Of a stretch of 64,000 nucleotides of DNA, positions 1-64,000 are shown piece after piece. A program made the translations under genes and the position numbers. Source of the DNA: a virus; IMG/VR virus record IMGVR_UViG_3300028558_000018, positions 32,001 to 96,000 of that record. One strand, written 5' to 3'. A model generated the notes under the pieces. The model made no database searches, had not been told where the DNA came from, and worked only from the letters and a program-made list of their open reading frames with translations. How positions within the stretch are numbered: the first letter of the stretch is position 1; each line of letters begins with the position of its first letter.

Positions 1-221
1 ATATCTAAAATCGCTTGCGCAATTTTTCCATTTGTCACCGTCGCTTTTCCGTCCAAAATATCGAGTTTTGCGCTCTGTTCACCTTGGGTTGTAACTAAAT
101 AATCACTTTTTTGTGTCAACACGCTCATATTCTCCATTATCCACTTCATCTCGGGATTTACATTCGCCAGCAAGTGCTCTGGAATATTTGAGTTGAATTG
201 TGGAGGTTCTTTAATGGACAT
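1..221 (-). CDS. Hypothetical protein, 5' part (runs off window start)
   Basis: Manual translation from ATG at 221: MSIKEPPQFNSNIPEHLLANVNPEMKWIMEN..., open to position 1. Confidence 0.6.
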   Translation of the reverse strand, partial: MSIKEPPQFNSNIPEHLLANVNPEMKWIMENMSVLTQKSDYLVTTQGEQSAKLDILDGKATVTNGKIAQAILD

Positions 222-253
222 AAAAATAGAATAAAATTAATTAAACGAGAAAA

Positions 254-649
254 TTATACTAATGTTAACAAATACTTTAATTGATTTAATTTACCTAACA
301 TTTCGTCACGAATATTTAGCAAATCGGTATCTTTTGAGGCTAAATTCGAGGGCAATTTCTCGGTTAAAAAATAAATACACTTATCAGTGTAAGTTAGGGC
401 ATTTTCCTTGGTAAGATTATCCACTTCAATCTTAAACCCACCGAGGGCTATCACTCTTCCATACTTTCCCATATAAGTTTCAACAAAATCATCAACTAAT
501 CCATTTAAATCACCGAAGATACTGTCAAAGGCTTTATGCTGGCTATAAGAGGTGGTTTGCCAGTGGAAAATCTTATATTGGTTAACCATTGATAACAAAT
601 AAGTTACCAATTCTATATTGGAGATTTTGACTAAATTTACAGGGGGCAT
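254..649 (-). CDS. Ferritin/Dps-like four-helix protein (DUF5856-like)
   Basis: KIFHWQT..Y.QHKAFD, DDFVETYMGKYG and LLNIRDEM..LNQLKYLL motifs typical of viral Dps/ferritin-like proteins. Confidence 0.75.
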   Translation of the reverse strand: MPPVNLVKISNIELVTYLLSMVNQYKIFHWQTTSYSQHKAFDSIFGDLNGLVDDFVETYMGKYGRVIALGGFKIEVDNLTKENALTYTDKCIYFLTEKLPSNLASKDTDLLNIRDEMLGKLNQLKYLLTLV

Positions 650-672
650 AATGTAATGAGTTGTAAAGAGTT

Positions 673-699
673 ATTACCCAAAATTCGCCCAAAACTGAA
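673..699 (-). promoter_or_regulatory. Phage-type promoter TTCAG-N15-GGGTAAT
   Basis: Matches the recurrent TTCAC-N15-GKGTAAT motif; upstream of 649 start. Confidence 0.6.
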
Positions 700-705
700 A
701 TATAA

Positions 706-843
706 TTATTTGCGGTTGTCCAATATTGATTTTACTGCTAACCGTGCGATAAAATGCATGAATTCTCTGTCTGAAAAGAACAAATGACGATTACCAAAAT
801 CGTCGTAATATGCATAAGGATCGCTTGGGCCAAATTTAGACAT
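706..843 (-). CDS. Small hypothetical protein, 45 aa (not in ORF track)
   Basis: MSKFGPSDPYAYYDDFGNRHLFFSDREFMHFIARLAVKSILDNRK; start overlaps end of the upstream gene and it fills the gap. Confidence 0.55.
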   Translation of the reverse strand: MSKFGPSDPYAYYDDFGNRHLFFSDREFMHFIARLAVKSILDNRK

Positions 844-1315
844 GACAAGCAACCTTTTGCGGCGAAGATTCTAATTTTAGCACGTAAGAAAAGATGATGC
901 TGAATATTAGAGTTCCTAATATGGACTTGGCTAAAAATAAATAACTCGGCGGATAATTCAAATTACCAGTGAAATTACATTCTATCCAAGAATTAAATGT
1001 TTTCGCGTAATAAGGAGAGGTGAAAAAACTAACAGTATTTGCTATTAAATATTGAATAAACGCGCCGCCGATTAACCAATTTAGCTGTTTTGGAATCGCA
1101 TAAAATAATAACCCTGCACAAGATGGTAATAAGCAATATGGAGTTAAGTGCTTAAAGGATAAAGCCATATCACAGAGCAAACTCCCAAGAAAAATAATAT
1201 TAATATTCCGAATATTTGAAACGAAAAATAGCGCAAATAATGGCGTGATTCCAAGTAATGCGCTGGGGCAGAGTAATCGGTAGAGAATCGTGAAGGCTAG
1301 AAGTAAATAAATCAT
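836..1315 (-). CDS. Multi-TM membrane protein, DUF6580 / solitary ECF S-component-like
   Basis: About 5 hydrophobic segments; YRLL..ITP, CD, YLIAN..F..SPYYAKT...IEC..G pattern resembles DUF6580. Confidence 0.55.
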   Translation of the reverse strand: MIYLLLAFTILYRLLCPSALLGITPLFALFFVSNIRNINIIFLGSLLCDMALSFKHLTPYCLLPSCAGLLFYAIPKQLNWLIGGAFIQYLIANTVSFFTSPYYAKTFNSWIECNFTGNLNYPPSYLFLAKSILGTLIFSIIFSYVLKLESSPQKVACHV

Positions 1316-1467
1316 GGGAAAAGTTCTTTAATATAAGGAATACATAATTTACATTTTGTCGCGCAAATGTTCAGTTCTTGAAGTTTCTCTATAGTAATAT
1401 TCTCGCCGAGGGGTTGGACCTTGGAGAGAATTTCTTTAAAAGAAATATCATGGCAAATACAATCCAT
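1312..1467 (-). CDS. BFD-like [2Fe-2S] ferredoxin, 51 aa (not in ORF track)
   Basis: MDCICHDISFKEIL...NICATKCKLCIPYIKELFP: C-x-C and C-x2-C spacing of bacterioferritin-associated ferredoxins; ATGA overlap with 1315 gene. Confidence 0.7.
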   Translation of the reverse strand: MDCICHDISFKEILSKVQPLGENITIEKLQELNICATKCKLCIPYIKELFP

Positions 1468-1469
1468 TG

Positions 1470-2492
1470 TTAATAAATATTAAGATATAAATTTTCGTAA
1501 TTGGTATGATCGAAAAATTCATCATCGGCTATATACCAAGATTTAACAAATGCGTGTTTCAACGCCAAACTTTTATCGGGAGGCATTGGTTCTTTGTTAA
1601 ACTTCTTCCCGTTCATTTCGAGCCAATCGCTTTCCCACATCTCTACTACCTTAAATCCCTCCCCTTCTAAAAACTTTTTTCTTTCTTTAGTCGCTTTAAA
1701 TAAATCCCCGAATCTCTTGCCGCTTACTCCGTTTTTATCTCTTCCGTAATAATATTTAGGATTTCCATGAAAAAAGTCTCCATGAAATTCATAAACCGTG
1801 TCAGTCCATCTATCATAGCCATCAAAAATATATCTCTTTCCATTTAAAATAAATCTTTTTTGCTTCTCTAAACATGGAAGACCAAGAGAGTCTAGCCATT
1901 CATTTTCTATTTTAGACGAATTTGAATGACATTTTGGGCAACCGCCGCCAGTTAGATGAAAATGCGGACTTTGTTCGAAATCTCCGTGTTTTTGGCAAGT
2001 TATTGTTACTTTTTTATCGTTTCCGCTATATTCGACTTTATCGTAAATATATCTATTTTTATGAACATTATTCGCTTTTTCGTTAAATTCAACCGTGGTC
2101 ATCTTTTGATTACCTACGCATCGGGGGCAATTTGCCCCTTTTTGGTGTTCTTTTATAACTTGGGTAAATTCACCATGTTTTTCGCAAACAATTTTTAATT
2201 TTTGGCGATTATTTTTATATTGAAAATCGGGATATTGATATTTAATTTCATGAACCTCATCAAACAACTTAAGCATTTCTTCGTTAGTTCTCATTTTTCT
2301 TCCCGCGCAAGCAGGGCAACCTTGCTTCGTATTCACATGATTACTTATACATTGATTAAAAACTCCGTGTTCTTGGCAAATTATATCAATTCTATCATCT
2401 TTAGAAAAAATATCGCTGACTAAAGAATAATCATATTTATCTTTATGAATTTCCTTAGCTCTGGCGATATATTGCTTTGCTTTTTCGTTCAT
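1470..2492 (-). CDS. Free-standing homing-type endonuclease: repeated C-x2-HG...GCPxC Zn modules plus C-terminal Vsr/PD-(D/E)XK-like domain
   Basis: Three CxxHG..F.Q....H..G.CP.C repeats; FDGYD..VYEFHGDFFHG..WESDW; likely start 2492 (ATGA overlap with RNR stop). Confidence 0.7.
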   Translation of the reverse strand: MNEKAKQYIARAKEIHKDKYDYSLVSDIFSKDDRIDIICQEHGVFNQCISNHVNTKQGCPACAGRKMRTNEEMLKLFDEVHEIKYQYPDFQYKNNRQKLKIVCEKHGEFTQVIKEHQKGANCPRCVGNQKMTTVEFNEKANNVHKNRYIYDKVEYSGNDKKVTITCQKHGDFEQSPHFHLTGGGCPKCHSNSSKIENEWLDSLGLPCLEKQKRFILNGKRYIFDGYDRWTDTVYEFHGDFFHGNPKYYYGRDKNGVSGKRFGDLFKATKERKKFLEGEGFKVVEMWESDWLEMNGKKFNKEPMPPDKSLALKHAFVKSWYIADDEFFDHTNYENLYLNIY

Positions 2493-4840
2493 TTGATTTC
2501 GCACGATCCGCCGCTACATGCCTGCGCGCCAAGAGTATCCGCCCCAACATATTCTTCCGTTTCTTCTACCGCCTTAGACCAATCCACCTCTTTATAAGTC
2601 CGCTTCAGATTCAACCAAGTATGCCAAAGACTAAGGTGCTTCAAACAGTGGGTAGTTTTAACTAAATTACCATTAAAATAACGCTCGGAAAACTGTTTCA
2701 TACGACGAATCCAATCTAACTTAAGTTCATTTCGTTTAAATTCTCCTAATTCATTATAATAAATACTCAATTCAATAGCATAATCTGCTAACGCAGAGGA
2801 AAATGCTTTTTCATTCTTAGAATTCTTTCTAACTGGTTTTAGGGGAACTTTGGGTTCCTCCAAAGTGTTAACTCTTAAATGCCCCAGAGAAGCGGAACAC
2901 GCATCCCAAAGATTATTATCAAACGCCGCAAGACCATCCACGACAAGTCCAGAACCGAGGATAGAACCATCACCATATTCTTTCACAAGTTCTTCTGGCG
3001 CAAGAACTCCGCAAAATGGGGCTTGATTATAGTCAAGATCGCCGCTACCATTAATTAACGAAATTCCAGCGAAATTCTGTTGATTATCAAATATATATTT
3101 TTCTACATCTAACCATTCTTGTTCATTTTTGACTACGACGGTGACGCTAACATTGTGCCTCATTGTAGGATCGGTTCCAAGTTCGGGCCGAGTTCCATAT
3201 TCCACCCAATTGTTTTGAGTAGTTTTTACTTGCTCAAGAAACTCAATAGCGGATAATTCATTTTTTAATTTCGCTCCTTTGGGGACTTCGCAAAGAAAGG
3301 AAATTGAATAATCAGTATCATTTGCCGACCAAACAGATTTTTCTACGGCGTCTGGGTTATGTTCAACAAAATATTTAAGGGGAAATTCATTACGATTCGC
3401 TTGGGCGCGACGAATATACCTTTTAGAATGATGGAGATGAATACCGGAAGATGTTTTCAATACGCAACTTGTGCTTCCCGCTGGCTTGATACAGGTGGCG
3501 CGGGCAGTTTTATTTACTCCAATAATTTTAGCAATTTTTTCGTTGATTTCAAGAACTAATTTAGCTCCCTTCCGCTGAATTTCAGCGTTCAATAAAATAT
3601 CAGGATTATCCATTACTCCAGTAATTGAGCACCCAAGTAAAGCTTCTTTATCGCAAATTTGTTTAGAAATTTTAGTGAGATATTTAAAATTTGTATAACC
3701 CGCTTGTATTGTCCCAATAATGGCAGATGCACGGCAACATTCTAAGAACTTATCTTCAGAATCACAATACTTACCGTTAATTTCTGTTAAATTACAGACT
3801 TGAACTCCCGTTTCTCCATTTAAAGCAGGAATCATGCCAATTTCACAACATGGATTATAAATAATATCTAAATTTTCTAACCAAACAAAGCCGGGTTCAC
3901 CAAATTTGCGGGTTGACTCCATCAAAGAAGAGAATTGTTCTTTTGTTGTTTTACCTTTTAGTAAAGCTGCTGAATTATTTGATCGTGCGCGTTGAGGATT
4001 TGTAATATACCAATCCCCAATTTTAGCATTAGCCATCTCTTCGTCATCAACAGAAAATAACGTTAAGGTCGCCGAACGACGAATTCCTCCCGATAAGACT
4101 CCATCGCTAGCATAACAAACTATATCATAAGCATTTATGGGTTTTAGTTTATTCGTAAATTCTCCCTCACAAAAACCCGCTGAATTAATTCTATCTACCA
4201 ACACTTTTCGAATTTTTTCAAGAGAATTAGCTAAACCCACATGGCCGGGAGCTTTAAATTGGCCCGCAATAAGCGAACCTTCGGGGCGTATTTCGCTATA
4301 ATCAAATTCTACATCATAACCAATATAATCTTTAAATTCATGATCGGAATTAAAAAATGAACAAGTAATTACTCCTATAGCATCACTCCATCCTTCGATA
4401 TCATCAGAAATTTTAAATGTTTTTTTGCCTTTTGTCGGCGAAATTAATTCTGGGAGTTTCTTAACGTGTTGTTTTTGGACGCTAAATCCCATTCCCGTGC
4501 CACAAAGAAGAGTATACATAACCTCTTGGAAGACTCGCGGACGATCAATATGCGTCGTGGCACAATTAAACATTTTAAGTTCATGCTTCTCTATCCATTT
4601 CCCACCGAATTGGAGTGCGCGTTGCGAGCCTAATACACGTTTTTTTTTCACCATTTGTTTGGCAAAATCAAAATCCTTTTTAAATTCTTCGTTTTCGGAT
4701 AATTGTTTACTAAATTTACGCTCATGCATCCCGAATACTCTATCGGTAATTTCCTCCCATGTTTCGCGCCGTTTCTTCTCTGGAAGATAATGGCTATATT
4801 TAGAATAGACTACATAATCAGATAATGCTTGTAAACTCAT
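2489..4840 (-). CDS. nrdJ: Class II (adenosylcobalamin-dependent) ribonucleotide reductase
   Basis: RRETWEE, FNC, LLCGTGMGFSVQ, GGIRRSA, GEPG, NPCCEI, CNLTE, TCIKPAGS, C-terminal CSGGSCE; likely start MSLQ at 4840 (ORF track 4876). Confidence 0.88.
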   Translation of the reverse strand: MSLQALSDYVVYSKYSHYLPEKKRRETWEEITDRVFGMHERKFSKQLSENEEFKKDFDFAKQMVKKKRVLGSQRALQFGGKWIEKHELKMFNCATTHIDRPRVFQEVMYTLLCGTGMGFSVQKQHVKKLPELISPTKGKKTFKISDDIEGWSDAIGVITCSFFNSDHEFKDYIGYDVEFDYSEIRPEGSLIAGQFKAPGHVGLANSLEKIRKVLVDRINSAGFCEGEFTNKLKPINAYDIVCYASDGVLSGGIRRSATLTLFSVDDEEMANAKIGDWYITNPQRARSNNSAALLKGKTTKEQFSSLMESTRKFGEPGFVWLENLDIIYNPCCEIGMIPALNGETGVQVCNLTEINGKYCDSEDKFLECCRASAIIGTIQAGYTNFKYLTKISKQICDKEALLGCSITGVMDNPDILLNAEIQRKGAKLVLEINEKIAKIIGVNKTARATCIKPAGSTSCVLKTSSGIHLHHSKRYIRRAQANRNEFPLKYFVEHNPDAVEKSVWSANDTDYSISFLCEVPKGAKLKNELSAIEFLEQVKTTQNNWVEYGTRPELGTDPTMRHNVSVTVVVKNEQEWLDVEKYIFDNQQNFAGISLINGSGDLDYNQAPFCGVLAPEELVKEYGDGSILGSGLVVDGLAAFDNNLWDACSASLGHLRVNTLEEPKVPLKPVRKNSKNEKAFSSALADYAIELSIYYNELGEFKRNELKLDWIRRMKQFSERYFNGNLVKTTHCLKHLSLWHTWLNLKRTYKEVDWSKAVEETEEYVGADTLGAQACSGGSCEIK

Positions 4841-4859
4841 AATAAAAATTTTTCTCTCC

Positions 4860-5042
4860 TTATTTCCCCTCTTCACCCAAACTCTCTTCCAACATCTTCA
4901 CAATAAACTCTTTAACCTCGCCCAAATCAATAGTTTTCCTCCCAGTTTGTTCAAAATAATACTCCTCAAACTTTTTATCAAATTCAAATTGATAATCTGC
5001 TGTGCCGTCGCTATATTCCTTAGTTTGTTTGAGATTGAGCAT
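4860..5042 (-). CDS. Hypothetical protein, 60 aa
   Basis: ORF between a promoter-like motif (5059-5085) and the RNR gene. Confidence 0.55.
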   Translation of the reverse strand: MLNLKQTKEYSDGTADYQFEFDKKFEEYYFEQTGRKTIDLGEVKEFIVKMLEESLGEEGK

Positions 5043-5172
5043 CTTGAGTGGAGTTATTATTACGGTAAAATTTGGTCCTTGGAAAATTAAAATGCTAAAA
5101 GATTTTAGTCTTTCAATTTATAATAAAAAGCGTGTAGGTTGTGCGCTTTTGGTCAAGTAAAAACACTAATAG

Positions 5173-5949
5173 CTACTCTTTAATTAACTCTGGAATTGGC
5201 TTCCCAAATCTTGCGAAATATTGAGGATTAAACACTAATTTGTTATTAGTTTCATCCCATTTATAACTACATAGACTCCCTCCCCATCTGCCCCGCTGAT
5301 ATTCCACCTTGCTTTTGGTTTTTTCGCAAGAAATCCAAGTTTTATGGACTATCCAACTTATATTAGGAGGAATAATCTTACTAGGAAAACTCTCGAAATC
5401 TTTAATATCCCGCGTAATAATCCCATGATAAACCACTTCATTATCGTGGCGAAAATTATTCAACCTATAGCCGTTATATTGAACTCTAAAGGCACGGGGC
5501 GGTTGAAAGGGAAGTTTTAGATAGGTAGAAGAATCGAACAAATAATTCTTATAGCTAAATTTATACCATGCTGAAAATTTATCTTCTTCAATGAACTTTG
5601 TAATATTTTGTAAGTCGTTGATTTGGAACAATTCATCGCCGTCGATTAAAAAAATCAATTCACATTTGTCATCCAATAATTTTCTTAAAGCTAATGTTCT
5701 TGCTTCGGCTTCACTAATATATTGCGGTTCGCGAATTAAATAATCTAAATTTTGAGTAGCTAAATAATCCCCCGTAGAATCATCAACATTATATTTCGTC
5801 TCTTTATATTCTTTGAAACAAACATTGATTCCAGCTATTACCCATTCGTGGCCGGAAAGTTTTTGTTCTCGGGCGAGAATTAATGGGCGAATAGAATCTT
5901 TAACGTATTCTTCGCAGTTGAATGCACAATAAATAATTCCGATTCTCAT
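5173..5949 (-). CDS. GT-A fold (GT2-like) glycosyltransferase
   Basis: N-terminal IIYCAFNCEEY strand; EAEART; LIDGDE DxD motif. Confidence 0.7.
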   Translation of the reverse strand: MRIGIIYCAFNCEEYVKDSIRPLILAREQKLSGHEWVIAGINVCFKEYKETKYNVDDSTGDYLATQNLDYLIREPQYISEAEARTLALRKLLDDKCELIFLIDGDELFQINDLQNITKFIEEDKFSAWYKFSYKNYLFDSSTYLKLPFQPPRAFRVQYNGYRLNNFRHDNEVVYHGIITRDIKDFESFPSKIIPPNISWIVHKTWISCEKTKSKVEYQRGRWGGSLCSYKWDETNNKLVFNPQYFARFGKPIPELIKE

Positions 5950-6320
5950 ACTGGATATTCCTTTGTTTGATTTTCTTTATTTTTAGCGAATAACCCATGA
6001 TTCTTAATCATCGACTTTAACATAGTTTGTATTTCTGGATGAAATGGATTCATAAATCTATCTTCTCCAACGTCATAACAAAATAATTTTCTTCCACCGC
6101 TAGGTTTATTATGAAATTTTTCTGGCACATATTGAGCGAAATCTTTTGTCATCACAACAATATAATCTGCCCAACCATAAAGCATCTCACGAGTTTCTTG
6201 AGAATTAGATTCCCACCCACATGCAATAACATCATGTCGTTCCTCGCAATTATAATGCAAAAGATATTTTAATGCGACACTTCTTACGTGCCCGCCACGA
6301 CAAAGGGTTAAAATTTTCAT
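5946..6320 (-). CDS. Low-molecular-weight phosphotyrosine phosphatase-like protein
   Basis: N-terminal P-loop LCRGGHVRS (C-x5-R-S); WADYIVVM. Confidence 0.7.
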   Translation of the reverse strand: MKILTLCRGGHVRSVALKYLLHYNCEERHDVIACGWESNSQETREMLYGWADYIVVMTKDFAQYVPEKFHNKPSGGRKLFCYDVGEDRFMNPFHPEIQTMLKSMIKNHGLFAKNKENQTKEYPV

Positions 6321-6323
6321 AAT

Positions 6324-6542
6324 TTATTTGACTTTAACCAATTTAATTTTTCCAATTTTCGTCTCGGTTAGTAACTCAGTTTCACCCTCGTTAAATTTAA
6401 AATTTCCATCTTTATCTACGACATAATAGGTATATTCTCCGGTTTCATCATTAGCCTCTAAACAGAAACTTATTTTATCTCCTGTAGATAAGTCTATAAC
6501 GTTATATTTGTAATCATCTATATCACCTACTTTAATATGCAT
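6324..6542 (-). CDS. Hypothetical protein, 72 aa
   Basis: Tightly packed in the operon. Confidence 0.6.
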   Translation of the reverse strand: MHIKVGDIDDYKYNVIDLSTGDKISFCLEANDETGEYTYYVVDKDGNFKFNEGETELLTETKIGKIKLVKVK

Positions 6543-7380
6543 AAATCTCCTTGATTAAACTCTCAATAGTCGGCACTCCATCATAGCCCGCGCCGCGCCA
6601 AAATTGTTCATTAGAAGACTTAAATACCGTAGAAATAGTTGAATCTTCCAGTCCTACAATTTTCCGTTTGACATTAATATTTTTGCCGCTATAAAGTTTC
6701 GCCAATGAAAGCAAATGCCCCTTGGAAATATCATCAGCGGGCACAATATGGAAAATATTGCTTAATTGAACTAATTTATCAAATTCGCCTTTGAGAATAA
6801 TCCCGCAAATAATTTTACTCAGCGCAATATTTGTAACCACATTACAAAAATGAGTGCAATATCCCGTGGCTTCTTCGTTTTGCTCACTAAACCATTTTAA
6901 CAATCCCCCATTACGCCCGACGAATGAACAGCGTAAATTGATAACATTTGGAGTGAGAACCTCACCTAACGATTTAGTTTGCCCATAAATAGAACTTGCA
7001 TTTTTTTCGTTAAACTCTCCTTTTGGTAACTCACTAAAATTCTTCGTAGCGAAAACTCCATTCGTAGAAATATGAATTATTTTGGCATTTTTACAATTCC
7101 GCGCTAATTGAATGGGAAAGAGCGAGTTTACCAATAGGCTATTTTCTGGATTATCTTCACCTTTAACGACAATTGTGTTAATAATATAATCATAATCTTT
7201 AGCGAAAAATGGCGCGTCCTTCGTTGCGTCAAAATTATAACAGGCGTAAGTTCCGTTAATATTGTCATCACATTGGCGGCGTGCAACCCCTAGTTGAATA
7301 TTCGGGGCGGAAGATAATAATTTGATTAATTCCGCGCCCAATAGTCCGTTACCGAAAACTAATACTTTTATTTTACTCAT
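6532..7380 (-). CDS. NDP-4-keto-6-deoxysugar reductase (RmlD-like extended SDR)
   Basis: GNGLLG Rossmann motif, IHISTNGVF, YGQTK catalytic YxxxK, LRCSFVG. Confidence 0.8.
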   Translation of the reverse strand: MSKIKVLVFGNGLLGAELIKLLSSAPNIQLGVARRQCDDNINGTYACYNFDATKDAPFFAKDYDYIINTIVVKGEDNPENSLLVNSLFPIQLARNCKNAKIIHISTNGVFATKNFSELPKGEFNEKNASSIYGQTKSLGEVLTPNVINLRCSFVGRNGGLLKWFSEQNEEATGYCTHFCNVVTNIALSKIICGIILKGEFDKLVQLSNIFHIVPADDISKGHLLSLAKLYSGKNINVKRKIVGLEDSTISTVFKSSNEQFWRGAGYDGVPTIESLIKEIYAY

Positions 7381-7835
7381 TTTAATAAATTTGGATTTTC
7401 GTAAATATTTCCAATAATCTCTATCGCGTTTGATTTCGGGCGACTTAATTGCACCGTATCATACCCTTCTTTGTATAAATCTAAATTGTAAGTTATGGTA
7501 TTTTGATAAGATGATTTTTCTATCATTCCATAGTGAGACATTTTTTGATTGAAATAAACATAGTATATTTTTCCCTTTCTTGTCTTCGCCCCGCTATCTT
7601 TTGTCGCTAAAACTATATCACCCTCATAAATATCTTTTCCGTGTTTATCTTTCAAACTGGTGGATTGCATAATTGGCGTATTATCTCCATAGATTGTATT
7701 AGCATCACTCATGCACGCCGAATCATTTTTATTCATCCCGTCGCAATAAAAAGAACCAAGATAACCCGCCATTATCTTATATTCCATTTGATATCCTGTC
7801 CATGCGCGGAATTTAATAGGTCTATTCATAATCAA
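7377..7835 (-). CDS. YopX family protein (copy 1)
   Basis: IKFRAW...MQST.LKDK.GKDIYEGDIV...EIIGNIYENPNLL. Confidence 0.85.
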   Translation of the reverse strand: MIMNRPIKFRAWTGYQMEYKIMAGYLGSFYCDGMNKNDSACMSDANTIYGDNTPIMQSTSLKDKHGKDIYEGDIVLATKDSGAKTRKGKIYYVYFNQKMSHYGMIEKSSYQNTITYNLDLYKEGYDTVQLSRPKSNAIEIIGNIYENPNLLK

Positions 7836-9031
7836 AACGGTTTAATAAAATTTAATCCTTTTAGATGCTTATTCTTTTCTTTAATCCCCTTTATGTAATT
7901 CCACGCAGTAACAATTACATCTTTATTCTCCTCGCTCTCCAAAATTTCCTTGCCGACAATCGGAATTCCAACTTGAGGAATAAATTTCCCCTGACGTAGC
8001 GGAGATTCATCTACCACGTAGCTAAATCTAATATCACTCATATTGTTAAACCAAGTATTGGCCCTTCCGCTTGCTCCATAGGCGATATTATTTGGATTTT
8101 TCAACATTTTTTGCGCCACGGGATTTGCATAACGTGCTTTATAATGAACGTTGAAATATTTGAATTTTAGTTTATCAAATTCAATATCTTTAGTGTTGTC
8201 GTAAATGAATTTCTTTTTAGAAAAAAACACCCTTAGACTACCTCCGTGATTCTTAATTTTTAGATTAAAAATCGGGAAAAGCCCTACTAAAGAACAGACC
8301 TTCACAAGCGAATGCAGCGAATAATTAATTTTATGCTCATGATAAATAAAATCCCATGCTTTATCGTCAAAAATCGCGTCCAAATCGCCTACTTCGACAC
8401 AAAATAGACCATTTGGTTTCAACGCGGCGAAAATTCCTTCAAAAACAGGCTTTAAATCGCTAATATGAGCGAGGCAATTCGCCGCGAAAAGATGGTCAAC
8501 AGTGGATTCCAAGTTATTTTGCTTAACAAAATCAAGATTAAATCCCTCGTTAAACAATTTAACATGGCTGAATTTGGGATTTTTACTGGCGCGTTTTGCC
8601 ACATCAGAGGGGTCAACTGCGATAATATTCCAATTTTTGGGCAAATGTTGAATTAGTGGAAACGAATTCGCTCCAATTTCTAAGAACGTAAACCCATCTT
8701 TATCTCCATTTGCTTGAATTAATCTATCTGCGTATTCCTTAAAATGAGCAACTAAAGCGGGAATTGAACTTGAATCATAATTATACTTCTTAAAAAGAAC
8801 TTCATCGGAAATATTCTCTCTAACTTGCACCGCGCCGCAATTTTGACATTGAACCAAAGTGAGGGGAAACAGCTCTGCGTTTTTGGCCTCCTCTAAAGAC
8901 TCCGCGAAGTGTCCGGCAAGGGGCACGGGTTTTTCAAACTCAAAAACCGGAATGAGGCTTTCGCCGTGGCAGCAACGACATTGAGTAATATCTGTATAAT
9001 TTTTGCTAATAGGCATAATTAACGAAACCAA
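7832..9031 (-). CDS. SAM-dependent NDP-sugar C-methyltransferase
   Basis: Zn-binding CRCC...CQNC, LEIGAN, NCLAHI, YHEH, HGGSLR, YGASGRA, VDESPLRQGK, AWNY as in sugar C3-methyltransferases. Confidence 0.8.
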   Translation of the reverse strand: MVSLIMPISKNYTDITQCRCCHGESLIPVFEFEKPVPLAGHFAESLEEAKNAELFPLTLVQCQNCGAVQVRENISDEVLFKKYNYDSSSIPALVAHFKEYADRLIQANGDKDGFTFLEIGANSFPLIQHLPKNWNIIAVDPSDVAKRASKNPKFSHVKLFNEGFNLDFVKQNNLESTVDHLFAANCLAHISDLKPVFEGIFAALKPNGLFCVEVGDLDAIFDDKAWDFIYHEHKINYSLHSLVKVCSLVGLFPIFNLKIKNHGGSLRVFFSKKKFIYDNTKDIEFDKLKFKYFNVHYKARYANPVAQKMLKNPNNIAYGASGRANTWFNNMSDIRFSYVVDESPLRQGKFIPQVGIPIVGKEILESEENKDVIVTAWNYIKGIKEKNKHLKGLNFIKPF

Positions 9032-9990
9032 TCGTTTTTGATGAGAAATTGTCTAAATTCTTCTTTAGAAACTACTACATTTCTAGAAGAAAACTCATTA
9101 TCTTTAAATTGTGGCGGATTATTTTTAACTGATTGTCCAATAGTATAATATGTCGAATAAGGTTTATTAATATCGGCGACAAAATTCGTGCGCGGCAATT
9201 CTTCCCTGCTAATCATTACTTCATGAAGTTTCTCGTTGGGGCGAGGTTGGCCCAGTTCATACTTTAATCCAAATTCTTCCGCGTAAAGCTCAAAAGAATC
9301 CTTGATTAGATAAGAAGGCAAATTTGGAATAATAACTTCATTTTTATGATGAAGACTTGTTTGAATTAAACCTACCGCATCTTCTACTGTGATAAAGAAC
9401 CTAGTCATTTCTTCTGAAAATAACTTGAGTGTGTAATTATTTCTAATAGCATCCCACATTAATTTCAATTGTGAGCCAGTTGAGCCAGCCACGTTTCCGT
9501 ATCTACATGAAGAAAAAGCAGTCAAATAACTAAGTTTTTTATCGTTTTCTTTGTAAACAAAGGAGGTTTCCGCCGCCGCTTTTAATTGGCCATAGAGGGT
9601 GCTCGGCGCACAAGATTTATCTGACGAGACGAAACACGAAGCTAAAAAGAAACATTCCTTAGATAGTTTTTTAGAGTTAATCGCCCCTTGATAAATTGTT
9701 CGCCCCGCTTCTTCCGCCGCGTCATCACAAGCTTCGATTTGTTTGAGTGAGGCGCAGAATATTCCAATATTACAATTATATTCAATCGCAACCTGCTTCA
9801 TCCTTTCGTAATTATAAACATCTCCAATTTCACAAATAATATTAGGAAATTGTTTTTTCAAAAAATAATGTTTGGCTTCGTCGCGAGAGTAAACAACTAT
9901 CTGATTATCTTGATATAGTTTTTTAATAATCGCTCGCCCAAGATAGCCCGCGCCGCCAGTAATGAAAATTCGTTTATTGCTTAAAATCAT
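9019..9990 (-). CDS. UDP-GlcNAc 4,6-dehydratase-like (PseB/FnlA/CapD family)
   Basis: ITGGAGYLG, YSRDEAK, SSDK, YGQLK, RYGNVAGSTGS, MTRFFI, RPNEKLHE. Confidence 0.85.
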   Translation of the reverse strand: MILSNKRIFITGGAGYLGRAIIKKLYQDNQIVVYSRDEAKHYFLKKQFPNIICEIGDVYNYERMKQVAIEYNCNIGIFCASLKQIEACDDAAEEAGRTIYQGAINSKKLSKECFFLASCFVSSDKSCAPSTLYGQLKAAAETSFVYKENDKKLSYLTAFSSCRYGNVAGSTGSQLKLMWDAIRNNYTLKLFSEEMTRFFITVEDAVGLIQTSLHHKNEVIIPNLPSYLIKDSFELYAEEFGLKYELGQPRPNEKLHEVMISREELPRTNFVADINKPYSTYYTIGQSVKNNPPQFKDNEFSSRNVVVSKEEFRQFLIKNDWFR

Positions 9991-9996
9991 TATTTT

Positions 9997-10416
9997 TTAA
10001 AGTTTTGTATTTTCGAATATATTCCCGATAATTTCCATGCTTTTTACCGAATTAAAAGTAAAATCTAGTGGAATACTTGGCTCCTCGCTAACCAACGTAA
10101 ATCTAAATTCCGGCGCGGCATATTCTATTTTGCAAATTTGTTCGCCCGCTCTGCCCATGTCACATTTGAGAATATCACCCTCATAAACTTCCTTTTTGTT
10201 CTTATCTTTCAGACCAATAAATTGTTGATAAATAATTCGCCCTCCGAAGGCTGGCCCCAGCGGGTTGTTAGGATAAAAAAATGTCATATCCTCCATATCA
10301 TCTTGGTCTGGACAATCCCAACAGTCAGAGTCCAACATATATTCATCACATGGAACTTGGTCTAGCCATTTTTTGTTTTTATTATCCCATGCGCGAAATT
10401 TAATTTCTCTATTCAT
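9997..10416 (-). CDS. YopX family protein (copy 2)
   Basis: MNREIKFRAWD...QFIGLKDKNKKEVYEGDIL...EIIGNIFEN. Confidence 0.85.
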   Translation of the reverse strand: MNREIKFRAWDNKNKKWLDQVPCDEYMLDSDCWDCPDQDDMEDMTFFYPNNPLGPAFGGRIIYQQFIGLKDKNKKEVYEGDILKCDMGRAGEQICKIEYAAPEFRFTLVSEEPSIPLDFTFNSVKSMEIIGNIFENTKL

Positions 10417-10446
10417 AATAAAAAATATTCTTATGTTTGCCCACTC

Positions 10447-11256
10447 TTAGTCAATATTAATCGGAGAAAACGCATTTATTTCTCGATTAAAATCTAACCA
10501 GTGATAGCCCGTGGAATCAATAAAATGTTGGATACCATTGTTACTTCTGTAACTTGCTGATTGTCTTTTGTTTGTTAAACTTATCGCATGGTAAACACAT
10601 AAGTCCTTGAGAGTCACAAACTTATAATCATTCTTTAGTTGCTTTAGTCTCCAAGGGAAAAAGTTATCCAAACTATACCCACTTGACCACCTCATATCGA
10701 AGTTATTTGAATATCCGCCCACCGCAAGATAGTCTTTAAAATTAGTCACAATAGGATGATTATAGCCCACGATATTATTATTTAATTTCCATTTTCCTTG
10801 GGCGACCCCTTCGTTAAACTTAATTTCCGTATTGGGATCGGTATAATCGCCCAAATTTTCTACAATGACTAATGGATTGCCCGTTCCGTAGGGTTCTAAA
10901 AGAAATAAACTTTGCGTAATATTTTTGTTTCGCGCCGCATTGTTAATTACTTGAGCGTCCCACCCTTTAGGAAGCAACATATCGTTATTACAATTAACGT
11001 GTAATTCACTATCAATTAGAGGATTCGCATAATCTACCGACATTGGGCCGATATTATCCTCGCGAAGAATAAAATCAAATTTATCGCTATATTGGAGTTT
11101 GAATTCGTTAACTAGAATCTCGTCTTCTTTGGAATATTCATTAACGACAACAATCAGGCGCGAATCTTCTGAAAAAGATGCTATTGCGTTGGGAATGAAT
11201 GTTTTAAGCAAATCTGTGCCATGCCATGACGGGGCGACGAGAGTGAGACTATTCAT
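10447..11256 (-). CDS. GT2-like glycosyltransferase
   Basis: LTLVAPSW, DNIG, CNNDM (DxD-like), VGGY, VYH. Confidence 0.7.
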   Translation of the reverse strand: MNSLTLVAPSWHGTDLLKTFIPNAIASFSEDSRLIVVVNEYSKEDEILVNEFKLQYSDKFDFILREDNIGPMSVDYANPLIDSELHVNCNNDMLLPKGWDAQVINNAARNKNITQSLFLLEPYGTGNPLVIVENLGDYTDPNTEIKFNEGVAQGKWKLNNNIVGYNHPIVTNFKDYLAVGGYSNNFDMRWSSGYSLDNFFPWRLKQLKNDYKFVTLKDLCVYHAISLTNKRQSASYRSNNGIQHFIDSTGYHWLDFNREINAFSPINID

Positions 11257-11711
11257 TTGGTTAGTAATTCTGGATTTTCAAAAATATTACCAATTACCTC
11301 TACTAGAATTTTGGTTCCTAGAACGCCCACATTAAAATCTAGAGGCATTTTTTGGCAGTCATCATATAAAATGTTGGAAAAGGCAAAATATGAATTAAAA
11401 TAAATAACACTAGACCGGTCCTCATGCCCTCGGTCATCTTTATCTTCTATGGATCGGATATAATATTTTATGATATCGCCTTCGTAAATATCTTTCCCGT
11501 TAACATCTTTTGACCCTGTAAATTGTTGGACCTTAATATCTTCTATTTTATAATCCCCCTGAGTAAGCCACAAATTATCTTCTTTATCTTTAGATATAAA
11601 CCCAACCAGCCCATTATTAGTGTCCGCGCCCTCTATCACCCCAATAATCCAATCTTGGATAAATTTATTTCTTTTACGATTCCACACTCTAAATTTAATT
11701 TCTCTGTTCAT
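11253..11711 (-). CDS. YopX family protein (copy 3)
   Basis: MNREIKFRVW...QFTGSKDVNGKDIYEGDII...EVIGNIFENPELL. Confidence 0.85.
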   Translation of the reverse strand: MNREIKFRVWNRKRNKFIQDWIIGVIEGADTNNGLVGFISKDKEDNLWLTQGDYKIEDIKVQQFTGSKDVNGKDIYEGDIIKYYIRSIEDKDDRGHEDRSSVIYFNSYFAFSNILYDDCQKMPLDFNVGVLGTKILVEVIGNIFENPELLTK

Positions 11712-11717
11712 AATATT

Positions 11718-12521
11718 TTAAAGTTTTCTTCCTAGCGGAAGCCAAGGTTTACGAATTTCTTCCGCGCTAATCGGTAAATTAACAGGTCTACCATCTTCGA
11801 TTTCCCACATTTTGGACCAAAAATTCTTATTAATTTCAGCGCGCCGATCTAAATCTTTATATCCATGATGCACGATAAACGGCGATTGACTGTCTTGAAT
11901 CTTCCACCAATCCATAAGGGCCATGTTGTTATTGGGAACAATTTGAACAGATTTTACTAGCCGATTATTCTCATCTAACAACTCGCAACTGTCAGAAGCC
12001 CCATCACCATGAATTTTATGCGTTCCATCGGGACGTTTCGCGAAATCAACAACGCCGCGTTTTAATCCACGCTTATGCAAATACCATTTATAGGTAATAT
12101 CACTAAAATGCTCGTCGTCTTTGTAAAGATTAATTGACGGCAGCATGATACAGGAAAAACTTGATGATTCTAATAGCAACTGCAAATAATATTCCCACGC
12201 GGCGCGATCTGTAATACCTAATCTCTCGTCTCCGTCAAGTTGAAGAAGAATGTTACCACTACATTTTTGTAGTGCGGCGTCTTTTAGCGCACCGTCAAAA
12301 GTTGGCTTATCAGGAGTAAGTTCTGTAAGTAAAATTTCCACATTTGGGAACTTTTTCGCGGCAGATTTTAACAATTTTGCGCTATTATCAGAATCTTTAA
12401 TAGTTGAGATGATAACTTCATCGGCGAAAGCCGCAACGTGAGCGATAAAATCTTTATAGTCGAATTTATTAGATTTTACGTTAAATAACGAAGAATAGAT
12501 GCTTAATTTTACTTGTGGCAT
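11718..12521 (-). CDS. GT2-like glycosyltransferase
   Basis: FADEVII, DSDNS, LQLDGDER DxD motif, IVHHGY. Confidence 0.75.
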   Translation of the reverse strand: MPQVKLSIYSSLFNVKSNKFDYKDFIAHVAAFADEVIISTIKDSDNSAKLLKSAAKKFPNVEILLTELTPDKPTFDGALKDAALQKCSGNILLQLDGDERLGITDRAAWEYYLQLLLESSSFSCIMLPSINLYKDDEHFSDITYKWYLHKRGLKRGVVDFAKRPDGTHKIHGDGASDSCELLDENNRLVKSVQIVPNNNMALMDWWKIQDSQSPFIVHHGYKDLDRRAEINKNFWSKMWEIEDGRPVNLPISAEEIRKPWLPLGRKL

Positions 12522-12524
12522 AGC

Positions 12525-12749
12525 TTATTTATGTGATTCAATCCAATTATCTAATAATTTCTCGAAATCTTTATCTTCGAGAGTCCACAAACCGATTCTA
12601 TTTGGACCTTTTTGGGTAAACATAAGATTTTCGATGAGTTGGCCAAATCTTTGTTGATCAATTTTATCCTGTGTCCAGATTTTTTCTAATTTTTCCAAAA
12701 ATGGCCGGATTCTGGCCGGGTCGCGGCCCAATTTAGGTTGATTTAACAT
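12525..12749 (-). CDS. Small phage protein with RDP.RI...W...RFGQL motif
   Basis: Likely start MLNQ at 12749 (ORF track extends to 12821); motif common in small phage proteins. Confidence 0.55.
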   Translation of the reverse strand: MLNQPKLGRDPARIRPFLEKLEKIWTQDKIDQQRFGQLIENLMFTQKGPNRIGLWTLEDKDFEKLLDNWIESHK

Positions 12750-12891
12750 AGTCCAAAAGTTCATTCCATTCTTTGCGCCAAGACTCGAAACCTTCTTGTT
12801 CCGACTGAGGAATCTCACCAATCAGTTCTTCCATTTGTGCTTGCGCGGCGATTTCGGCCTCGATAAAGGCAATTGCGTTGAGTTTGTCCAT
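12733..12891 (-). CDS. Hypothetical acidic protein, ~52 aa
   Basis: Likely start MDKLN at 12891, directly after the upstream stop. Confidence 0.5.
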   Translation of the reverse strand: MDKLNAIAFIEAEIAAQAQMEELIGEIPQSEQEGFESWRKEWNELLDYVKST

Positions 12892-12892
12892 A

Positions 12893-13264
12893 TTAAGAAA
12901 TATTTTTGCCTTCCACATTACGCTTTTTACGGTCATTTGTTCGTTTCTCAAGCCATAAAAGCGCGGAATCGAGGTGTGTGAGCGCAACGGAGTTTTCGCG
13001 ACAAGGAAATTTACCATTGAGGTAATTTAGACGATTAATAAGAATTTCTAGTAATTCTTCGTTAGTTGTGCCATCATTAACTGTTTCAAGTTCGGTGGAA
13101 CTTGCATTCGTTGGAGAGCCATTTGGATTCGCTTGCGACCAGACTTTAACGTAATCTCCATTGTCAACTTTTGGGCGTTTTTCAATAAATTGAATGGTTT
13201 GACCGTTATTTTTGTCTTCAAAATTAGCGGCGATGTATTTGTGACCTTCTGTTAGGATTTTCAT
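12893..13264 (-). CDS. tad1: Tad1-like anti-Thoeris signal-sponge protein
   Basis: GTTNEELLEILINRL...FPCRENSVALTHLDSALLWLEKRTNDRKKRNVEG aligns by eye to the Tad1 C-terminal hairpin (LLEI..DRL...RENA.ALTH.EEAL.W...R..DR..RNV.G). Confidence 0.75.
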   Translation of the reverse strand: MKILTEGHKYIAANFEDKNNGQTIQFIEKRPKVDNGDYVKVWSQANPNGSPTNASSTELETVNDGTTNEELLEILINRLNYLNGKFPCRENSVALTHLDSALLWLEKRTNDRKKRNVEGKNIS

Positions 13265-13280
13265 AGTTATTTTTATTAAT

Positions 13281-13354
13281 TGGCAGGAATATTTAGAATT
13301 GAACTAAAACTTAGCGGGTCAAAGCCGCTCGTGCAGCCGTTACACTATACTCCA
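13281..13354 (-). tRNA. tRNA-Gln (UUG) with encoded CCA
   Basis: Cloverleaf: TGGAGTA/TATTCCT acceptor, GTGT/GCAC D stem, AGCGG-CTTTGAC-CCGCT anticodon arm, TTTAG-TTCAATT-CTAAA T arm, G-CCA end. Confidence 0.9.
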
Positions 13355-13370
13355 AAAAATTGATTCATAT

Positions 13371-13568
13371 TTAGATACTAACCGTTTCTGCGTTTTCTGC
13401 CAAATCTTTTTCTAATCTTTGTTTAATTAGTTGTTGAGACTCATTCTCAAAATCAAGTATTAGCATAGGAATCACTGTTTCAAAGGCTTTTACATAAATC
13501 GAACATTTATCCGCTTTGGAATGAACGACGTATTCCACTTTAGAACCATAATTAGTTTTTAACTGCAT
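13371..13568 (-). CDS. Hypothetical protein, 65 aa, first gene of leftward unit
   Basis: ATG 3 nt after the TATCAT promoter element. Confidence 0.6.
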   Translation of the reverse strand: MQLKTNYGSKVEYVVHSKADKCSIYVKAFETVIPMLILDFENESQQLIKQRLEKDLAENAETVSI

Positions 13569-13571
13569 AAG

Positions 13572-13643
13572 ATGATATATTTATTTTGTTTAATATAAGT
13601 CAAGATTTTTCTTGACTTATTTAATTCATTTTTCGTTTATCAT
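13572..13643. promoter_or_regulatory. Back-to-back divergent promoters TTGACT-N20-TATCAT
   Basis: TTGACT at 13603-13598 (-) and 13612-13617 (+) inside inverted repeat ataagtcaaga/tcttgacttat; coincides with the strand switch. Confidence 0.75.
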
Positions 13644-13648
13644 CAATT

Positions 13649-14251
13649 ATGAATCTTTATAAAGACTACCCAGAATATCTTAAATCATTACATTGGAAAA
13701 ACTTAAATAGCTCTATTAGAGCGCGGGCCAATTATAAATGTGAGATTTGTTCCGGTCAAGATAAACCCGTTCCGTGCGACGAAGTTCATCATATTAATTA
13801 CCGCAATTGGATTGATGTTTTAGATAGTGATTTGATTGCGGTTTGTGAGTCATGCCATTGTAAAATTCATGAAGCGATAAAATCGGGATATATTAATCAA
13901 GATAACAAAGGGTCTAAAGAAAATACCATAGAGGGGCTTGTCAATTTTCAAAAGAATGGCCCGAAACTTTCTAGAGAAAAAAGAACTACTTATTATTTTA
14001 ACCAAAAATTAATAGATAAGATGAATGACGCCAATTACATGGCAAAATTAAAAATAAAGGGGATTTTAAAGGTTTCAACGACAGATTTTTCCTATCTTTT
14101 GGGAAAAAGCGTTAGAAAGTCTATCTATTTTAGAATTTTACGAGCTTCCAGTTTCGAAGTTCCTTATAGAAAGAGCTTTATAGATATAATGAAGAGACAT
14201 AAAGATACTTTGTATTGGCCGAAAGAAGAGGGTAAAAAGAGAAAAATTTGA
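13649..14251 (+). CDS. HNH endonuclease with basic C-terminal extension
   Basis: YLKSLHW..., CEIC, VHHINY, CESCHCKIH. Confidence 0.8.
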   Translation: MNLYKDYPEYLKSLHWKNLNSSIRARANYKCEICSGQDKPVPCDEVHHINYRNWIDVLDSDLIAVCESCHCKIHEAIKSGYINQDNKGSKENTIEGLVNFQKNGPKLSREKRTTYYFNQKLIDKMNDANYMAKLKIKGILKVSTTDFSYLLGKSVRKSIYFRILRASSFEVPYRKSFIDIMKRHKDTLYWPKEEGKKRKI

Positions 14252-14276
14252 CAAAATCTAATCATTTACATATCAT
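14248..14276 (+). promoter_or_regulatory. Sigma70-like promoter TTGACA-N17-TATCAT
   Basis: Near-consensus -35/-10 overlapping the HNH stop; no sizeable + strand ORF follows. Confidence 0.65.
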
Positions 14277-14282
14277 CATATG

Positions 14283-14830
14283 TTCCCTCATTTGCGGACT
14301 GATTTTCGAATCCGCCGTAGTTACCTTTAAAAAATGAGCAAAATATTATCCTATCACGGATTTTTTGACAATTTGGTATCCATTCCAGAATAAGAAAAAT
14401 CTTTCCCTTAGCTATAAAACCAGAGCGAGTAACCCTAGAAATGGGCCGAAAGACTGGTTTTAATTTTATACGAATACACACCCAAATATAAAGTTCTTTC
14501 ATAACTCATATTGATAGGTTTTCATCCGTAGGCTCTGATTCGAAGGCATCAACCTAGAAAGTGAATTGTAAAATTCATGGAGATGTAGACAAAAGCTAAT
14601 ATACCCATTGAGGCATCCGAATGGGGCGTAATTTATTGCGTAATAGCGAGTAGTCAGGGTAATACTAACGCATTGTGGTATACATAGGGGAGAAACGAAA
14701 ACTAATACGCGGGCGGAATCACTTAAGCCGAACGCTTCAATTGGGTTGCCAAATATGGCCAAATCCTGTTATAAAATACAGGATAAGCCTTCGGCTTGGG
14801 TTCCAAGGGGAGATTTGTTATAAACTTTTT
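14283..14830 (+). ncRNA. Candidate large structured non-coding RNA (family unassigned)
   Basis: Own promoter, no credible ORF, dense hairpins and long-range complementarity (see findings); boundaries approximate. Confidence 0.5.
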
Positions 14831-14980
14831 CTCTAAATAAATCCTTTCTAAAGCGTAGTGAAACGAAGCTTGAAGGAATTCTTCTGAACGAAGTGAAGAA
14901 AATTACTTCAAATAGATACTATAGTGAATTATCATTTAGAGGATATCTGCCGCGAAATTTAATAATAGTTGATTATAGTC

Positions 14981-15012
14981 TTGACAAAAATGATATAAGC
15001 GATTAGTATCTT
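14981..15012 (+). promoter_or_regulatory. Promoter TTGACA-N17-TAGTATCTT, leaderless
   Basis: Same motif at 19938 and 26423; ATG at 15017. Confidence 0.7.
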
Positions 15013-15016
15013 CTAA

Positions 15017-15289
15017 ATGCTAGTTATATTTCCATTAGTCGTTTACTTCTTTTTCTGGTTAATTAACCATTCGGAGGGAATTTCTCCATATGTGAAACTT
15101 CATACGGAATTCTTGCCCGCGAAAATTCAATATGCGTTATCTTGCCCCGCGTGCTTTTCCTTCTGGAGCACGTTATTTATAATTTTCGGTTCTCAATATC
15201 CGTATTATTTAATTTGCACAACGCCCGTGCTTACAATGTTTTTAAATTTAACCTATCTAAAACTTTCTCAAAATAATGATAATCAATAA
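15017..15289 (+). CDS. Small membrane protein with CxxC..FW motif (DUF1360-like)
   Basis: Three hydrophobic segments; LSCPACFSFW. Confidence 0.55.
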   Translation: MLVIFPLVVYFFFWLINHSEGISPYVKLHTEFLPAKIQYALSCPACFSFWSTLFIIFGSQYPYYLICTTPVLTMFLNLTYLKLSQNNDNQ

Positions 15290-15860
15290 CTTGGACGACA
15301 CGACTTTAATCAATAATGTTCGAGAGGGAATTCAACTCAACGAATCCACAAAAGAGCTAATTCACCGTCACAGTGGCGTTTATTTCAAAGTCGCCTCACA
15401 ATTCAAAAGCAACCCCAATGTTAATTTCAACGACGTAATCGACAACAAAGACTTCAATATTTATCACGCCGCGCTTAATTACGATTCTTCGCGGGGCACT
15501 TTTTGTAATTTAGTTGGCCAAATGGCTCGTTATGAGTGCTTAAAACATATTCAGAGTAAAAAAACTGAAAAAATTAAGACTATTGAGATTGATTCTCAAG
15601 AAGAGTATTTCGCGCCGCCCGTTTCAGAAGACAATGTGGTTAGCAATGTGGGTCTTAACGAAACATATGAAACTATTGACGAAGTTTTGTCCCATTTCGA
15701 TAAAGAAACTCGGGCAATTTTCTCCCAACGAATTAATGGAGATAAAGGGCGAGTGTCTTGGAGAGATTTAAAAGATCGCAGTAATTACTCTCATGAATCG
15801 CTTAGAACAAAAAATAAAAAGATTATTAACAAATTGAAAGAGAAACTGCAAGTTGCCTAA
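15276..15860 (+). CDS. Phage sigma-70-family (ECF-size) RNA polymerase sigma factor
   Basis: Region-2-like LI.RHSGVY...IYHAALNYDSSRGTF..LV...ARYECL; region-4-like HTH SWRDL...YSHESLR. Confidence 0.65.
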   Translation: MIINNLDDTTLINNVREGIQLNESTKELIHRHSGVYFKVASQFKSNPNVNFNDVIDNKDFNIYHAALNYDSSRGTFCNLVGQMARYECLKHIQSKKTEKIKTIEIDSQEEYFAPPVSEDNVVSNVGLNETYETIDEVLSHFDKETRAIFSQRINGDKGRVSWRDLKDRSNYSHESLRTKNKKIINKLKEKLQVA

Positions 15861-15866
15861 TTTATT

Positions 15867-16964
15867 ATGAATAAACCACTTACATTTGATACCGCCGTAA
15901 ATAATTTGAGCTTCGGCTTCGTCGGATTCAATATTATTAAAGAATTATATCGCCGCGAATATCCCGTAAATATTCTCGCAAAGGGCGGGTCGCTTGATTT
16001 TTCTAGCTTCGATAAAGCCTCCGATGAATTAAAAAATAAAATTCGTTCAAATGCCCAAAATTTCTTTTCTTCGTTTAACCGTAATAATCCAACCCTTCAG
16101 ACGTGGCACATAAACGGCAGCGAGTCCCATGTAGGCGCGAAAAATAACCTCCTAACGTTTTTTGAGCTAGACCAACTCACCCCCAGCGAAACCAATATTC
16201 TCAATAATCATCACCAAATTTTCGTCACAAATGAAGAGGCTCGCCAAACTTTTCTCGATTATGGAGTAGAACGCCCCGTTTATAATATTCCCCTTGGGTT
16301 CGATAAAGACCAATTTTTCGCCACAGGTAAAAAATATCTAAGTAACGATACCACCGTTTGGGCTATTAATGGTAAATTTGAAAAACGGAAGAAAACATTG
16401 GAAACGGCGCGGCTCTGGTTAAAGAAATATGGTAACAATCGTAATCATCGGCTGCATCTCCATGTTTATAACCCCTTTTTTAGCAAAGAACAGAACCAAC
16501 AGCTTTTGGCTCAAATCTTTGAAAACAAGGAATACTGGAATGTTTCGTCCTTTCACTATACAACTACCCTCAGTGAACTTAACGATGCCTATAACTGTGC
16601 AAATATCGTCATCGATATGAGTGGTGGCGAAGGTTGGTCGCTACCAAGTTTTCACATGACAGGACTAGGCAAACATGCAATTGTTCTTAACTCTACTGGA
16701 ATTAAAGAATGGGCGATAGAAGATAATGCCGTGCTTGTTCAACCTAACGGAAAAGAAGATGCCGAAGATAAGGTTTTCTTTCACAAGGGGCAGTTATTTA
16801 ATCAGGGTAATTTTTACACCTTTGATTCTAATGAATTCAGCGATAAACTTGATATCGTTCTCAAAAGAAGTCTTGCTTCGAGAGTTAATAGCGCGGGCCT
16901 AGAGATTCAAAATAAATTCACTTGGCAAAATACTGTTGATCAATTACTTGCACATATTTCTTAA
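15867..16964 (+). CDS. GT4 (GT-B) glycosyltransferase
   Basis: SFG N-terminus, TFFE, IPLGFD, GKFEKRK, SGGEGWSLP. Confidence 0.8.
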   Translation: MNKPLTFDTAVNNLSFGFVGFNIIKELYRREYPVNILAKGGSLDFSSFDKASDELKNKIRSNAQNFFSSFNRNNPTLQTWHINGSESHVGAKNNLLTFFELDQLTPSETNILNNHHQIFVTNEEARQTFLDYGVERPVYNIPLGFDKDQFFATGKKYLSNDTTVWAINGKFEKRKKTLETARLWLKKYGNNRNHRLHLHVYNPFFSKEQNQQLLAQIFENKEYWNVSSFHYTTTLSELNDAYNCANIVIDMSGGEGWSLPSFHMTGLGKHAIVLNSTGIKEWAIEDNAVLVQPNGKEDAEDKVFFHKGQLFNQGNFYTFDSNEFSDKLDIVLKRSLASRVNSAGLEIQNKFTWQNTVDQLLAHIS

Positions 16965-17023
16965 TGATTTACCGTTGTTTAATCTTAACGCCCGCGTTAA
17001 TAATTCACGATAGACAATAAAAT

Positions 17024-17050
17024 TTCACTTTTTTATCAATTTAGGGTAAT
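17024..17050 (+). promoter_or_regulatory. Phage late-type promoter TTCAC-N15-GGGTAAT
   Basis: Consensus copy; followed by CAAGGAATAAGG. Confidence 0.75.
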
Positions 17051-17068
17051 TTAATCAAGGAATAAGGT

Positions 17069-17458
17069 ATGCCAAATTATTTGTATCAACATCCCGAAAC
17101 GGAAGAAACGATTGAATTGTTTCAGCACATGGACGAGCCGCACAACTATGTTGATGAATCTGGTCAACTATGGAATAGAATCTTCACAATTCCTAATGCC
17201 GCAAGCAATACTGCCAAAATTGATATTTATTCCGCTAAAGATTTTTCGCGGAGAACCGCTGATAAAAAAATGACCTTCGGCGAGGCATGGGACGAATCCG
17301 CCCGCTTATCTGCTGCTAGAGAAGAGAAAGAAGGGGTAAATCGTGATCCTGTGAAATTGGCGCACTTCGATAACTATTCAAAAACTCGCAAGGGGCTTAA
17401 ACATCATCTGGATACGCGCCCACAAGTTGTTCTTAAAAGAGCCAAGAAGAAAAAGTAA
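17069..17458 (+). CDS. FmdB-like ribbon protein lacking cysteines
   Basis: MPNYLYQH...IELFQHM...WNRIFT.P resembles the FmdB-type N-terminus. Confidence 0.45.
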   Translation: MPNYLYQHPETEETIELFQHMDEPHNYVDESGQLWNRIFTIPNAASNTAKIDIYSAKDFSRRTADKKMTFGEAWDESARLSAAREEKEGVNRDPVKLAHFDNYSKTRKGLKHHLDTRPQVVLKRAKKKK

Positions 17459-17464
17459 TCTCTC

Positions 17465-19072
17465 ATGCCCTATTCTCCCATTAGAATTCAACAACTCGAC
17501 TTACCTAATTTATCTGGGTATATCGGTTCTGTGCTTGCGGGTTCTCAGGCTGTGTTGATTTATGGCGACCAAACCGGAATTTCAGGCCGCAAAGTCTTCC
17601 TCGGCACAATTGATTTTAGTGGCAATACTTCAATTTCAGGCGGAATTAACTTTAGTCGCACAAATTATAATCTCAACCCATTTGGTCAATTTGAAGTAGG
17701 CGCGCTATCAAATATCAGCGCCGATCCTTATTTGGCCCAACTTTATGATTTAACCAACGGAGCATATATCGCCCTAGATTGGAACTCGCGCTCTTTATCC
17801 GGCCAATGGGCGTCTAATGTGGCACCCTCTTGGACAGGACATTTGGTTAATTTGGGGTTTCTTCAAACTGGAAATTTCGGCGCGAATCCTTATGTGGTAA
17901 ATACCGTTAGCGGGCAAACTATTAGCGGCGTGAAATTATTTCTAGCCCCTGCTTCTTTTCAATCTGGACTAAATTCGGATAACTTAAGTATTTTTAGTCC
18001 TATTTATCAAGACGGAGATACTATTTTTGAAATAAATTCCGGCAATAATATTTCTTGGAGTAAAGGACAACTGCAAAACAACGCTTCTGTTTATTTAAAT
18101 TGGACTGGACAACAATTAAGCGGGCAAGATTGGAAGAGTGACAATTCAAATCCGACAATTCCCTTTCATATCATTAATTATGATTATTTAACGGGCGGCG
18201 CGATTATTCCTATTTTGGGTCTGCCCACTCTATCCGCCAATCAAACATTTTTAGGTCAAAATACCTTCCGTAATATTCAACTAATCGGCGGCACGGGAAT
18301 TGATTTTAGCGGCAATCTTTATTTAACGCAATCGGGAAGTTTCTCCTCTGGATTCAATGGGCCGAATGTTTTTGACCCAAATACCGCGACTTTTAAAGAT
18401 TTTAGCAACGTATCTTCATTAAATTATTCCGCGAGAACCTTATCCGGCCAATGGAAAACAAATAATTCACCGTCTCAATCTGGAGATTTGATTAATTATA
18501 GTTATTTAACATCTAATTATGCTAATTTAACAGGAAATCAGAATTTTTATGGTTCAAATAACTTTTCGGGACTAACGACTTTTAGCGGCATTAATATTTC
18601 CGGGGGAAGCGGGATTCAACTTAGCGGCAATTTAAATATTTCACAATCTGGAACAATTAATTCTGGCGCGTCAACTATCTACGACCCAAATAGTGCTCAA
18701 TTTAATGATTTTAGCGGCAATAATTCTCTAAATTACGATACTCGCACGCTATCTGGGAACTGGAATACTTCTGGGAATCTTTATTTCCCTATCGGTTCTG
18801 GAGTAGGATATCCCACTGGAAACAACTCTTTAATTGGCACGGGAAGATTGATAACGGGCGGCGCGACAATTACTACTTCCGCGATTAACGCCAACGGGTT
18901 TATTTTTCTACAGCGTTCTTTAATTGTTAATTCTACTGGAGTAGGACAACTTGCCCCGTCAGGAATCGTTGCAAACAGCTACTTCTCAGTTCGCTCATTA
19001 ACAACTTCTGGGACTATTAATGTAAACGACAGCGGAAGTTTTTATTGGGAAATAAGTAATCCATCGAATTAA
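17465..19072 (+). CDS. Repeat-containing virion fibre-like protein
   Basis: About 4 repeats ending L(D/N)(W/Y)..R.LSG.W plus QT.SG.K.F fibre motifs; G/S/N-rich. Confidence 0.6.
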   Translation: MPYSPIRIQQLDLPNLSGYIGSVLAGSQAVLIYGDQTGISGRKVFLGTIDFSGNTSISGGINFSRTNYNLNPFGQFEVGALSNISADPYLAQLYDLTNGAYIALDWNSRSLSGQWASNVAPSWTGHLVNLGFLQTGNFGANPYVVNTVSGQTISGVKLFLAPASFQSGLNSDNLSIFSPIYQDGDTIFEINSGNNISWSKGQLQNNASVYLNWTGQQLSGQDWKSDNSNPTIPFHIINYDYLTGGAIIPILGLPTLSANQTFLGQNTFRNIQLIGGTGIDFSGNLYLTQSGSFSSGFNGPNVFDPNTATFKDFSNVSSLNYSARTLSGQWKTNNSPSQSGDLINYSYLTSNYANLTGNQNFYGSNNFSGLTTFSGINISGGSGIQLSGNLNISQSGTINSGASTIYDPNSAQFNDFSGNNSLNYDTRTLSGNWNTSGNLYFPIGSGVGYPTGNNSLIGTGRLITGGATITTSAINANGFIFLQRSLIVNSTGVGQLAPSGIVANSYFSVRSLTTSGTINVNDSGSFYWEISNPSN

Positions 19073-19186
19073 TATCACTTGACACTCACAGCACAATTTT
19101 ACTGAATATACACTCAGGAAACCTTTTAGATAAAGTAATTTATTTAAATTGAATACACAAACAACAAAACTCAACACACAAATATT

Positions 19187-19876
19187 ATGGCTATTGGAAA
19201 AACAGGCGGCGCGTCGAACAAGAATCTTTTCTCGGTTCGCGTAATCACAAAGGATAAGGACAAGAAACCCGTAGACCCTCATTTCTCTTTCGTTCAAAAA
19301 GTAGAAGGAGTTTATAAAGAGGTTCAAACTAGCACTTCTTTTAATGGTAATGTTACCTCTGTAACGACCAAACTTGAAGAATATCAGGGTAATCCTCTTA
19401 AGAAAGTTATCGTTAAAGTGGAAGACGAAAGCGACGTTTATTACGTTGATTTTAATTACACCATTCTTTCGCGCTCAGTATTCAACACCCTGCTAAACGT
19501 TGCTCTTGGAGAATCGGTCAAATTTAGCATTTATCTTGCTAAAGCTAACCCGCAAGGTAAACGTTATCCTCAAATCTCCCTCTGGCGTCCTGTCGAAGGT
19601 CAGGAGAAGGATGAAATGATTCGTTGGAAGTTTCAGGTAGACGAGCTTCCTCCCACGAAGAAAGTCCGTGTAAAGGGCCAAGATATTACCGACACAGAGG
19701 ATGTTGATAATTTCTTTGAGGCGGAGATTCAAAAGACATTTGGCGGCGGGGCTAAAGCTCAAGTTACTCCGAAGGCCGAGGCCAAACCTGCCTCGAAAGC
19801 AGACAAAACTACGAAAGCGACCAAAACGGTAAAAGCCGCTCCTGCCGATGAGGATACGAGCGATATCCCATTTTAG
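19187..19876 (+). CDS. Single-stranded DNA-binding protein
   Basis: Beta-rich N-domain, A/K/P linker, acidic tip ADEDTSDIPF like bacterial SSB C-termini. Confidence 0.7.
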   Translation: MAIGKTGGASNKNLFSVRVITKDKDKKPVDPHFSFVQKVEGVYKEVQTSTSFNGNVTSVTTKLEEYQGNPLKKVIVKVEDESDVYYVDFNYTILSRSVFNTLLNVALGESVKFSIYLAKANPQGKRYPQISLWRPVEGQEKDEMIRWKFQVDELPPTKKVRVKGQDITDTEDVDNFFEAEIQKTFGGGAKAQVTPKAEAKPASKADKTTKATKTVKAAPADEDTSDIPF

Positions 19877-19900
19877 TCGTTAATTATCAATAACTTACAC

Positions 19901-19939
19901 AAGTCCCGCGAGGTAATTCTCTCGGGGCTTTTTATTTTT
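19901..19939 (+). terminator. Intrinsic terminator
   Basis: aagtcccg...cggggctt hairpin followed by T-tract. Confidence 0.75.
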
Positions 19940-19969
19940 GACATTTAAATAGAAAATCATTAGTATCTT
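19938..19969 (+). promoter_or_regulatory. Promoter TTGACA-N17-TAGTATCTT, leaderless
   Basis: ATG at 19974. Confidence 0.7.
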
Positions 19970-19973
19970 TTAT

Positions 19974-21884
19974 ATGCCCGAAAAGAAAAAAATCGTCGCC
20001 ATCCACACAGATTCCCCTATTTCAAAAACTGGATTAGGTCGAAATGGGCGGGCGTTGGCCAAATATTTACTATCTACTAATAAATACGATATTCGTTACT
20101 TCTGCACGGGATTTCCTTGGTCGGCGCATGAGTTACAAAAACTCCCATTTAAGGCTCAGGGGTGTTTACCTGATAATCAAAATGAATTAATGGTGTTGCA
20201 AAATGACCCCGGCAAACTTCGTGATGCTTCCTACGGCGCGTTGCTAATTGATAAATTCGTCAAAGAAAATCGTCCTGATGTAATGATTTTTAGCAATGAT
20301 TCTTGGAGTTTTAATAATTATGACAAAAAGGCTTGGTGGAATAAGTTTCATTGCGTGCCGCATATTACTCTCGATTCTCTTCCTTTTTTAAAAGACCAAA
20401 TTGAGTTTATTAAAAATTCTAAAATTTTCACTGTTTGGGCTAAGTTTGCCCAAGAAGAAGCTGCGAGAATTGGGTTTAAAGATGTAAAAACTATTCCCGC
20501 GATTATTGAACACGAATATTTTAGGCCATTAAACGATTCTAAAAAGAATGAACTGCGCAAAAAATTCAATATTCCTCTTGATACCTTTGTAGTGGGCTTC
20601 GTGTTTCGTTCTCAATTGCGCAAAGAAGTAAAACCCCTTCTGGAAGGATTCGCGGAATTTAAACGTAATAATCCAGAGGCTAAAAATGCCAAACTCCTTC
20701 TCCATACAAATTTCGCAGAAGGATGGGATATTCCAAAATTAATCGAGGATTTAGGGATTAATAAAAACGATATTCTCACAACGTATTTTTGCCGTGAATG
20801 CGGCGAATATGAGATTAAATCCTTTGTCGGCCAAGATCAAGATTGCAAATATTGCGGCGCGATTAAATCCCAAATCACTTGTAATGTAGCCCAAGGTGTT
20901 AGCGAAGAAAAACTCAATGAAGTTTATAACCTAATGGATGCCTATTGCCATTTGGCAAACGCTGGCGGCTGCGAGATGCCTATTATTGAGGCTTTATACG
21001 CGGGCTTACCCATCGCGACGGTAAATTACTCCTTTGGCAAAACCTTTACCGATGAATCTTTTTGTTATACTATCGAGAGTGCGAAAACTATTCAATTTCA
21101 AACTCAATTTGACCGTGCAGCCCCTTATGCGTCTTCAGTGGCAAAATTTATGCGGCGGATTTTTAATTTAGACAAATCGGCTCGTAAAAAACTTGGCGAG
21201 CAAGGGAGAGAATTCGCGCTCAAAACATTTTCACCAGAAATAGTTGGAAAGCAATGGGAACAGCTTATAGATGCTTTGTCAGAAGTCACTTATGATTATA
21301 ATTTCGATTATGTTAAAAAGAATCCTTCATATCCTTTTCCAGAAATTTCTGATGTTAATGAATTTCTTACAACCCTTTATGACAATATTTTAAAACAACC
21401 CGAACCAATTAATGGTGATGGGAGAAAGTATTGGCTAGAGACAATTTCTAAAGGTGTGTCCCGCGCCGATGTTTATAAATATTTCGTTAAAGTCGCAATG
21501 GACGATAATAATAAGAATTTGGGCATCAAACTTGAAGACTTTTTCGATGGAGAGGTTGATAATCGGATTTTATTTGCTATTCCCGAGGATGAAACCGCCG
21601 TGTTGCATACTTTATCTCTACTCAAATCATGTAAAGAAACCTATCCAGAGTGCGATATTTATGTAGCAACTCATCCAGAGTTTAAAAATCTCCTAAATGG
21701 CAATCCTTATATTTATAAGCATTTAAATTTTATGCCAGAATTTGAAAATTTCATCTTAATGGAGGGCGGCGCGAATAAAGGCTATGTGAAATATCTATTT
21801 CTCCCTCACGTTAATGCGCAAAAGTTTCCTAATTTTATTCACAATAATAGTGATAAATCAATTTACCCTACAATTTCAGTATGA
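19974..21884 (+). CDS. Multidomain glycosyltransferase: GT4 with Zn-ribbon insert, DUF4214-like helix bundle, GT9 N-terminal half
   Basis: KTGLG, RSQLRK, CRECG..CKYCG, GGCEMPIIEA; LY..IL...DG..YW; LLKSCKETYPECDIYVAT...LLNGNPYI. Confidence 0.7.
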   Translation: MPEKKKIVAIHTDSPISKTGLGRNGRALAKYLLSTNKYDIRYFCTGFPWSAHELQKLPFKAQGCLPDNQNELMVLQNDPGKLRDASYGALLIDKFVKENRPDVMIFSNDSWSFNNYDKKAWWNKFHCVPHITLDSLPFLKDQIEFIKNSKIFTVWAKFAQEEAARIGFKDVKTIPAIIEHEYFRPLNDSKKNELRKKFNIPLDTFVVGFVFRSQLRKEVKPLLEGFAEFKRNNPEAKNAKLLLHTNFAEGWDIPKLIEDLGINKNDILTTYFCRECGEYEIKSFVGQDQDCKYCGAIKSQITCNVAQGVSEEKLNEVYNLMDAYCHLANAGGCEMPIIEALYAGLPIATVNYSFGKTFTDESFCYTIESAKTIQFQTQFDRAAPYASSVAKFMRRIFNLDKSARKKLGEQGREFALKTFSPEIVGKQWEQLIDALSEVTYDYNFDYVKKNPSYPFPEISDVNEFLTTLYDNILKQPEPINGDGRKYWLETISKGVSRADVYKYFVKVAMDDNNKNLGIKLEDFFDGEVDNRILFAIPEDETAVLHTLSLLKSCKETYPECDIYVATHPEFKNLLNGNPYIYKHLNFMPEFENFILMEGGANKGYVKYLFLPHVNAQKFPNFIHNNSDKSIYPTISV

Positions 21885-23041
21885 AACTCCTTTCCTCCTA
21901 CGCCCTTACGACAGGTTTAGTCGCCAATAAACCAGAAATTATCGAAGAATACGTTCCCTTTTCCAAAGACTTATCAAAAGTCGTGCTATTTAATTTTAGC
22001 TCTCCCCATCAGAGTAAAATTTATGATTATGGCCAAGACGTTCTTGATATTATTGGTCCTATTTTGCAAAAATATGGCTATATTACTATTCAACTAGGGG
22101 AAGAGAAAGATAATCGACTTCGCACGGAATATTCTCTCATGGGAATGCCGCCCGCCCAAAAAGCCTATTTGATTAAAAATTGCGCGCTAATTGTTTCCAC
22201 CGATTCAATTCTTCTTCATTATGCAGGAATCTTTGATACGAAAAATATCGGAATATATGGCCCCACTCACCCAAATAGTCACGGCCCAGCTTGGGGAAAA
22301 CATATTGCAATTCGTAATTGTAAGAATAAACCCAGCTATTTTGTTCAAGAATTTCCCAAATCAATTAATGAAAATAAGCCCGAGGATATTGCGCGAGAGA
22401 TTTTGGCCCAATTAGGTATTAAAGAAGAAATCGGCTATTCTAGCTTATATTTTGGTCAAAACTATCCCTCGTTAGTGCTAGAATTTATCCCCAACCATTT
22501 AATTCCGCCAGATTTATTTGCGGGTAAAGATTTAATAGTTCGCATGGATTATCATTTTAATGAAGAATGTTTATCTATTATTGGTAAACAACGCAAGGTT
22601 TCCATTATTAGCGAAAAAGAGATTAATTTGCAACTAATTAAAGAAATTAAGAAAAATATTGCATTTTTTAATTACCGAGTTGATAAAAATTGTAATATTG
22701 AATATTGTAAAAAACTAAAAGAAACCGGCGCGAAAGTTATTTTCTTTAGTGAAGAGAACGAAGAAGATTTGCGTCTCACGAGAATCAGGCTTTTTGACAT
22801 TGCGTTGGTGGAAAACTTTAAAAAGGACGAAAAACCTCTTGACTTCAAAGAGACAAAATTTGATTCTTCCTTTTACTTTAAAAGCTATAAATTTATTCTC
22901 AGCGATGGTAAAATCTTCATTTCAAAGCCCCACTGGGAAGCCGATTTGCCAATTAAATCATTTAATGAGAATATTCATAGCGTAATTGATACATCAGAAT
23001 TCTGGAAAGATACAAATTTGTTTTATATATTTCAAAAATGA
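21881..23041 (+). CDS. GT9 (heptosyltransferase-like) C-terminal domain protein
   Basis: IQLG, YLIKNCALIVSTDSILLHYAG..DTKNIGIYGPT.P...GP. Confidence 0.7.
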   Translation: MKLLSSYALTTGLVANKPEIIEEYVPFSKDLSKVVLFNFSSPHQSKIYDYGQDVLDIIGPILQKYGYITIQLGEEKDNRLRTEYSLMGMPPAQKAYLIKNCALIVSTDSILLHYAGIFDTKNIGIYGPTHPNSHGPAWGKHIAIRNCKNKPSYFVQEFPKSINENKPEDIAREILAQLGIKEEIGYSSLYFGQNYPSLVLEFIPNHLIPPDLFAGKDLIVRMDYHFNEECLSIIGKQRKVSIISEKEINLQLIKEIKKNIAFFNYRVDKNCNIEYCKKLKETGAKVIFFSEENEEDLRLTRIRLFDIALVENFKKDEKPLDFKETKFDSSFYFKSYKFILSDGKIFISKPHWEADLPIKSFNENIHSVIDTSEFWKDTNLFYIFQK

Positions 23042-23787
23042 GCACTCCACAAATTGTCCAACGCGATAAAGACGGGCTTCTGCCAAATATTGTATATCAA
23101 TATAACGAAGATGGCACGGTAGATTATAAAGCGATGATTCCACCTCAATTCATTGTTTTTAATCGCCAAAAAGAGGCCGATATTAAAAGCACTTATAATA
23201 AAGAGTTAAAAGAGCTAAACCCCATTGAGTGCGACCCAAAATATCAACTCATTCTTCTTGCGGGATTCAAACATATTGCGAAAATTCGCGGGTATAATAA
23301 AGTGGTTTTTTCTCGCCCCAGTTACGGAATGAATGGGGTAAGCGTCACTTGCGATATTACTTGGCGGCAAAATTATGAAACAGAAGGAGAAGTGACTTAT
23401 GGCGATGTCGGCGGCGCGTCAACCAATAATACTTCTCCAATTGGTAAAAATAAACTCGGCGAATGGGCATATTACCTTGAAACAATTGCCGCTAATCGTG
23501 CATTTGTTCGTGCCGTAAGAAACTTTTTAGCAATTCCCACCCTTGGATTTGACGAAATTGGTAGTTCTCTTAGTGAGGAAACCCCTCAAACTATGGAAAT
23601 TAGCCCGCCGCACATTAATCTTGAGAGAAAATGTGCCGCAAAGGGGATTAAACTCGAATTTTTGATTAAAAAGGCCATAAAGGATAAATGGGAGCTAGAG
23701 GGAAATCCTTCCGAGTGGACAGAATGGAAGGATATTAGTCCGAGGGATAGTTATGCCTTACTGAGTATTATTACCAAAGAGAAATAA
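23038..23787 (+). CDS. Single-strand annealing protein-like (Rad52/RecT-type)
   Basis: LLAGF..IA..RG, VTCDI.W, G.A...N, IAANRAFVRAVRNFLAI...G.DE. Confidence 0.5.
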   Translation: MSTPQIVQRDKDGLLPNIVYQYNEDGTVDYKAMIPPQFIVFNRQKEADIKSTYNKELKELNPIECDPKYQLILLAGFKHIAKIRGYNKVVFSRPSYGMNGVSVTCDITWRQNYETEGEVTYGDVGGASTNNTSPIGKNKLGEWAYYLETIAANRAFVRAVRNFLAIPTLGFDEIGSSLSEETPQTMEISPPHINLERKCAAKGIKLEFLIKKAIKDKWELEGNPSEWTEWKDISPRDSYALLSIITKEK

Positions 23788-23788
23788 T

Positions 23789-23815
23789 TTCGCTTTTAGC
23801 TAGGAAAAGGGTATC
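23789..23815 (+). promoter_or_regulatory. Phage late-type promoter TTCGC-N15-GGGTATC
   Basis: Variant copy with exact 15-nt spacer, upstream of 23828. Confidence 0.6.
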
Positions 23816-23827
23816 TTTTCTTGGCTC

Positions 23828-24313
23828 ATGGCGGTAATTCAATCAGCGTCTAAAGGAATAAGGCTCCCCACTATAATTCAAAGTGGTGGAATATCCTATT
23901 ATCCGTTAGATTTAGTCTTGGTAGATAACGGAGGTAGTTACACTGGAACATTTTACCCCGGCACGATTAATGGGCTATTGCCGTCTAATTATTTGGCGCT
24001 AACTATTCCTAAAACTGGCACGAATTATATTATTTTAGATGTAACTTTGGCCAACGCGCAAGTCCAAACTGCCGTTTTTTCTACTAGCACGAGCGCCCCA
24101 GAAGGATACCCAGTTACAGAAACGACGCCGCCAACAAATATTTCAATTTTAACTCACGTTGTTATAGATGGGGCGATTTTCAGAGTAATTGGCAATGGTA
24201 GCCAGCAATTGACCCCAGCAACAATGTTTTACACAGATAAAACTTCTACTATAGCTGTTGGAGAACGCCCAGTGATTCCTTGGTTCAGTTATACTCTAAC
24301 AACCACGAGTTAA
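23828..24313 (+). CDS. Putative virion beta-rich protein
   Basis: Thr-rich, beta-strand pattern, downstream of late-type promoter. Confidence 0.45.
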   Translation: MAVIQSASKGIRLPTIIQSGGISYYPLDLVLVDNGGSYTGTFYPGTINGLLPSNYLALTIPKTGTNYIILDVTLANAQVQTAVFSTSTSAPEGYPVTETTPPTNISILTHVVIDGAIFRVIGNGSQQLTPATMFYTDKTSTIAVGERPVIPWFSYTLTTTS

Positions 24314-24314
24314 C

Positions 24315-26426
24315 ATGCCTTTAACATGGTATCAGATAGGGGATGGTCCCGCACCTTGGAGCAATGCAACATCTTATTCTTCGTCTTATGACGATACCCT
24401 CTCCTCATCTGATAGTGTTTTCCTTTCGTGGGCTGGTTCTACCATGAGTAGTTATACACAAGAAGCCCAATATAAACAAGAATATTCCTCAAAAGATAAT
24501 GTCTTTGATTCAAATGATACTTATTCAAACTTTCAATCAAATTTTGGCGGAACATATTATACCCACAGTGATTATAATCAAACTATAACCTCCTCTTTCT
24601 CGGCCTCCCAAACAACAAGCAGAAGTTTTATAAATTTCCATCAAGATTTTTCCTTTATCAGTCTTGCAAACGAAAAAGAATATCAATTTTCCGATTCCGT
24701 TGGGATAGTCAGCCACTCGATAGAAACTCATAACGGAAGCGCCTCTTACTTTTTCAAAACAGATTATATCGGGGGCGAAACCGCATCATATTATTATAGT
24801 TATATAACGGTAGAAAACGGAGGAATGACCCTTTCGCAAAGATACGGCACCTACATAGGGACTTTTCCATTTACTACTTTTACGTATTCTACTCAGGTAG
24901 ATACGGCTTCCACGGGTATAACCAATACTTATTATACTTCCAGCACTTATTTAATATCAACTTTATCAGCAAATACTTCCACGGCCCTATTTAGCGTTGA
25001 AAGTAATATTAGAGTTTCTACCACAGAAACACAATATACCACCCAAATAATCTCGACCATTTTAAGTTCCGACACGGGGACAGATACTTCTACTTATGTA
25101 AGCACCAGCTATGACAATACCACTTGGACAATAACCACAGTGGGAATATCCCCAATAACATCTTTCGTTCCCCAAGGAGTATCATCCACCTACTCTCCCA
25201 ATTATCAATATATTGCCCCAGTAATTTCCGCCCTTCCATCGGAATATCTTTTTGAATTTAAAACAACGGCCAATGGATTTTTGGCCGCGTCAAGTGATTT
25301 GGAAGAATTTAGAGTTAAAACATTTGGTTCTTGGAAATTTAGCGGATCAGAAGGCTCTCCGTTTACTCTTTCTATAGGAACAGATTCTTCGTCTAATTTT
25401 CATCACACCGTTACTTATTTTTTGGCTTTAGCTTCAACGATCGCGCAAAATTCTTCTAAAAATCTTTTTGCGACGGTCACTCAATATGGATTCAATGGGG
25501 AGATTCCAACCCCAGAATCTTTATCTTACACGCAAGTAATTTCTTTACCAACTCCGACAACGACGGCATTTAATATACAAAATATAACGACTTCAACGGC
25601 GACTGCATCCGGCGCGAGAACTTATTCTAAGTGGACTAAATTAACATTTGACACTACGACATCAATAAATAAGATTGGATGGGACCAAAATCAAAATAGT
25701 TATTTGTTTACGATGGCGTCGCTTATAAATAGCTACTCTATTGTTAGTTACGCTAGTTGGAGAGGAAACGCAGGGGAAACCGTTTCTACTTACGCAAGTC
25801 CCGCCGGTTGGAATATAAATACCTCAGTTGGTAATATGACTCAAGAAAGATTACGGCTTATAGGAGGATATCAAGGAAGCGAAATCGGTTCAAATCAAAA
25901 TGTGGGAAAATATTTAGACGCGCTAATTAGTTTTTATATTGGATATCAATCGGCGCAAGGAGCACGGGAATCAAATAATACTCCTGTTGATTATTCTACC
26001 TCGGCAACAACAAGCGATAGTAGTTATTTTTTCTCCCTTGGATCAAATTCTTATTGGAGCGTGACGGTTCTTGCAGATATTACAACGACTTCATTTTCCG
26101 CAAACGTGGCAACAATAGGCGGAAATGGAGGCTATTTTGCCCTAGAAAATAATGGTGGGACTCAAGCGGGAGGGGGGTTTCCTCACGAAAACCAAGTTCA
26201 ATATGCAACTCTATCAAACGCCCTTGATTGGAGATATACTTTGAGAGATAGCGCGGGGACATCTTCTTATTCGACTCAATTAAATGTATCGTTTTTTACA
26301 TTAGATATTAGCTCCAAAATAATGGCCATTCAAGGATTACCTGCCACGATAGCATCTCCCGATATGACGCAAGCGGGATATGGAACTTATACTTCTATTT
26401 CCGCTGTCAATGGGGAATTATATTGA
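24315..26426 (+). CDS. Very Ser/Thr-rich (mucin-like) protein, 703 aa
   Basis: Long S/T/Y tracts, very few K/R, no signal peptide. Confidence 0.6.
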   Translation: MPLTWYQIGDGPAPWSNATSYSSSYDDTLSSSDSVFLSWAGSTMSSYTQEAQYKQEYSSKDNVFDSNDTYSNFQSNFGGTYYTHSDYNQTITSSFSASQTTSRSFINFHQDFSFISLANEKEYQFSDSVGIVSHSIETHNGSASYFFKTDYIGGETASYYYSYITVENGGMTLSQRYGTYIGTFPFTTFTYSTQVDTASTGITNTYYTSSTYLISTLSANTSTALFSVESNIRVSTTETQYTTQIISTILSSDTGTDTSTYVSTSYDNTTWTITTVGISPITSFVPQGVSSTYSPNYQYIAPVISALPSEYLFEFKTTANGFLAASSDLEEFRVKTFGSWKFSGSEGSPFTLSIGTDSSSNFHHTVTYFLALASTIAQNSSKNLFATVTQYGFNGEIPTPESLSYTQVISLPTPTTTAFNIQNITTSTATASGARTYSKWTKLTFDTTTSINKIGWDQNQNSYLFTMASLINSYSIVSYASWRGNAGETVSTYASPAGWNINTSVGNMTQERLRLIGGYQGSEIGSNQNVGKYLDALISFYIGYQSAQGARESNNTPVDYSTSATTSDSSYFFSLGSNSYWSVTVLADITTTSFSANVATIGGNGGYFALENNGGTQAGGGFPHENQVQYATLSNALDWRYTLRDSAGTSSYSTQLNVSFFTLDISSKIMAIQGLPATIASPDMTQAGYGTYTSISAVNGELY

Positions 26427-26454
26427 CAATTTGTTTAATTTTAGATAGTATCTT
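26423..26454 (+). promoter_or_regulatory. Promoter TTGACA-N17-TAGTATCTT, leaderless
   Basis: ATG at 26458. Confidence 0.7.
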
Positions 26455-26457
26455 TAT

Positions 26458-27489
26458 ATGGTTTTATCAGTTGTTGTTTGTGCTACAAAATCTTATACCT
26501 ATGCGATGAAGGCTCAGGCTAGACGGGTTTGTTCTGCGCTGAATTTGGCAAAAATAGAAAAAGCTCATATTTTTATCGTTGGGGATGATTCAAAAGAGTT
26601 AAAAGAAATAGAGATTTTTTGGAAAAACGAGTTATCTGGCCATGAAGTTCAACTAATTCAAAATAAGCAATTCATAGAAGGTCAATCGGCAAATTATAAG
26701 AAAAATGCCCAATTACTTATCGCGGATATGCGTTCCGTCGCTCATTCTTTAGCGCGCAAGGCAAAATCTGATTTTTGTTGGTCGTTAGATAGCGATACCC
26801 TGCCACAGCCTAATGCGCTAAGATGTTTGCTTGATACTTGCAATTTTGATGGAGGGTTTTATTCAGTGGCAATGTGCCCTTATCCAAATACGGCTTTTCT
26901 TGGTGGGTTTGGCACCCCGCAAAATCCAATCGCCGAAGATTTTCTTCCTCACGAAAGAATACTTCCTTGGAAATTAAAGAGGGTATGGGAGGCCAACGAA
27001 AAGCTACTTAAAGAATGGACTTTTAAAGATCGCCCTGATAAATTAATTGATAGAAAAGAACGTTTATATAAAAAGATTAAAGAGTGTCCTCCCGATGGAA
27101 ATATTTGGCAAGTCGTTGGCAAGTATGGATTTAGGCAGCGTGGATGGCTCGACCAAGCATATCCATCAATCGGATACGGTTCTACCGTCCCAACTCGTTG
27201 GGTTGGAATGGGTTGCACCCTAATGAATAAACAGGCTCTTGAATTAGCCCATTTCGAGGGCTATACAGGAGAGGGCACAGAAGATTTATTTATTGGCTGG
27301 CATAGATGGTATCCAGCAGGACTAAGAATGGCGGTTCTACCCCATTGCCCAGCAGATCACGTAATTTGGGACAAAAAGAAAGGCGGCGACGAAAATAAAT
27401 ATATTCTCCACCACGTTTATCACGAACAAATGGGGGAATGTGCCGGTCATCTAAGAGTGAAGCAAATTCCTTGGCGCAAAGAAATTTAA
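26458..27489 (+). CDS. GT-A fold glycosyltransferase
   Basis: WSLDSDTLP DxD, WVGMGCTLM, TEDLF, CPADH. Confidence 0.7.
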   Translation: MVLSVVVCATKSYTYAMKAQARRVCSALNLAKIEKAHIFIVGDDSKELKEIEIFWKNELSGHEVQLIQNKQFIEGQSANYKKNAQLLIADMRSVAHSLARKAKSDFCWSLDSDTLPQPNALRCLLDTCNFDGGFYSVAMCPYPNTAFLGGFGTPQNPIAEDFLPHERILPWKLKRVWEANEKLLKEWTFKDRPDKLIDRKERLYKKIKECPPDGNIWQVVGKYGFRQRGWLDQAYPSIGYGSTVPTRWVGMGCTLMNKQALELAHFEGYTGEGTEDLFIGWHRWYPAGLRMAVLPHCPADHVIWDKKKGGDENKYILHHVYHEQMGECAGHLRVKQIPWRKEI

Positions 27490-28565
27490 TTCCCAGTAAT
27501 TAATATTGAATATCCGGTGTTATATCCTGAATAGCCAAATTGAACTATTTGCTGAGTCCCGTCATAAACCAATCTATTTAGCGAATGAAATATTCCATCG
27601 CTGCCGAAAGTTGATAAATATCCAGTATAACCCGTTAATCCAGACACGTAACTCATTGGATAATTTGCCCCGTCATTTTGCCCCGTCATGGAACTTCCCC
27701 ATACGCCGGTAAAATTTCCGCTAGCAGCCCCAGAAACCCAAGTAAGAGAAACTAACGCGGGCAATCCCGAAATAGTATATTCTGCCGAGCCTTTATAATT
27801 AGCCCAAGATAACGAATTTGTCAAATTGCCACTTCCTGAAATACCATTTGAAAAATTCGCACTTAAAATTTGGGTTATGGGATAGGTTGTTATCATGCTC
27901 AAACCAGTAGAAAAGGTTCCGAAATTCGTATAAAAAGTATAGGGAACGACTTGAACATTATCTGATAAATTCTCCAAATCAGTATCGGTAAAGTTTTTGG
28001 TAATATAAAATAATTGAGGGGACGCGCTTGTTATATTTCCTGTGTTTCCACTATATGGATAATAACCACTTCCATCGTATCCAGAGAATATTTTAAAATT
28101 ATTATTGGTGATAGAATTTATAAAATAACCGCTTCCCGTTGGGTTATTGCCTGAGAAATTAACCCCTGAAATTGAAAAAGAGGGATAATCACCGCTAAAA
28201 TACAAACTTAAATTATTTACTATACAGTTTTGGGGGTTGATATAAAAATATTCAATCGGCCCTAAATTTCTCGGCGCGGATAAACTAATCGGAATATAAT
28301 TGCCATAAATATTGTGCCCCGAGGAAGAAAAAGCCCCGTTTATATTTACCGTTGCCCCACTTTGATAAGAGTAAATTTGGCGGGAGTTCCCGTCATAAAT
28401 TTTCCCACTCACAAAATTGTAACTAGAAACATTTCCTGACGCGCCAGAAAACCCTAATAAACATGACCCAGTAGTATTGCTTAGATTAATGGAAAATTCA
28501 TAAGTAAAATCCCCCGTTTGAGTGGCGATACTTCTTTTATTATATCCCGTTAAATTAGTTATCAT
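27486..28565 (-). CDS. Tail tip/baseplate protein, SG/TG-rich
   Basis: Last gene of the tail operon; beta-rich. Confidence 0.55.
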   Translation of the reverse strand: MITNLTGYNKRSIATQTGDFTYEFSINLSNTTGSCLLGFSGASGNVSSYNFVSGKIYDGNSRQIYSYQSGATVNINGAFSSSGHNIYGNYIPISLSAPRNLGPIEYFYINPQNCIVNNLSLYFSGDYPSFSISGVNFSGNNPTGSGYFINSITNNNFKIFSGYDGSGYYPYSGNTGNITSASPQLFYITKNFTDTDLENLSDNVQVVPYTFYTNFGTFSTGLSMITTYPITQILSANFSNGISGSGNLTNSLSWANYKGSAEYTISGLPALVSLTWVSGAASGNFTGVWGSSMTGQNDGANYPMSYVSGLTGYTGYLSTFGSDGIFHSLNRLVYDGTQQIVQFGYSGYNTGYSILITGN

Positions 28566-30874
28566 CGAAAAGCAGGGTTGTGATTAAAATTTAACATAAT
28601 TGAGGGTAAATAGATTAATCTATATCTATTGAAAGCATTGTCGTAAGTATAACGAATAAATACATCAGGGTTTCTCACTCTCATTTTTTCTGTGCCGAGA
28701 ATATAACTGGTTCTAATCCCATTATCACTAATGCTAATACTGAATCCTTGAAATCCTTGGCCGATACTTAATGTAGGAATTGTCATATCAATATTGGGAA
28801 TCGTGTAGGTGGCGGAAAAGAATGGGCCGGGTTGATCAACTGACGTAATTTTTGATAAATCATTAAATACTGTGTCGAAATTCCCCCTATTTAATATATT
28901 TGTTTGATAATTTCCATAATAGAAATAACTTGCACCCAGAATTTGTTGTTCTGTAATATTCAATCTAGTCAAATCATAATAATTAACATTGGCAGTTTTT
29001 GGCGGTATATAATTTTCAAATTGTAATTTGGGCGCGAAATTTGTAATTTTTAAAGCCTGAGAATTGGTCACTCTTACAGTAAATGGATTCGTTTTCGGGG
29101 GGAGAATTGCTGAAAAAAGCTCTGCGTATCCGTCCCCGTTTATATTACTCTTTGTATTAGTTCCAAAGTAAAAAACGGAATAAGTCAAAGTTTTTTCAAC
29201 CCCACCAACGGTTGCCGTATGGCTTCCGCTAAAATCCGCCGAAGAACCTTCTACGAGGATTGTATTGCCGAAAAACCCAACGGTGCCCGCGCTAGCTGGA
29301 TTATTTTGAACTCCATCATTTTTGTCCACAAAATTATCTTGGGGCTTCCAAATAGGCTTAACTGCTTTTATAACATATACGGCGGGAGGTAGAGAAGTCT
29401 GCCCAACCAAAGTTTGTCCGTCTATCGGTAAGGGGTTATTTTCTATAAAGTCCCCCAATGTCATTGTCGAATATCCCGCTATTTCAGAGGATAAAGGTGC
29501 GATAACTTCGCTTAGAATTTTAACATTACTCAAAAGAGTATCTTCTGTGTAAGTTTCAAAATCGCTGGTTAATGCGCCCGTTAAAACATCAGCGGCGGTT
29601 TGACCGGGCATTTTGATATAGAAAAATTTGCCCAATGCCGTTGCATATGCTTTATATTTATTATAAAGATTTTGAAAATCTCCACCGAAATAACATCCTA
29701 CCGCATACCAGTCATAATTATCTATAATTGGTTGATATTTTGATCCAGATAAAACGCGGTTGACTACAACTCTATCACTTCCTCCTATGGAAGTGTTTAA
29801 AGTCCGAACGTTAAATAATGTCCCCATATAATCTGATGGGTTACTTGTTCCCAGCGCGACCCCATTTACCGCCAAAGAATATAATAAAAACGCTTCCTCC
29901 CCGTAATAGGCTGCTTTTACTCTATTTTCAAAAACAGCGGGTTCCGTTAGTCCCAAATGCTTTGCTTTTAATGGAGTTGGCCCCGTAGGACTTAAATCCA
30001 GATAATTCATAATGAAATTAGTTGTTGATGGGGGTGAATCTGGTAATAGCTCGCCATCTTTATTGAACTGTCCATCAATAGCGCGGGTAAATGAGTCTTT
30101 AATCGAATATCTAGTGCTTGCCGTCGCCACCCCATTAGTATTTCTAGCATTATTCGCTAAAGTCACAACTGCCGAAAGATTAGCGGGATTATTTAAGTCC
30201 ACGAAATTAAGTTTTCTGTTTTCCCAGTAAAACCCAAGGGCCAAATCATTGCACCACGCGGATAAAACCTCTCTGAGCCTTCCACAATAAGATTGATAAT
30301 AATTTTGGGCGGCTTTATCCAAAGTAACCGTGCCCCCCAAAATATTTTGCCCGCGCATCTTTTCTAATAATTGCGGGAAAGAATACACAACATCGGGGAC
30401 TTTTAACGGATCATAATAACTCAATAAAGCACTAGAGTCGAACAATTGAGACGTAGAATTTGTTAATGCACTATTAATAATACTCTCGAAGCCAATAACG
30501 ATAGTATTTTCATATGCTTTTTCATTATCGACTCCACGACTTTTTAATTTTATAATTTGCTTATCCAAATAAACAATTGACTCATCTACATAATCAATTT
30601 GTAAAAATTTCCCCTTTGGTGACTCTTCTATAATATACTCCATAGGATACATATAGAGGGTAATTTTTGTCCCAATATCTATTTGAACGGGAGTTCCTAT
30701 CGTATAAAGCGAATCCGGACTGATATTAAAAATCCCCGTTTCGTTTGTAACGGTGACACGAAGAGTCGAAGGCTGTTCACCATAATTCGCGTCATATTGA
30801 ACAGAGTAAATATACCCGCCAAAGGCTTGATTAATACCGTCAATTTTTACATTATCTAGTTGTTTAATAGCCAT
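28562..30874 (-). CDS. Baseplate hub / Tal-like tail protein
   Basis: Synteny after TMP; hub-like N-terminus (FGGYIYSV...PSTLRVTV; Y.G.LREVLSAWCNDL...FYW). Confidence 0.5.
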   Translation of the reverse strand: MAIKQLDNVKIDGINQAFGGYIYSVQYDANYGEQPSTLRVTVTNETGIFNISPDSLYTIGTPVQIDIGTKITLYMYPMEYIIEESPKGKFLQIDYVDESIVYLDKQIIKLKSRGVDNEKAYENTIVIGFESIINSALTNSTSQLFDSSALLSYYDPLKVPDVVYSFPQLLEKMRGQNILGGTVTLDKAAQNYYQSYCGRLREVLSAWCNDLALGFYWENRKLNFVDLNNPANLSAVVTLANNARNTNGVATASTRYSIKDSFTRAIDGQFNKDGELLPDSPPSTTNFIMNYLDLSPTGPTPLKAKHLGLTEPAVFENRVKAAYYGEEAFLLYSLAVNGVALGTSNPSDYMGTLFNVRTLNTSIGGSDRVVVNRVLSGSKYQPIIDNYDWYAVGCYFGGDFQNLYNKYKAYATALGKFFYIKMPGQTAADVLTGALTSDFETYTEDTLLSNVKILSEVIAPLSSEIAGYSTMTLGDFIENNPLPIDGQTLVGQTSLPPAVYVIKAVKPIWKPQDNFVDKNDGVQNNPASAGTVGFFGNTILVEGSSADFSGSHTATVGGVEKTLTYSVFYFGTNTKSNINGDGYAELFSAILPPKTNPFTVRVTNSQALKITNFAPKLQFENYIPPKTANVNYYDLTRLNITEQQILGASYFYYGNYQTNILNRGNFDTVFNDLSKITSVDQPGPFFSATYTIPNIDMTIPTLSIGQGFQGFSISISDNGIRTSYILGTEKMRVRNPDVFIRYTYDNAFNRYRLIYLPSIMLNFNHNPAFR

Positions 30875-30879
30875 GTTAT

Positions 30880-32901
30880 TTAGCCCCAGTAAAGGGTTGA
30901 AGAATCATCGTCGTCATTAATTGATAATAAGTTCCCGTTATAAATAGCTATTCCACTAATTAAATCCACTTTACTATGCTCGATAAATAAGCTAGGATCA
31001 ATTCTCGCTCCATTTAAATAATAGCTGCTTGATTCGCGATAGAACTTCGTCCCTGAATATCTATCATATCGGCCCGTTTGTTGAATTTCTCCAGTATATA
31101 ACAATGAGGAATAAATAGTCCCGCTAATTCCTGATATTTGAGGTGAAAAATTCATCGCCCCAGAAACATCAATAGTATAATCTATCCCACTTACCATTCT
31201 TAGACCATTCAAATAAAGATGATATTGCCCCCACGAAAGCTGACCCGAATAAAGATACCCAGAACCAGTTTTATAAAAAATATAGCGATTTTGCTGTTGT
31301 GAATGATCATAATATTCTGCATCAGAACCGCTAACAAATCTATTTGAATAAAAATATTGATTTCCAGAGGTGTAATAGTCTGCAATTGGAGTAACGGTCA
31401 AATTATAATATTGCCCAGAAATAGAATATCCACTTTCAAGTTGCAAAACCCCATTGTTCCACAAATTCAAATTCCCAGATTGATAAATTCCATTTGAGGC
31501 AAATTCTCCCTGTATTTGATCGTAATAGGCTTGTTTTCCAAGGTAGCCTACAATATCTGTCCCAGTAATACTAATAATCTCTTGAAGATCGCCAGTGTTT
31601 CTCTCCCATAGATAACTAATATAATCCATTCCAAACCCATTTTCGTAGCCAGTATTAACAATATAACCCGTATAAGCGTCGGATATTTTATAATATCCAG
31701 TAACTTGATTCCCCAGTGGAATAGTTTGATACCCAGAAGTTAAATAGCCGGTATTTTGAACGATATTAAAAACGGGATAAAGAGAACAGTTGGAGCCATA
31801 ACTGAGGAATGACCCTTCGATAGTTATCAAACTAGCATCAACATAACCTGTATAAATAGAAAATATTCCGCCGCTATAAAGATAAATTTGGCCCGAATCT
31901 TGAATATAATAGGGATTATAATCTCCAGAACCAGTGACGCCAGAGCTTATCATCCGATAATAGCCAGAAGGAATCCCGGTTATTGGAGATACTATTCCAC
32001 CGCTATAATAATAATTTTGTCCCACGGTAGAAACATAAATCGGCTCTCCGTAATATCCGTTTATTAAATTTTGATAATCAGGATTACTAGAGCTATATCC
32101 GCTAAATGACTCTGTGTAAGAATTTATTCCTGTAGTCCCCGTGAAAATAGTTTGATATCCAGTGGTAATAGAGTTTGTTAATGTTCCGCTAATAGATGGG
32201 AATCCACTTGCAATAGAATATAGTCCAGAAAATAATTTGGTTAAACTATTTGTTGGCAAGCTGGTTTTGGTTACTATAAAAGTATCCATAGACCCAGAAA
32301 AGTTTAATGTAGGTAAATATGGACAGATATTTTTTCCCAAATTCCAAGAGTCAGAGGGCAATAGGTAGGATGAATTGATATAAAAATTCTCATTAATTAA
32401 CGCTTTTTGTGAAAAATCATAATAATTAAAACTAATATTATTTAGCCCCACTCCTACTGCGACGGCATTGTTTTGTCCATAAATAACATCTGAAGTTAAA
32501 ACGACTGGCGCGCCATTATTATATTCAAAATATAGTCTATTGGCATCATTCACTCCTATGTTAAATCCTGAATAATAACCCCCCGCCGTCCCAGTTAAGG
32601 AGCTAAAAATAACCCCGCCGCCCGTAGTTGGTTTGGAGTAAGTGAATAAAAAAGTTAAATTATTAGAAAAACCGCCATTTGGGATATTTTGAACTTGAAC
32701 AAATGATGACCCGTTGAAATTGCCGCTTCCATTGGCGCAAAGCCCCGTGTTTCCAACAACTAATCCCGAATAGGTGGAATTTCCATTAAGAACGGACGGT
32801 AAAAGGCTATTGACCTGACCTGTGAACGGATAAAAAACGGCAAAATTATTAGGATTCAGCCCTAAGTAATTATAGAAATAGTTGATGCCGGTGGAACTCA
32901 T
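30880..32901 (-). CDS. Tail protein with N-terminal LamG/concanavalin-like domain
   Basis: FNGSSFV, FNIGVND..RLYF, WNLG..FSGSMD; later LYLNG.R...G.DY repeats. Confidence 0.6.
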   Translation of the reverse strand: MSSTGINYFYNYLGLNPNNFAVFYPFTGQVNSLLPSVLNGNSTYSGLVVGNTGLCANGSGNFNGSSFVQVQNIPNGGFSNNLTFLFTYSKPTTGGGVIFSSLTGTAGGYYSGFNIGVNDANRLYFEYNNGAPVVLTSDVIYGQNNAVAVGVGLNNISFNYYDFSQKALINENFYINSSYLLPSDSWNLGKNICPYLPTLNFSGSMDTFIVTKTSLPTNSLTKLFSGLYSIASGFPSISGTLTNSITTGYQTIFTGTTGINSYTESFSGYSSSNPDYQNLINGYYGEPIYVSTVGQNYYYSGGIVSPITGIPSGYYRMISSGVTGSGDYNPYYIQDSGQIYLYSGGIFSIYTGYVDASLITIEGSFLSYGSNCSLYPVFNIVQNTGYLTSGYQTIPLGNQVTGYYKISDAYTGYIVNTGYENGFGMDYISYLWERNTGDLQEIISITGTDIVGYLGKQAYYDQIQGEFASNGIYQSGNLNLWNNGVLQLESGYSISGQYYNLTVTPIADYYTSGNQYFYSNRFVSGSDAEYYDHSQQQNRYIFYKTGSGYLYSGQLSWGQYHLYLNGLRMVSGIDYTIDVSGAMNFSPQISGISGTIYSSLLYTGEIQQTGRYDRYSGTKFYRESSSYYLNGARIDPSLFIEHSKVDLISGIAIYNGNLLSINDDDDSSTLYWG

Positions 32902-32924
32902 TTTGTGCCTTTTACCAAGAAAAG

Positions 32925-32951
32925 ATTAACCCAAAACGAGAGAAAAGTGAA
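32925..32951 (-). promoter_or_regulatory. Phage late-type promoter TTCAC-N15-GGTTAAT
   Basis: Exact spacing, upstream of 32901. Confidence 0.7.
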
Positions 32952-32952
32952 C

Positions 32953-34563
32953 TTAGAGCACTAAAATTTGAGTATAATTGCCCGTATTACCCAAGGTGTC
33001 AGACGAATCATAAGACCACCTACAAGTAAAATTACCATTATTAGTATTTTCTAGTCCAATCTTATATTCTTCTAGAAATAAATTGTCAAATCCACTGGTG
33101 TAATCATAATAGACTTTATTAATGAATTGTTTTAAATAAGTTGTTTCATTTACCCCCGTAATATTTCTTTGGCCGACGAATGAACCTTGAATATTCATCG
33201 CACCACGACTTACATATCCTAAATCAGTTGTTTGATAACGCGGTGAACCCCCAGTTGCGTCAATAAGAGGCTCGGAAACAATTCTGCGCAAAGGAGGTGT
33301 AAAGGACAAATTATATTGGAGTTGTTCAAAACCAACGGATTGAGGTAATTCTTTATTATTAAATTGGAATGAGAAATTAATATTGCCGTTAAATTTATCA
33401 AATATAATATTTTCTGAATTTGGCACATAGTTTAAAATCGCAGAGGACGATCCACTAGCATATTCTAAATAACCAGAGTTAGCCAAAGAATAAAAACTTA
33501 GCCCCGAATAATATTGATTTACTTTATTCCATTTGTCTAACAAATCTCCGCGCCCAAAAATTTGGCCATTAATTCCTACAGAAATTGCATCATCACCGCT
33601 ATTAATATTCAAATTATACTCTAAGTTAACTTGGGGGTTGGGATTATCATCATAAGAAAAACTAAAATCAATTTTTTTGTTGAAAGAATCTTCGTTTATC
33701 GTTTTCGTTAATGGAGTTGGGTTGAAAGTAACGCCAGAATTTGTCACATACATTAACGAGTTGAATGGGTTAAAACCACTCATTCTGTCTCTCGCCAAAT
33801 TAAAATCATCCACATAGCCACCTATGATACTTCCCTTTATAGAAGCGTGATTAAACCCTATTTGATTTTGCTCGCTGTCAATTGAATAACGAAGAATACC
33901 ATAATCGCAAGGCTGATATTGATCTAATTTCCAATTTTCTATTATTGAAAAACTTCCATTAAATCTATCGGGAATTTCCGCCACGGAAATCAATGCGCCG
34001 CTATTTCTCCAATTTTGAATTAATACCGGAGATGTAAAGTTGCTAAACCCCGTTCTCCCAATTACGAAATTTTTCGCATTTTGAAATGCATTTGTGCCAG
34101 ACGTAGTATTAAAACCCCGCGCCGAAATAGTATGCGCCATATCGAGAGTTCCATTATTGGACTCTTTTAGCTCCCAAGTATCTTTTGGCTCAAGGACTCC
34201 ATAATAACCAGAGAAAAATCCCGATGGGTAACTTTTGAGAGTAATTCTATAGGGAAGAATATTTACATATCGGTCGCTGTCAAAAACGATACTTTGGATA
34301 ATAACATTTTGTAGGGATTCAATGACTGCGCCCGTTTCAATTAAATTAAGAGTTCCAAAATCCTGATTAAATCCACTTAGAACTTGTAATTGGCCGGATG
34401 TTAAATTATCAAACTGACAACCCGTGATTTGTCCGACTATTGACCAAGTTTGTTCCGCGCCCCAACGTTCGCCATAGGAGATATTGCCCTTTACTCTACC
34501 AATAAATGGAGTGGGAAACCCCGAAAAAGGATAAGCGTTATTATATCGGATTAAAGTGGACAT
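32953..34563 (-). CDS. Tail tip protein
   Basis: Second gene after TMP; beta-rich; architecture similar to 34565-36166. Confidence 0.5.
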   Translation of the reverse strand: MSTLIRYNNAYPFSGFPTPFIGRVKGNISYGERWGAEQTWSIVGQITGCQFDNLTSGQLQVLSGFNQDFGTLNLIETGAVIESLQNVIIQSIVFDSDRYVNILPYRITLKSYPSGFFSGYYGVLEPKDTWELKESNNGTLDMAHTISARGFNTTSGTNAFQNAKNFVIGRTGFSNFTSPVLIQNWRNSGALISVAEIPDRFNGSFSIIENWKLDQYQPCDYGILRYSIDSEQNQIGFNHASIKGSIIGGYVDDFNLARDRMSGFNPFNSLMYVTNSGVTFNPTPLTKTINEDSFNKKIDFSFSYDDNPNPQVNLEYNLNINSGDDAISVGINGQIFGRGDLLDKWNKVNQYYSGLSFYSLANSGYLEYASGSSSAILNYVPNSENIIFDKFNGNINFSFQFNNKELPQSVGFEQLQYNLSFTPPLRRIVSEPLIDATGGSPRYQTTDLGYVSRGAMNIQGSFVGQRNITGVNETTYLKQFINKVYYDYTSGFDNLFLEEYKIGLENTNNGNFTCRWSYDSSDTLGNTGNYTQILVL

Positions 34564-34564
34564 T

Positions 34565-36166
34565 TTACGCGGGGTAGATATTCGCTACCGACTGATAACC
34601 CCAAGATGCCTGAGCCGTGAAATTTTTACTAATAGGATTATAGCTATAATTAATATTTTCTAAAAATGGGTCTGTTCCGCTGGGAAGATTATTATTGAAA
34701 ATTGTTTGAGCCTGCGCTTTAAATCCTGATAAATTAGTATCGCGGAATCCTAATAAATTAATGTTAATATTACGCTGTCCCAATGTCACGTTTTGAGTAT
34801 TTTGAACAATTTCTTTGTATGAGAGAATATTGAATTTGTTAATCAATTGAACAGGATAACTATCTTCGATATTAATCTCTTGGAGTTTAATTAATGGATT
34901 ATTCGTCGCATAAACTGGATTGTCCGTGTAAGAATTGGAGTAAGAAAGCCGCCCCTGAAATTGGTCCCCATTAGTAGATTGCGACACCAGATTGATCCCA
35001 TAAAGAGTCGCATAAGGAATTTGGCCCGTATAAAAAGAATATGAGCGGGCATATATTCCCGTTTTAACAACTCCATAACCACTTTTTGCCCGAGGATAGC
35101 CTACATAAATAGGATTGCCAAAACCCTGAATATTTCCATTCTCAGTAATTGTAAAATATTGATTATTTTTAGTTATTTCATTAGTATAAGTCCAATTAAA
35201 TCCACTATTCTGTTCGGATTTATTAGTGTAGCTTATAGAGTAGCTACCCTTATTTTCGAAATGATTTAAATTCTTTGATAAACTCGTATAAGTAGAAAAT
35301 AATGGATAACTTATCCCACTATAATTATTATAAACTCCCGATGCGCGAGCAAAAGATGAGGTGATTAAATTATCCATCGTTTGCCATAATTGGTTGGCAA
35401 AAACCGGATTAACCGCCCCAGTAATTGATTGCACCGTTGCATTCTCCGTAATTGTCGCATTGCCCGCTTCGTCACGAGAAAAAGAATCAGTTAAAGTGTA
35501 AATTAATCCACTGTTATTCGTGGGACGGGTATAATTTTGAGAAAATGCACATTGATTAGTAATAGCATCATAAGTCTCGCTATAAATTGTGCGGCCTAGT
35601 GTGAGATTTTCCCCACTGGTTAAATATCCATAAGAACTATTGCCCGCCATTAATCCCACGGCTAGATTTTGTGCAAGTTGAATGGGGTTATTTCCCGCCG
35701 CGCCACGCCACATTTTAACATTTACTCCGTGAGAATAGCTAAATTCTTGGCCGTTTTTATTATAAGTAAAATTTTCGCTGAATGATTCAATAGAGGAATA
35801 ATCGAAAGAGGACAACCCCGAATAAGTTGAGCCTGTTAAATTAAACAAATTACCAGAATTATAACAAGTAATGTCTATAGAGTAATTTTTCGTTCTAACG
35901 TCATTAGAAACTGGAAAGCTAATGTTGAGAATTCTTCCCGTGCCAAATGTATAGCCATTGACAATAACGGGCTGATAATCATTATCGCCAGAGAAGAATT
36001 GATCAATTTGATTTTGGATATTAGCTACCCCGCTATCATTAGTGATATTATCAAGGAATCCTTCAATTGTAAACGATGCTTGATTTTGATAACGAAAGTT
36101 CTCCCCAAAGAATTTACTCGTTTGATTATAGCCTAATACGCGAACATTTTGAAAATTAAGTGACAT
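34565..36166 (-). CDS. Distal-tail-like protein
   Basis: Immediately downstream of TMP; beta-rich. Confidence 0.5.
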   Translation of the reverse strand: MSLNFQNVRVLGYNQTSKFFGENFRYQNQASFTIEGFLDNITNDSGVANIQNQIDQFFSGDNDYQPVIVNGYTFGTGRILNISFPVSNDVRTKNYSIDITCYNSGNLFNLTGSTYSGLSSFDYSSIESFSENFTYNKNGQEFSYSHGVNVKMWRGAAGNNPIQLAQNLAVGLMAGNSSYGYLTSGENLTLGRTIYSETYDAITNQCAFSQNYTRPTNNSGLIYTLTDSFSRDEAGNATITENATVQSITGAVNPVFANQLWQTMDNLITSSFARASGVYNNYSGISYPLFSTYTSLSKNLNHFENKGSYSISYTNKSEQNSGFNWTYTNEITKNNQYFTITENGNIQGFGNPIYVGYPRAKSGYGVVKTGIYARSYSFYTGQIPYATLYGINLVSQSTNGDQFQGRLSYSNSYTDNPVYATNNPLIKLQEINIEDSYPVQLINKFNILSYKEIVQNTQNVTLGQRNININLLGFRDTNLSGFKAQAQTIFNNNLPSGTDPFLENINYSYNPISKNFTAQASWGYQSVANIYPA

Positions 36167-39100
36167 TATGCGGCGGAGGGTTTAGCTATCCCGCCTTTGA
36201 GTTCGTCAATTTGCCCTTGAAGATTTTTATAATACGCACCAATGGAAGCGGTTATGAAAGATTTTAACTCTTCATTATTTTGCGCGCCGTTAACCGTCAC
36301 TTGGATTGCGGCTTGGATTTTTTGCGCAACGTCAAGAGTAATTCCATTTGTTGCTTTCTCAAGGAGGGCTTGGGATTTTTTCGTATCGTCGGAATCTTTA
36401 TCCTTTTCCTTCGGTTTCGTGGGATAAGTTTCGGGGAATCCGGCGCGAGTATTAGTTTTACTGTCGTAGGGGAGAAAACTTGGTGAATCTCCGACCCTAT
36501 CGGACATTTTACTAAAGTTCCGATGGGTTCTCCAGTCTTGATAAGCCGGATTAAGTTCTGGAGAATGGCCAACTAACGAACTAGAGTTTCCAAATCTTAC
36601 ATCATCATCAAGAGTGCTCACCCCTTTCCCATAAATCGTAACATTTCGCGGTGTATAATCCGGCGAATTAACTTTCTTCGCCGCAGTCTTTCTTGCCGCA
36701 GCAATTTGCTCTTGAACATTTTCTGCCGCCGAACCACTTCCCGCAATGGCAGTTCCCGCCGTAGATTGTTTTTTCCCAAATTCTTCCGTCGCCTTCGCGC
36801 TGGCTTCTTTCGCGGCATTCGCTACTTTCCCAGCGGTATCAATATCTTTATTTTTCTCCGCGTATTGTTTGTTTAATTCGTTAATTGCCGTGGTGTTATC
36901 CTCTAAACCCTTAACTAACTTTGAATTAGTAAATTGAGCGATTAGTAATTTTAAAGCGTCATCTCTTTTGTTAACATCTGGAGATAGCACCTGTAAAAAT
37001 GCATCGTTGTCTTTTAGATTATCCTTAACATCTTTAAAAATATCTTTCGCATTACCCCCTTTTAATAATCTATTAAAAATAGAAATTTCCCCCGTGGAAA
37101 CAGCCCCAGAATCAGCAGCCAAAGATTTTGCTTCGTTGTAATCTTTCCCAGAAACCTTTTGAAAGGCTCCTTTAAAAGAACTTTGTAGTTGAAGTTGATC
37201 GCCTTGAAGTCTCACGTATCCAGTATCAAATAAAGCGTCTTTATATTGTTGTTTTTTCCCAGCGGATTCCAATATTTTTTGCGCGTCCCCTCTTAATTTA
37301 TTAACTTCCCCTTGTTTAAGCAGGGCGTCATTTGACACGGCAAGTAAACCTTTGATATCTTCCAATCTACGCGCCGTAACCGCTGTATTAATAGCAACTT
37401 GCGCGGAATTATTATCACTAGAATATCCTTCATTAATTTTCTGTTGATCCGATTCTGATAACAAGCCGGGGACGGATAATTTCGCTTTACTTTTCGCCGC
37501 GTCAGGAATATTCCCCTGAATTTGTTGAGCCTGAGACAAAACGGAGGCAAATCTATCGTAAAGTTCTGGATTACGAGTTTTAATTCCGCTATCATCAAGA
37601 ATCTTCAATGCCCCATCATAATTTCTATCTCCACCGGGGCGGCGTTGACCATTTGGCCCCGTTGCACTCAATGCGTTGAAAATCTTTTGTTGTAATATCT
37701 CTAGAGTTCCAACGGATAGATTTTGGGTTCTAATTCCATTACCAGTTAATTCAGATTTGAATGTAGCTTTTAATTGATCTGCGGTTAATTGAGCTAATTT
37801 TTGTCTATCTTCAAATTCGAAAGACTTAGAAACTTTAGCTTGGATAGCGGGAGTTCTAACCGCCGCAATTTCTGGAAATAATTTGGCTAATTCAATCGCG
37901 CTTTGTGACTCGGTTAATCTAGCGCGAGCCGTTTGATTTTGCAATACCGCTTTTTGATTATTAGAAACATAGTCCCCGCGCCCCAATTGATATTCCCCAA
38001 TAGCACGAAAAGACGCGGCTTGCGAAGCGGCGACAAATGGAGAAGTATCTAATGATTTTCCTAAATTGCCTACGCCGCCGAAAGAACCAATTAAAGCCTG
38101 ACGACGAATGGCGGCTAAACGAGTGTTAATCTCAATATCGAGTAACTTGGTAGCTTCTTTTTGTTTAATCCCAAATTCGCCAATGGTTTTCTCATAATCA
38201 ATTAAATCTTGATACAATTGATTTTTAACCTTGCCAATATCCTCGCCCGCGATACCACCTTTAAAGTCTTTCGTATCGAGATTTAGAATTTTTTGAATTA
38301 ATTTATCTGGGTCGGTTTTACCAATTTCTTCTTTAAGCGCGTCAGAGGCACTTTGTTGTAAAACATTTGTAATTAATGACGCTATTTTCCCGCTCGCGTC
38401 CAATTTAATATCTTTTAAACCAGTTGTGGTTTGATCCCGTAAGGCTCTTTGTTGAATAATACCCTCCCCGCGAGCGATTGAAGAGTCAGTTAACCCATAG
38501 GAAAGCCCAGAGAGAACGGACTTCGCGGCGGAACTTCTTACATTATTTGTCGCAACATCACCCGTCAAAGTAATTTTTTGTTCGTTTAATCTAGTATCTA
38601 TTAATCTACGAAATTCTTTTTGAAAATTACTTAAAGCAACAAGATAAGCATTTAAATCTTTAGTGATTTCTTCGGCTTGTTTCCCTAATTTGGCTTCTCC
38701 TAAAGCAGAACTTAATACATTTAATCTCGCGTAATAATCAGTAATATCTTTAATTGGCACGCCAATAGCACGAATTGTCTCTTCTAATTTACTTTCGTTA
38801 ATTGTTTTCGACAGTTCATCAAATTTAGCTTGAAACTCTCCAATATTACTGCTGTTGATTTTCCCTGACTGCGCAACGTTTTTGCCGATAGTAACCAAAT
38901 CTTCGGTGCGATAGTTTCCGCCGAAACCCAATGATTTATTGTCTCTTTGTGCCAAAGCCCCCGCGCTGGATACTCCAATGGCTTTTTCAGCCAAAATTTC
39001 GCGACTCTTTTTAGCAAATTCAGATAATTTATCACCTAATTTATTGATATCGTCACCAGCACTTAATATATCTTGTTTTAATCTATTATCAGTAATTTCA

Positions 39101-42030
39101 CTAAATAGAGTTGTCAACGAAGATGTTAATGTATTAATATCTTTTTCGCTCGCTGCACCAGATTGTAAAACTTCATTAAGTTGCTGTTGAGTTCTAACAT
39201 AATTTTCTGCCGAATTTGTAGATGCGGAGATGGCCGCTGACATTTTTTCAAATTCATCGGCGGCTTTTTTGAATGCTCTATCGGGAGCGCCCGCGACGGC
39301 TTTTCCCGCTCCATAAGCCAAACCAGCCCCCGCACCCACAGCTAGTCCAACAGGATTACCAGTTAGCGCGCCAAGAGACAAACCAGCGGCGGTATCGTTA
39401 ATAATATCGCTAGTTGGACCCTCAAACGCACCAGATAGTAACGACCCACCTAAAGAAGCTCCAAAGCCAATACCCGTCACTCTTGAGCGGCGATTTTGTA
39501 AAATTTGTTTTCTTTCTGATTCGGCAAAAATTCTTTCTTGCCCGCTAAGTCTTTTAACCCCTAGAGCCTTTCTTATAGCCGCGTTATCTTCTGGCAATTG
39601 GTCTTCAAAAGTTCCACGAAAAGTTCCACGTAATCCAGAGTATTTAGATTCAAGAGTTTTTTTGATTTTTAACAATCTACCGGACTCATCAACATCTCCA
39701 GATTGGAATGAAGACAGGGCACGATCCATTTTATTCGCGGCGGCAATTCTAGCTCTTTCAGCGGGAGTATATGAGGCCTCTCTATTTTGTTTTTCTCTAG
39801 TTTGTCTAAGATAATAATCTTCCGTAGATTCTAAATCGCCCGCACCTTCACCGCCGCCAGAGCCGCCCTTAGATAATTTTCCGCCAATAAATATTTTAGG
39901 CTGTTGTTCTAATTTGTAAAGGCGATTAAATTGTGCTCCAACAGTTTGACGAATTTTAGCTTGGGATTCTTTAGTGAGATTGATTTCTTTAATATAATCT
40001 TCGATTGAAGAACCTAATCCATAAGCGACTTCTTTATCAATTTTGGTTACGGAATTTGTTAATTGACCAAAAAGGCTTCTTAATTTAGAAGACTGCTCGG
40101 GCGTAATTAAAAATTGAGAAAAGGGAGATTCGTTTACTCCTAAATTTCTAGATAAACTATCAAATGCGGCATAATTCGGAATTTTTTGGGCAATATTGGG
40201 ATTCGCACCCATTGCCAAAGCTCTATTCACCCCTTGAAATCCACCTAATGGCTCGTCACGTTTATTTGCAACCAATAATCCCATTGGATTGCTAGGAGAA
40301 ATCAATCTCTTATCAGTATCTACATAAATATCTTTTTCGCTTACCCCAGAAATTTTCTCTCTGTTGATTGCTTCTTGTAAAGGATCAGCATAATTATTTA
40401 CTCTTCCGGTCAATTTAGCAAGCGAACCAGCGGATTCCCTTTGGGCGATTCCGATAGCCAGAGATGATTTAATATTAGACAACCCCTGCGAACGCTCTCT
40501 AATTGCCGCGATTCTCAACTCGACTTCCGCTAAGGAATTAGCTCCCGCGATTAATTTTTGATAGTCTGTTCCTGCGGCCTGTAATAACTGATTTATCTTT
40601 TGCTGGGTGGTCGCGACTCTTTCGTTTCCTACCGCGACATCAATTAAATTCTTAATAGCCCCCTTGGTAAATTCAGAAGATTTTCTAAGTAACCCAACAA
40701 TAATAGCGGAAAAAATCACCGTGCCGGGGCCAGCAACGAAATTCCCAATACCTTTAAAAAATCCTTCCGCAAATTTCTGACCAGAGGTTTCCGGTCCTTT
40801 CCCGCTCCCAACAAAAGTCTCGCTTAAAAGATCGGAAGTAGAAACAACTTTTTTAATTACTGGGCTAATAGCTAATTCGCCAAATTTTCCAGTAGCTTGT
40901 TTGTAATTTTGCCCAATAACATTTAAATTAGATGCTAAAGTTTGATTAAGCTTCGCATTTTGTTTGATTGCCGTATCAGTAGAATTAATTGAATCATCAA
41001 GCGCGGATTTATAAGTAGAATAGCCAGTAGAAAGATCGTTAATTACGGCCTTTAGCTGATTTGCTTGGAATACGCCACCCGTTAATTCCGTAATAAAAGT
41101 TTGCTGGCTTTTATTTAAATTCGGATAAACATCACTTAATGATTTTAAAATATCAACGGCGGAACGAGTATTGCCTGCCACGTCTCTCGCGGCGACGCCA
41201 ATTGCTTGAAGTTGATCCACCGTGTCATTACGTTGGACGCGCTGAAAAATACTTTTGAGCGCGTTACCAATAACGTCGCCGCCACGATTTGTAATATGTT
41301 GAGCGGAAGTAATTAACGCAATTAATTGGTCAATATTAACCCCCGCATCTTGGGCGGAACTACCAACACGCTGAAGCGCATCGGCAATATCTTTACCCGA
41401 AATCGCGAAACGAGAAGAAATTGAGGCTAATTTATTAGTTAAATCAGTAGAAGTAATAACTTCTTTATTGTAACTGTTAATAACGCTAGTTAGAGTCCCA
41501 ACTGATTCTTTTAGTGATTGCCCGCTTAACCTTGATAAAATCGCCGCGTCATTTAGTCTTTTTAATGATTCCGCCGCGCCGAGTCCTTGACGAGCTAATT
41601 CCTTCGCTCCTTCAGCAATATCTTTAAAATTACTCCCCGTGTTGCGCGCCACATCGAAAAGTTGCTTGGAATAAGATTCTAATCCAGACTTCGAGAGATT
41701 CAACACCACATTGATATTAGCGAGGATTTTTTGCACCTCGATACCATTAGTAGCTAAATCTTTCATTCCCTTGGAAACCGCCGCGAGAATCCCCACTGAA
41801 GAACCGAATGCGAGAACACGGGCATTTGAAGCCTCTAAAGATTTACTAAACTCACTTGCTTGACCACTTAATCTACCCAACGGGCCGCTTAATTTATTTA
41901 GCCCAGCGGAATCAAAATCTAGCTTAATTTTACTAAAATTTAATGCCTCAATTTTCTTTTGTGCCTCTGCCGCCGTGCGATAGCCTTTAGAAAAATCAAA
42001 ATCCGCGCTGTATGTGAATGCTTCGGGCAT
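36166..42030 (-). CDS. Tail tape measure protein, 1954 aa
   Basis: TP901-type region (ELARQG, DKLA.., LQRVGSSA, IGNALKSIF.R.Q), helical A/K/L-rich, Gly-rich hydrophobic segments. Confidence 0.9.
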   Translation of the reverse strand: MPEAFTYSADFDFSKGYRTAAEAQKKIEALNFSKIKLDFDSAGLNKLSGPLGRLSGQASEFSKSLEASNARVLAFGSSVGILAAVSKGMKDLATNGIEVQKILANINVVLNLSKSGLESYSKQLFDVARNTGSNFKDIAEGAKELARQGLGAAESLKRLNDAAILSRLSGQSLKESVGTLTSVINSYNKEVITSTDLTNKLASISSRFAISGKDIADALQRVGSSAQDAGVNIDQLIALITSAQHITNRGGDVIGNALKSIFQRVQRNDTVDQLQAIGVAARDVAGNTRSAVDILKSLSDVYPNLNKSQQTFITELTGGVFQANQLKAVINDLSTGYSTYKSALDDSINSTDTAIKQNAKLNQTLASNLNVIGQNYKQATGKFGELAISPVIKKVVSTSDLLSETFVGSGKGPETSGQKFAEGFFKGIGNFVAGPGTVIFSAIIVGLLRKSSEFTKGAIKNLIDVAVGNERVATTQQKINQLLQAAGTDYQKLIAGANSLAEVELRIAAIRERSQGLSNIKSSLAIGIAQRESAGSLAKLTGRVNNYADPLQEAINREKISGVSEKDIYVDTDKRLISPSNPMGLLVANKRDEPLGGFQGVNRALAMGANPNIAQKIPNYAAFDSLSRNLGVNESPFSQFLITPEQSSKLRSLFGQLTNSVTKIDKEVAYGLGSSIEDYIKEINLTKESQAKIRQTVGAQFNRLYKLEQQPKIFIGGKLSKGGSGGGEGAGDLESTEDYYLRQTREKQNREASYTPAERARIAAANKMDRALSSFQSGDVDESGRLLKIKKTLESKYSGLRGTFRGTFEDQLPEDNAAIRKALGVKRLSGQERIFAESERKQILQNRRSRVTGIGFGASLGGSLLSGAFEGPTSDIINDTAAGLSLGALTGNPVGLAVGAGAGLAYGAGKAVAGAPDRAFKKAADEFEKMSAAISASTNSAENYVRTQQQLNEVLQSGAASEKDINTLTSSLTTLFSEITDNRLKQDILSAGDDINKLGDKLSEFAKKSREILAEKAIGVSSAGALAQRDNKSLGFGGNYRTEDLVTIGKNVAQSGKINSSNIGEFQAKFDELSKTINESKLEETIRAIGVPIKDITDYYARLNVLSSALGEAKLGKQAEEITKDLNAYLVALSNFQKEFRRLIDTRLNEQKITLTGDVATNNVRSSAAKSVLSGLSYGLTDSSIARGEGIIQQRALRDQTTTGLKDIKLDASGKIASLITNVLQQSASDALKEEIGKTDPDKLIQKILNLDTKDFKGGIAGEDIGKVKNQLYQDLIDYEKTIGEFGIKQKEATKLLDIEINTRLAAIRRQALIGSFGGVGNLGKSLDTSPFVAASQAASFRAIGEYQLGRGDYVSNNQKAVLQNQTARARLTESQSAIELAKLFPEIAAVRTPAIQAKVSKSFEFEDRQKLAQLTADQLKATFKSELTGNGIRTQNLSVGTLEILQQKIFNALSATGPNGQRRPGGDRNYDGALKILDDSGIKTRNPELYDRFASVLSQAQQIQGNIPDAAKSKAKLSVPGLLSESDQQKINEGYSSDNNSAQVAINTAVTARRLEDIKGLLAVSNDALLKQGEVNKLRGDAQKILESAGKKQQYKDALFDTGYVRLQGDQLQLQSSFKGAFQKVSGKDYNEAKSLAADSGAVSTGEISIFNRLLKGGNAKDIFKDVKDNLKDNDAFLQVLSPDVNKRDDALKLLIAQFTNSKLVKGLEDNTTAINELNKQYAEKNKDIDTAGKVANAAKEASAKATEEFGKKQSTAGTAIAGSGSAAENVQEQIAAARKTAAKKVNSPDYTPRNVTIYGKGVSTLDDDVRFGNSSSLVGHSPELNPAYQDWRTHRNFSKMSDRVGDSPSFLPYDSKTNTRAGFPETYPTKPKEKDKDSDDTKKSQALLEKATNGITLDVAQKIQAAIQVTVNGAQNNEELKSFITASIGAYYKNLQGQIDELKGGIAKPSAA

Positions 42031-42063
42031 GGGTATATTTTAAATCCTTATTCCTTGAAAAAT

Positions 42064-42090
42064 ATTACACAAAAATCCCCCAAGAGTGAA
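42064..42090 (-). promoter_or_regulatory. Phage late-type promoter TTCAC-N15-GTGTAAT
   Basis: Upstream of TMP; followed by CAAGGAATAAGG. Confidence 0.75.
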
Positions 42091-42091
42091 C

Positions 42092-43096
42092 TTACTTATA
42101 AAGCGTCTGTCCCTCTTGAATCTGTTGGATTTCACTAGAAGTTAACCCACCCAATCCCGCTTCCTTCTTTTTACGTGCTTGCAACGCCAATGGATTCCCT
42201 GTTTCTAGCCCCGCTGCTTTCAAATCTTCCTTTGTCGCACCCATAATAGATAGAGCATTTTCACCCTTTTCTTTGGTTTCCTCCTTCATATTACTGCTGG
42301 AATTAACAAAATCAATGAGTTTTTCAGGGTCATTGCGAACTTCATCGGGAATATCCTTGGTGTTTGACAATAATTGTTTAAAATATCGGCCATAAGCTGA
42401 AATTTCGCTTTGAAAACTTGTTAATTGGATAATTGGCTTCCCCCAGAAATCGCTTAAATTCTCAGTCAAATAAAAATAGTTTTGAAAAAATGATTGCAAA
42501 CATATTAATTTGATATTATTAGTATTAATATTATTAATTGCGCTATTGTAAATTTTAATTAAATCATCCAACGCTTCATCCTCTAACAAATCAAATTCTT
42601 CCTCAGAGTATAATGGAATGGTTAGCCCCTTATCTTTGTAAAAGGATTTGAAAATAAAATATCCATTTAATCTATTCGCGGCCAACTTTTCACAAGTGTT
42701 GCCTATTTGGGAAGATTTTTGCTTATTCTTTTTATCTAATTTAGATAACTCTACTTCTATAAGTCTTTGAGTTTGTTCTACTTGAGACGGAATAGTTTGC
42801 TTAGTTTTAGTTTGGCGCAACCTATCAATATAAAGCATTATTGCTTTAATTTCTTCTTCATCGCTTTGCTTCCAAAATCCTTGACGTTTTAATTGTTCTA
42901 CGACTTCATTTTCAGTGGGCAAGCCCTTTGATTTAGATTCTTCGTAAACTTGCTCATAATTTGAATCTAAATCAACTTGGTCGGATAATGTAAAATGCTT
43001 GATATAAACAATTTGAGAGCCAATTTTTGCCGACGAATAACCTATTGAAATCGCATGAAATATGCGTTTTAACTCTAACTGTTTCCGCTCAACCAT
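42092..43096 (-). CDS. Putative tail assembly chaperone
   Basis: Between tube and TMP; helical. Confidence 0.5.
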   Translation of the reverse strand: MVERKQLELKRIFHAISIGYSSAKIGSQIVYIKHFTLSDQVDLDSNYEQVYEESKSKGLPTENEVVEQLKRQGFWKQSDEEEIKAIMLYIDRLRQTKTKQTIPSQVEQTQRLIEVELSKLDKKNKQKSSQIGNTCEKLAANRLNGYFIFKSFYKDKGLTIPLYSEEEFDLLEDEALDDLIKIYNSAINNINTNNIKLICLQSFFQNYFYLTENLSDFWGKPIIQLTSFQSEISAYGRYFKQLLSNTKDIPDEVRNDPEKLIDFVNSSSNMKEETKEKGENALSIMGATKEDLKAAGLETGNPLALQARKKKEAGLGGLTSSEIQQIQEGQTLYK

Positions 43097-43102
43097 AAGG
43101 AA

Positions 43103-43876
43103 TTAAATTCCTAATTCTTCCTCGATAGGCTTAAAATCTTCGCGAGTTTGCGGCGATGCGCTAAACCAATAAGCGATAATAGCTGAAAGTTTGTTTCTTA
43201 CATTGAAAAACAATTCATCTTTTTCTTCACCCAGACGTTCATATTCATCAAGTTTTTCTTCAAAAGTCGCGCCTTTAAACATAGGCTCAACCTTCCCATT
43301 AATTTCTTTATGAGTCAAAAACACAGTGAACCAATTAAGAATTCTATAAAATGCCTTTTGATCTGCGCTATGGTCGAAAATCGCGCTGCGTTGGGTTTCA
43401 AAATCAATAGTTGAATGTTTTAGAATAGAAAGTTCGGCGTAAAGTTTCGCGCCCGCGTCCTTTTCTTCTTCGGTCAATGTAGAAATATCTTTAGAATTAT
43501 AATGTTGAATTTCGCCAATTTTAATCGCCAATTCGGTTTGAAGCTTCACATAATAATCAGCGTCTTGTTTGGACAAATCTCCACCAAAATCATTATATTT
43601 TTTGGCAATTTGATTCTTGGTGTATAACCCTTGATCCATACAAAAATAGAGATATTTACTATATTCTAATTCGGCCTCTTCACGTTGTTTGCGAGTGGGT
43701 TTATAAATAAGAATCTTGACAGGAATTTTATCTTGGACTTTCGTTTTTACAGTAATTTCCGCCCCGTTTTCCATGCGGGTTTCTGATTTTTCTACTTCAT
43801 CAGTAATAGAAGATAGAAAATCATAGATAATTTTCTTTTGCGGGCCTTGCGGTGTTTCTAGGCTGGGAGGAGTCAT
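43103..43876 (-). CDS. Putative tail assembly chaperone
   Basis: Between tube and TMP; IYKPTRK motif, acidic and helical. Confidence 0.5.
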   Translation of the reverse strand: MTPPSLETPQGPQKKIIYDFLSSITDEVEKSETRMENGAEITVKTKVQDKIPVKILIYKPTRKQREEAELEYSKYLYFCMDQGLYTKNQIAKKYNDFGGDLSKQDADYYVKLQTELAIKIGEIQHYNSKDISTLTEEEKDAGAKLYAELSILKHSTIDFETQRSAIFDHSADQKAFYRILNWFTVFLTHKEINGKVEPMFKGATFEEKLDEYERLGEEKDELFFNVRNKLSAIIAYWFSASPQTREDFKPIEEELGI

Positions 43877-43888
43877 TGTAGTATATTA

Positions 43889-44173
43889 TTAATTTTTAAA
43901 TTGAATGTCAAATTTATCTAATTCGTCTTGGAGATTTCTTGTCGCGGAACCCGCATGGTCGAGAACTCTTTTACGAAAATGTCCATAGGCTTCTTTATCG
44001 AAAAAATTAGCTTGGATGACTAGATTTTTATACTCGGGAGGAAGCGCGGAAAGGAGTTTATAAAATTGCTCATCATGTTGATATTGAATATCTTCAAGAA
44101 TTTCTAAAAATTGCACGGAAATCCCTTTTACATTTTTAATCGCGTTGAATTGTAAATAATCTTTTGCCTCCAT
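43889..44173 (-). CDS. Hypothetical protein, 94 aa
   Basis: Own late-type promoter at 44212-44238. Confidence 0.6.
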   Translation of the reverse strand: MEAKDYLQFNAIKNVKGISVQFLEILEDIQYQHDEQFYKLLSALPPEYKNLVIQANFFDKEAYGHFRKRVLDHAGSATRNLQDELDKFDIQFKN

Positions 44174-44211
44174 AATAATCCTTTGTTAACCCACCTTGTT
44201 CCTTAAAACTG

Positions 44212-44238
44212 ATTAACCTAAATGATTATAAATGTGAA
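44212..44238 (-). promoter_or_regulatory. Phage late-type promoter TTCAC-N15-GGTTAAT
   Basis: Exact spacing. Confidence 0.7.
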
Positions 44239-44253
44239 ATTAAATTTAGGCAC

Positions 44254-44287
44254 AAAAAATCTCCCAGCGATTAACTAGGAGAATTTT
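44254..44287 (-). terminator. Intrinsic terminator after tail tube gene
   Basis: TCTCCTAG/CTGGGAGA stem plus T6. Confidence 0.65.
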
Positions 44288-44307
44288 ATATCTAACTGAC
44301 TAACTAA

Positions 44308-45435
44308 TTAAGGATTTACCCCAGAGATATAGAATCCGTGGAGTGTATCGCTAGAACCACCGATAGGAGCACTAAACTGCATCGTGACAGTCTGGGCGGG
44401 GCCGACGCTTTCGGAGAATTCCGCTGAATCAAGTTGCGCGCCAACGAGTGTGTAAATCAGAATAGAATTACCAGTAGTAGAGTCACATTTCGGAAGGGTG
44501 GCCGAAACCTGTAGATTATAAGTGGAATTATCACAGAATAAAGAAGTAACAGAACCGTTGTTCAACTGATTGACAAGAGCATCAATCGAAAACGTAACGT
44601 TAATGGGGAAATTAATATTACGAGCATAGGCTTGTTTAGAACCTAAGCGTTGGAGAACTTCGAGAGAAATCGGGGCATTAATGGTGAACGATTGAATATT
44701 CGCGGCCCCGACACCAGTAACAGTTGCGCCAAGAGTCGTAGAAACTTGAGATAAATCAACAAATAAATCACCTTGGCGAATTGCAATAGGCTGATCAACC
44801 GTCCCAGAGGTAGCCAGAGGAATATTATAAGTATAACCAGTAATTTGCGCGCTAGTATTGTGATCAACGGCAGGAATAGCGTTGCCAGTTCCGCCCACAT
44901 CATAAGTGGCATTAAGAGCCTCCCAAGTGGTAGAAGCGGTCATGAAACCACCAACGGCAGCAGAAACGGAATAAGAAGAAAGGGCGGCATTACCGAAACC
45001 GCGAACGTCAACTACAGAATTACCAGAAAGGGTCGCTAAATCTGTGCCCTCGGCAACCGTAGGAATGAAGAAATTCTTTTCGGCTTGGGTGCGGTCGATG
45101 ATATGTTGAAGGGCGGAACCGTGGCCAGAGCCGGAGATATTAAGGCCGACCATTTTTTCCGCACTTCCGTCAGTTGCATAATAAGAATAGCTTAAGTTAA
45201 CGGTGGGCGATTGGGTCACAAGACGAGCAATGGGAGCGAGTTGGCCAAATTGCGTAATATTTGTGCGGTTGGCTTGAAATCCATCGCGAGTAGTTGTTAC
45301 GCGAGAAATCTGTTGGAGTAAGTTCGTCCCAGAGTTGCCAAGGCTAAAATGTGCGCCAGAAGCGTTCGCGCCACTTGGCCCCACCATGACCCCATTGATC
45401 TGATAAATTCTGCGGCTAAAAACAGGAGTAGACAT
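44308..45435 (-). CDS. Major tail (tube) protein
   Basis: Synteny, high-expression codon bias, own promoter and terminator, beta-rich. Confidence 0.7.
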   Translation of the reverse strand: MSTPVFSRRIYQINGVMVGPSGANASGAHFSLGNSGTNLLQQISRVTTTRDGFQANRTNITQFGQLAPIARLVTQSPTVNLSYSYYATDGSAEKMVGLNISGSGHGSALQHIIDRTQAEKNFFIPTVAEGTDLATLSGNSVVDVRGFGNAALSSYSVSAAVGGFMTASTTWEALNATYDVGGTGNAIPAVDHNTSAQITGYTYNIPLATSGTVDQPIAIRQGDLFVDLSQVSTTLGATVTGVGAANIQSFTINAPISLEVLQRLGSKQAYARNINFPINVTFSIDALVNQLNNGSVTSLFCDNSTYNLQVSATLPKCDSTTGNSILIYTLVGAQLDSAEFSESVGPAQTVTMQFSAPIGGSSDTLHGFYISGVNP

Positions 45436-45483
45436 AAATAGTAATTATTGATTATTAATTGAGATGTAGTTTGATAAATAATC

Positions 45484-45510
45484 ATTACAACAATTTTGGG
45501 GGAAAGTGAA
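45484..45510 (-). promoter_or_regulatory. Phage late-type promoter TTCAC-N15-TTGTAAT
   Basis: Exact spacing, upstream of tube gene. Confidence 0.7.
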
Positions 45511-45532
45511 GTGTTAAAGGGTATTTTCTTTT

Positions 45533-46570
45533 TTATTGGCTCCTACGAGGATAGCGTTGCATGTTTATATCAAAATTTACAAACGCCACAAAGTAATTAT
45601 TAACATTATTGGTCTTTTCACTAACTTTACTCACATGGACTTTCTTCACCCAAGCCAAATTGTTCGCATAGCCAAATTGGGCTACATAATTATTATAATT
45701 GTAAACCCCGCTTAAATTATCCTTAATATCTCCATAAAAGTTCAATGGCATATAATCCAAGGGAATTAATGGAAACATTAAATTATTAGTATCTCTTAAC
45801 AGAGAAAGAACTCCATCTATTTGATATTGGTCTTTACAAATCAACATCACATTCGCGCTCATTTTGGTCAAATCTTGCCCGCCGAAAGTAAATGGCTCAT
45901 TATCTCCTTCTGAAAGCGATATAACTGAACACGGCGCGGCGTAAATATATGGAGATAAACCAGTTGCGGGCAAACCCACATTATTATCGTTGCCCATAAT
46001 TGATTCAAATACTATTTGTTGGTTAGACTCCGAAGTAATATAAGTGTTAAATTCCTTTTTCGCATAATTGCCACTAAATGCAGGAATTGTTTGAGAAGTT
46101 AAATCCAAATTAGTCGCATTGTAGAAATAATAAAACCCTTGCGATATTCCCGTAGTTGAAACTAATTGCCCGCCAGAATAAACATAAGTTGCGTTACAAT
46201 CTTGAACATAAGCGGGGGTTGTTCCACTATAAGAACCCGTAATATAATTATAAAGTTCCCCTGAAACGGCCAAATTAGAGAAAATTCTACCATTTTGATA
46301 ATCAAACATCAGCCCGCTAGTTCCTCTTCCAATAAATTGCTCGGTATTAATGGGGGCAACGCCACTTAAAACATTCGCGCCGGGAATACTAGAGTCGTAA
46401 ACTAATTGCTTATAAGGAGATGCGTAAGTTACATAACCGGGCAAACTTGCATCAGTTGAGGGATAAAAAATAGTGGTTTCATTAGAAAACGCCTCCCCCG
46501 TGGATAACAAATAATGGTCAAACCACAAATAAAATGAGCCAAGAAGAGTATGGGAAAAGGTTTGTTTCAC
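45533..46570 (-). CDS. Tail terminator-like protein with insertion domain
   Basis: Directly upstream of tube gene; GTG start; promoter TTCGC-N15-GTGTAAT at 46577-46603. Confidence 0.5.
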   Translation of the reverse strand: MKQTFSHTLLGSFYLWFDHYLLSTGEAFSNETTIFYPSTDASLPGYVTYASPYKQLVYDSSIPGANVLSGVAPINTEQFIGRGTSGLMFDYQNGRIFSNLAVSGELYNYITGSYSGTTPAYVQDCNATYVYSGGQLVSTTGISQGFYYFYNATNLDLTSQTIPAFSGNYAKKEFNTYITSESNQQIVFESIMGNDNNVGLPATGLSPYIYAAPCSVISLSEGDNEPFTFGGQDLTKMSANVMLICKDQYQIDGVLSLLRDTNNLMFPLIPLDYMPLNFYGDIKDNLSGVYNYNNYVAQFGYANNLAWVKKVHVSKVSEKTNNVNNYFVAFVNFDINMQRYPRRSQ

Positions 46571-46586
46571 GATTTAATTACACTGA

Positions 46587-47219
46587 TTATTGTTGCCCGC
46601 GAATTTTTGCTTTCAGTTCGGCCAAGAACTCATTCACATAGGGAATTTTCACCCCATTAAAAGTTTCGCCGCGCACGTTGCCATTTTTAGATTGCAAGGC
46701 CATTTTTGACCTTGAATTAGCATTTTCACTATAATCTTTAAATATTGTCCGTTGGAAGCCCCCCACGCCACGTTTTACCATATCTAACCAACTTCTCCCT
46801 GTCCAACCCAAATGATTATATTGGACCGAAATTGATTCTAATTCATCAACGGTAATAACCCCCACTCGCGCCTCTACTCGATAAACCATTTTATCATTAG
46901 TATTACGTTTATTAATTGACATAATATTAATACCCTCTTCTAGGGCGTTCTTAATCGGCTCCGTGGGATCACCATCATCTTGATTAAACCCCATTAAGCC
47001 ATAAAGATTTCCATTTGTGAGAAATTGACTGCGAGTATCTGAGTTCCCCATTGAGGCTTCTGAGAGTTCTTGGGTAATGGGCGAATCTTCAAATTTTTTA
47101 ATTGCCTCTTGTTTATACTCTTCTATTTGTTTTTCGATTCTCCTTTTTGCCGTAGGATAAATACTTCTATCCACAGCTTTATCAATTTCTTTACGAAAAA
47201 CTGCAATATTAATGCCCAT
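46587..47219 (-). CDS. Neck/tail completion protein
   Basis: Synteny; C-terminal PY...F motif like HK97 gp10-type proteins. Confidence 0.45.
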   Translation of the reverse strand: MGINIAVFRKEIDKAVDRSIYPTAKRRIEKQIEEYKQEAIKKFEDSPITQELSEASMGNSDTRSQFLTNGNLYGLMGFNQDDGDPTEPIKNALEEGINIMSINKRNTNDKMVYRVEARVGVITVDELESISVQYNHLGWTGRSWLDMVKRGVGGFQRTIFKDYSENANSRSKMALQSKNGNVRGETFNGVKIPYVNEFLAELKAKIRGQQ

Positions 47220-47221
47220 TT

Positions 47222-47680
47222 TTAATTAACGGCCTTGAGATAAAAATTATAAAACTGATAGCTAACTACGCCATGAGGCCGAGGATCAGATTCGATTTGA
47301 TAAAACGAATCATTAAAATAGATTTTTTTACAATTATTTAACACGGGAAGGGCATCGCCGCTACAAATAATTTTAACCAAATAATCTTTTTTACGCAGGT
47401 TGGTTTGATTAGAAGATTTTGTCCCACCCTCCGTAAAATCGTTAATCTTTTCGTCTTTCGGATAATGAATTCTTAAATTATATATTCCGCTATTAACAAC
47501 TTCTTGAATTTGCGTTTGGTTCGGACCGCTATTATAGAGAAAATTATGATTGGGGTTAGTGCTAATTACTGTCTTTTGAGAGGTTTGATAAATTATCACG
47601 GGTTTGGCCCATGTTTCATGAACCAACGCCATTGTATTCCTAAAATCTGTTTCGTCCGCGCTTGAAATAAATCCCGCCAT
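47222..47680 (-). CDS. Head closure (stopper)-like protein
   Basis: Synteny; beta-rich, C-terminal YLKAV. Confidence 0.45.
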   Translation of the reverse strand: MAGFISSADETDFRNTMALVHETWAKPVIIYQTSQKTVISTNPNHNFLYNSGPNQTQIQEVVNSGIYNLRIHYPKDEKINDFTEGGTKSSNQTNLRKKDYLVKIICSGDALPVLNNCKKIYFNDSFYQIESDPRPHGVVSYQFYNFYLKAVN

Positions 47681-47682
47681 AA

Positions 47683-48183
47683 TTAGTGTAAATAAGTTCT
47701 ATCTTGATTAATAGTGCCGTCAGAACCCCAGAGAATAACTTCGGTTGGTGAACCCATATCAATAACGACTGTTTTTGCGTTATTGCGCTGATACGCAAAT
47801 ATCATATTATCAAGATTCTTTTGCGCTTCTTTACGTAAATTAATAAAAGTTTTAGCAATTTCATTGGGCGAAAGACGCTTCACGGCACTTACGTCATCTT
47901 TGATTTCTGTCCAAAGAGACACCCCCGCTGCGCCCAAAAATGAACTAGCTTGACGATCATAATATTGAACTTTGTAAAGTTCTTTATAAATATCACTTTC
48001 TTCTGCGCCTAAACATGGGTCAATACCTGTGCCGCCGATACCGCTATAAGAAGTAATAATAGCGTTATTAAGTTTGCCGATATTGTTAATATACCAACCG
48101 GAAATATAGCCGATGGAGATTGCGGTAGGTTGACCAATTTCGTCCCAGCTACCAGAGGCTAAATTATATAGATCGCAAGACAT
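47683..48183 (-). CDS. Head-tail adaptor-like protein
   Basis: Synteny, helical; promoter variant at 48191-48217. Confidence 0.45.
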   Translation of the reverse strand: MSCDLYNLASGSWDEIGQPTAISIGYISGWYINNIGKLNNAIITSYSGIGGTGIDPCLGAEESDIYKELYKVQYYDRQASSFLGAAGVSLWTEIKDDVSAVKRLSPNEIAKTFINLRKEAQKNLDNMIFAYQRNNAKTVVIDMGSPTEVILWGSDGTINQDRTYLH

Positions 48184-48258
48184 ATCAAATATTACACGAA
48201 AAAGGGCTAAATTAGAAATTTACTCTCTAAAATAGCCCCCGTTGATGTTAACGAATAA

Positions 48259-48684
48259 TTATCGTGAGCGACTCAAGATATCATTAACTTTCTTCTGCAA
48301 CTCGGGATCGTTTTTAATATGGTCGTAATTAGTTTGAGGAATAACCGCACCGCTATATTCACTTGTCTTAAGTTTAAATTCACGGAGTAGCTTATCAATC
48401 ATGAGACTCCGATTATCAGTAGGTAAAATTCCAATATCATAACTATGACCCTGTAAATCCGCAAGATTCATTTCGCGAAGGAAGGCTTCATAAACTTTAA
48501 TATCATTGGTTTTATATGTGCGGTCTTTCATTCCGCAAATTTCGTAAACGGTTTTATATTTGCCGTAAGGATTGGCGGCGGTAGGGTCAAACGGAGCCGT
48601 GTCGATTAGCCCCGATGAATCAATTTTTGCCTGTCCATCGGCTGCGGTTAGTTCTTCAAATTTTACTTTAGATTTTTTAGCCAT
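48259..48684 (-). CDS. Hypothetical protein, 141 aa
   Basis: Between MCP/HEG and neck genes; followed by hairpin 48199-48238. Confidence 0.6.
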   Translation of the reverse strand: MAKKSKVKFEELTAADGQAKIDSSGLIDTAPFDPTAANPYGKYKTVYEICGMKDRTYKTNDIKVYEAFLREMNLADLQGHSYDIGILPTDNRSLMIDKLLREFKLKTSEYSGAVIPQTNYDHIKNDPELQKKVNDILSRSR

Positions 48685-48686
48685 AA

Positions 48687-49844
48687 TTAGGTGTTGTTAA
48701 AGGAGAGTAACCCATTTTTGTTATATTGGGAAATTTTTTCTTCGAAAAGATGACGATTTTGAGTTATATAAGAGATATTTTTCTCTAAAGACTCTTGGGT
48801 TAGCATATATTTTTCGATAGATTCTTGTTCTTTGATATAATTTCTTGCGTTATCCCATTTACGATTTAATAGGAGGATTTTATCTTGGAGTTTGAGGACT
48901 TCTTGGGCGATGATTACGGCACGAGAACCGCCGATATGATAAGTAACCGCCGAACCTCTTTTCCCAGTTTCAGAAACAAAAATATTAGATAAGGCTTTCG
49001 AGCTATATGGGGCGATTAAATCACACATAAATTTAACCCACTCACAAATTTCTTTAGTCCCCGTAATATTTATATCTAAAAATTTTCCCATTTTAGACTT
49101 TGGAGATTTTAATAGGGATACACTTCCGTCCCCGTTAATCAATCCAGCAAGATATGCCAAGCATTGTTCATAGTTTTTTATATTTGGACATTTTAAAATT
49201 AGACTTTTATTAGGAATAATATTCCAATTTTTAGAGAGAGGTTCGATATATTCGGGACAGGATACTTGAAGAATAGAATATTTTGCTACTCTAGCCGGAT
49301 ATTGATATTCGGGATGAACTTTTACTTCTATTACCCGATCAACAACGGAAATTGGCCCAGAATATCCAATGCTATCGCGTATTTTACATAAAAAATCATG
49401 ATCTTTATTAGCTAATTTTATAGTTAGCCTATTTTTATAAACGTTCCCATCAGCAGCAATAAACCCCGCAATAGAGCAATTTTCCAAATTAGGCTCATCA
49501 AAATATTCTCGATTTTTGTTATATTCAATTTGTTTATATAGTCCCATTTTGTTTGCCTGAATAACAACTTGGCTACGGTGCCGCCCAGCTTTTAATAAAT
49601 GAATAAAATCTTCCACTTTATCAGCTTTTTGATATTTTTCTTTAATAATATCTAATTCCCATTGTTCATAAGGAATATTTTTCGCTATTGTGATACCTAA
49701 TTCAGCACGCTTCCTACTTAACTGTTCGATAGAATGCAAGGGAAAATGATCCTTTTGAATTTGGCTAATCTTTTTAGAATTACCAATTTGTTTAAGTAGT
49801 TCAATTTCGTTTTGGCTCCAATATATTTTGTGACCTGTTGGCAT
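48687..49844 (-). CDS. Free-standing double-motif LAGLIDADG homing endonuclease
   Basis: IAGFIAADG and LAGLINGDG; N-terminal W...E..LL repeats. Confidence 0.85.
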   Translation of the reverse strand: MPTGHKIYWSQNEIELLKQIGNSKKISQIQKDHFPLHSIEQLSRKRAELGITIAKNIPYEQWELDIIKEKYQKADKVEDFIHLLKAGRHRSQVVIQANKMGLYKQIEYNKNREYFDEPNLENCSIAGFIAADGNVYKNRLTIKLANKDHDFLCKIRDSIGYSGPISVVDRVIEVKVHPEYQYPARVAKYSILQVSCPEYIEPLSKNWNIIPNKSLILKCPNIKNYEQCLAYLAGLINGDGSVSLLKSPKSKMGKFLDINITGTKEICEWVKFMCDLIAPYSSKALSNIFVSETGKRGSAVTYHIGGSRAVIIAQEVLKLQDKILLLNRKWDNARNYIKEQESIEKYMLTQESLEKNISYITQNRHLFEEKISQYNKNGLLSFNNT

Positions 49845-49911
49845 AGCAATATACTATACGCGATTTGGAGACTCATGTGAACTATCGTGACTACTATTTT
49901 AAGAGAAAAAT

Positions 49912-49943
49912 AAAAAACCCCGAAGATTTCTCCTCGGGGTTTT
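49912..49943 (-). terminator. Intrinsic terminator after MCP
   Basis: CCCCGA/TCGGGG stem plus T6. Confidence 0.8.
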
Positions 49944-49965
49944 GATTTACTTACCTAAGTTGTTC

Positions 49966-51087
49966 TTAGATAATCAGACCTGTAAGCTCTCTAGCGTCAC
50001 TACAGACAAAACCTTCATTAACAGAGGCATAGAAGCCGATTTTCTTCTGACGTTCCGCGAAGGAATTATCGGGAGTAACAACAACTTCGGAGTTGGTGTC
50101 GCTATCGGTAGCAACGGGACGGAACAGACCTTCAATGTTAGCGTTAAAAGCAATGCTAATTTGCTCGGTAGCAGGATTGAAGGCGGTCGTGCCCGCGCCA
50201 GTAGCATCAGGGAACGCGGTAGAACCAGCAAGCGCGCCGAACAGAGTGTTGTATTTGTAACCAACACCAAGCTCTTGCATCTGCATGATGTTCACTCCGT
50301 AGAAGCTAGGAACGCCAGCGGATTTGTAAACCTCTTGACGAAGGGCGTCATGAGCAGGGATATTCGTAACGGTGCCGATGGTGTTCATGGGCTGGAAGGC
50401 GAAACCACGCAGCTTGCGGACAATCTCAGGAGAAACCGCGAGGTCCGTAACGCTATCAGCAGACCAAGTAGGAGTGCCGCCAGCGAATGAACTCAGAATA
50501 CGGGAGCTAAGATTGAACAGAGCAAGGAAGTCATCAAGAACAATCGTGCCAGCGGTGCCAGAACGAATAACGTGTTTCTTAGCGACACCGTTGACAGGGG
50601 TTGAAGCCTGAGCAAGAGCGGCAAGAAGAACAGTCGCGGCGTTGAATTCTTTCTTAACGAGGAATTCCTGAGCCATTTTGTTCAACGAACGAGCGACAAT
50701 ATCAATACGACCCTGAGCGGCGAATTTCTTGAGGAAAGCAACCGCGCTGTAGAGGTCATAAGTGGTGAATTTCAACTCTTGGAAACCATGCACTTCGTTA
50801 GTAGGCAGACCGCCGGGGGTTGACTGTGACCAAACGCGGACATAATCAGTATCGCGAATGTCATAGAAAAGGTCAAGCGGGATGGAGGGCATACCATACT
50901 CGGGGAAAGGCAGCGGGTTGAACATGTTAGAAACAACCGGAGCCTGATTAATCACCTGTTGGATGATCGGGCCGACTGAAGCGGCGAAAGCCTGTTGAGC
51001 TTGACCCGCTTTGATCGGGTCTTTAGAAGCCATTGCTTTGATAAGCTCGATTTGCTCAACATTATTTTCTAGAACGATTTTATTCAT
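49966..51087 (-). CDS. Major capsid protein
   Basis: 373 aa, strongest codon bias in window, follows protease and decoration genes, strong terminator; HK97-like secondary-structure pattern. Confidence 0.8.
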   Translation of the reverse strand: MNKIVLENNVEQIELIKAMASKDPIKAGQAQQAFAASVGPIIQQVINQAPVVSNMFNPLPFPEYGMPSIPLDLFYDIRDTDYVRVWSQSTPGGLPTNEVHGFQELKFTTYDLYSAVAFLKKFAAQGRIDIVARSLNKMAQEFLVKKEFNAATVLLAALAQASTPVNGVAKKHVIRSGTAGTIVLDDFLALFNLSSRILSSFAGGTPTWSADSVTDLAVSPEIVRKLRGFAFQPMNTIGTVTNIPAHDALRQEVYKSAGVPSFYGVNIMQMQELGVGYKYNTLFGALAGSTAFPDATGAGTTAFNPATEQISIAFNANIEGLFRPVATDSDTNSEVVVTPDNSFAERQKKIGFYASVNEGFVCSDARELTGLII

Positions 51088-51129
51088 AATAATTATTTTT
51101 TAAAGGTTTTGTTAATAGTAAAAATCGTA

Positions 51130-51723
51130 TTAGAGTTCCAGTTTGAAGAAAGCGGAACCGCCAAGTTTGGAACCTGAGCTAGAGATAAACTTACCAACGA
51201 TTTGATTCGTGGCGTAACCAGTAGCAGCACCAGTGACTTGCGTAGGAGCGAGGGCGCGGATAATACCGTTGCCACCGTTATCAATTACGCCGACATAACC
51301 GGGGAGAGGAATGCCAACGTAAGCAGCGGAGGCGAGTTGGAGAATACCGCGAGTAAGGACCGGAACGGTTTGGCCGGAAACGATACAATTAAGTTTCTCA
51401 ATAAGCTGCGGGTGGAAAATCAGCTTTTCGCCGTTTTCGTCATACTCGCGAGTGTCCTTAAGAGTAATACCGAGAGCGGCATACTTGGTGTCGCCAGAGG
51501 CGGAAGGGGTAACGCGGGCAGTAGTGGCATAACGAACGCTATAAACATTCGGGTAAGTATTGCCGGGGGCGATATTGGTGTAACCGTCGCCAGAATCAGG
51601 CGCGAAGTTAACAATAGAAACAAGTTCGCCAGCTTGACCAGTATTAGAGTGGGCAAAAAGGGAGACTACATCGGTTTCGTTATATGAACGATAAGGAAAC
51701 AGTTTGTTGATAATAGTAGGCAT
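51130..51723 (-). CDS. Capsid decoration/cement protein
   Basis: Between scaffold and MCP; LGITL, GQTVPVLTRG, VGKF beta-tulip-like motifs; high-expression codons. Confidence 0.65.
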   Translation of the reverse strand: MPTIINKLFPYRSYNETDVVSLFAHSNTGQAGELVSIVNFAPDSGDGYTNIAPGNTYPNVYSVRYATTARVTPSASGDTKYAALGITLKDTREYDENGEKLIFHPQLIEKLNCIVSGQTVPVLTRGILQLASAAYVGIPLPGYVGVIDNGGNGIIRALAPTQVTGAATGYATNQIVGKFISSSGSKLGGSAFFKLEL

Positions 51724-51772
51724 AGGAGGTAAGCTTTAGCTTATTTTGATTTTTGTTTTGTTAAGGTTAAAA

Positions 51773-53353
51773 TTATTTACGATTCGGCGCAGCGATTTTG
51801 ATTCCCTTTGTGAAGGTTTCAGTCATACTAGCGAGAACGTTCTTATTAACGGAAAGTCCGTTGGTGAGAGTGATATTTTCGAGAGTTGCACTTGCAAGTG
51901 CCTCTTCAGCAATTTGTTCGGGAGTTTTGCCATTCAGTTTTTCGGCAGAAGCAAGAGCAGAAGCGTGTTCTTTAAGGAACTCTTCTTTCATTTTTTTCTT
52001 GGCTTCGTCTTTGTAAGCTTTGGATTTCTCCTTACACATAACAGCAAACTCTTTCTTAAATGAAGCGTAAGATTCATCATCGGCTTTAATCTCTTTGATT
52101 TTTGAGGCCAAAACTTGGCGGTCATCGTCATCAAGATCATACTCAGAATCAATATCAGCCATACGCTCGTTATAAACTTCGGCCTTTACTTTATTGAGTT
52201 TTTCGTTTTCGATATCTTGTAACTTAGCTTGAGTTTCGTTAAGTTGTTTTTGGACAGCTTGAACTTGCTCAAGGGCGGCTTTTGACTCGGTTTGGACTTT
52301 AGCAAGGGCTTCGTCTTTTTCAACCAGTTGCTTGCGCCATTGTTCGTCAGCGGCGCGAATACCACTTTTGAAAAGTTCGTCAATCTCGTTTTTAGCGGCA
52401 GTAGCTTCTAAAAGTTTGAAAGAGTCCCAATTAGCGGCGATATCTTCAATTTTAAGGATGGTAGGCATAATTTTATCTATTTTAGTATTTACAATTGTTT
52501 TTTGAGAATGTGAAATGAGAATTGCATTATTTTTCGCTGGTAATGAATTATTTAAACTTGCTTTAGCGGCGGCGTCATCAATAATTAATGTATTATTCTC
52601 TACTTTTTTATCTAAAATAACCGCCACGCCTTCTACATCAGCGGCGGGATTTGTTACAAAAGAATAACCACCAATAATAACATCATCCCCAGTGATAACT
52701 CTATAAATTGGCTCGCCATCAACGAATCCGGGGCCACCTTTACATTTTAAAAAGGGTAAATATTTGACCTTTTCTTTTGGGTCGGAAATTATTCTAGCGT
52801 TATTGATAATCTTAGAGCCAATCGCAATATCGAAGTCTTTAAAAAATATTTCCCAAGATAATGAAATTCTACCAAATGTTGGATGCGTAACGTCCGAGGC
52901 ATTGATTAGAACTTGAATTAGCTCTTTTTTAATTGCCTTCCAAACAACTCCGATAAGAGAAAGATTAAAAGTATCTAATTTACCCGCCTCTTCGGGAGTA
53001 ATTAACTCATTGCTACCATAAGCAGATAAGCCGGGGTAAAGTAATGTTCCTATGACAATTTCCTTTTTATGGTCAACATTGATATATTTATTTTTAGTAA
53101 ATGGATAAAGTTCTAGAGCTTTTTCGACGGTGATTGAATCGCCATTAGAATTCGACATACCCGCAACTGCACCATTGGCCGCAAAATATAATAAATCTGG
53201 ATTCTCATCGGGGTCAACGCCTTCTGGAAGCAATGCTTTTAAATCGCTCAAAGAAGCTTTCGCTACCATTTCCTCTTTATCCGTAGGAGTGATAACATTT
53301 GCAAAACATTGGAACCTAGCGGAAAAAGGATATAAAGACGTGTCCAGAGGCAT
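51773..53353 (-). CDS. Prohead protease-scaffold fusion
   Basis: NSNGD, INVDH, SLSWE, VTNPAAD protease motifs; C-terminal coiled coil; promoter at 53362-53388. Confidence 0.75.
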   Translation of the reverse strand: MPLDTSLYPFSARFQCFANVITPTDKEEMVAKASLSDLKALLPEGVDPDENPDLLYFAANGAVAGMSNSNGDSITVEKALELYPFTKNKYINVDHKKEIVIGTLLYPGLSAYGSNELITPEEAGKLDTFNLSLIGVVWKAIKKELIQVLINASDVTHPTFGRISLSWEIFFKDFDIAIGSKIINNARIISDPKEKVKYLPFLKCKGGPGFVDGEPIYRVITGDDVIIGGYSFVTNPAADVEGVAVILDKKVENNTLIIDDAAAKASLNNSLPAKNNAILISHSQKTIVNTKIDKIMPTILKIEDIAANWDSFKLLEATAAKNEIDELFKSGIRAADEQWRKQLVEKDEALAKVQTESKAALEQVQAVQKQLNETQAKLQDIENEKLNKVKAEVYNERMADIDSEYDLDDDDRQVLASKIKEIKADDESYASFKKEFAVMCKEKSKAYKDEAKKKMKEEFLKEHASALASAEKLNGKTPEQIAEEALASATLENITLTNGLSVNKNVLASMTETFTKGIKIAAPNRK

Positions 53354-53388
53354 AATTAATTATTACCCGAAATTATCTTAATTGGGAA

Positions 53389-55347
53389 TTACTCTTTGAT
53401 TAAACCCTTAGAGTGGAGCATAATCGCCGCATTGTAAGAATCTAAATCAAATTCCTTCGCGATTAATTGAGCCGCGCTAATTACGGATTCGCTCTCGACA
53501 GGCTTTTCGTCATTAATAAACGAAGCGAGAGAAGTTTCCCATTGAGAAATTTCGTTCCCGCTCACAACTTGTTTAGTGATATTAAAAGCTACTTCTTTTT
53601 GCTCTTTATTTAATTTTTTAACGCTATATTTAGTCTTGAGTAATTTTTCCGCTGTAGCAGTTAAATTGCTAGATAATACATAGGTATCTTGAATAGCTTT
53701 TTGAGAATAAATATCACTAGCCTTGCCACTTTTGCTTTTCCCGCTCCCAATAGGTTTAATATTTTTAGTCGTCTGCGGAGCCTTACTTCCATCAGGACGA
53801 CCATCATCTTTTTGACCTCCAATTAACGGCGCGTGTAATCCCTTGTCTTTCAAGTCTTTAAATTTCTCTTGGGATGATTCAACCGTATCAGGATCAGGGA
53901 GCAATCCAGTTTCCAATGTATCAAAAGTTTGCTCTGCGGTAAGTAACCCTAATTGGGCTAATTGAGTGATAACTTTAGCATACTGGATTTCATCTTTAAG
54001 GTCAATTTTTTCAAAAATAGGAATCGGGCAAGATTTAAACCCCATAGCTTCGGCAATATTGCGCATTTCAACCATTAAAAAGTTTCTAAGAAAAGCGTCT
54101 TGCCCCTCTTTAAGCCTTTCGATAAAGACTTTTGTTTTAATAAATTGATTAGCAAATTTTTCACTACCCATCAAAATATTCTGTAAGCCATCTTGGATAT
54201 CCTGATTGACAACCTCATATTTATCTTTACCTAAAATTTCGTGAATATCAGGGGTAATAAATTCTGCTTTAGTTGTATAATCAGAAACAATTACGCGCCC
54301 CGCCGCACGATTTGCGAACAATTCTTGTAATGCTTTGATATTCTGATAGTTAATACCACCCTTTTCTTTTTCCGCGCCCATTGTCACTAATAGAATAACG
54401 TTCTCAATAGTGCGAGTTAACGCCATGTCCATTTTCTTTAATTGCAATTTGTGTTCTATATCGTTCAACACGGGGAATCCCATTGGAACGGCAAAAGGCT
54501 CATAGCTTTGTTTTTTATAAAACACATAAGAAAGTTTTTGCGGGTCGATACTTACATAAATTTCTTTCCACGCCGCGCCAACTGATGCGCGAATATATGA
54601 TTTGGTTTCCTTGTCAAGGGAATCAAATACTGCTTTTTCTTCGCTGGTAACGGGTTGGCGTAAGCGTTCGATTTCAAAGCGCGATAACATTCTTAAATAT
54701 CTACCCGCGTAGCCAATACCACCTTCGATAGCAATGGATGCCGGATTAATGATAATATAACGAAGGGGAATTTTTTCCCTAGAAGCCCCCGCCGCCTGAA
54801 GTTTAATATAGTCGTTTTTGGAAAATTTACCATCAATTTTATAAAGAAAAACATTACCGCTACGATAATATTCACGGAAAAACTCTTCTTTAAGTTGACC
54901 TAAGTTAATCTTTTCATACCACTTATAAAAGAAACTGCGCGAGGCTTCGCTTCCACCGCGCAAATGAATTTTGGCAGTCGAAAACTCTGTCATTACGTCA
55001 ATTGTATTTTTAAACACCGCGACATTGGCATAAGCTTTTTGGCAAAGAGTAATGCACTCGGTAATATTTAAATAGGCATTAGTATTCGCATAAGGAAGCA
55101 CGCCGCCATCTAAATTCGGAAATGCGTTATGAAAAATAGATTGGTCTACGAGAGAACTTTGCTGACGATATGTGCTACTATTGGACGCCTCCCCATACAT
55201 ATAAGAATCGCCGCCGTTGATTTCGTAATCAATTTTATCAGTTACATTAACGACTGGGACGGAAGGATTTCCACCAATAGCTTCTACCTGAGACTGCGCA
55301 GAACGTTGTTGCCAATAAGCGGATTTTTTATTATAAGAGCGGGCCAT
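53389..55347 (-). CDS. Portal protein
   Basis: Between TerL and protease; AY..V..FKNTID.M, EYYRSGNVF, NP..I; promoter at 55389-55415. Confidence 0.8.
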   Translation of the reverse strand: MARSYNKKSAYWQQRSAQSQVEAIGGNPSVPVVNVTDKIDYEINGGDSYMYGEASNSSTYRQQSSLVDQSIFHNAFPNLDGGVLPYANTNAYLNITECITLCQKAYANVAVFKNTIDVMTEFSTAKIHLRGGSEASRSFFYKWYEKINLGQLKEEFFREYYRSGNVFLYKIDGKFSKNDYIKLQAAGASREKIPLRYIIINPASIAIEGGIGYAGRYLRMLSRFEIERLRQPVTSEEKAVFDSLDKETKSYIRASVGAAWKEIYVSIDPQKLSYVFYKKQSYEPFAVPMGFPVLNDIEHKLQLKKMDMALTRTIENVILLVTMGAEKEKGGINYQNIKALQELFANRAAGRVIVSDYTTKAEFITPDIHEILGKDKYEVVNQDIQDGLQNILMGSEKFANQFIKTKVFIERLKEGQDAFLRNFLMVEMRNIAEAMGFKSCPIPIFEKIDLKDEIQYAKVITQLAQLGLLTAEQTFDTLETGLLPDPDTVESSQEKFKDLKDKGLHAPLIGGQKDDGRPDGSKAPQTTKNIKPIGSGKSKSGKASDIYSQKAIQDTYVLSSNLTATAEKLLKTKYSVKKLNKEQKEVAFNITKQVVSGNEISQWETSLASFINDEKPVESESVISAAQLIAKEFDLDSYNAAIMLHSKGLIKE

Positions 55348-55429
55348 AAATGTTAAATTGTGACTTCAAAGTGACTTTACAGAGGAGAAATACCCAACAA
55401 ATTGTGCTTTGTGAAATGCTACTTTTACT

Positions 55430-57298
55430 TTAAACCGCAAAGGGCGTGAATGTAGAAGGAACATCTTCGATTTTAATATCTTGGGATGCGAGGTAGTTCT
55501 TTAGACACCAATTGGCGAGCATGAGAGAGCTAAATGAGTCCTTCCTAGCGCGAGTTGGGGACTTTGAGCGGCGCAAACTTTGGGGAAGGTCAAACGATAA
55601 AATACCGCCAGCGGAAGTGGAAACCTCAATTAGCGCACATTCTTTCTTTGTCAAATCAATAAGAAAATCTTGATTAGATATAAAAGAATCAGCCTGTTCG
55701 TCTTTAAATTCTTTATGTTCTTTTAATATTTCTGGATAATCACCCCTCATAGAGTCAACTACACCGTCAACTGCACATGCTTTCCCCGCAAAAAGAATAC
55801 TAGAATGGTCTAGACAAGATTGTAAATACTCGCAAGACGATCTTTGGAAAGAACTATTAAAGTTTTGCTTTTGAACAATTCTGCCTCCAGTTTTGTTATA
55901 AGAAACCCTAATTTGCCCCGCAACCTCGCTTTGACTGTCTTTGCCGAAATCAGCCTCTATCCCATGAAGCTCTAAATTGGCATTTTTAAATAATTTAGAC
56001 TCATTTGCCGAAGTTGTAAATTCGTTGTTACCCTGCGTAGAGTCTACTCCAATATAAACGATATTAAAATGTGTTAATAAATAGTATAAATACAAAATAT
56101 GGTCTTTTAAGTCACCACCTGCCACAGCATAAGAGTGGACGAGCATACCTATACGCTTACCATCTTTGCGTTCAATGATTTTTAATAAACTCATCGCGAA
56201 ATGGTCACTATGTTCCGCACTTGAAAACGAAGGGTCGATACCCAGAACGTATTCAGCGGTTTTTTCTCCTATAATTTCTATTGTGGGGCGTTGACCGTCT
56301 TTGATAGTGCAAATATCCATTTTTTTTGCACTAAAATAGCCCGCGCTATCACTAACAAATTTTGCGCCATATTCGCGGTCAATAATTGCTTGGGAAAGAT
56401 TCCCACCCTCTACGTCTTTAATTACGCCTTTATCAAGCAAGTCTTCTGGCACGGCCTTATAACTAATTTGAGTGACGCAATAGGAAGCTATTTTAATATC
56501 AGATTCAGTATCTTTATCAATTCTTTCTAGATACTTTTGATATATTTTATATAAATCTTCCCATTGATATGATGCGGAACTCAATAAAATCATTTTTGAA
56601 GCAGATGCGAATACTTCGCGGTCTTCTTCTTTTAACATACCTCTCTTTATCAATTTTTCCTCTAATTCGCGTAATTTTAGTTTTTGTTTAATGTCACCGG
56701 ACGCCACAAGGAAAGGCTTCAAAATAGTTTCAATAATAGCTTCTGAGATAAGAACCGCCTCATCAATAATCAAAACCTGACAGCGCAAACCACGTAAGCC
56801 ATCACCGCCAGAAAGAGGCACAGCGGTCAATGTTGATCCATTATTAAATTCATATTTAAAAATATCGTTACGACGAGATAGCCCGCCTTTAGTGCATTGT
56901 TTAATTAAATAACCTTCTTTACTTTCGATAATTTTTTCAAGATTTTCCAAGATACGTCTACTCGATCTAAAGTTCTGGCTTACAATGAGAACCGCAACTT
57001 TTGGGTTGAATAAACAGTATAAAACCGAGAACCATCCTACGATTGAACTTTTGCCGCCGCCGCGTGACCATATAGCCATGTTATAGTTATGATGGAACCA
57101 ACTACGAAGTAAAATAGCTTGACGAGGGTGGAGTTTAATGCCAAATAAAATCTCAACTGTAAATTGAAGATTATAAGTAAGAAACTTGCCGAGCAGTATT
57201 CGCGCTTGTTCGTCCTCAAGAGTCCCCTTTAAATCAAGAATTTCTTGATTAAAATCACTAAAATTCTTTTCTTGCCATTTTGGTTCAATCCATGCCAT
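55430..57298 (-). CDS. terL: Terminase large subunit
   Basis: Walker A SRGGGKS, LRG.R, Walker B LIIDEA, LSSA, REY.A.F, nuclease LGIDPS, RKD. Confidence 0.92.
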   Translation of the reverse strand: MAWIEPKWQEKNFSDFNQEILDLKGTLEDEQARILLGKFLTYNLQFTVEILFGIKLHPRQAILLRSWFHHNYNMAIWSRGGGKSSIVGWFSVLYCLFNPKVAVLIVSQNFRSSRRILENLEKIIESKEGYLIKQCTKGGLSRRNDIFKYEFNNGSTLTAVPLSGGDGLRGLRCQVLIIDEAVLISEAIIETILKPFLVASGDIKQKLKLRELEEKLIKRGMLKEEDREVFASASKMILLSSASYQWEDLYKIYQKYLERIDKDTESDIKIASYCVTQISYKAVPEDLLDKGVIKDVEGGNLSQAIIDREYGAKFVSDSAGYFSAKKMDICTIKDGQRPTIEIIGEKTAEYVLGIDPSFSSAEHSDHFAMSLLKIIERKDGKRIGMLVHSYAVAGGDLKDHILYLYYLLTHFNIVYIGVDSTQGNNEFTTSANESKLFKNANLELHGIEADFGKDSQSEVAGQIRVSYNKTGGRIVQKQNFNSSFQRSSCEYLQSCLDHSSILFAGKACAVDGVVDSMRGDYPEILKEHKEFKDEQADSFISNQDFLIDLTKKECALIEVSTSAGGILSFDLPQSLRRSKSPTRARKDSFSSLMLANWCLKNYLASQDIKIEDVPSTFTPFAV

Positions 57299-58100
57299 TT
57301 TTATCCTTTTTGTTTTCTGGTTTCCAGTCTAGTTTATTCCACTTAGCCCTGTTATCTTTTCTCCAAAGCGGTTGTAAATTAGTATAATGAAAACATTTTT
57401 CCCAAGATTCCGGTTTAGAAAAATCAAAAGAATCAATAGGTAAAATATGGTCCAAATTCCACCCGTCCGGTTTATTATTCCAGTTCTCCCAATTCATTCC
57501 GTCCCGCCACCGAGAAGATATATGATCCCTAAAAAATTCGATAGTGCATCCTAATAGTTCTAAAGTTTTCTTAATTTTATATCCTTTTTTAGCAGCGCGA
57601 ACGGTTTCCGATCTAAGAGAATGTATTAATCTATACAGAGGATCGTTTTTTCTTTTTTCTCGCAGTCTATTTCTAGCCTGTTCGTTAAATTTTTCTCTAT
57701 TTTTTAAAATATATGCCTTTCTGCGCTCTTTATTCTTTTTCTGATATTCTTTTGCGTATTCTTTTCTTTTATCCGTCCGTTGATATTTTAGATAATAATC
57801 CTTCAGTTTCTCCGAATTATCTTCTCGCCATTTATCGTGATACGCCTTCATCTTATCCTTGTTTTTGATCTGATATTCGGCATTTTTCTTATTTATCTCC
57901 CTTTTATTGTTAATATAATATCTTTCTCGCGAGGCTTTTACTTTTTCTTTGTTTTCTTCTCCGTATTTTTTAACTCTAATTTTAACACATGCCTTGCATT
58001 TGTTTTGGCGAGTGTAATATTCGCAAATAGGTTTCTTTACTTTGCATTCGGGGCATATTTTTTCTGGCGTTTCGGGTATATTATTCATAATAATTTGCAA
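57285..58100 (-). CDS. Free-standing HNH-type homing endonuclease
   Basis: CPEC..CKAC, K/E/Y coiled repeats, LLGCT, GMNWEN, WNLDHILP, CFHYTNLQPLW..DN..K. Confidence 0.8.
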   Translation of the reverse strand: MQIIMNNIPETPEKICPECKVKKPICEYYTRQNKCKACVKIRVKKYGEENKEKVKASRERYYINNKREINKKNAEYQIKNKDKMKAYHDKWREDNSEKLKDYYLKYQRTDKRKEYAKEYQKKNKERRKAYILKNREKFNEQARNRLREKRKNDPLYRLIHSLRSETVRAAKKGYKIKKTLELLGCTIEFFRDHISSRWRDGMNWENWNNKPDGWNLDHILPIDSFDFSKPESWEKCFHYTNLQPLWRKDNRAKWNKLDWKPENKKDKNGMD

Positions 58101-59017
58101 TCTAGATTATATTGAAGATCAAAGTTTTTAACAAATTTACCCATTTGAAAAATCTTCAAAACAATTTCTTCAGCGCGTTCTTTATCTATAAATAAAAATT
58201 GAACATTATTAAACTCTTTGATTATCTCTCTCACATTTCCAAAAACATAATCAGGAGAGACTTTCGCATACCGCGTCTCAAATTGATAATCAAAACCCAA
58301 AGCTTTAGAAAATGGCTTCAGAACAAGCACAACCATATAGTGCCCCGCCTCTTTGCATCGTTCAAATTCACGGCGCAATCTTTGGTAGTCTTTTCCAAAA
58401 GAAGTTACGAAGTCTGAAATTGATTTCTTTTCAATAAATATACCACTATTATATGGTTCGTTTATTGAATAATCACCATATTTTAAAGTTTTTAATTCCG
58501 ATTTTACTTTATTAAATTTGATAATTTGCTGTTCCCTTGTATCAAAATTTACAACAGCTTTATCCAAATTATTATATTCAAATTGCAATTCTTTCGTATA
58601 ATCAAATTGAGCTTTTAATCCCATGTCTTCACAAATTTTGTTATAATCCCCAAATTCTTGAAAAAATTTAATAGTCGGGCATGGCAAAGATTTTAGTTCC
58701 ACCTGATGAAAAGCCTTCCTAACACCCTTTCTCGCGACCCTTTCTTTTAAATAATTTATACCAAATTCCAAGCCTTTCGCCGGATCATTTAGACAATACT
58801 TTTTCATATTGTTTTTGTGGACGAAACAAGTTGAAAAATATTGATTATAATTCTTAAATTCAATTTTCGCCCCCGTTAATAAATCATGGCGCGGATAATA
58901 ATATAGATAATACGCGGCTTGGGTAATTTTTAATTTCCTCAAATGAGAGTTTAGTTCATTTAAATTATTATGAATTGAATTATCTCGTAAACAAACAAAA
59001 TCTTTTGGTGCATTCAT
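58085..59017 (-). CDS. ERCC4/XPF-Mus81-type nuclease domain protein
   Basis: DTREQ, LKYGDY, IEKKS..DF (ERKx3D-type); likely start MNAPK at 59017. Confidence 0.75.
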   Translation of the reverse strand: MNAPKDFVCLRDNSIHNNLNELNSHLRKLKITQAAYYLYYYPRHDLLTGAKIEFKNYNQYFSTCFVHKNNMKKYCLNDPAKGLEFGINYLKERVARKGVRKAFHQVELKSLPCPTIKFFQEFGDYNKICEDMGLKAQFDYTKELQFEYNNLDKAVVNFDTREQQIIKFNKVKSELKTLKYGDYSINEPYNSGIFIEKKSISDFVTSFGKDYQRLRREFERCKEAGHYMVVLVLKPFSKALGFDYQFETRYAKVSPDYVFGNVREIIKEFNNVQFLFIDKERAEEIVLKIFQMGKFVKNFDLQYNLDCKLL

Positions 59018-59018
59018 A

Positions 59019-60131
59019 TTAACCAAATTTAGCACGGTTTTTCCCAAATCCGGCGATAAGCCCCACAACGTCATCCATAGAGGCAAGTTCGTCCACTTCA
59101 AGAGCCTCTAATGTTCGTTGCTTTTGGGCGATAACCGCCAATTGTTTCCGTGACTCCTCGTGTTTAAAGGCTTCAAGAAGATGCAACATAGTCGCATTTT
59201 CTTGTTTGCGCTGATCTTGCCGTTCGTTTCTTGCCCCCACCAAACCTTCTTTCAATTTTTCAACGTGCTTTTTAGATTCTTTTAAGCTCTCTCTCATTTT
59301 AGCTACTTGATCTAAATCCGCGTAATTCAATTTTTTCGCCCCTTCCTCGGTAAGATTTTCATGAATTTTATCGTTATAAAGTTGAATCATTCTATCTAGT
59401 TGTGAGCAATTAACAATCTCCGCGCACAAAGAAATGTAGGAGTCTAATTCCTCTGGAAGTAAGTCGGGCTTATCATAAGTAAATGAAATATATTGACTTT
59501 CCATTAATTCCCTGTCAATATCCTTTACGAATCTATTTTGTTGCTGAATATATCTATAACTGCGAATATAGGTTAATAATGCTGTTAAATTCCTTAATTC
59601 GTCCGGCTTGATATTCTCGGCGTCTAAGAATTTTTTATTCTCCTTTTCTTTGCTCATTACGTAAGTATTAACTCTCGGGATAAGCCTCGCAATAGAAGTC
59701 ACAGGCTTATATTCCACATCACTAACGAGTTTATCTTCAGGAGCTATATAACAAGGATTAATTTCCACCAACGCATTGCACACCGCCCGATACTCGTTAC
59801 TAGCGAAAGTAATATTGATATTGGGCCAAATTAATTTCGCCAACTCCAGAGGCTTCGTGTCTGGATTATTTTTAATCAAAGTCCGCGCATCTTTATCAAT
59901 AAAAGGCAACCCCTTGGCATCTTTACTGGTTTTAATTTTCGCATCTGGATCAACATTATCGACTATCCATTTTTTAACCGCCCGCGCCTCGGCATTATGC
60001 CCATTAAGATTTGGATCGTTAAAAACTCGTTGAGTCAACGTTAATAAATCTAACCTATCCCAATGTTCGCGAATAGTTTGCTCTTGTTCGGGAGAGAACT
60101 TAATATGAGCCGATTTACTTGGTGTAGCCAT
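59019..60131 (-). CDS. Hypothetical helical protein (possible terminase small subunit by position)
   Basis: HTH-like N-terminus, coiled-coil C-terminus, upstream of TerL. Confidence 0.35.
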   Translation of the reverse strand: MATPSKSAHIKFSPEQEQTIREHWDRLDLLTLTQRVFNDPNLNGHNAEARAVKKWIVDNVDPDAKIKTSKDAKGLPFIDKDARTLIKNNPDTKPLELAKLIWPNINITFASNEYRAVCNALVEINPCYIAPEDKLVSDVEYKPVTSIARLIPRVNTYVMSKEKENKKFLDAENIKPDELRNLTALLTYIRSYRYIQQQNRFVKDIDRELMESQYISFTYDKPDLLPEELDSYISLCAEIVNCSQLDRMIQLYNDKIHENLTEEGAKKLNYADLDQVAKMRESLKESKKHVEKLKEGLVGARNERQDQRKQENATMLHLLEAFKHEESRKQLAVIAQKQRTLEALEVDELASMDDVVGLIAGFGKNRAKFG

Positions 60132-60133
60132 TT

Positions 60134-60385
60134 TTATTTAATTAAGCCGTGATATCGGGCAGATTTTATAATTTCTGGATGCTCCCACGGCATACAACCG
60201 GAGCTATCATTAATATCGTGCCATTGTTTATCCCCAAAAATCGCAAATGCCTTATATTGGACTTCTCCGCCTCGACGGGAACGTAATAGACAATACCAAT
60301 CCGTTCTATCGGGTCTATATCCCGTTATTTCTTTCCAAACGTAAAAATGGAATTTATCAATAATATATTTCAAACAAAATTTCAT
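60134..60385 (-). CDS. Hypothetical protein, 83 aa
   Basis: Tightly packed in operon. Confidence 0.55.
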   Translation of the reverse strand: MKFCLKYIIDKFHFYVWKEITGYRPDRTDWYCLLRSRRGGEVQYKAFAIFGDKQWHDINDSSGCMPWEHPEIIKSARYHGLIK

Positions 60386-60387
60386 AA

Positions 60388-61065
60388 TTATACTATATCT
60401 TCTTTGGTTAAAATCTTTTTAGCGGCTTCTAAAATAACGTCTTTATAATTCTTGATTTGACGATAGCCGGGTTTTCGCCCTTCTTCATTGGTTTTAAAAT
60501 TCATTTTTTCCGCCACATATTCATCGGTTTGATTTTCAATATATAGCATCTTAAATACTTGATACTGTGAGTGGTTAAGAATCTTTTTAAGTTCAATCTC
60601 CAAAAGCACTTTCGCGCCCTCTATATCAAAGAACTTACTTGAAATATTGCTCACTTCGTCAGTGTGATTCTCAATACTCACCGGAAGTTTAATGTCAAAT
60701 GCATGTTTTTTGCCCTTTGCCCAATTTTTAAACATTGGACACTCACTACATTGTTGATGAGAAGGAGTAAAACGACAAAACGTATCACCTTCATTGCCCG
60801 CGCACTTTACACAAGGTTTGGTTAAATTGGCATAAGAATCTCGAATGATATTGATCAGCGCCCGCGTAATTACTCTATTAACCCAAGGCGCGAAATCTCT
60901 TTGTTGGTCCCATTTAGAGAATTTTTTCCAAATATGGAGCCTAAGAGACTGCGAAACATCCTCAAATTCCAAATGGGTATATTTCCATTTATTGCGCCGC
61001 TTTCTTATTTCTCCATCGATGATTTTAGATAAGTCTTCATAGCGTTTGGGTAAAATGATTTCCAT
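60388..61065 (-). CDS. Phage sigma-70-family factor with Cys-rich insert
   Basis: FEDVSQ..RLHIWKKF..WD...F.PW..RVI....IN..RD (region 2); CVKC..C..CSEC insert; L...Q..VF.M.Y......YVAEKM (region 4). Confidence 0.75.
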   Translation of the reverse strand: MEIILPKRYEDLSKIIDGEIRKRRNKWKYTHLEFEDVSQSLRLHIWKKFSKWDQQRDFAPWVNRVITRALINIIRDSYANLTKPCVKCAGNEGDTFCRFTPSHQQCSECPMFKNWAKGKKHAFDIKLPVSIENHTDEVSNISSKFFDIEGAKVLLEIELKKILNHSQYQVFKMLYIENQTDEYVAEKMNFKTNEEGRKPGYRQIKNYKDVILEAAKKILTKEDIV

Positions 61066-61071
61066 ATAATA

Positions 61072-61542
61072 TTATTCGCCAACATCCGTTGCGATTTGTT
61101 TTCTCATACTTTGTTGAGCGTCGGCGAGAATTTTTTGCACGTCAAATTGCCCACCATTAGAACGTTCGCCCGCTTCTCTATCAACTGGCGCGGTTGCTAA
61201 TTCTTCAAACTTCATCTTGCGAGAGCTACCTTGAATTGATGCTTTGATTTCGAAAACTTCTGGCACAACATAATCTTCATTTTCAATTGGTTCGCCAAAT
61301 TCATCAAACATGGGGCGGCGAGTTCTCGGTTGCTGATAATATTGCGGGACAGACTTCGCTCTGGGGGTCTGTGTTTGGGGCTGAAAAACTTGGGCGGGGG
61401 CATTTGGCGTAATGATTTTCGCCGCGACACCTTTAAATGCCGAATCAAAAGGTTCGCCGCAGTGAGAACAGAATTTGGGTTTCATCCCTTCATAAGAAGT
61501 CGCCTTGGCGCAAGAAGAATTAGAACAGAATAGCTTAGACAT
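61072..61542 (-). CDS. Zinc-ribbon protein
   Basis: CSNSSC...PKFCSHCG; upstream TTGACG-N17-TAACAT. Confidence 0.6.
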   Translation of the reverse strand: MSKLFCSNSSCAKATSYEGMKPKFCSHCGEPFDSAFKGVAAKIITPNAPAQVFQPQTQTPRAKSVPQYYQQPRTRRPMFDEFGEPIENEDYVVPEVFEIKASIQGSSRKMKFEELATAPVDREAGERSNGGQFDVQKILADAQQSMRKQIATDVGE

Positions 61543-61602
61543 AATAGAATTGGTTATAAACTATGTTATAGAAATTTCATATAAGCGTCAAAATTAAACG
61601 CG

Positions 61603-61634
61603 AAAAAGGTGTAGCCCAATAATAGAGCTACACC
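61603..61634 (-). terminator. Intrinsic terminator
   Basis: GGTGTAGC/GCTACACC stem plus T5. Confidence 0.7.
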
Positions 61635-61670
61635 AATTTTGATATAGTGTGAAACTTAACTACTTGATAA

Positions 61671-61844
61671 TTAGAGCTTTTTTACGCCGTCTGAGACAGA
61701 TTTGGCGGCGGAAACCACCGAGCTAGTGACAGATTTTGCGGCGTCTAGCCCCGCGTTGATGCGTTTGGCATTTTTCTTTTCAACGAGAATACCAGCAGCG
61801 AAAGCGGTAGCGAGGGCGAGAACTGAGATAATGAATAGAGTCAT
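61671..61844 (-). CDS. Small single-TM protein, 57 aa (not in ORF track)
   Basis: MTLFIISVLALATAFAAGILVEKKNAKRINAGLDAAKSVTSSVVSAAKSVSDGVKKL; own late-type promoter (61872-61898) and terminator. Confidence 0.7.
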   Translation of the reverse strand: MTLFIISVLALATAFAAGILVEKKNAKRINAGLDAAKSVTSSVVSAAKSVSDGVKKL

Positions 61845-61915
61845 AGTAATATTGAGTTAAGGTTAAAATGAGATAACCACGATGAAGCTCATTGTGAAAT
61901 GTGACAAAATTGTAA

Positions 61916-62956
61916 TTATAGTGAATCAGTTTTTTTAAGCACGGCATCAATATGATCCATAGCTTTAACATCAGGAACAGTTGACCCGTCTTTCGTATAC
62001 TTAGTTTGCCACTCGCTTAACACGGGTGCGACTTCTTTAAATACTTCAGGTTTATTAACTTTGATATCTTGAATAGCACGGTAAGTATTTGATGCGGCGC
62101 GATTTGCAACAACTATATCATAAGCGACCCAAATAATTAAAATTGTAAACAGAACACACGCAACAGTTGTTATAACCCATTGAGGAATTAACACTATGCC
62201 AATTGCGATTCCCAAACTAACCGCCGCGCCGATGCCGAATTGTTTTTTCAACACGGGGGCAAATATTGCGGCGATGCCAAGAGCGATTCCCACAAAAGTA
62301 AATATTCCAATTAACCACATACGCTCTTTGTTTCTTGCTTCTTTACTTTTTAAGTCTTCGTTTTGCTGAGAGATAATTTTCCCATTGGCGTCATTTAATT
62401 TAGATTGTGCGGCACTAATTTTTTCATCGTTTATTTTCTCAATATCTTGCTTATCTTTAATAACTTGAGTAACTTTTTTAGTTTTTTCATCTAGCAATTT
62501 ATGCGCGGCCCCAGCTTCATCCAGAGTAGCATTTAATCTTTTTTGTAAATCTTCATTAGTTACCTTCGCAATATCCAGTTCTTTTTTTAACAATTCTTGT
62601 TGTTTTAACACTCCATCTACAGAAGGTTTAGGCCCAAATGCAGCGGCGGCAATGACATGAGTAGAAGCAATTTCTACGGGACGACTTTTAATAGTTTCTA
62701 CTTCTAAAGCTATTTGCGCGCCATATAATTCATCAGCATTTTGTTGGAAATTTCCTTCTAATTGTTCCATTTCGGAATCTTTCGCGGCGAGAATTTTTTG
62801 ATTAGCCAATTCTATATCATGTTGTTTCTTTTCAATGACCAAACTTAGTTCTTGCGCGGCTTTTGATTTTTCCACATAGCCCAATTTAGAACTAATAGAG
62901 TTACAACCGGAAAGAAGAACAAAAAAGCTAAATAAGATTATTTTTGATAAATTCAT
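61916..62956 (-). CDS. Lipoprotein with coiled coil and C-terminal TM helices (u-spanin-like)
   Basis: Lipobox LLSG-C, about 190 aa helical/coiled region, about 3 TM helices. Confidence 0.55.
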   Translation of the reverse strand: MNLSKIILFSFFVLLSGCNSISSKLGYVEKSKAAQELSLVIEKKQHDIELANQKILAAKDSEMEQLEGNFQQNADELYGAQIALEVETIKSRPVEIASTHVIAAAAFGPKPSVDGVLKQQELLKKELDIAKVTNEDLQKRLNATLDEAGAAHKLLDEKTKKVTQVIKDKQDIEKINDEKISAAQSKLNDANGKIISQQNEDLKSKEARNKERMWLIGIFTFVGIALGIAAIFAPVLKKQFGIGAAVSLGIAIGIVLIPQWVITTVACVLFTILIIWVAYDIVVANRAASNTYRAIQDIKVNKPEVFKEVAPVLSEWQTKYTKDGSTVPDVKAMDHIDAVLKKTDSL

Positions 62957-62967
62957 ATTATCAAATA

Positions 62968-63450
62968 TTAAACAATGGGCTTATCTGGTAAAACAGGTAA
63001 TGCCGTAATATAATTCTCTAAAGTAGGCTCAACTAATCCATTTTCTACCTTCGTGCGAAAATTATCCGCCGCCGTCCATTCCGCAGAACGAGCGTTGAAA
63101 CCAGCGGTTCCCTCGGCGTTAAATCTTGGGTTTAAATCTCCTTTATAAGAAACTAATGAAACTATATCATCGTAGCCCCAAGATTTTGCTAAAGCATCTA
63201 AACGGTTTTGAGAGTAATTTTCGCACGTAATAACTAGCTGTCGCATGAAATCTTCAGATGATTGAACAACGGGGGCGGGCGTCCATCCTGCGGCAAGTTG
63301 AGTAGAAACCCATATTTTAACGTTTTCTTCTGTGCTAGGTTCGTAACCAGAAGGACACAAATTAGCATAAGTTTTTGCTATAAGCGTTTGTGGATTTGGG
63401 TTTTTTTGTATAAAAAGTGGCATAGGATTAACCTCCAAGTATAAAGACAT
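62968..63450 (-). CDS. Tail fibre assembly chaperone-like protein
   Basis: Q.RLD..AK..GYD.I.S..SY.....F.AEG....AR...W motif; follows fibre gene. Confidence 0.65.
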   Translation of the reverse strand: MSLYLEVNPMPLFIQKNPNPQTLIAKTYANLCPSGYEPSTEENVKIWVSTQLAAGWTPAPVVQSSEDFMRQLVITCENYSQNRLDALAKSWGYDDIVSLVSYKGDLNPRFNAEGTAGFNARSAEWTAADNFRTKVENGLVEPTLENYITALPVLPDKPIV

Positions 63451-64000
63451 TACGGACTATTGATATACGATGTTGTGCAGCATCAGCGCCGTTAGTAATA
63501 TTCAGAACAACGTTATTATCACCATTATTGCCTATAGTTGTGGGCGCTCCGGCTGCTCCGCTCCAAAGAAGTGTGTTAAATTTTCCATAAACCGAAACAT
63601 TCCCACCACTTATTGTCATGTAAGCTCCAGACATATTGACGGTATCAACACCCGTATCAGTTTGTGTGAGTGTTGTTCCGTCGTGGGCAACCACCCACAT
63701 ACGGGCATTTCTAAATTCAAGAACAACACCCCTAGTAGCGGGTTGCCCAAACCCCAGTGGTTTAATTCCTATTCTAAATATACCGTTTGCTGTCTGAAAA
63801 ACGTAATACCAAGAGAAAAATAATGTTATAGGTTTGGTCCAATCAACACCTGAATTAGAACCCGCCCCCGCCACACTTGCATTTGTGAATGAGACAAAGC
63901 TCATTCCCGTTGTGCTCGTAGAATTGGCCGTTGTTCCGCTTTGCAGGTTTATATCGCCCGCAACTCCAGCGCCACACGATGCGGTGCCAGTATTAGTGGG
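63428..64000 (-). CDS. Tail fibre, C-terminal part (runs off window end)
   Basis: Frame open from 64000 into the 63904 ORF; lectin-like beta pattern; upstream of chaperone. Confidence 0.6.
   Translation of the reverse strand, partial: PTNTGTASCGAGVAGDINLQSGTTANSTSTTGMSFVSFTNASVAGAGSNSGVDWTKPITLFFSWYYVFQTANGIFRIGIKPLGFGQPATRGVVLEFRNARMWVVAHDGTTLTQTDTGVDTVNMSGAYMTISGGNVSVYGKFNTLLWSGAAGAPTTIGNNGDNNVVLNITNGADAAQHRISIVRNVFILGG

What the first reader, a model, noticed from the sequence alone, without database searches (positions are those of the whole stretch)
5173..51723. Candidate virion glycan-coat system: phage sugar pathway and ~7 GTs plus a Ser/Thr-Gly motif concentrated in outer virion proteins
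Seen: the window encodes a dehydratase, C-methyltransferase, reductase and about 7 glycosyltransferases. Seen: outer structural proteins are rich in x-[S/T]-G. By hand count, the 359-aa protein at 27486 has about 31 of ~46 Gly preceded by S/T but only ~9 followed by S/T. The same bias shows in 17465, 30880, 32953, 34565, 45533, 47683, the tube (~12 sites) and the decoration protein, while portal (~5 in 652 aa) and TerL show little of it. Known: Ser-Gly is an O-glycosylation acceptor in proteoglycans, and some mycobacteriophages glycosylate virions with their own GTs. Inference: [S/T]-G is the acceptor sequon for phage-encoded O-glycosylation that coats tail and capsid.
Basis: partly seen in the sequence, partly recalled or inferred. 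Interest (0 to 1): 0.85.

Follow-up and report, generated by a model that had tools for sequence, protein, structure and literature searches.

The report
Ser/Thr-Gly loop tag on phage tail fibres
The tail-tip and fibre proteins of this uncultured 144-kb aquatic phage and its large clade carry two to three times too many Ser-Gly and Thr-Gly pairs in their surface loops; these may be attachment sites for sugars added by the phage's own enzymes, but no chemistry shows that, and the gene context of those enzymes points partly elsewhere.

Summary
The [S/T]-G excess is real. Three show z 3-5 (32953, 34565, 45533). The tube candidate is only mildly enriched. The capsid protein, decoration protein, portal and TerL are not.

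The codons are diverse, so the signal is at protein level. It is kept in about 145 homologues. It is absent from T4, lambda and Bacillus phage Slash tail proteins. The extended motif is hydrophobic-[S/T]-G-x-hydrophobic. It sits in loops or strand ends of Ig-like beta-sandwiches. S and T interchange freely, while N and D are nearly excluded. In the two proteins after the tape measure, the motif arose by point substitution at polar loop positions in one subclade only.

Only three glycosyltransferase units are supported (a fourth weakly), not seven. The conserved ones have host-type early promoters. In most relatives they lie inside the DNA-replication operon, yet they converge on the fibre genes. 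The sugar pathway is accessory.

Glycosylation is plausible (about 0.4) but unproven. A purely structural motif is nearly as likely. This scan has noted similar Ser-Gly patterns in other aquatic phages.

The parts
27486..28565 (-). 359-aa distal tail or fibre protein ('fib359'), [ST]G-rich, made of tandem Ig-like beta-sandwiches
   Evidence: z 7.2. AF2 model pLDDT 92.9, all-beta. 28 of 31 [ST]G glycines lie in loops or strand ends. The 127 family representatives have median z 6.5.
30880..32901 (-). 673-aa fibre-like protein ('fib673'), the most [ST]G-rich
   Evidence: 48 sites, z 9.0. Its 18 homologues all have z 5-11. 25 of the 48 sites are shared by at least half of the homologues.
17465..19072 (+). 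535-aa fibre-like [ST]G-rich protein with internal repeats, lying between the two GT operons
   Evidence: z 8.3. A late-promoter-like site lies at 17024-17049. Weak K1-lyase_C hit. G009 has a 530-aa biased protein at the same position.
32953..34563 (-). 536-aa tail-tip protein, second gene after the tape measure (hub or Tal position by synteny), moderately [ST]G-rich
   Evidence: z 4.9 here, 2.9 in G001, 3.8 in G002, about 0 in six other orthologues. The extra sites align to polar dipeptides in the unbiased orthologues.
34565..36166 (-). 533-aa tail-tip protein, first gene after the tape measure (Dit position by synteny), moderately [ST]G-rich
   Evidence: z 3.4-3.8 here, 2.7 in G001, 5.6 in G002, about 0 in the others. 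The sites were gained by substitution, not insertion.
45533..46570 (-). 345-aa tail protein next to the tube candidate, mildly [ST]G-rich
   Evidence: z 3.3. Orthologues range from +0.7 to +2.9.
63428..64000 (-). C-terminal part of a 595-aa fibre-like [ST]G-rich protein that runs off the window (to 65215 in window numbering)
   Evidence: 38 sites vs 17 expected, z 5.8. It has repeated NPSGY and QTGNYY units.
28562..30874 (-). 770-aa tail protein between the two fibre proteins, not [ST]G-rich (an internal negative control)
   Evidence: z -1.4 here, -2.1 to +2.3 in 8 orthologues.
44308..45435 (-). 375-aa tube candidate (assigned by position), only mildly enriched
   Evidence: 12 sites vs 8.1 expected, z 1.6. 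Orthologues are mostly +1.6 to +2.9; two are +0.2 and -3.1.
15867..16964 (+). GT4-like glycosyltransferase of conserved 'triad A' (p194, GT4-like, p129)
   Evidence: Profile of 8 orthologues matches PDB GT group 1 (5i45, 1e-7) and chlorovirus B736L (3oy2, 2e-5). Present in all 8 large relatives.
19974..21884 (+). 636-aa GT4-type glycosyltransferase with a conserved CxxC...CxxC ribbon insert and a DUF4214 module; first gene of 'triad B'
   Evidence: Pfam Glycos_transf_1 5e-8 and DUF4214. Conserved Cys4 in the alignment. Virus-only family. More than 514 loci in IMG/VR.
21881..23041 (+). 386-aa protein whose first ~175 residues are a GT9 (heptosyltransferase-type) nucleotide-sugar lobe, followed by an unknown alpha/beta domain
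   Evidence: Pfam Glyco_transf_9 6e-9. Profile vs RfaF C-lobe 1.7e-7. Best fold matches are WaaC and WaaF, but the model is weak (pLDDT 66). It follows 19974 in 79 of 80 loci.
23038..23787 (+). 249-aa conserved protein ending triad B; function unknown, with weak leads to single-strand-annealing proteins
   Evidence: Present in 77 of 80 loci. No Pfam or PDB match. Atlas leads to Sak, Rad52 and ExoX score 0.87-0.88 only.
26458..27489 (+). 343-aa possible GT-A (GT2-like) enzyme, accessory
   Evidence: Only a sub-threshold Glyco_tranf_2_3 hit, E 0.004. No PDB match. Found only in G001 and L082.
5173..12521 (-). Accessory sugar island: Polysacc_synt_2 4,6-dehydratase (9019-9990), sugar C-methyltransferase (7832-9031), RmlD-like reductase (6532-7380), four unassigned proteins and three YopX paralogues
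   Evidence: Pfam. Only 5173, 6532 and 11718 have clear homologues in any relative (G001; 11718 also in G005 and G007). The C-methyltransferase has only 23%-identity hits (G004, G008), and the dehydratase has none.
24315..26426 (+). 703-aa protein with 30% Ser+Thr, depleted in [ST]G
   Evidence: 4 sites vs 15.9 expected, z -3.6. Sequence shown.
14981..15009 (+). Host-type promoter TTGACA-N17-TAGTAT in front of triad A. Identical hexamers also lie at 19938-19966 (before 19974) and 26423-26451 (before 26458)
   Evidence: Four matches to TTGACA-N17-TAKYAT in the window vs 0.06 expected, all on the + strand at 14.2-26.5 kb.

Best explanation
The distal tail proteins of this phage clade carry a sequence-specific surface tag, hydrophobic-[Ser/Thr]-Gly-x-hydrophobic. 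It sits in the loops and strand ends of their Ig-like beta-sandwich domains.

Shown: the tag is real and asymmetric. It is selected for the hydroxyl group (S and T interchange, N and D are excluded). It is conserved across about 145 homologues. Sequence-unrelated proteins of the same tail share it. In one subclade it spread by point substitution onto the two tail-tip proteins that follow the tape measure.

Inferred: the tag is read by a trans-acting factor. The most likely reader is one of the phage's own soluble glycosyltransferases: the GT4-like enzyme of triad A, or the GT4/GT9-type pair of triad B. These are made early from host-type promoters and would persist into the late phase. They would O-glycosylate the hydroxyl at many sites per fibre and so coat the tail tip and fibres, but not the capsid. 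The donor sugar is unknown. The dehydratase, C-methyltransferase and reductase island could at most supply a strain-specific sugar, because only G001, of the fetched relatives, carries parts of it.
For: - [ST]G is 2.4-2.9 times expectation in the biased proteins of all 10 genomes, while G[ST] is 0.7-1.1, NG 0.5-0.9 and DG 0-1.1.
- The codons are diverse.
- At conserved sites S and T mix (18 of 35 and 17 of 21 columns). N accounts for 10 and D for 2 of 506 residues, although N is as common as T.
- S/T before G is kept as S/T in 51-57% of homologues, against 29-35% for other S/T.
- The biased proteins share no BLAST similarity with each other.
- In the 536- and 533-aa tail-tip proteins the sites of this phage align to NK, DA, KS, KT and similar dipeptides in unbiased orthologues of the same length.
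- T4, lambda and Slash tail proteins show no bias.
- All 8 large relatives keep both GT triads.
- In 46 of 73 GT loci a biased gene lies downstream on the opposite strand; the nearest one is a median of 2 bp from the triad.
- Precedents exist. Mycobacteriophages glycosylate virions with their own enzymes (PMC12363180). The GT9-type enzyme TibC heptosylates Ser-313 in a Ser-Gly-Gly context of TibA (PMC4358343).
Against: - There is no chemical evidence.
- The GT genes carry host-type TTGACA-N17-TAGTAT promoters, not the late promoter of the structural genes.
- In at least 45-56 of 80 relatives triad B follows primase, DnaB and PHP on the same strand; in the one locus annotated in full (L091) also ThyX, an RNase T exonuclease and Pol III alpha. 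It ends with a protein that has weak leads to annealing proteins.
- GT4 and GT9 are the classical LPS-core families.
- The capsid and decoration proteins lack the tag, unlike the mycobacteriophage precedent.
- The 30% Ser/Thr protein 24315 is depleted in the tag.
- Non-virion proteins show no avoidance of [ST]G, at 0.93-1.22 times expectation.
- Some phages with triad B have an unbiased giant protein next to it.
- Half of the sites are positionally conserved and flanked by hydrophobic residues, as structural residues would be.
- The bias and the GTs are both clade-wide, so the association rests on a single evolutionary event.
Confidence: 0.4

Rival explanations
1. The motif is purely structural. 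[ST]-G is this clade's preferred way to build tight turns, bulges and strand ends in its fibre beta-sandwiches: Gly takes the left-handed conformation and Ser/Thr caps the backbone. The glycosyltransferases do something unrelated. They may remodel the host's LPS core early in infection, for example to exclude superinfection or to stop progeny sticking to debris. Less likely, they modify DNA.
For: - 28 of 31 sites lie in loops or within one residue of a strand end, and 16 of 27 inter-strand loops carry one.
- Gly at these sites is more conserved than other Gly (0.52 vs 0.33 and 0.49 vs 0.37), and about half of the sites are positionally conserved.
- The flanks are hydrophobic, and Pro and Gly are excluded after the Gly.
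- The GTs are early genes inside the replication operon of most relatives.
- The best sequence and fold matches of 21881 are the LPS heptosyltransferases WaaC and WaaF.
- Non-virion proteins show no avoidance of the motif.
Against: - Asn and Asp, the usual turn formers and interchangeable with Ser/Thr in capping motifs, are nearly excluded although Asn is abundant.
- Beta-rich tail proteins of T4, lambda and Slash do without the motif.
- Sequence-unrelated proteins of one tail share it.
- Conserved tail-tip scaffolds acquired it by substitution at polar loop positions in one subclade only. That needs a directional pressure which plain geometry does not supply.
- Neither a thymidylate-synthase-type hydroxymethylase nor a TET enzyme was found for DNA glycosylation. 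The TET search had no positive control.
Confidence: 0.37
2. The hydroxyl before Gly is an acceptor or ligand for something other than a sugar added by the phage. Options are phosphorylation or another host-made modification, or direct hydrogen bonding of a Ser/Thr/Gly-rich loop surface to the host's surface polysaccharide during adsorption.
For: The selection is hydroxyl-specific and confined to the receptor-facing end of the tail. The motif spreads over tail-tip loops in a subclade, as expected for a surface that contacts the host.
Against: A binding surface would select composition rather than the order S/T-then-G, yet G[ST] is not enriched. No kinase or other modifying enzyme was seen in the window. 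Many sites are conserved over 25-30% identity, whereas receptor-binding surfaces usually turn over fast.
Confidence: 0.1
3. The motif is a chemical-stability adaptation. The fibres replace deamidation-prone Asn-Gly and isomerisation-prone Asp-Gly turns with Ser/Thr-Gly so that long-lived particles keep intact fibres.
For: NG (0.5-0.9) and DG (0-1.1) are below expectation in the biased proteins, against 1.3-1.6 and 1.3 in lambda and T4.
Against: In this phage the NG and DG deficit is about 33 sites, while the [ST]G excess is about 110 (my arithmetic). The equally exposed capsid, decoration and 770-aa tail proteins show no such shift.
Confidence: 0.08

Closest known systems
Virion O-glycosylation of mycobacteriophages Che8, Corndog and Myrna by phage-encoded glycosyltransferases (Freeman et al. 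2023, as summarised in PMC12363180)
   Same: A tailed phage encodes its own soluble glycosyltransferases. Outward-facing virion proteins are the proposed acceptors. The GT genes lie outside the structural operon.
   Different: There, glycosylation was shown chemically and falls on the capsid and tail-tube subunits. Here nothing is shown chemically. The capsid lacks the motif, the tube has it only mildly, and the candidate acceptors are tail-tip and fibre proteins with 20-50 dipeptide sites each. Homology of the enzymes to Che8 gp110 or Corndog gp38 was not tested.
Bacterial autotransporter heptosyltransferases (TibC, AAH) acting on TibA and AIDA-I (PMC4358343)
   Same: A GT9-type enzyme hyperglycosylates many serines on a beta-rich surface protein encoded next to it. 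One mapped site is Ser-313 in a Ser-Gly-Gly context. A Cys4 metal finger takes part in substrate recognition. Here there is a GT9-type lobe, a Cys4 ribbon and adjacent beta-rich proteins full of [ST]G.
   Different: TibC modifies Ser but not Thr, whereas here Thr is as frequent and as conserved as Ser. The substrate fold is a beta-helix there and a beta-sandwich here. TibC did not appear among the sequence or fold matches. Only the C-lobe of a GT9 is detectable, and the Cys4 ribbon sits in the neighbouring GT4 protein.
LPS inner-core glycosyltransferases WaaC and WaaF (GT9) and WaaG (GT4)
   Same: These are the best sequence and fold matches of 21881 and the family-level matches of 19974 and 15867. 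Early expression would fit remodelling of the host envelope.
   Different: The phage proteins are a virus-only family with extra modules (Zn ribbon, DUF4214, an unknown C-terminal domain). 21881 lacks a detectable N-lobe. No lipid or membrane association is evident.
Ser-Gly xylosylation sequon of eukaryotic proteoglycans
   Same: Ser followed by Gly serves as an O-glycosylation acceptor.
   Different: That sequon is described as flanked by acidic residues and uses Ser only (my own knowledge). Here acidic residues are depleted around the site, hydrophobic residues flank it, and Thr is used equally.

Membership tests
Phage virion O-glycosylation (mycobacteriophage type) | Phage-encoded glycosyltransferases present | tested here: met
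   15867, 19974 and 21881 have GT4 or GT9 HMM, profile and fold support.
Phage virion O-glycosylation (mycobacteriophage type) | Glycan mass demonstrated on virion proteins | not testable with these tools
   The phage is uncultured and no proteomic data are at hand.
Phage virion O-glycosylation (mycobacteriophage type) | Capsid and tail-tube subunits are the acceptors | tested here: not met
   The candidate motif is absent from the capsid candidate (z -0.4; orthologues -0.7 to -0.1) and only mild in the tube candidate (z 1.6).
Phage virion O-glycosylation (mycobacteriophage type) | Enzymes homologous to Che8 gp110 or Corndog gp38 | not tested
   Those sequences were not fetched.
BAHT (TibC/AAH) protein O-heptosyltransferases | Complete GT9-like GT-B catalytic domain with an N-terminal beta-barrel | tested here: inconclusive
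   Only about 100 residues of a GT9 C-lobe are detected in 21881. A GT9 N-lobe at the end of 19974 was not detected in 10 orthologues. TibC is not among the matches.
BAHT (TibC/AAH) protein O-heptosyltransferases | Cys4 iron finger inserted in the catalytic domain | tested here: inconclusive
   A conserved CxxC...CxxC insert exists, but in the GT4 domain of 19974 and not in the GT9-like protein.
BAHT (TibC/AAH) protein O-heptosyltransferases | Serine-only acceptors on a beta-helical autotransporter | tested here: not met
   Thr makes up 46% of the sites and interchanges with Ser. The modelled substrate fold is a beta-sandwich.
BAHT (TibC/AAH) protein O-heptosyltransferases | Substrate gene adjacent to the enzyme gene | tested here: met
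   Where a biased gene follows triad B (46 of 73 loci), the nearest one lies a median of 2 bp from its end, on the opposite strand.
LPS-core glycosyltransferases (GT9 WaaC/WaaF, GT4 WaaG) | Sequence and fold similarity over both lobes of one chain | tested here: not met
   21881 matches only the C-lobe (RfaF positions 239-336). The rest of the protein is a different domain.
LPS-core glycosyltransferases (GT9 WaaC/WaaF, GT4 WaaG) | Acts on lipid A-Kdo or heptose acceptors | not testable with these tools
   This needs biochemistry, and the host is unknown.
Phage DNA glycosylation (T4 alpha/beta-GT type) | Pathway making a hydroxymethylated base (TS-like hydroxymethylase or TET/JBP) | tested here: inconclusive
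   PF00303 is absent from the 95%-complete genome, with working controls. PF12851 is also absent, but that search rang in no control genome.
Phage DNA glycosylation (T4 alpha/beta-GT type) | Early expression with the replication genes | tested here: met
   The GT genes have host-type promoters and sit in the replication operon of relatives.
Proteoglycan Ser-Gly xylosylation sequon | Acidic residues flanking Ser-Gly, Ser only | tested here: not met
   D, E and K are depleted at positions -1 and +3, hydrophobic residues are enriched there, and Thr is used equally.

The most novel reading that the evidence does not exclude
A very large, uncultured clade of aquatic phages (more than 500 contigs carry the GT pair) uses a minimal dipeptide sequon, [Ser/Thr]-Gly in beta-sandwich loops. 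Through it, a virus-only GT4/GT9-type enzyme set hyperglycosylates tail fibres and the tail tip at tens of sites per protein. Subclades would extend the sugar coat simply by mutating loop residues to [ST]G. This would be the first sequon-directed virion glycosylation system in phages, and it would be readable directly from sequence.
Probability: 0.3. Interest if true: 0.9.

Novelty: new variant of a known kind. Interest (0 to 1): 0.62.

Why it matters
If the tag marks sugar attachment, virion glycosylation would be common rather than a mycobacteriophage curiosity. It would occur in abundant freshwater and marine phages, and its sites could be predicted from sequence. That would affect how fibre structures are modelled, how host range and particle stability are understood, and how phage glycosyltransferase genes are annotated; they are often assumed to act on DNA or on the host surface. 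If the tag is only structural, it is still a strong, clade-specific design rule for fibre beta-sandwiches: hydroxyl before Gly, Asn and Asp avoided. That rule has no explanation yet. The point-substitution spread onto conserved tail-tip scaffolds gives a concrete handle for experiments.

Tried and rejected
- DNA-level motif: rejected, because at least 20 different codon pairs encode the dipeptide.
- Generic property of tail fibres: rejected. T4 gp34-37, lambda J, Stf, H, V and E, and the Slash tailspike and 1970-aa tail protein all have z of 2.3 or less.
- One inherited domain family: weakened. The biased proteins share no BLAST similarity, and sites were gained by substitution in conserved scaffolds.
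- Sequon avoidance in cytoplasmic proteins: not seen.
- PHROGs and Pfam on the structural proteins: almost nothing beyond TerL and an HNH endonuclease.
- Single-sequence searches of IMG/VR with fib673 and the capsid candidate, and tblastn of the phage collection with fib359: no hits.
- Fold search of fib359: only generic Ig-like arrays.
- Natural experiment with the one unbiased family member (P0036, z 0.3): its contig was found in neither IMG/VR nor the metagenome collection.
- The AF2 model of 21881 is weak (pLDDT 66).
- The Freeman 2023 paper is not held, so its acceptor details are quoted second-hand.

Full report
**Setting.** The window is bases 32001-96000 of a single 144,389-bp virus contig with 37% G+C, estimated 95% complete. 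It is very distant from cultured phages. The portal finds only Bacillus phage Slash, at 22% identity. PHROGs recognises little beyond TerL and an HNH endonuclease. Structural roles below are therefore assigned by gene order and size unless stated otherwise.

**The observation.** I translated 60 ORFs and compared [ST]G and G[ST] counts with 500 shuffles of each protein. I then repeated this for the whole genome.
- Strong excess: 17465 (z 8.3), 27486 (7.2), 30880 (9.0), and a 595-aa protein that starts at 63428 and runs off the window (5.8).
- Moderate excess: 32953 (4.9), 34565 (3.4), 45533 (3.3).
- Not individually significant: the tube candidate 44308 (1.6), 47683 (1.3) and the decoration candidate 51130 (2.0).
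- No excess: capsid candidate, portal, TerL and the 770-aa tail protein 28562, which lies between two biased genes.
- Depleted: the 703-aa protein 24315, with 30% Ser+Thr (z -3.6).
- At least 20 different codon pairs encode the dipeptide, so this is a protein-level signal.

**Generality.**
- All 18 homologues of the 673-aa protein (27-49% identity) keep the bias, z 5-11.
- An exhaustive search with the 359-aa protein found 127 representatives. Their median z is 6.5, and 55% of all their glycines follow S/T.
- Fourteen IMG/VR loci show a conserved module: tape measure, two ~540-aa proteins, a biased ~650-aa protein, an unbiased ~800-aa protein, then a biased protein of 370-1870 aa.
- In nine fully fetched relatives, 2-11 proteins each are biased.
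- Across orthologues the fibres are always biased. The two ~540-aa proteins are biased only in this phage, G001 and G002. The tube candidate and 45533 are mildly but repeatedly positive. The capsid is never biased.
- T4 gp34-37, gp48 and gp54, lambda J, Stf, H, V and E, and Slash tail proteins show nothing, z of 2.3 or less.

**Anatomy of the motif.**
- Over 4,899 sites the context is hydrophobic (V, I, A, F) at -1, S or T, G, then Y, Q or E, then hydrophobic (I, V, F). Charged residues are depleted on both sides, and Pro and Gly are excluded after the Gly.
- An AlphaFold2 model of the 359-aa protein is confident (pLDDT 92.9) and all-beta. Fold searches give only generic tandem Ig-like sandwiches of tail proteins and adhesins.
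- 28 of 31 [ST]G glycines lie in loops or within one residue of a strand end. 16 of 27 inter-strand loops carry one.
- About half of the sites are shared by at least half of the homologues, and the rest turn over.
- Where the Gly is kept, the preceding residue stays S/T in 77-87% of cases. S and T mix within columns. N (10 of 506) and D (2 of 506) are nearly excluded although N is as abundant as T.
- S/T before Gly is conserved more than other S/T, 51-57% against 29-35%.

**A lineage-specific spread.**
- The biased proteins have no detectable similarity to each other.
- In the 536- and 533-aa tail-tip proteins, orthologues have nearly the same length. Most [ST]G sites of this phage align to ungapped polar dipeptides (NK, DA, KS, KT, EV and the like) in the unbiased orthologues. 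G001 and G002 share different subsets of the sites.
- The motif therefore spread by point substitution at loop positions of a conserved scaffold, not by acquisition of a domain. This implies directional selection in that subclade.

**The enzymes.**
- Pfam confirms the dehydratase, the C-methyltransferase and the reductase. This island is accessory. Only 5173, 6532 and 11718 have clear homologues in any relative. The C-methyltransferase has only 23%-identity hits, and the dehydratase has none.
- Three glycosyltransferase units are supported:
  - 15867, GT4-like. Its profile hits PDB GT group 1 and chlorovirus B736L.
  - 19974, GT4-type with a conserved Cys4 ribbon and DUF4214. It belongs to a virus-only family.
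  - 21881, a GT9 C-lobe plus an unknown domain.
- 26458 has only a sub-threshold GT2 hint.
- Two gene triads are conserved in all eight large relatives:
  - Triad A: p194, GT4-like, p129.
  - Triad B: 19974, 21881, p249.

**Context of the enzymes.**
- Triad B occurs in more than 514 IMG/VR loci.
- In the 80 best loci it is contiguous (79 and 77 of 80). In 45-56 of them it has DnaB, primase, a PD-(D/E)XK nuclease and a PHP protein nearby; in the gene maps shown these lie upstream on the same strand. In the one locus annotated in full (L091) it also follows ThyX, an RNase T exonuclease and DNA polymerase III alpha.
- p249 has only weak leads, to single-strand-annealing proteins.
- In this window TTGACA-N17-TAGTAT promoters precede 15017, 19974 and 26458. 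There are 4 matches against 0.06 expected. A phage late-promoter-like site precedes 17069 and 17465.
- The enzymes therefore look like early genes.
- Yet triad B converges on the end of the fibre genes. In 46 of 73 loci a biased gene lies downstream, and the nearest one is a median of 2 bp away.
- Some loci instead have an unbiased giant protein of a different family at that position.
- No thymidylate-synthase-type hydroxymethylase is encoded. The TET search was uninformative.

**Weighing.**
- For a trans-acting reader such as a glycosyltransferase: the order-specific and hydroxyl-specific selection, its presence in unrelated proteins of one tail, its spread by substitution, its absence from classical fibres, and the universal presence and adjacency of virus-only GTs. 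There are also two precedents, in mycobacteriophages (PMC12363180) and in TibC acting on a Ser-Gly-Gly site (PMC4358343).
- Against: early timing, the replication-operon context, the LPS-core family resemblance, no tag on the capsid, no avoidance elsewhere, structural-looking conservation, and the fact that bias and GTs are both clade-wide and so amount to one evolutionary event.
- I put O-glycosylation at about 0.4, a purely structural motif with unrelated GTs at about 0.37, and other readings at the remainder.

**Earlier notes.** This scan's notes report similar Ser-Gly patterns next to GT genes in other aquatic phage genomes. I did not test those, and they do not count as evidence here.

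Noticed in passing
window 14248-14276, 14981-15009, 19938-19966, 26423-26451 (+): Four near-identical host-type promoters TTGACA-N17-TA(T/G)(C/T)AT lie on the + strand, against 0.06 expected. Three sit directly in front of the GT operons. They mark an early transcription class distinct from the TTCAC-N15 late promoters.
   Followed up: partly
window 19974-21884 (+), about residues 270-300 of the protein: A conserved CxxC...CxxC ribbon is inserted in the GT4 domain, with weak similarity to ribosomal protein eL43 zinc ribbons. It recalls the Cys4 finger that TibC uses to hold its protein substrate.
   Followed up: partly
L091:1-13919 and 79 other loci (L082-L161): In most relatives the GT4/GT9 pair and p249 close a replication operon: DnaB, ThyX, primase, PD-(D/E)XK nuclease, PHP, RNase T exonuclease and Pol III alpha. 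In this window the pair has moved next to a fibre-like gene.
   Followed up: yes
window 7377-7835, 9997-10416, 11253-11711 (-): Three YopX-family paralogues are interleaved with the sugar-pathway genes. A fourth copy lies elsewhere in the genome.
   Followed up: no
window 24315-26426 (+): A 703-aa protein with 30% Ser+Thr in long S/T/Y runs lies inside the GT region and is strongly depleted in [ST]G (z -3.6). It could be a different kind of glycan acceptor or a fibre.
   Followed up: no
window 48687-49844 (-): An HNH homing-type endonuclease gene (phrog_4645, 1e-20) is inserted within the head-tail structural module.
   Followed up: no
L098, L109, L132, L146, L157 versus L116, L117, L125 (genes convergent on p249): Two unrelated families of giant proteins (1800-2500 aa) occupy the position next to triad B. 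One is strongly [ST]G-biased (z 7-13). The other is unbiased (z -1.3 to 2.4).
   Followed up: partly
protein P0035 (5994 aa): A giant protein carries 28 copies of a module matching residues 106-182 of the 359-aa protein, with a moderate [ST]G bias (z 6.3). Its origin is unknown.
   Followed up: no
window 17465-19072 (+), residues 454-514: The C-terminus has a weak match to the K1 capsule lyase C-terminal domain (E 0.001, below the family cut-off). This hints at a tailspike-like or intramolecular-chaperone end.
   Followed up: no
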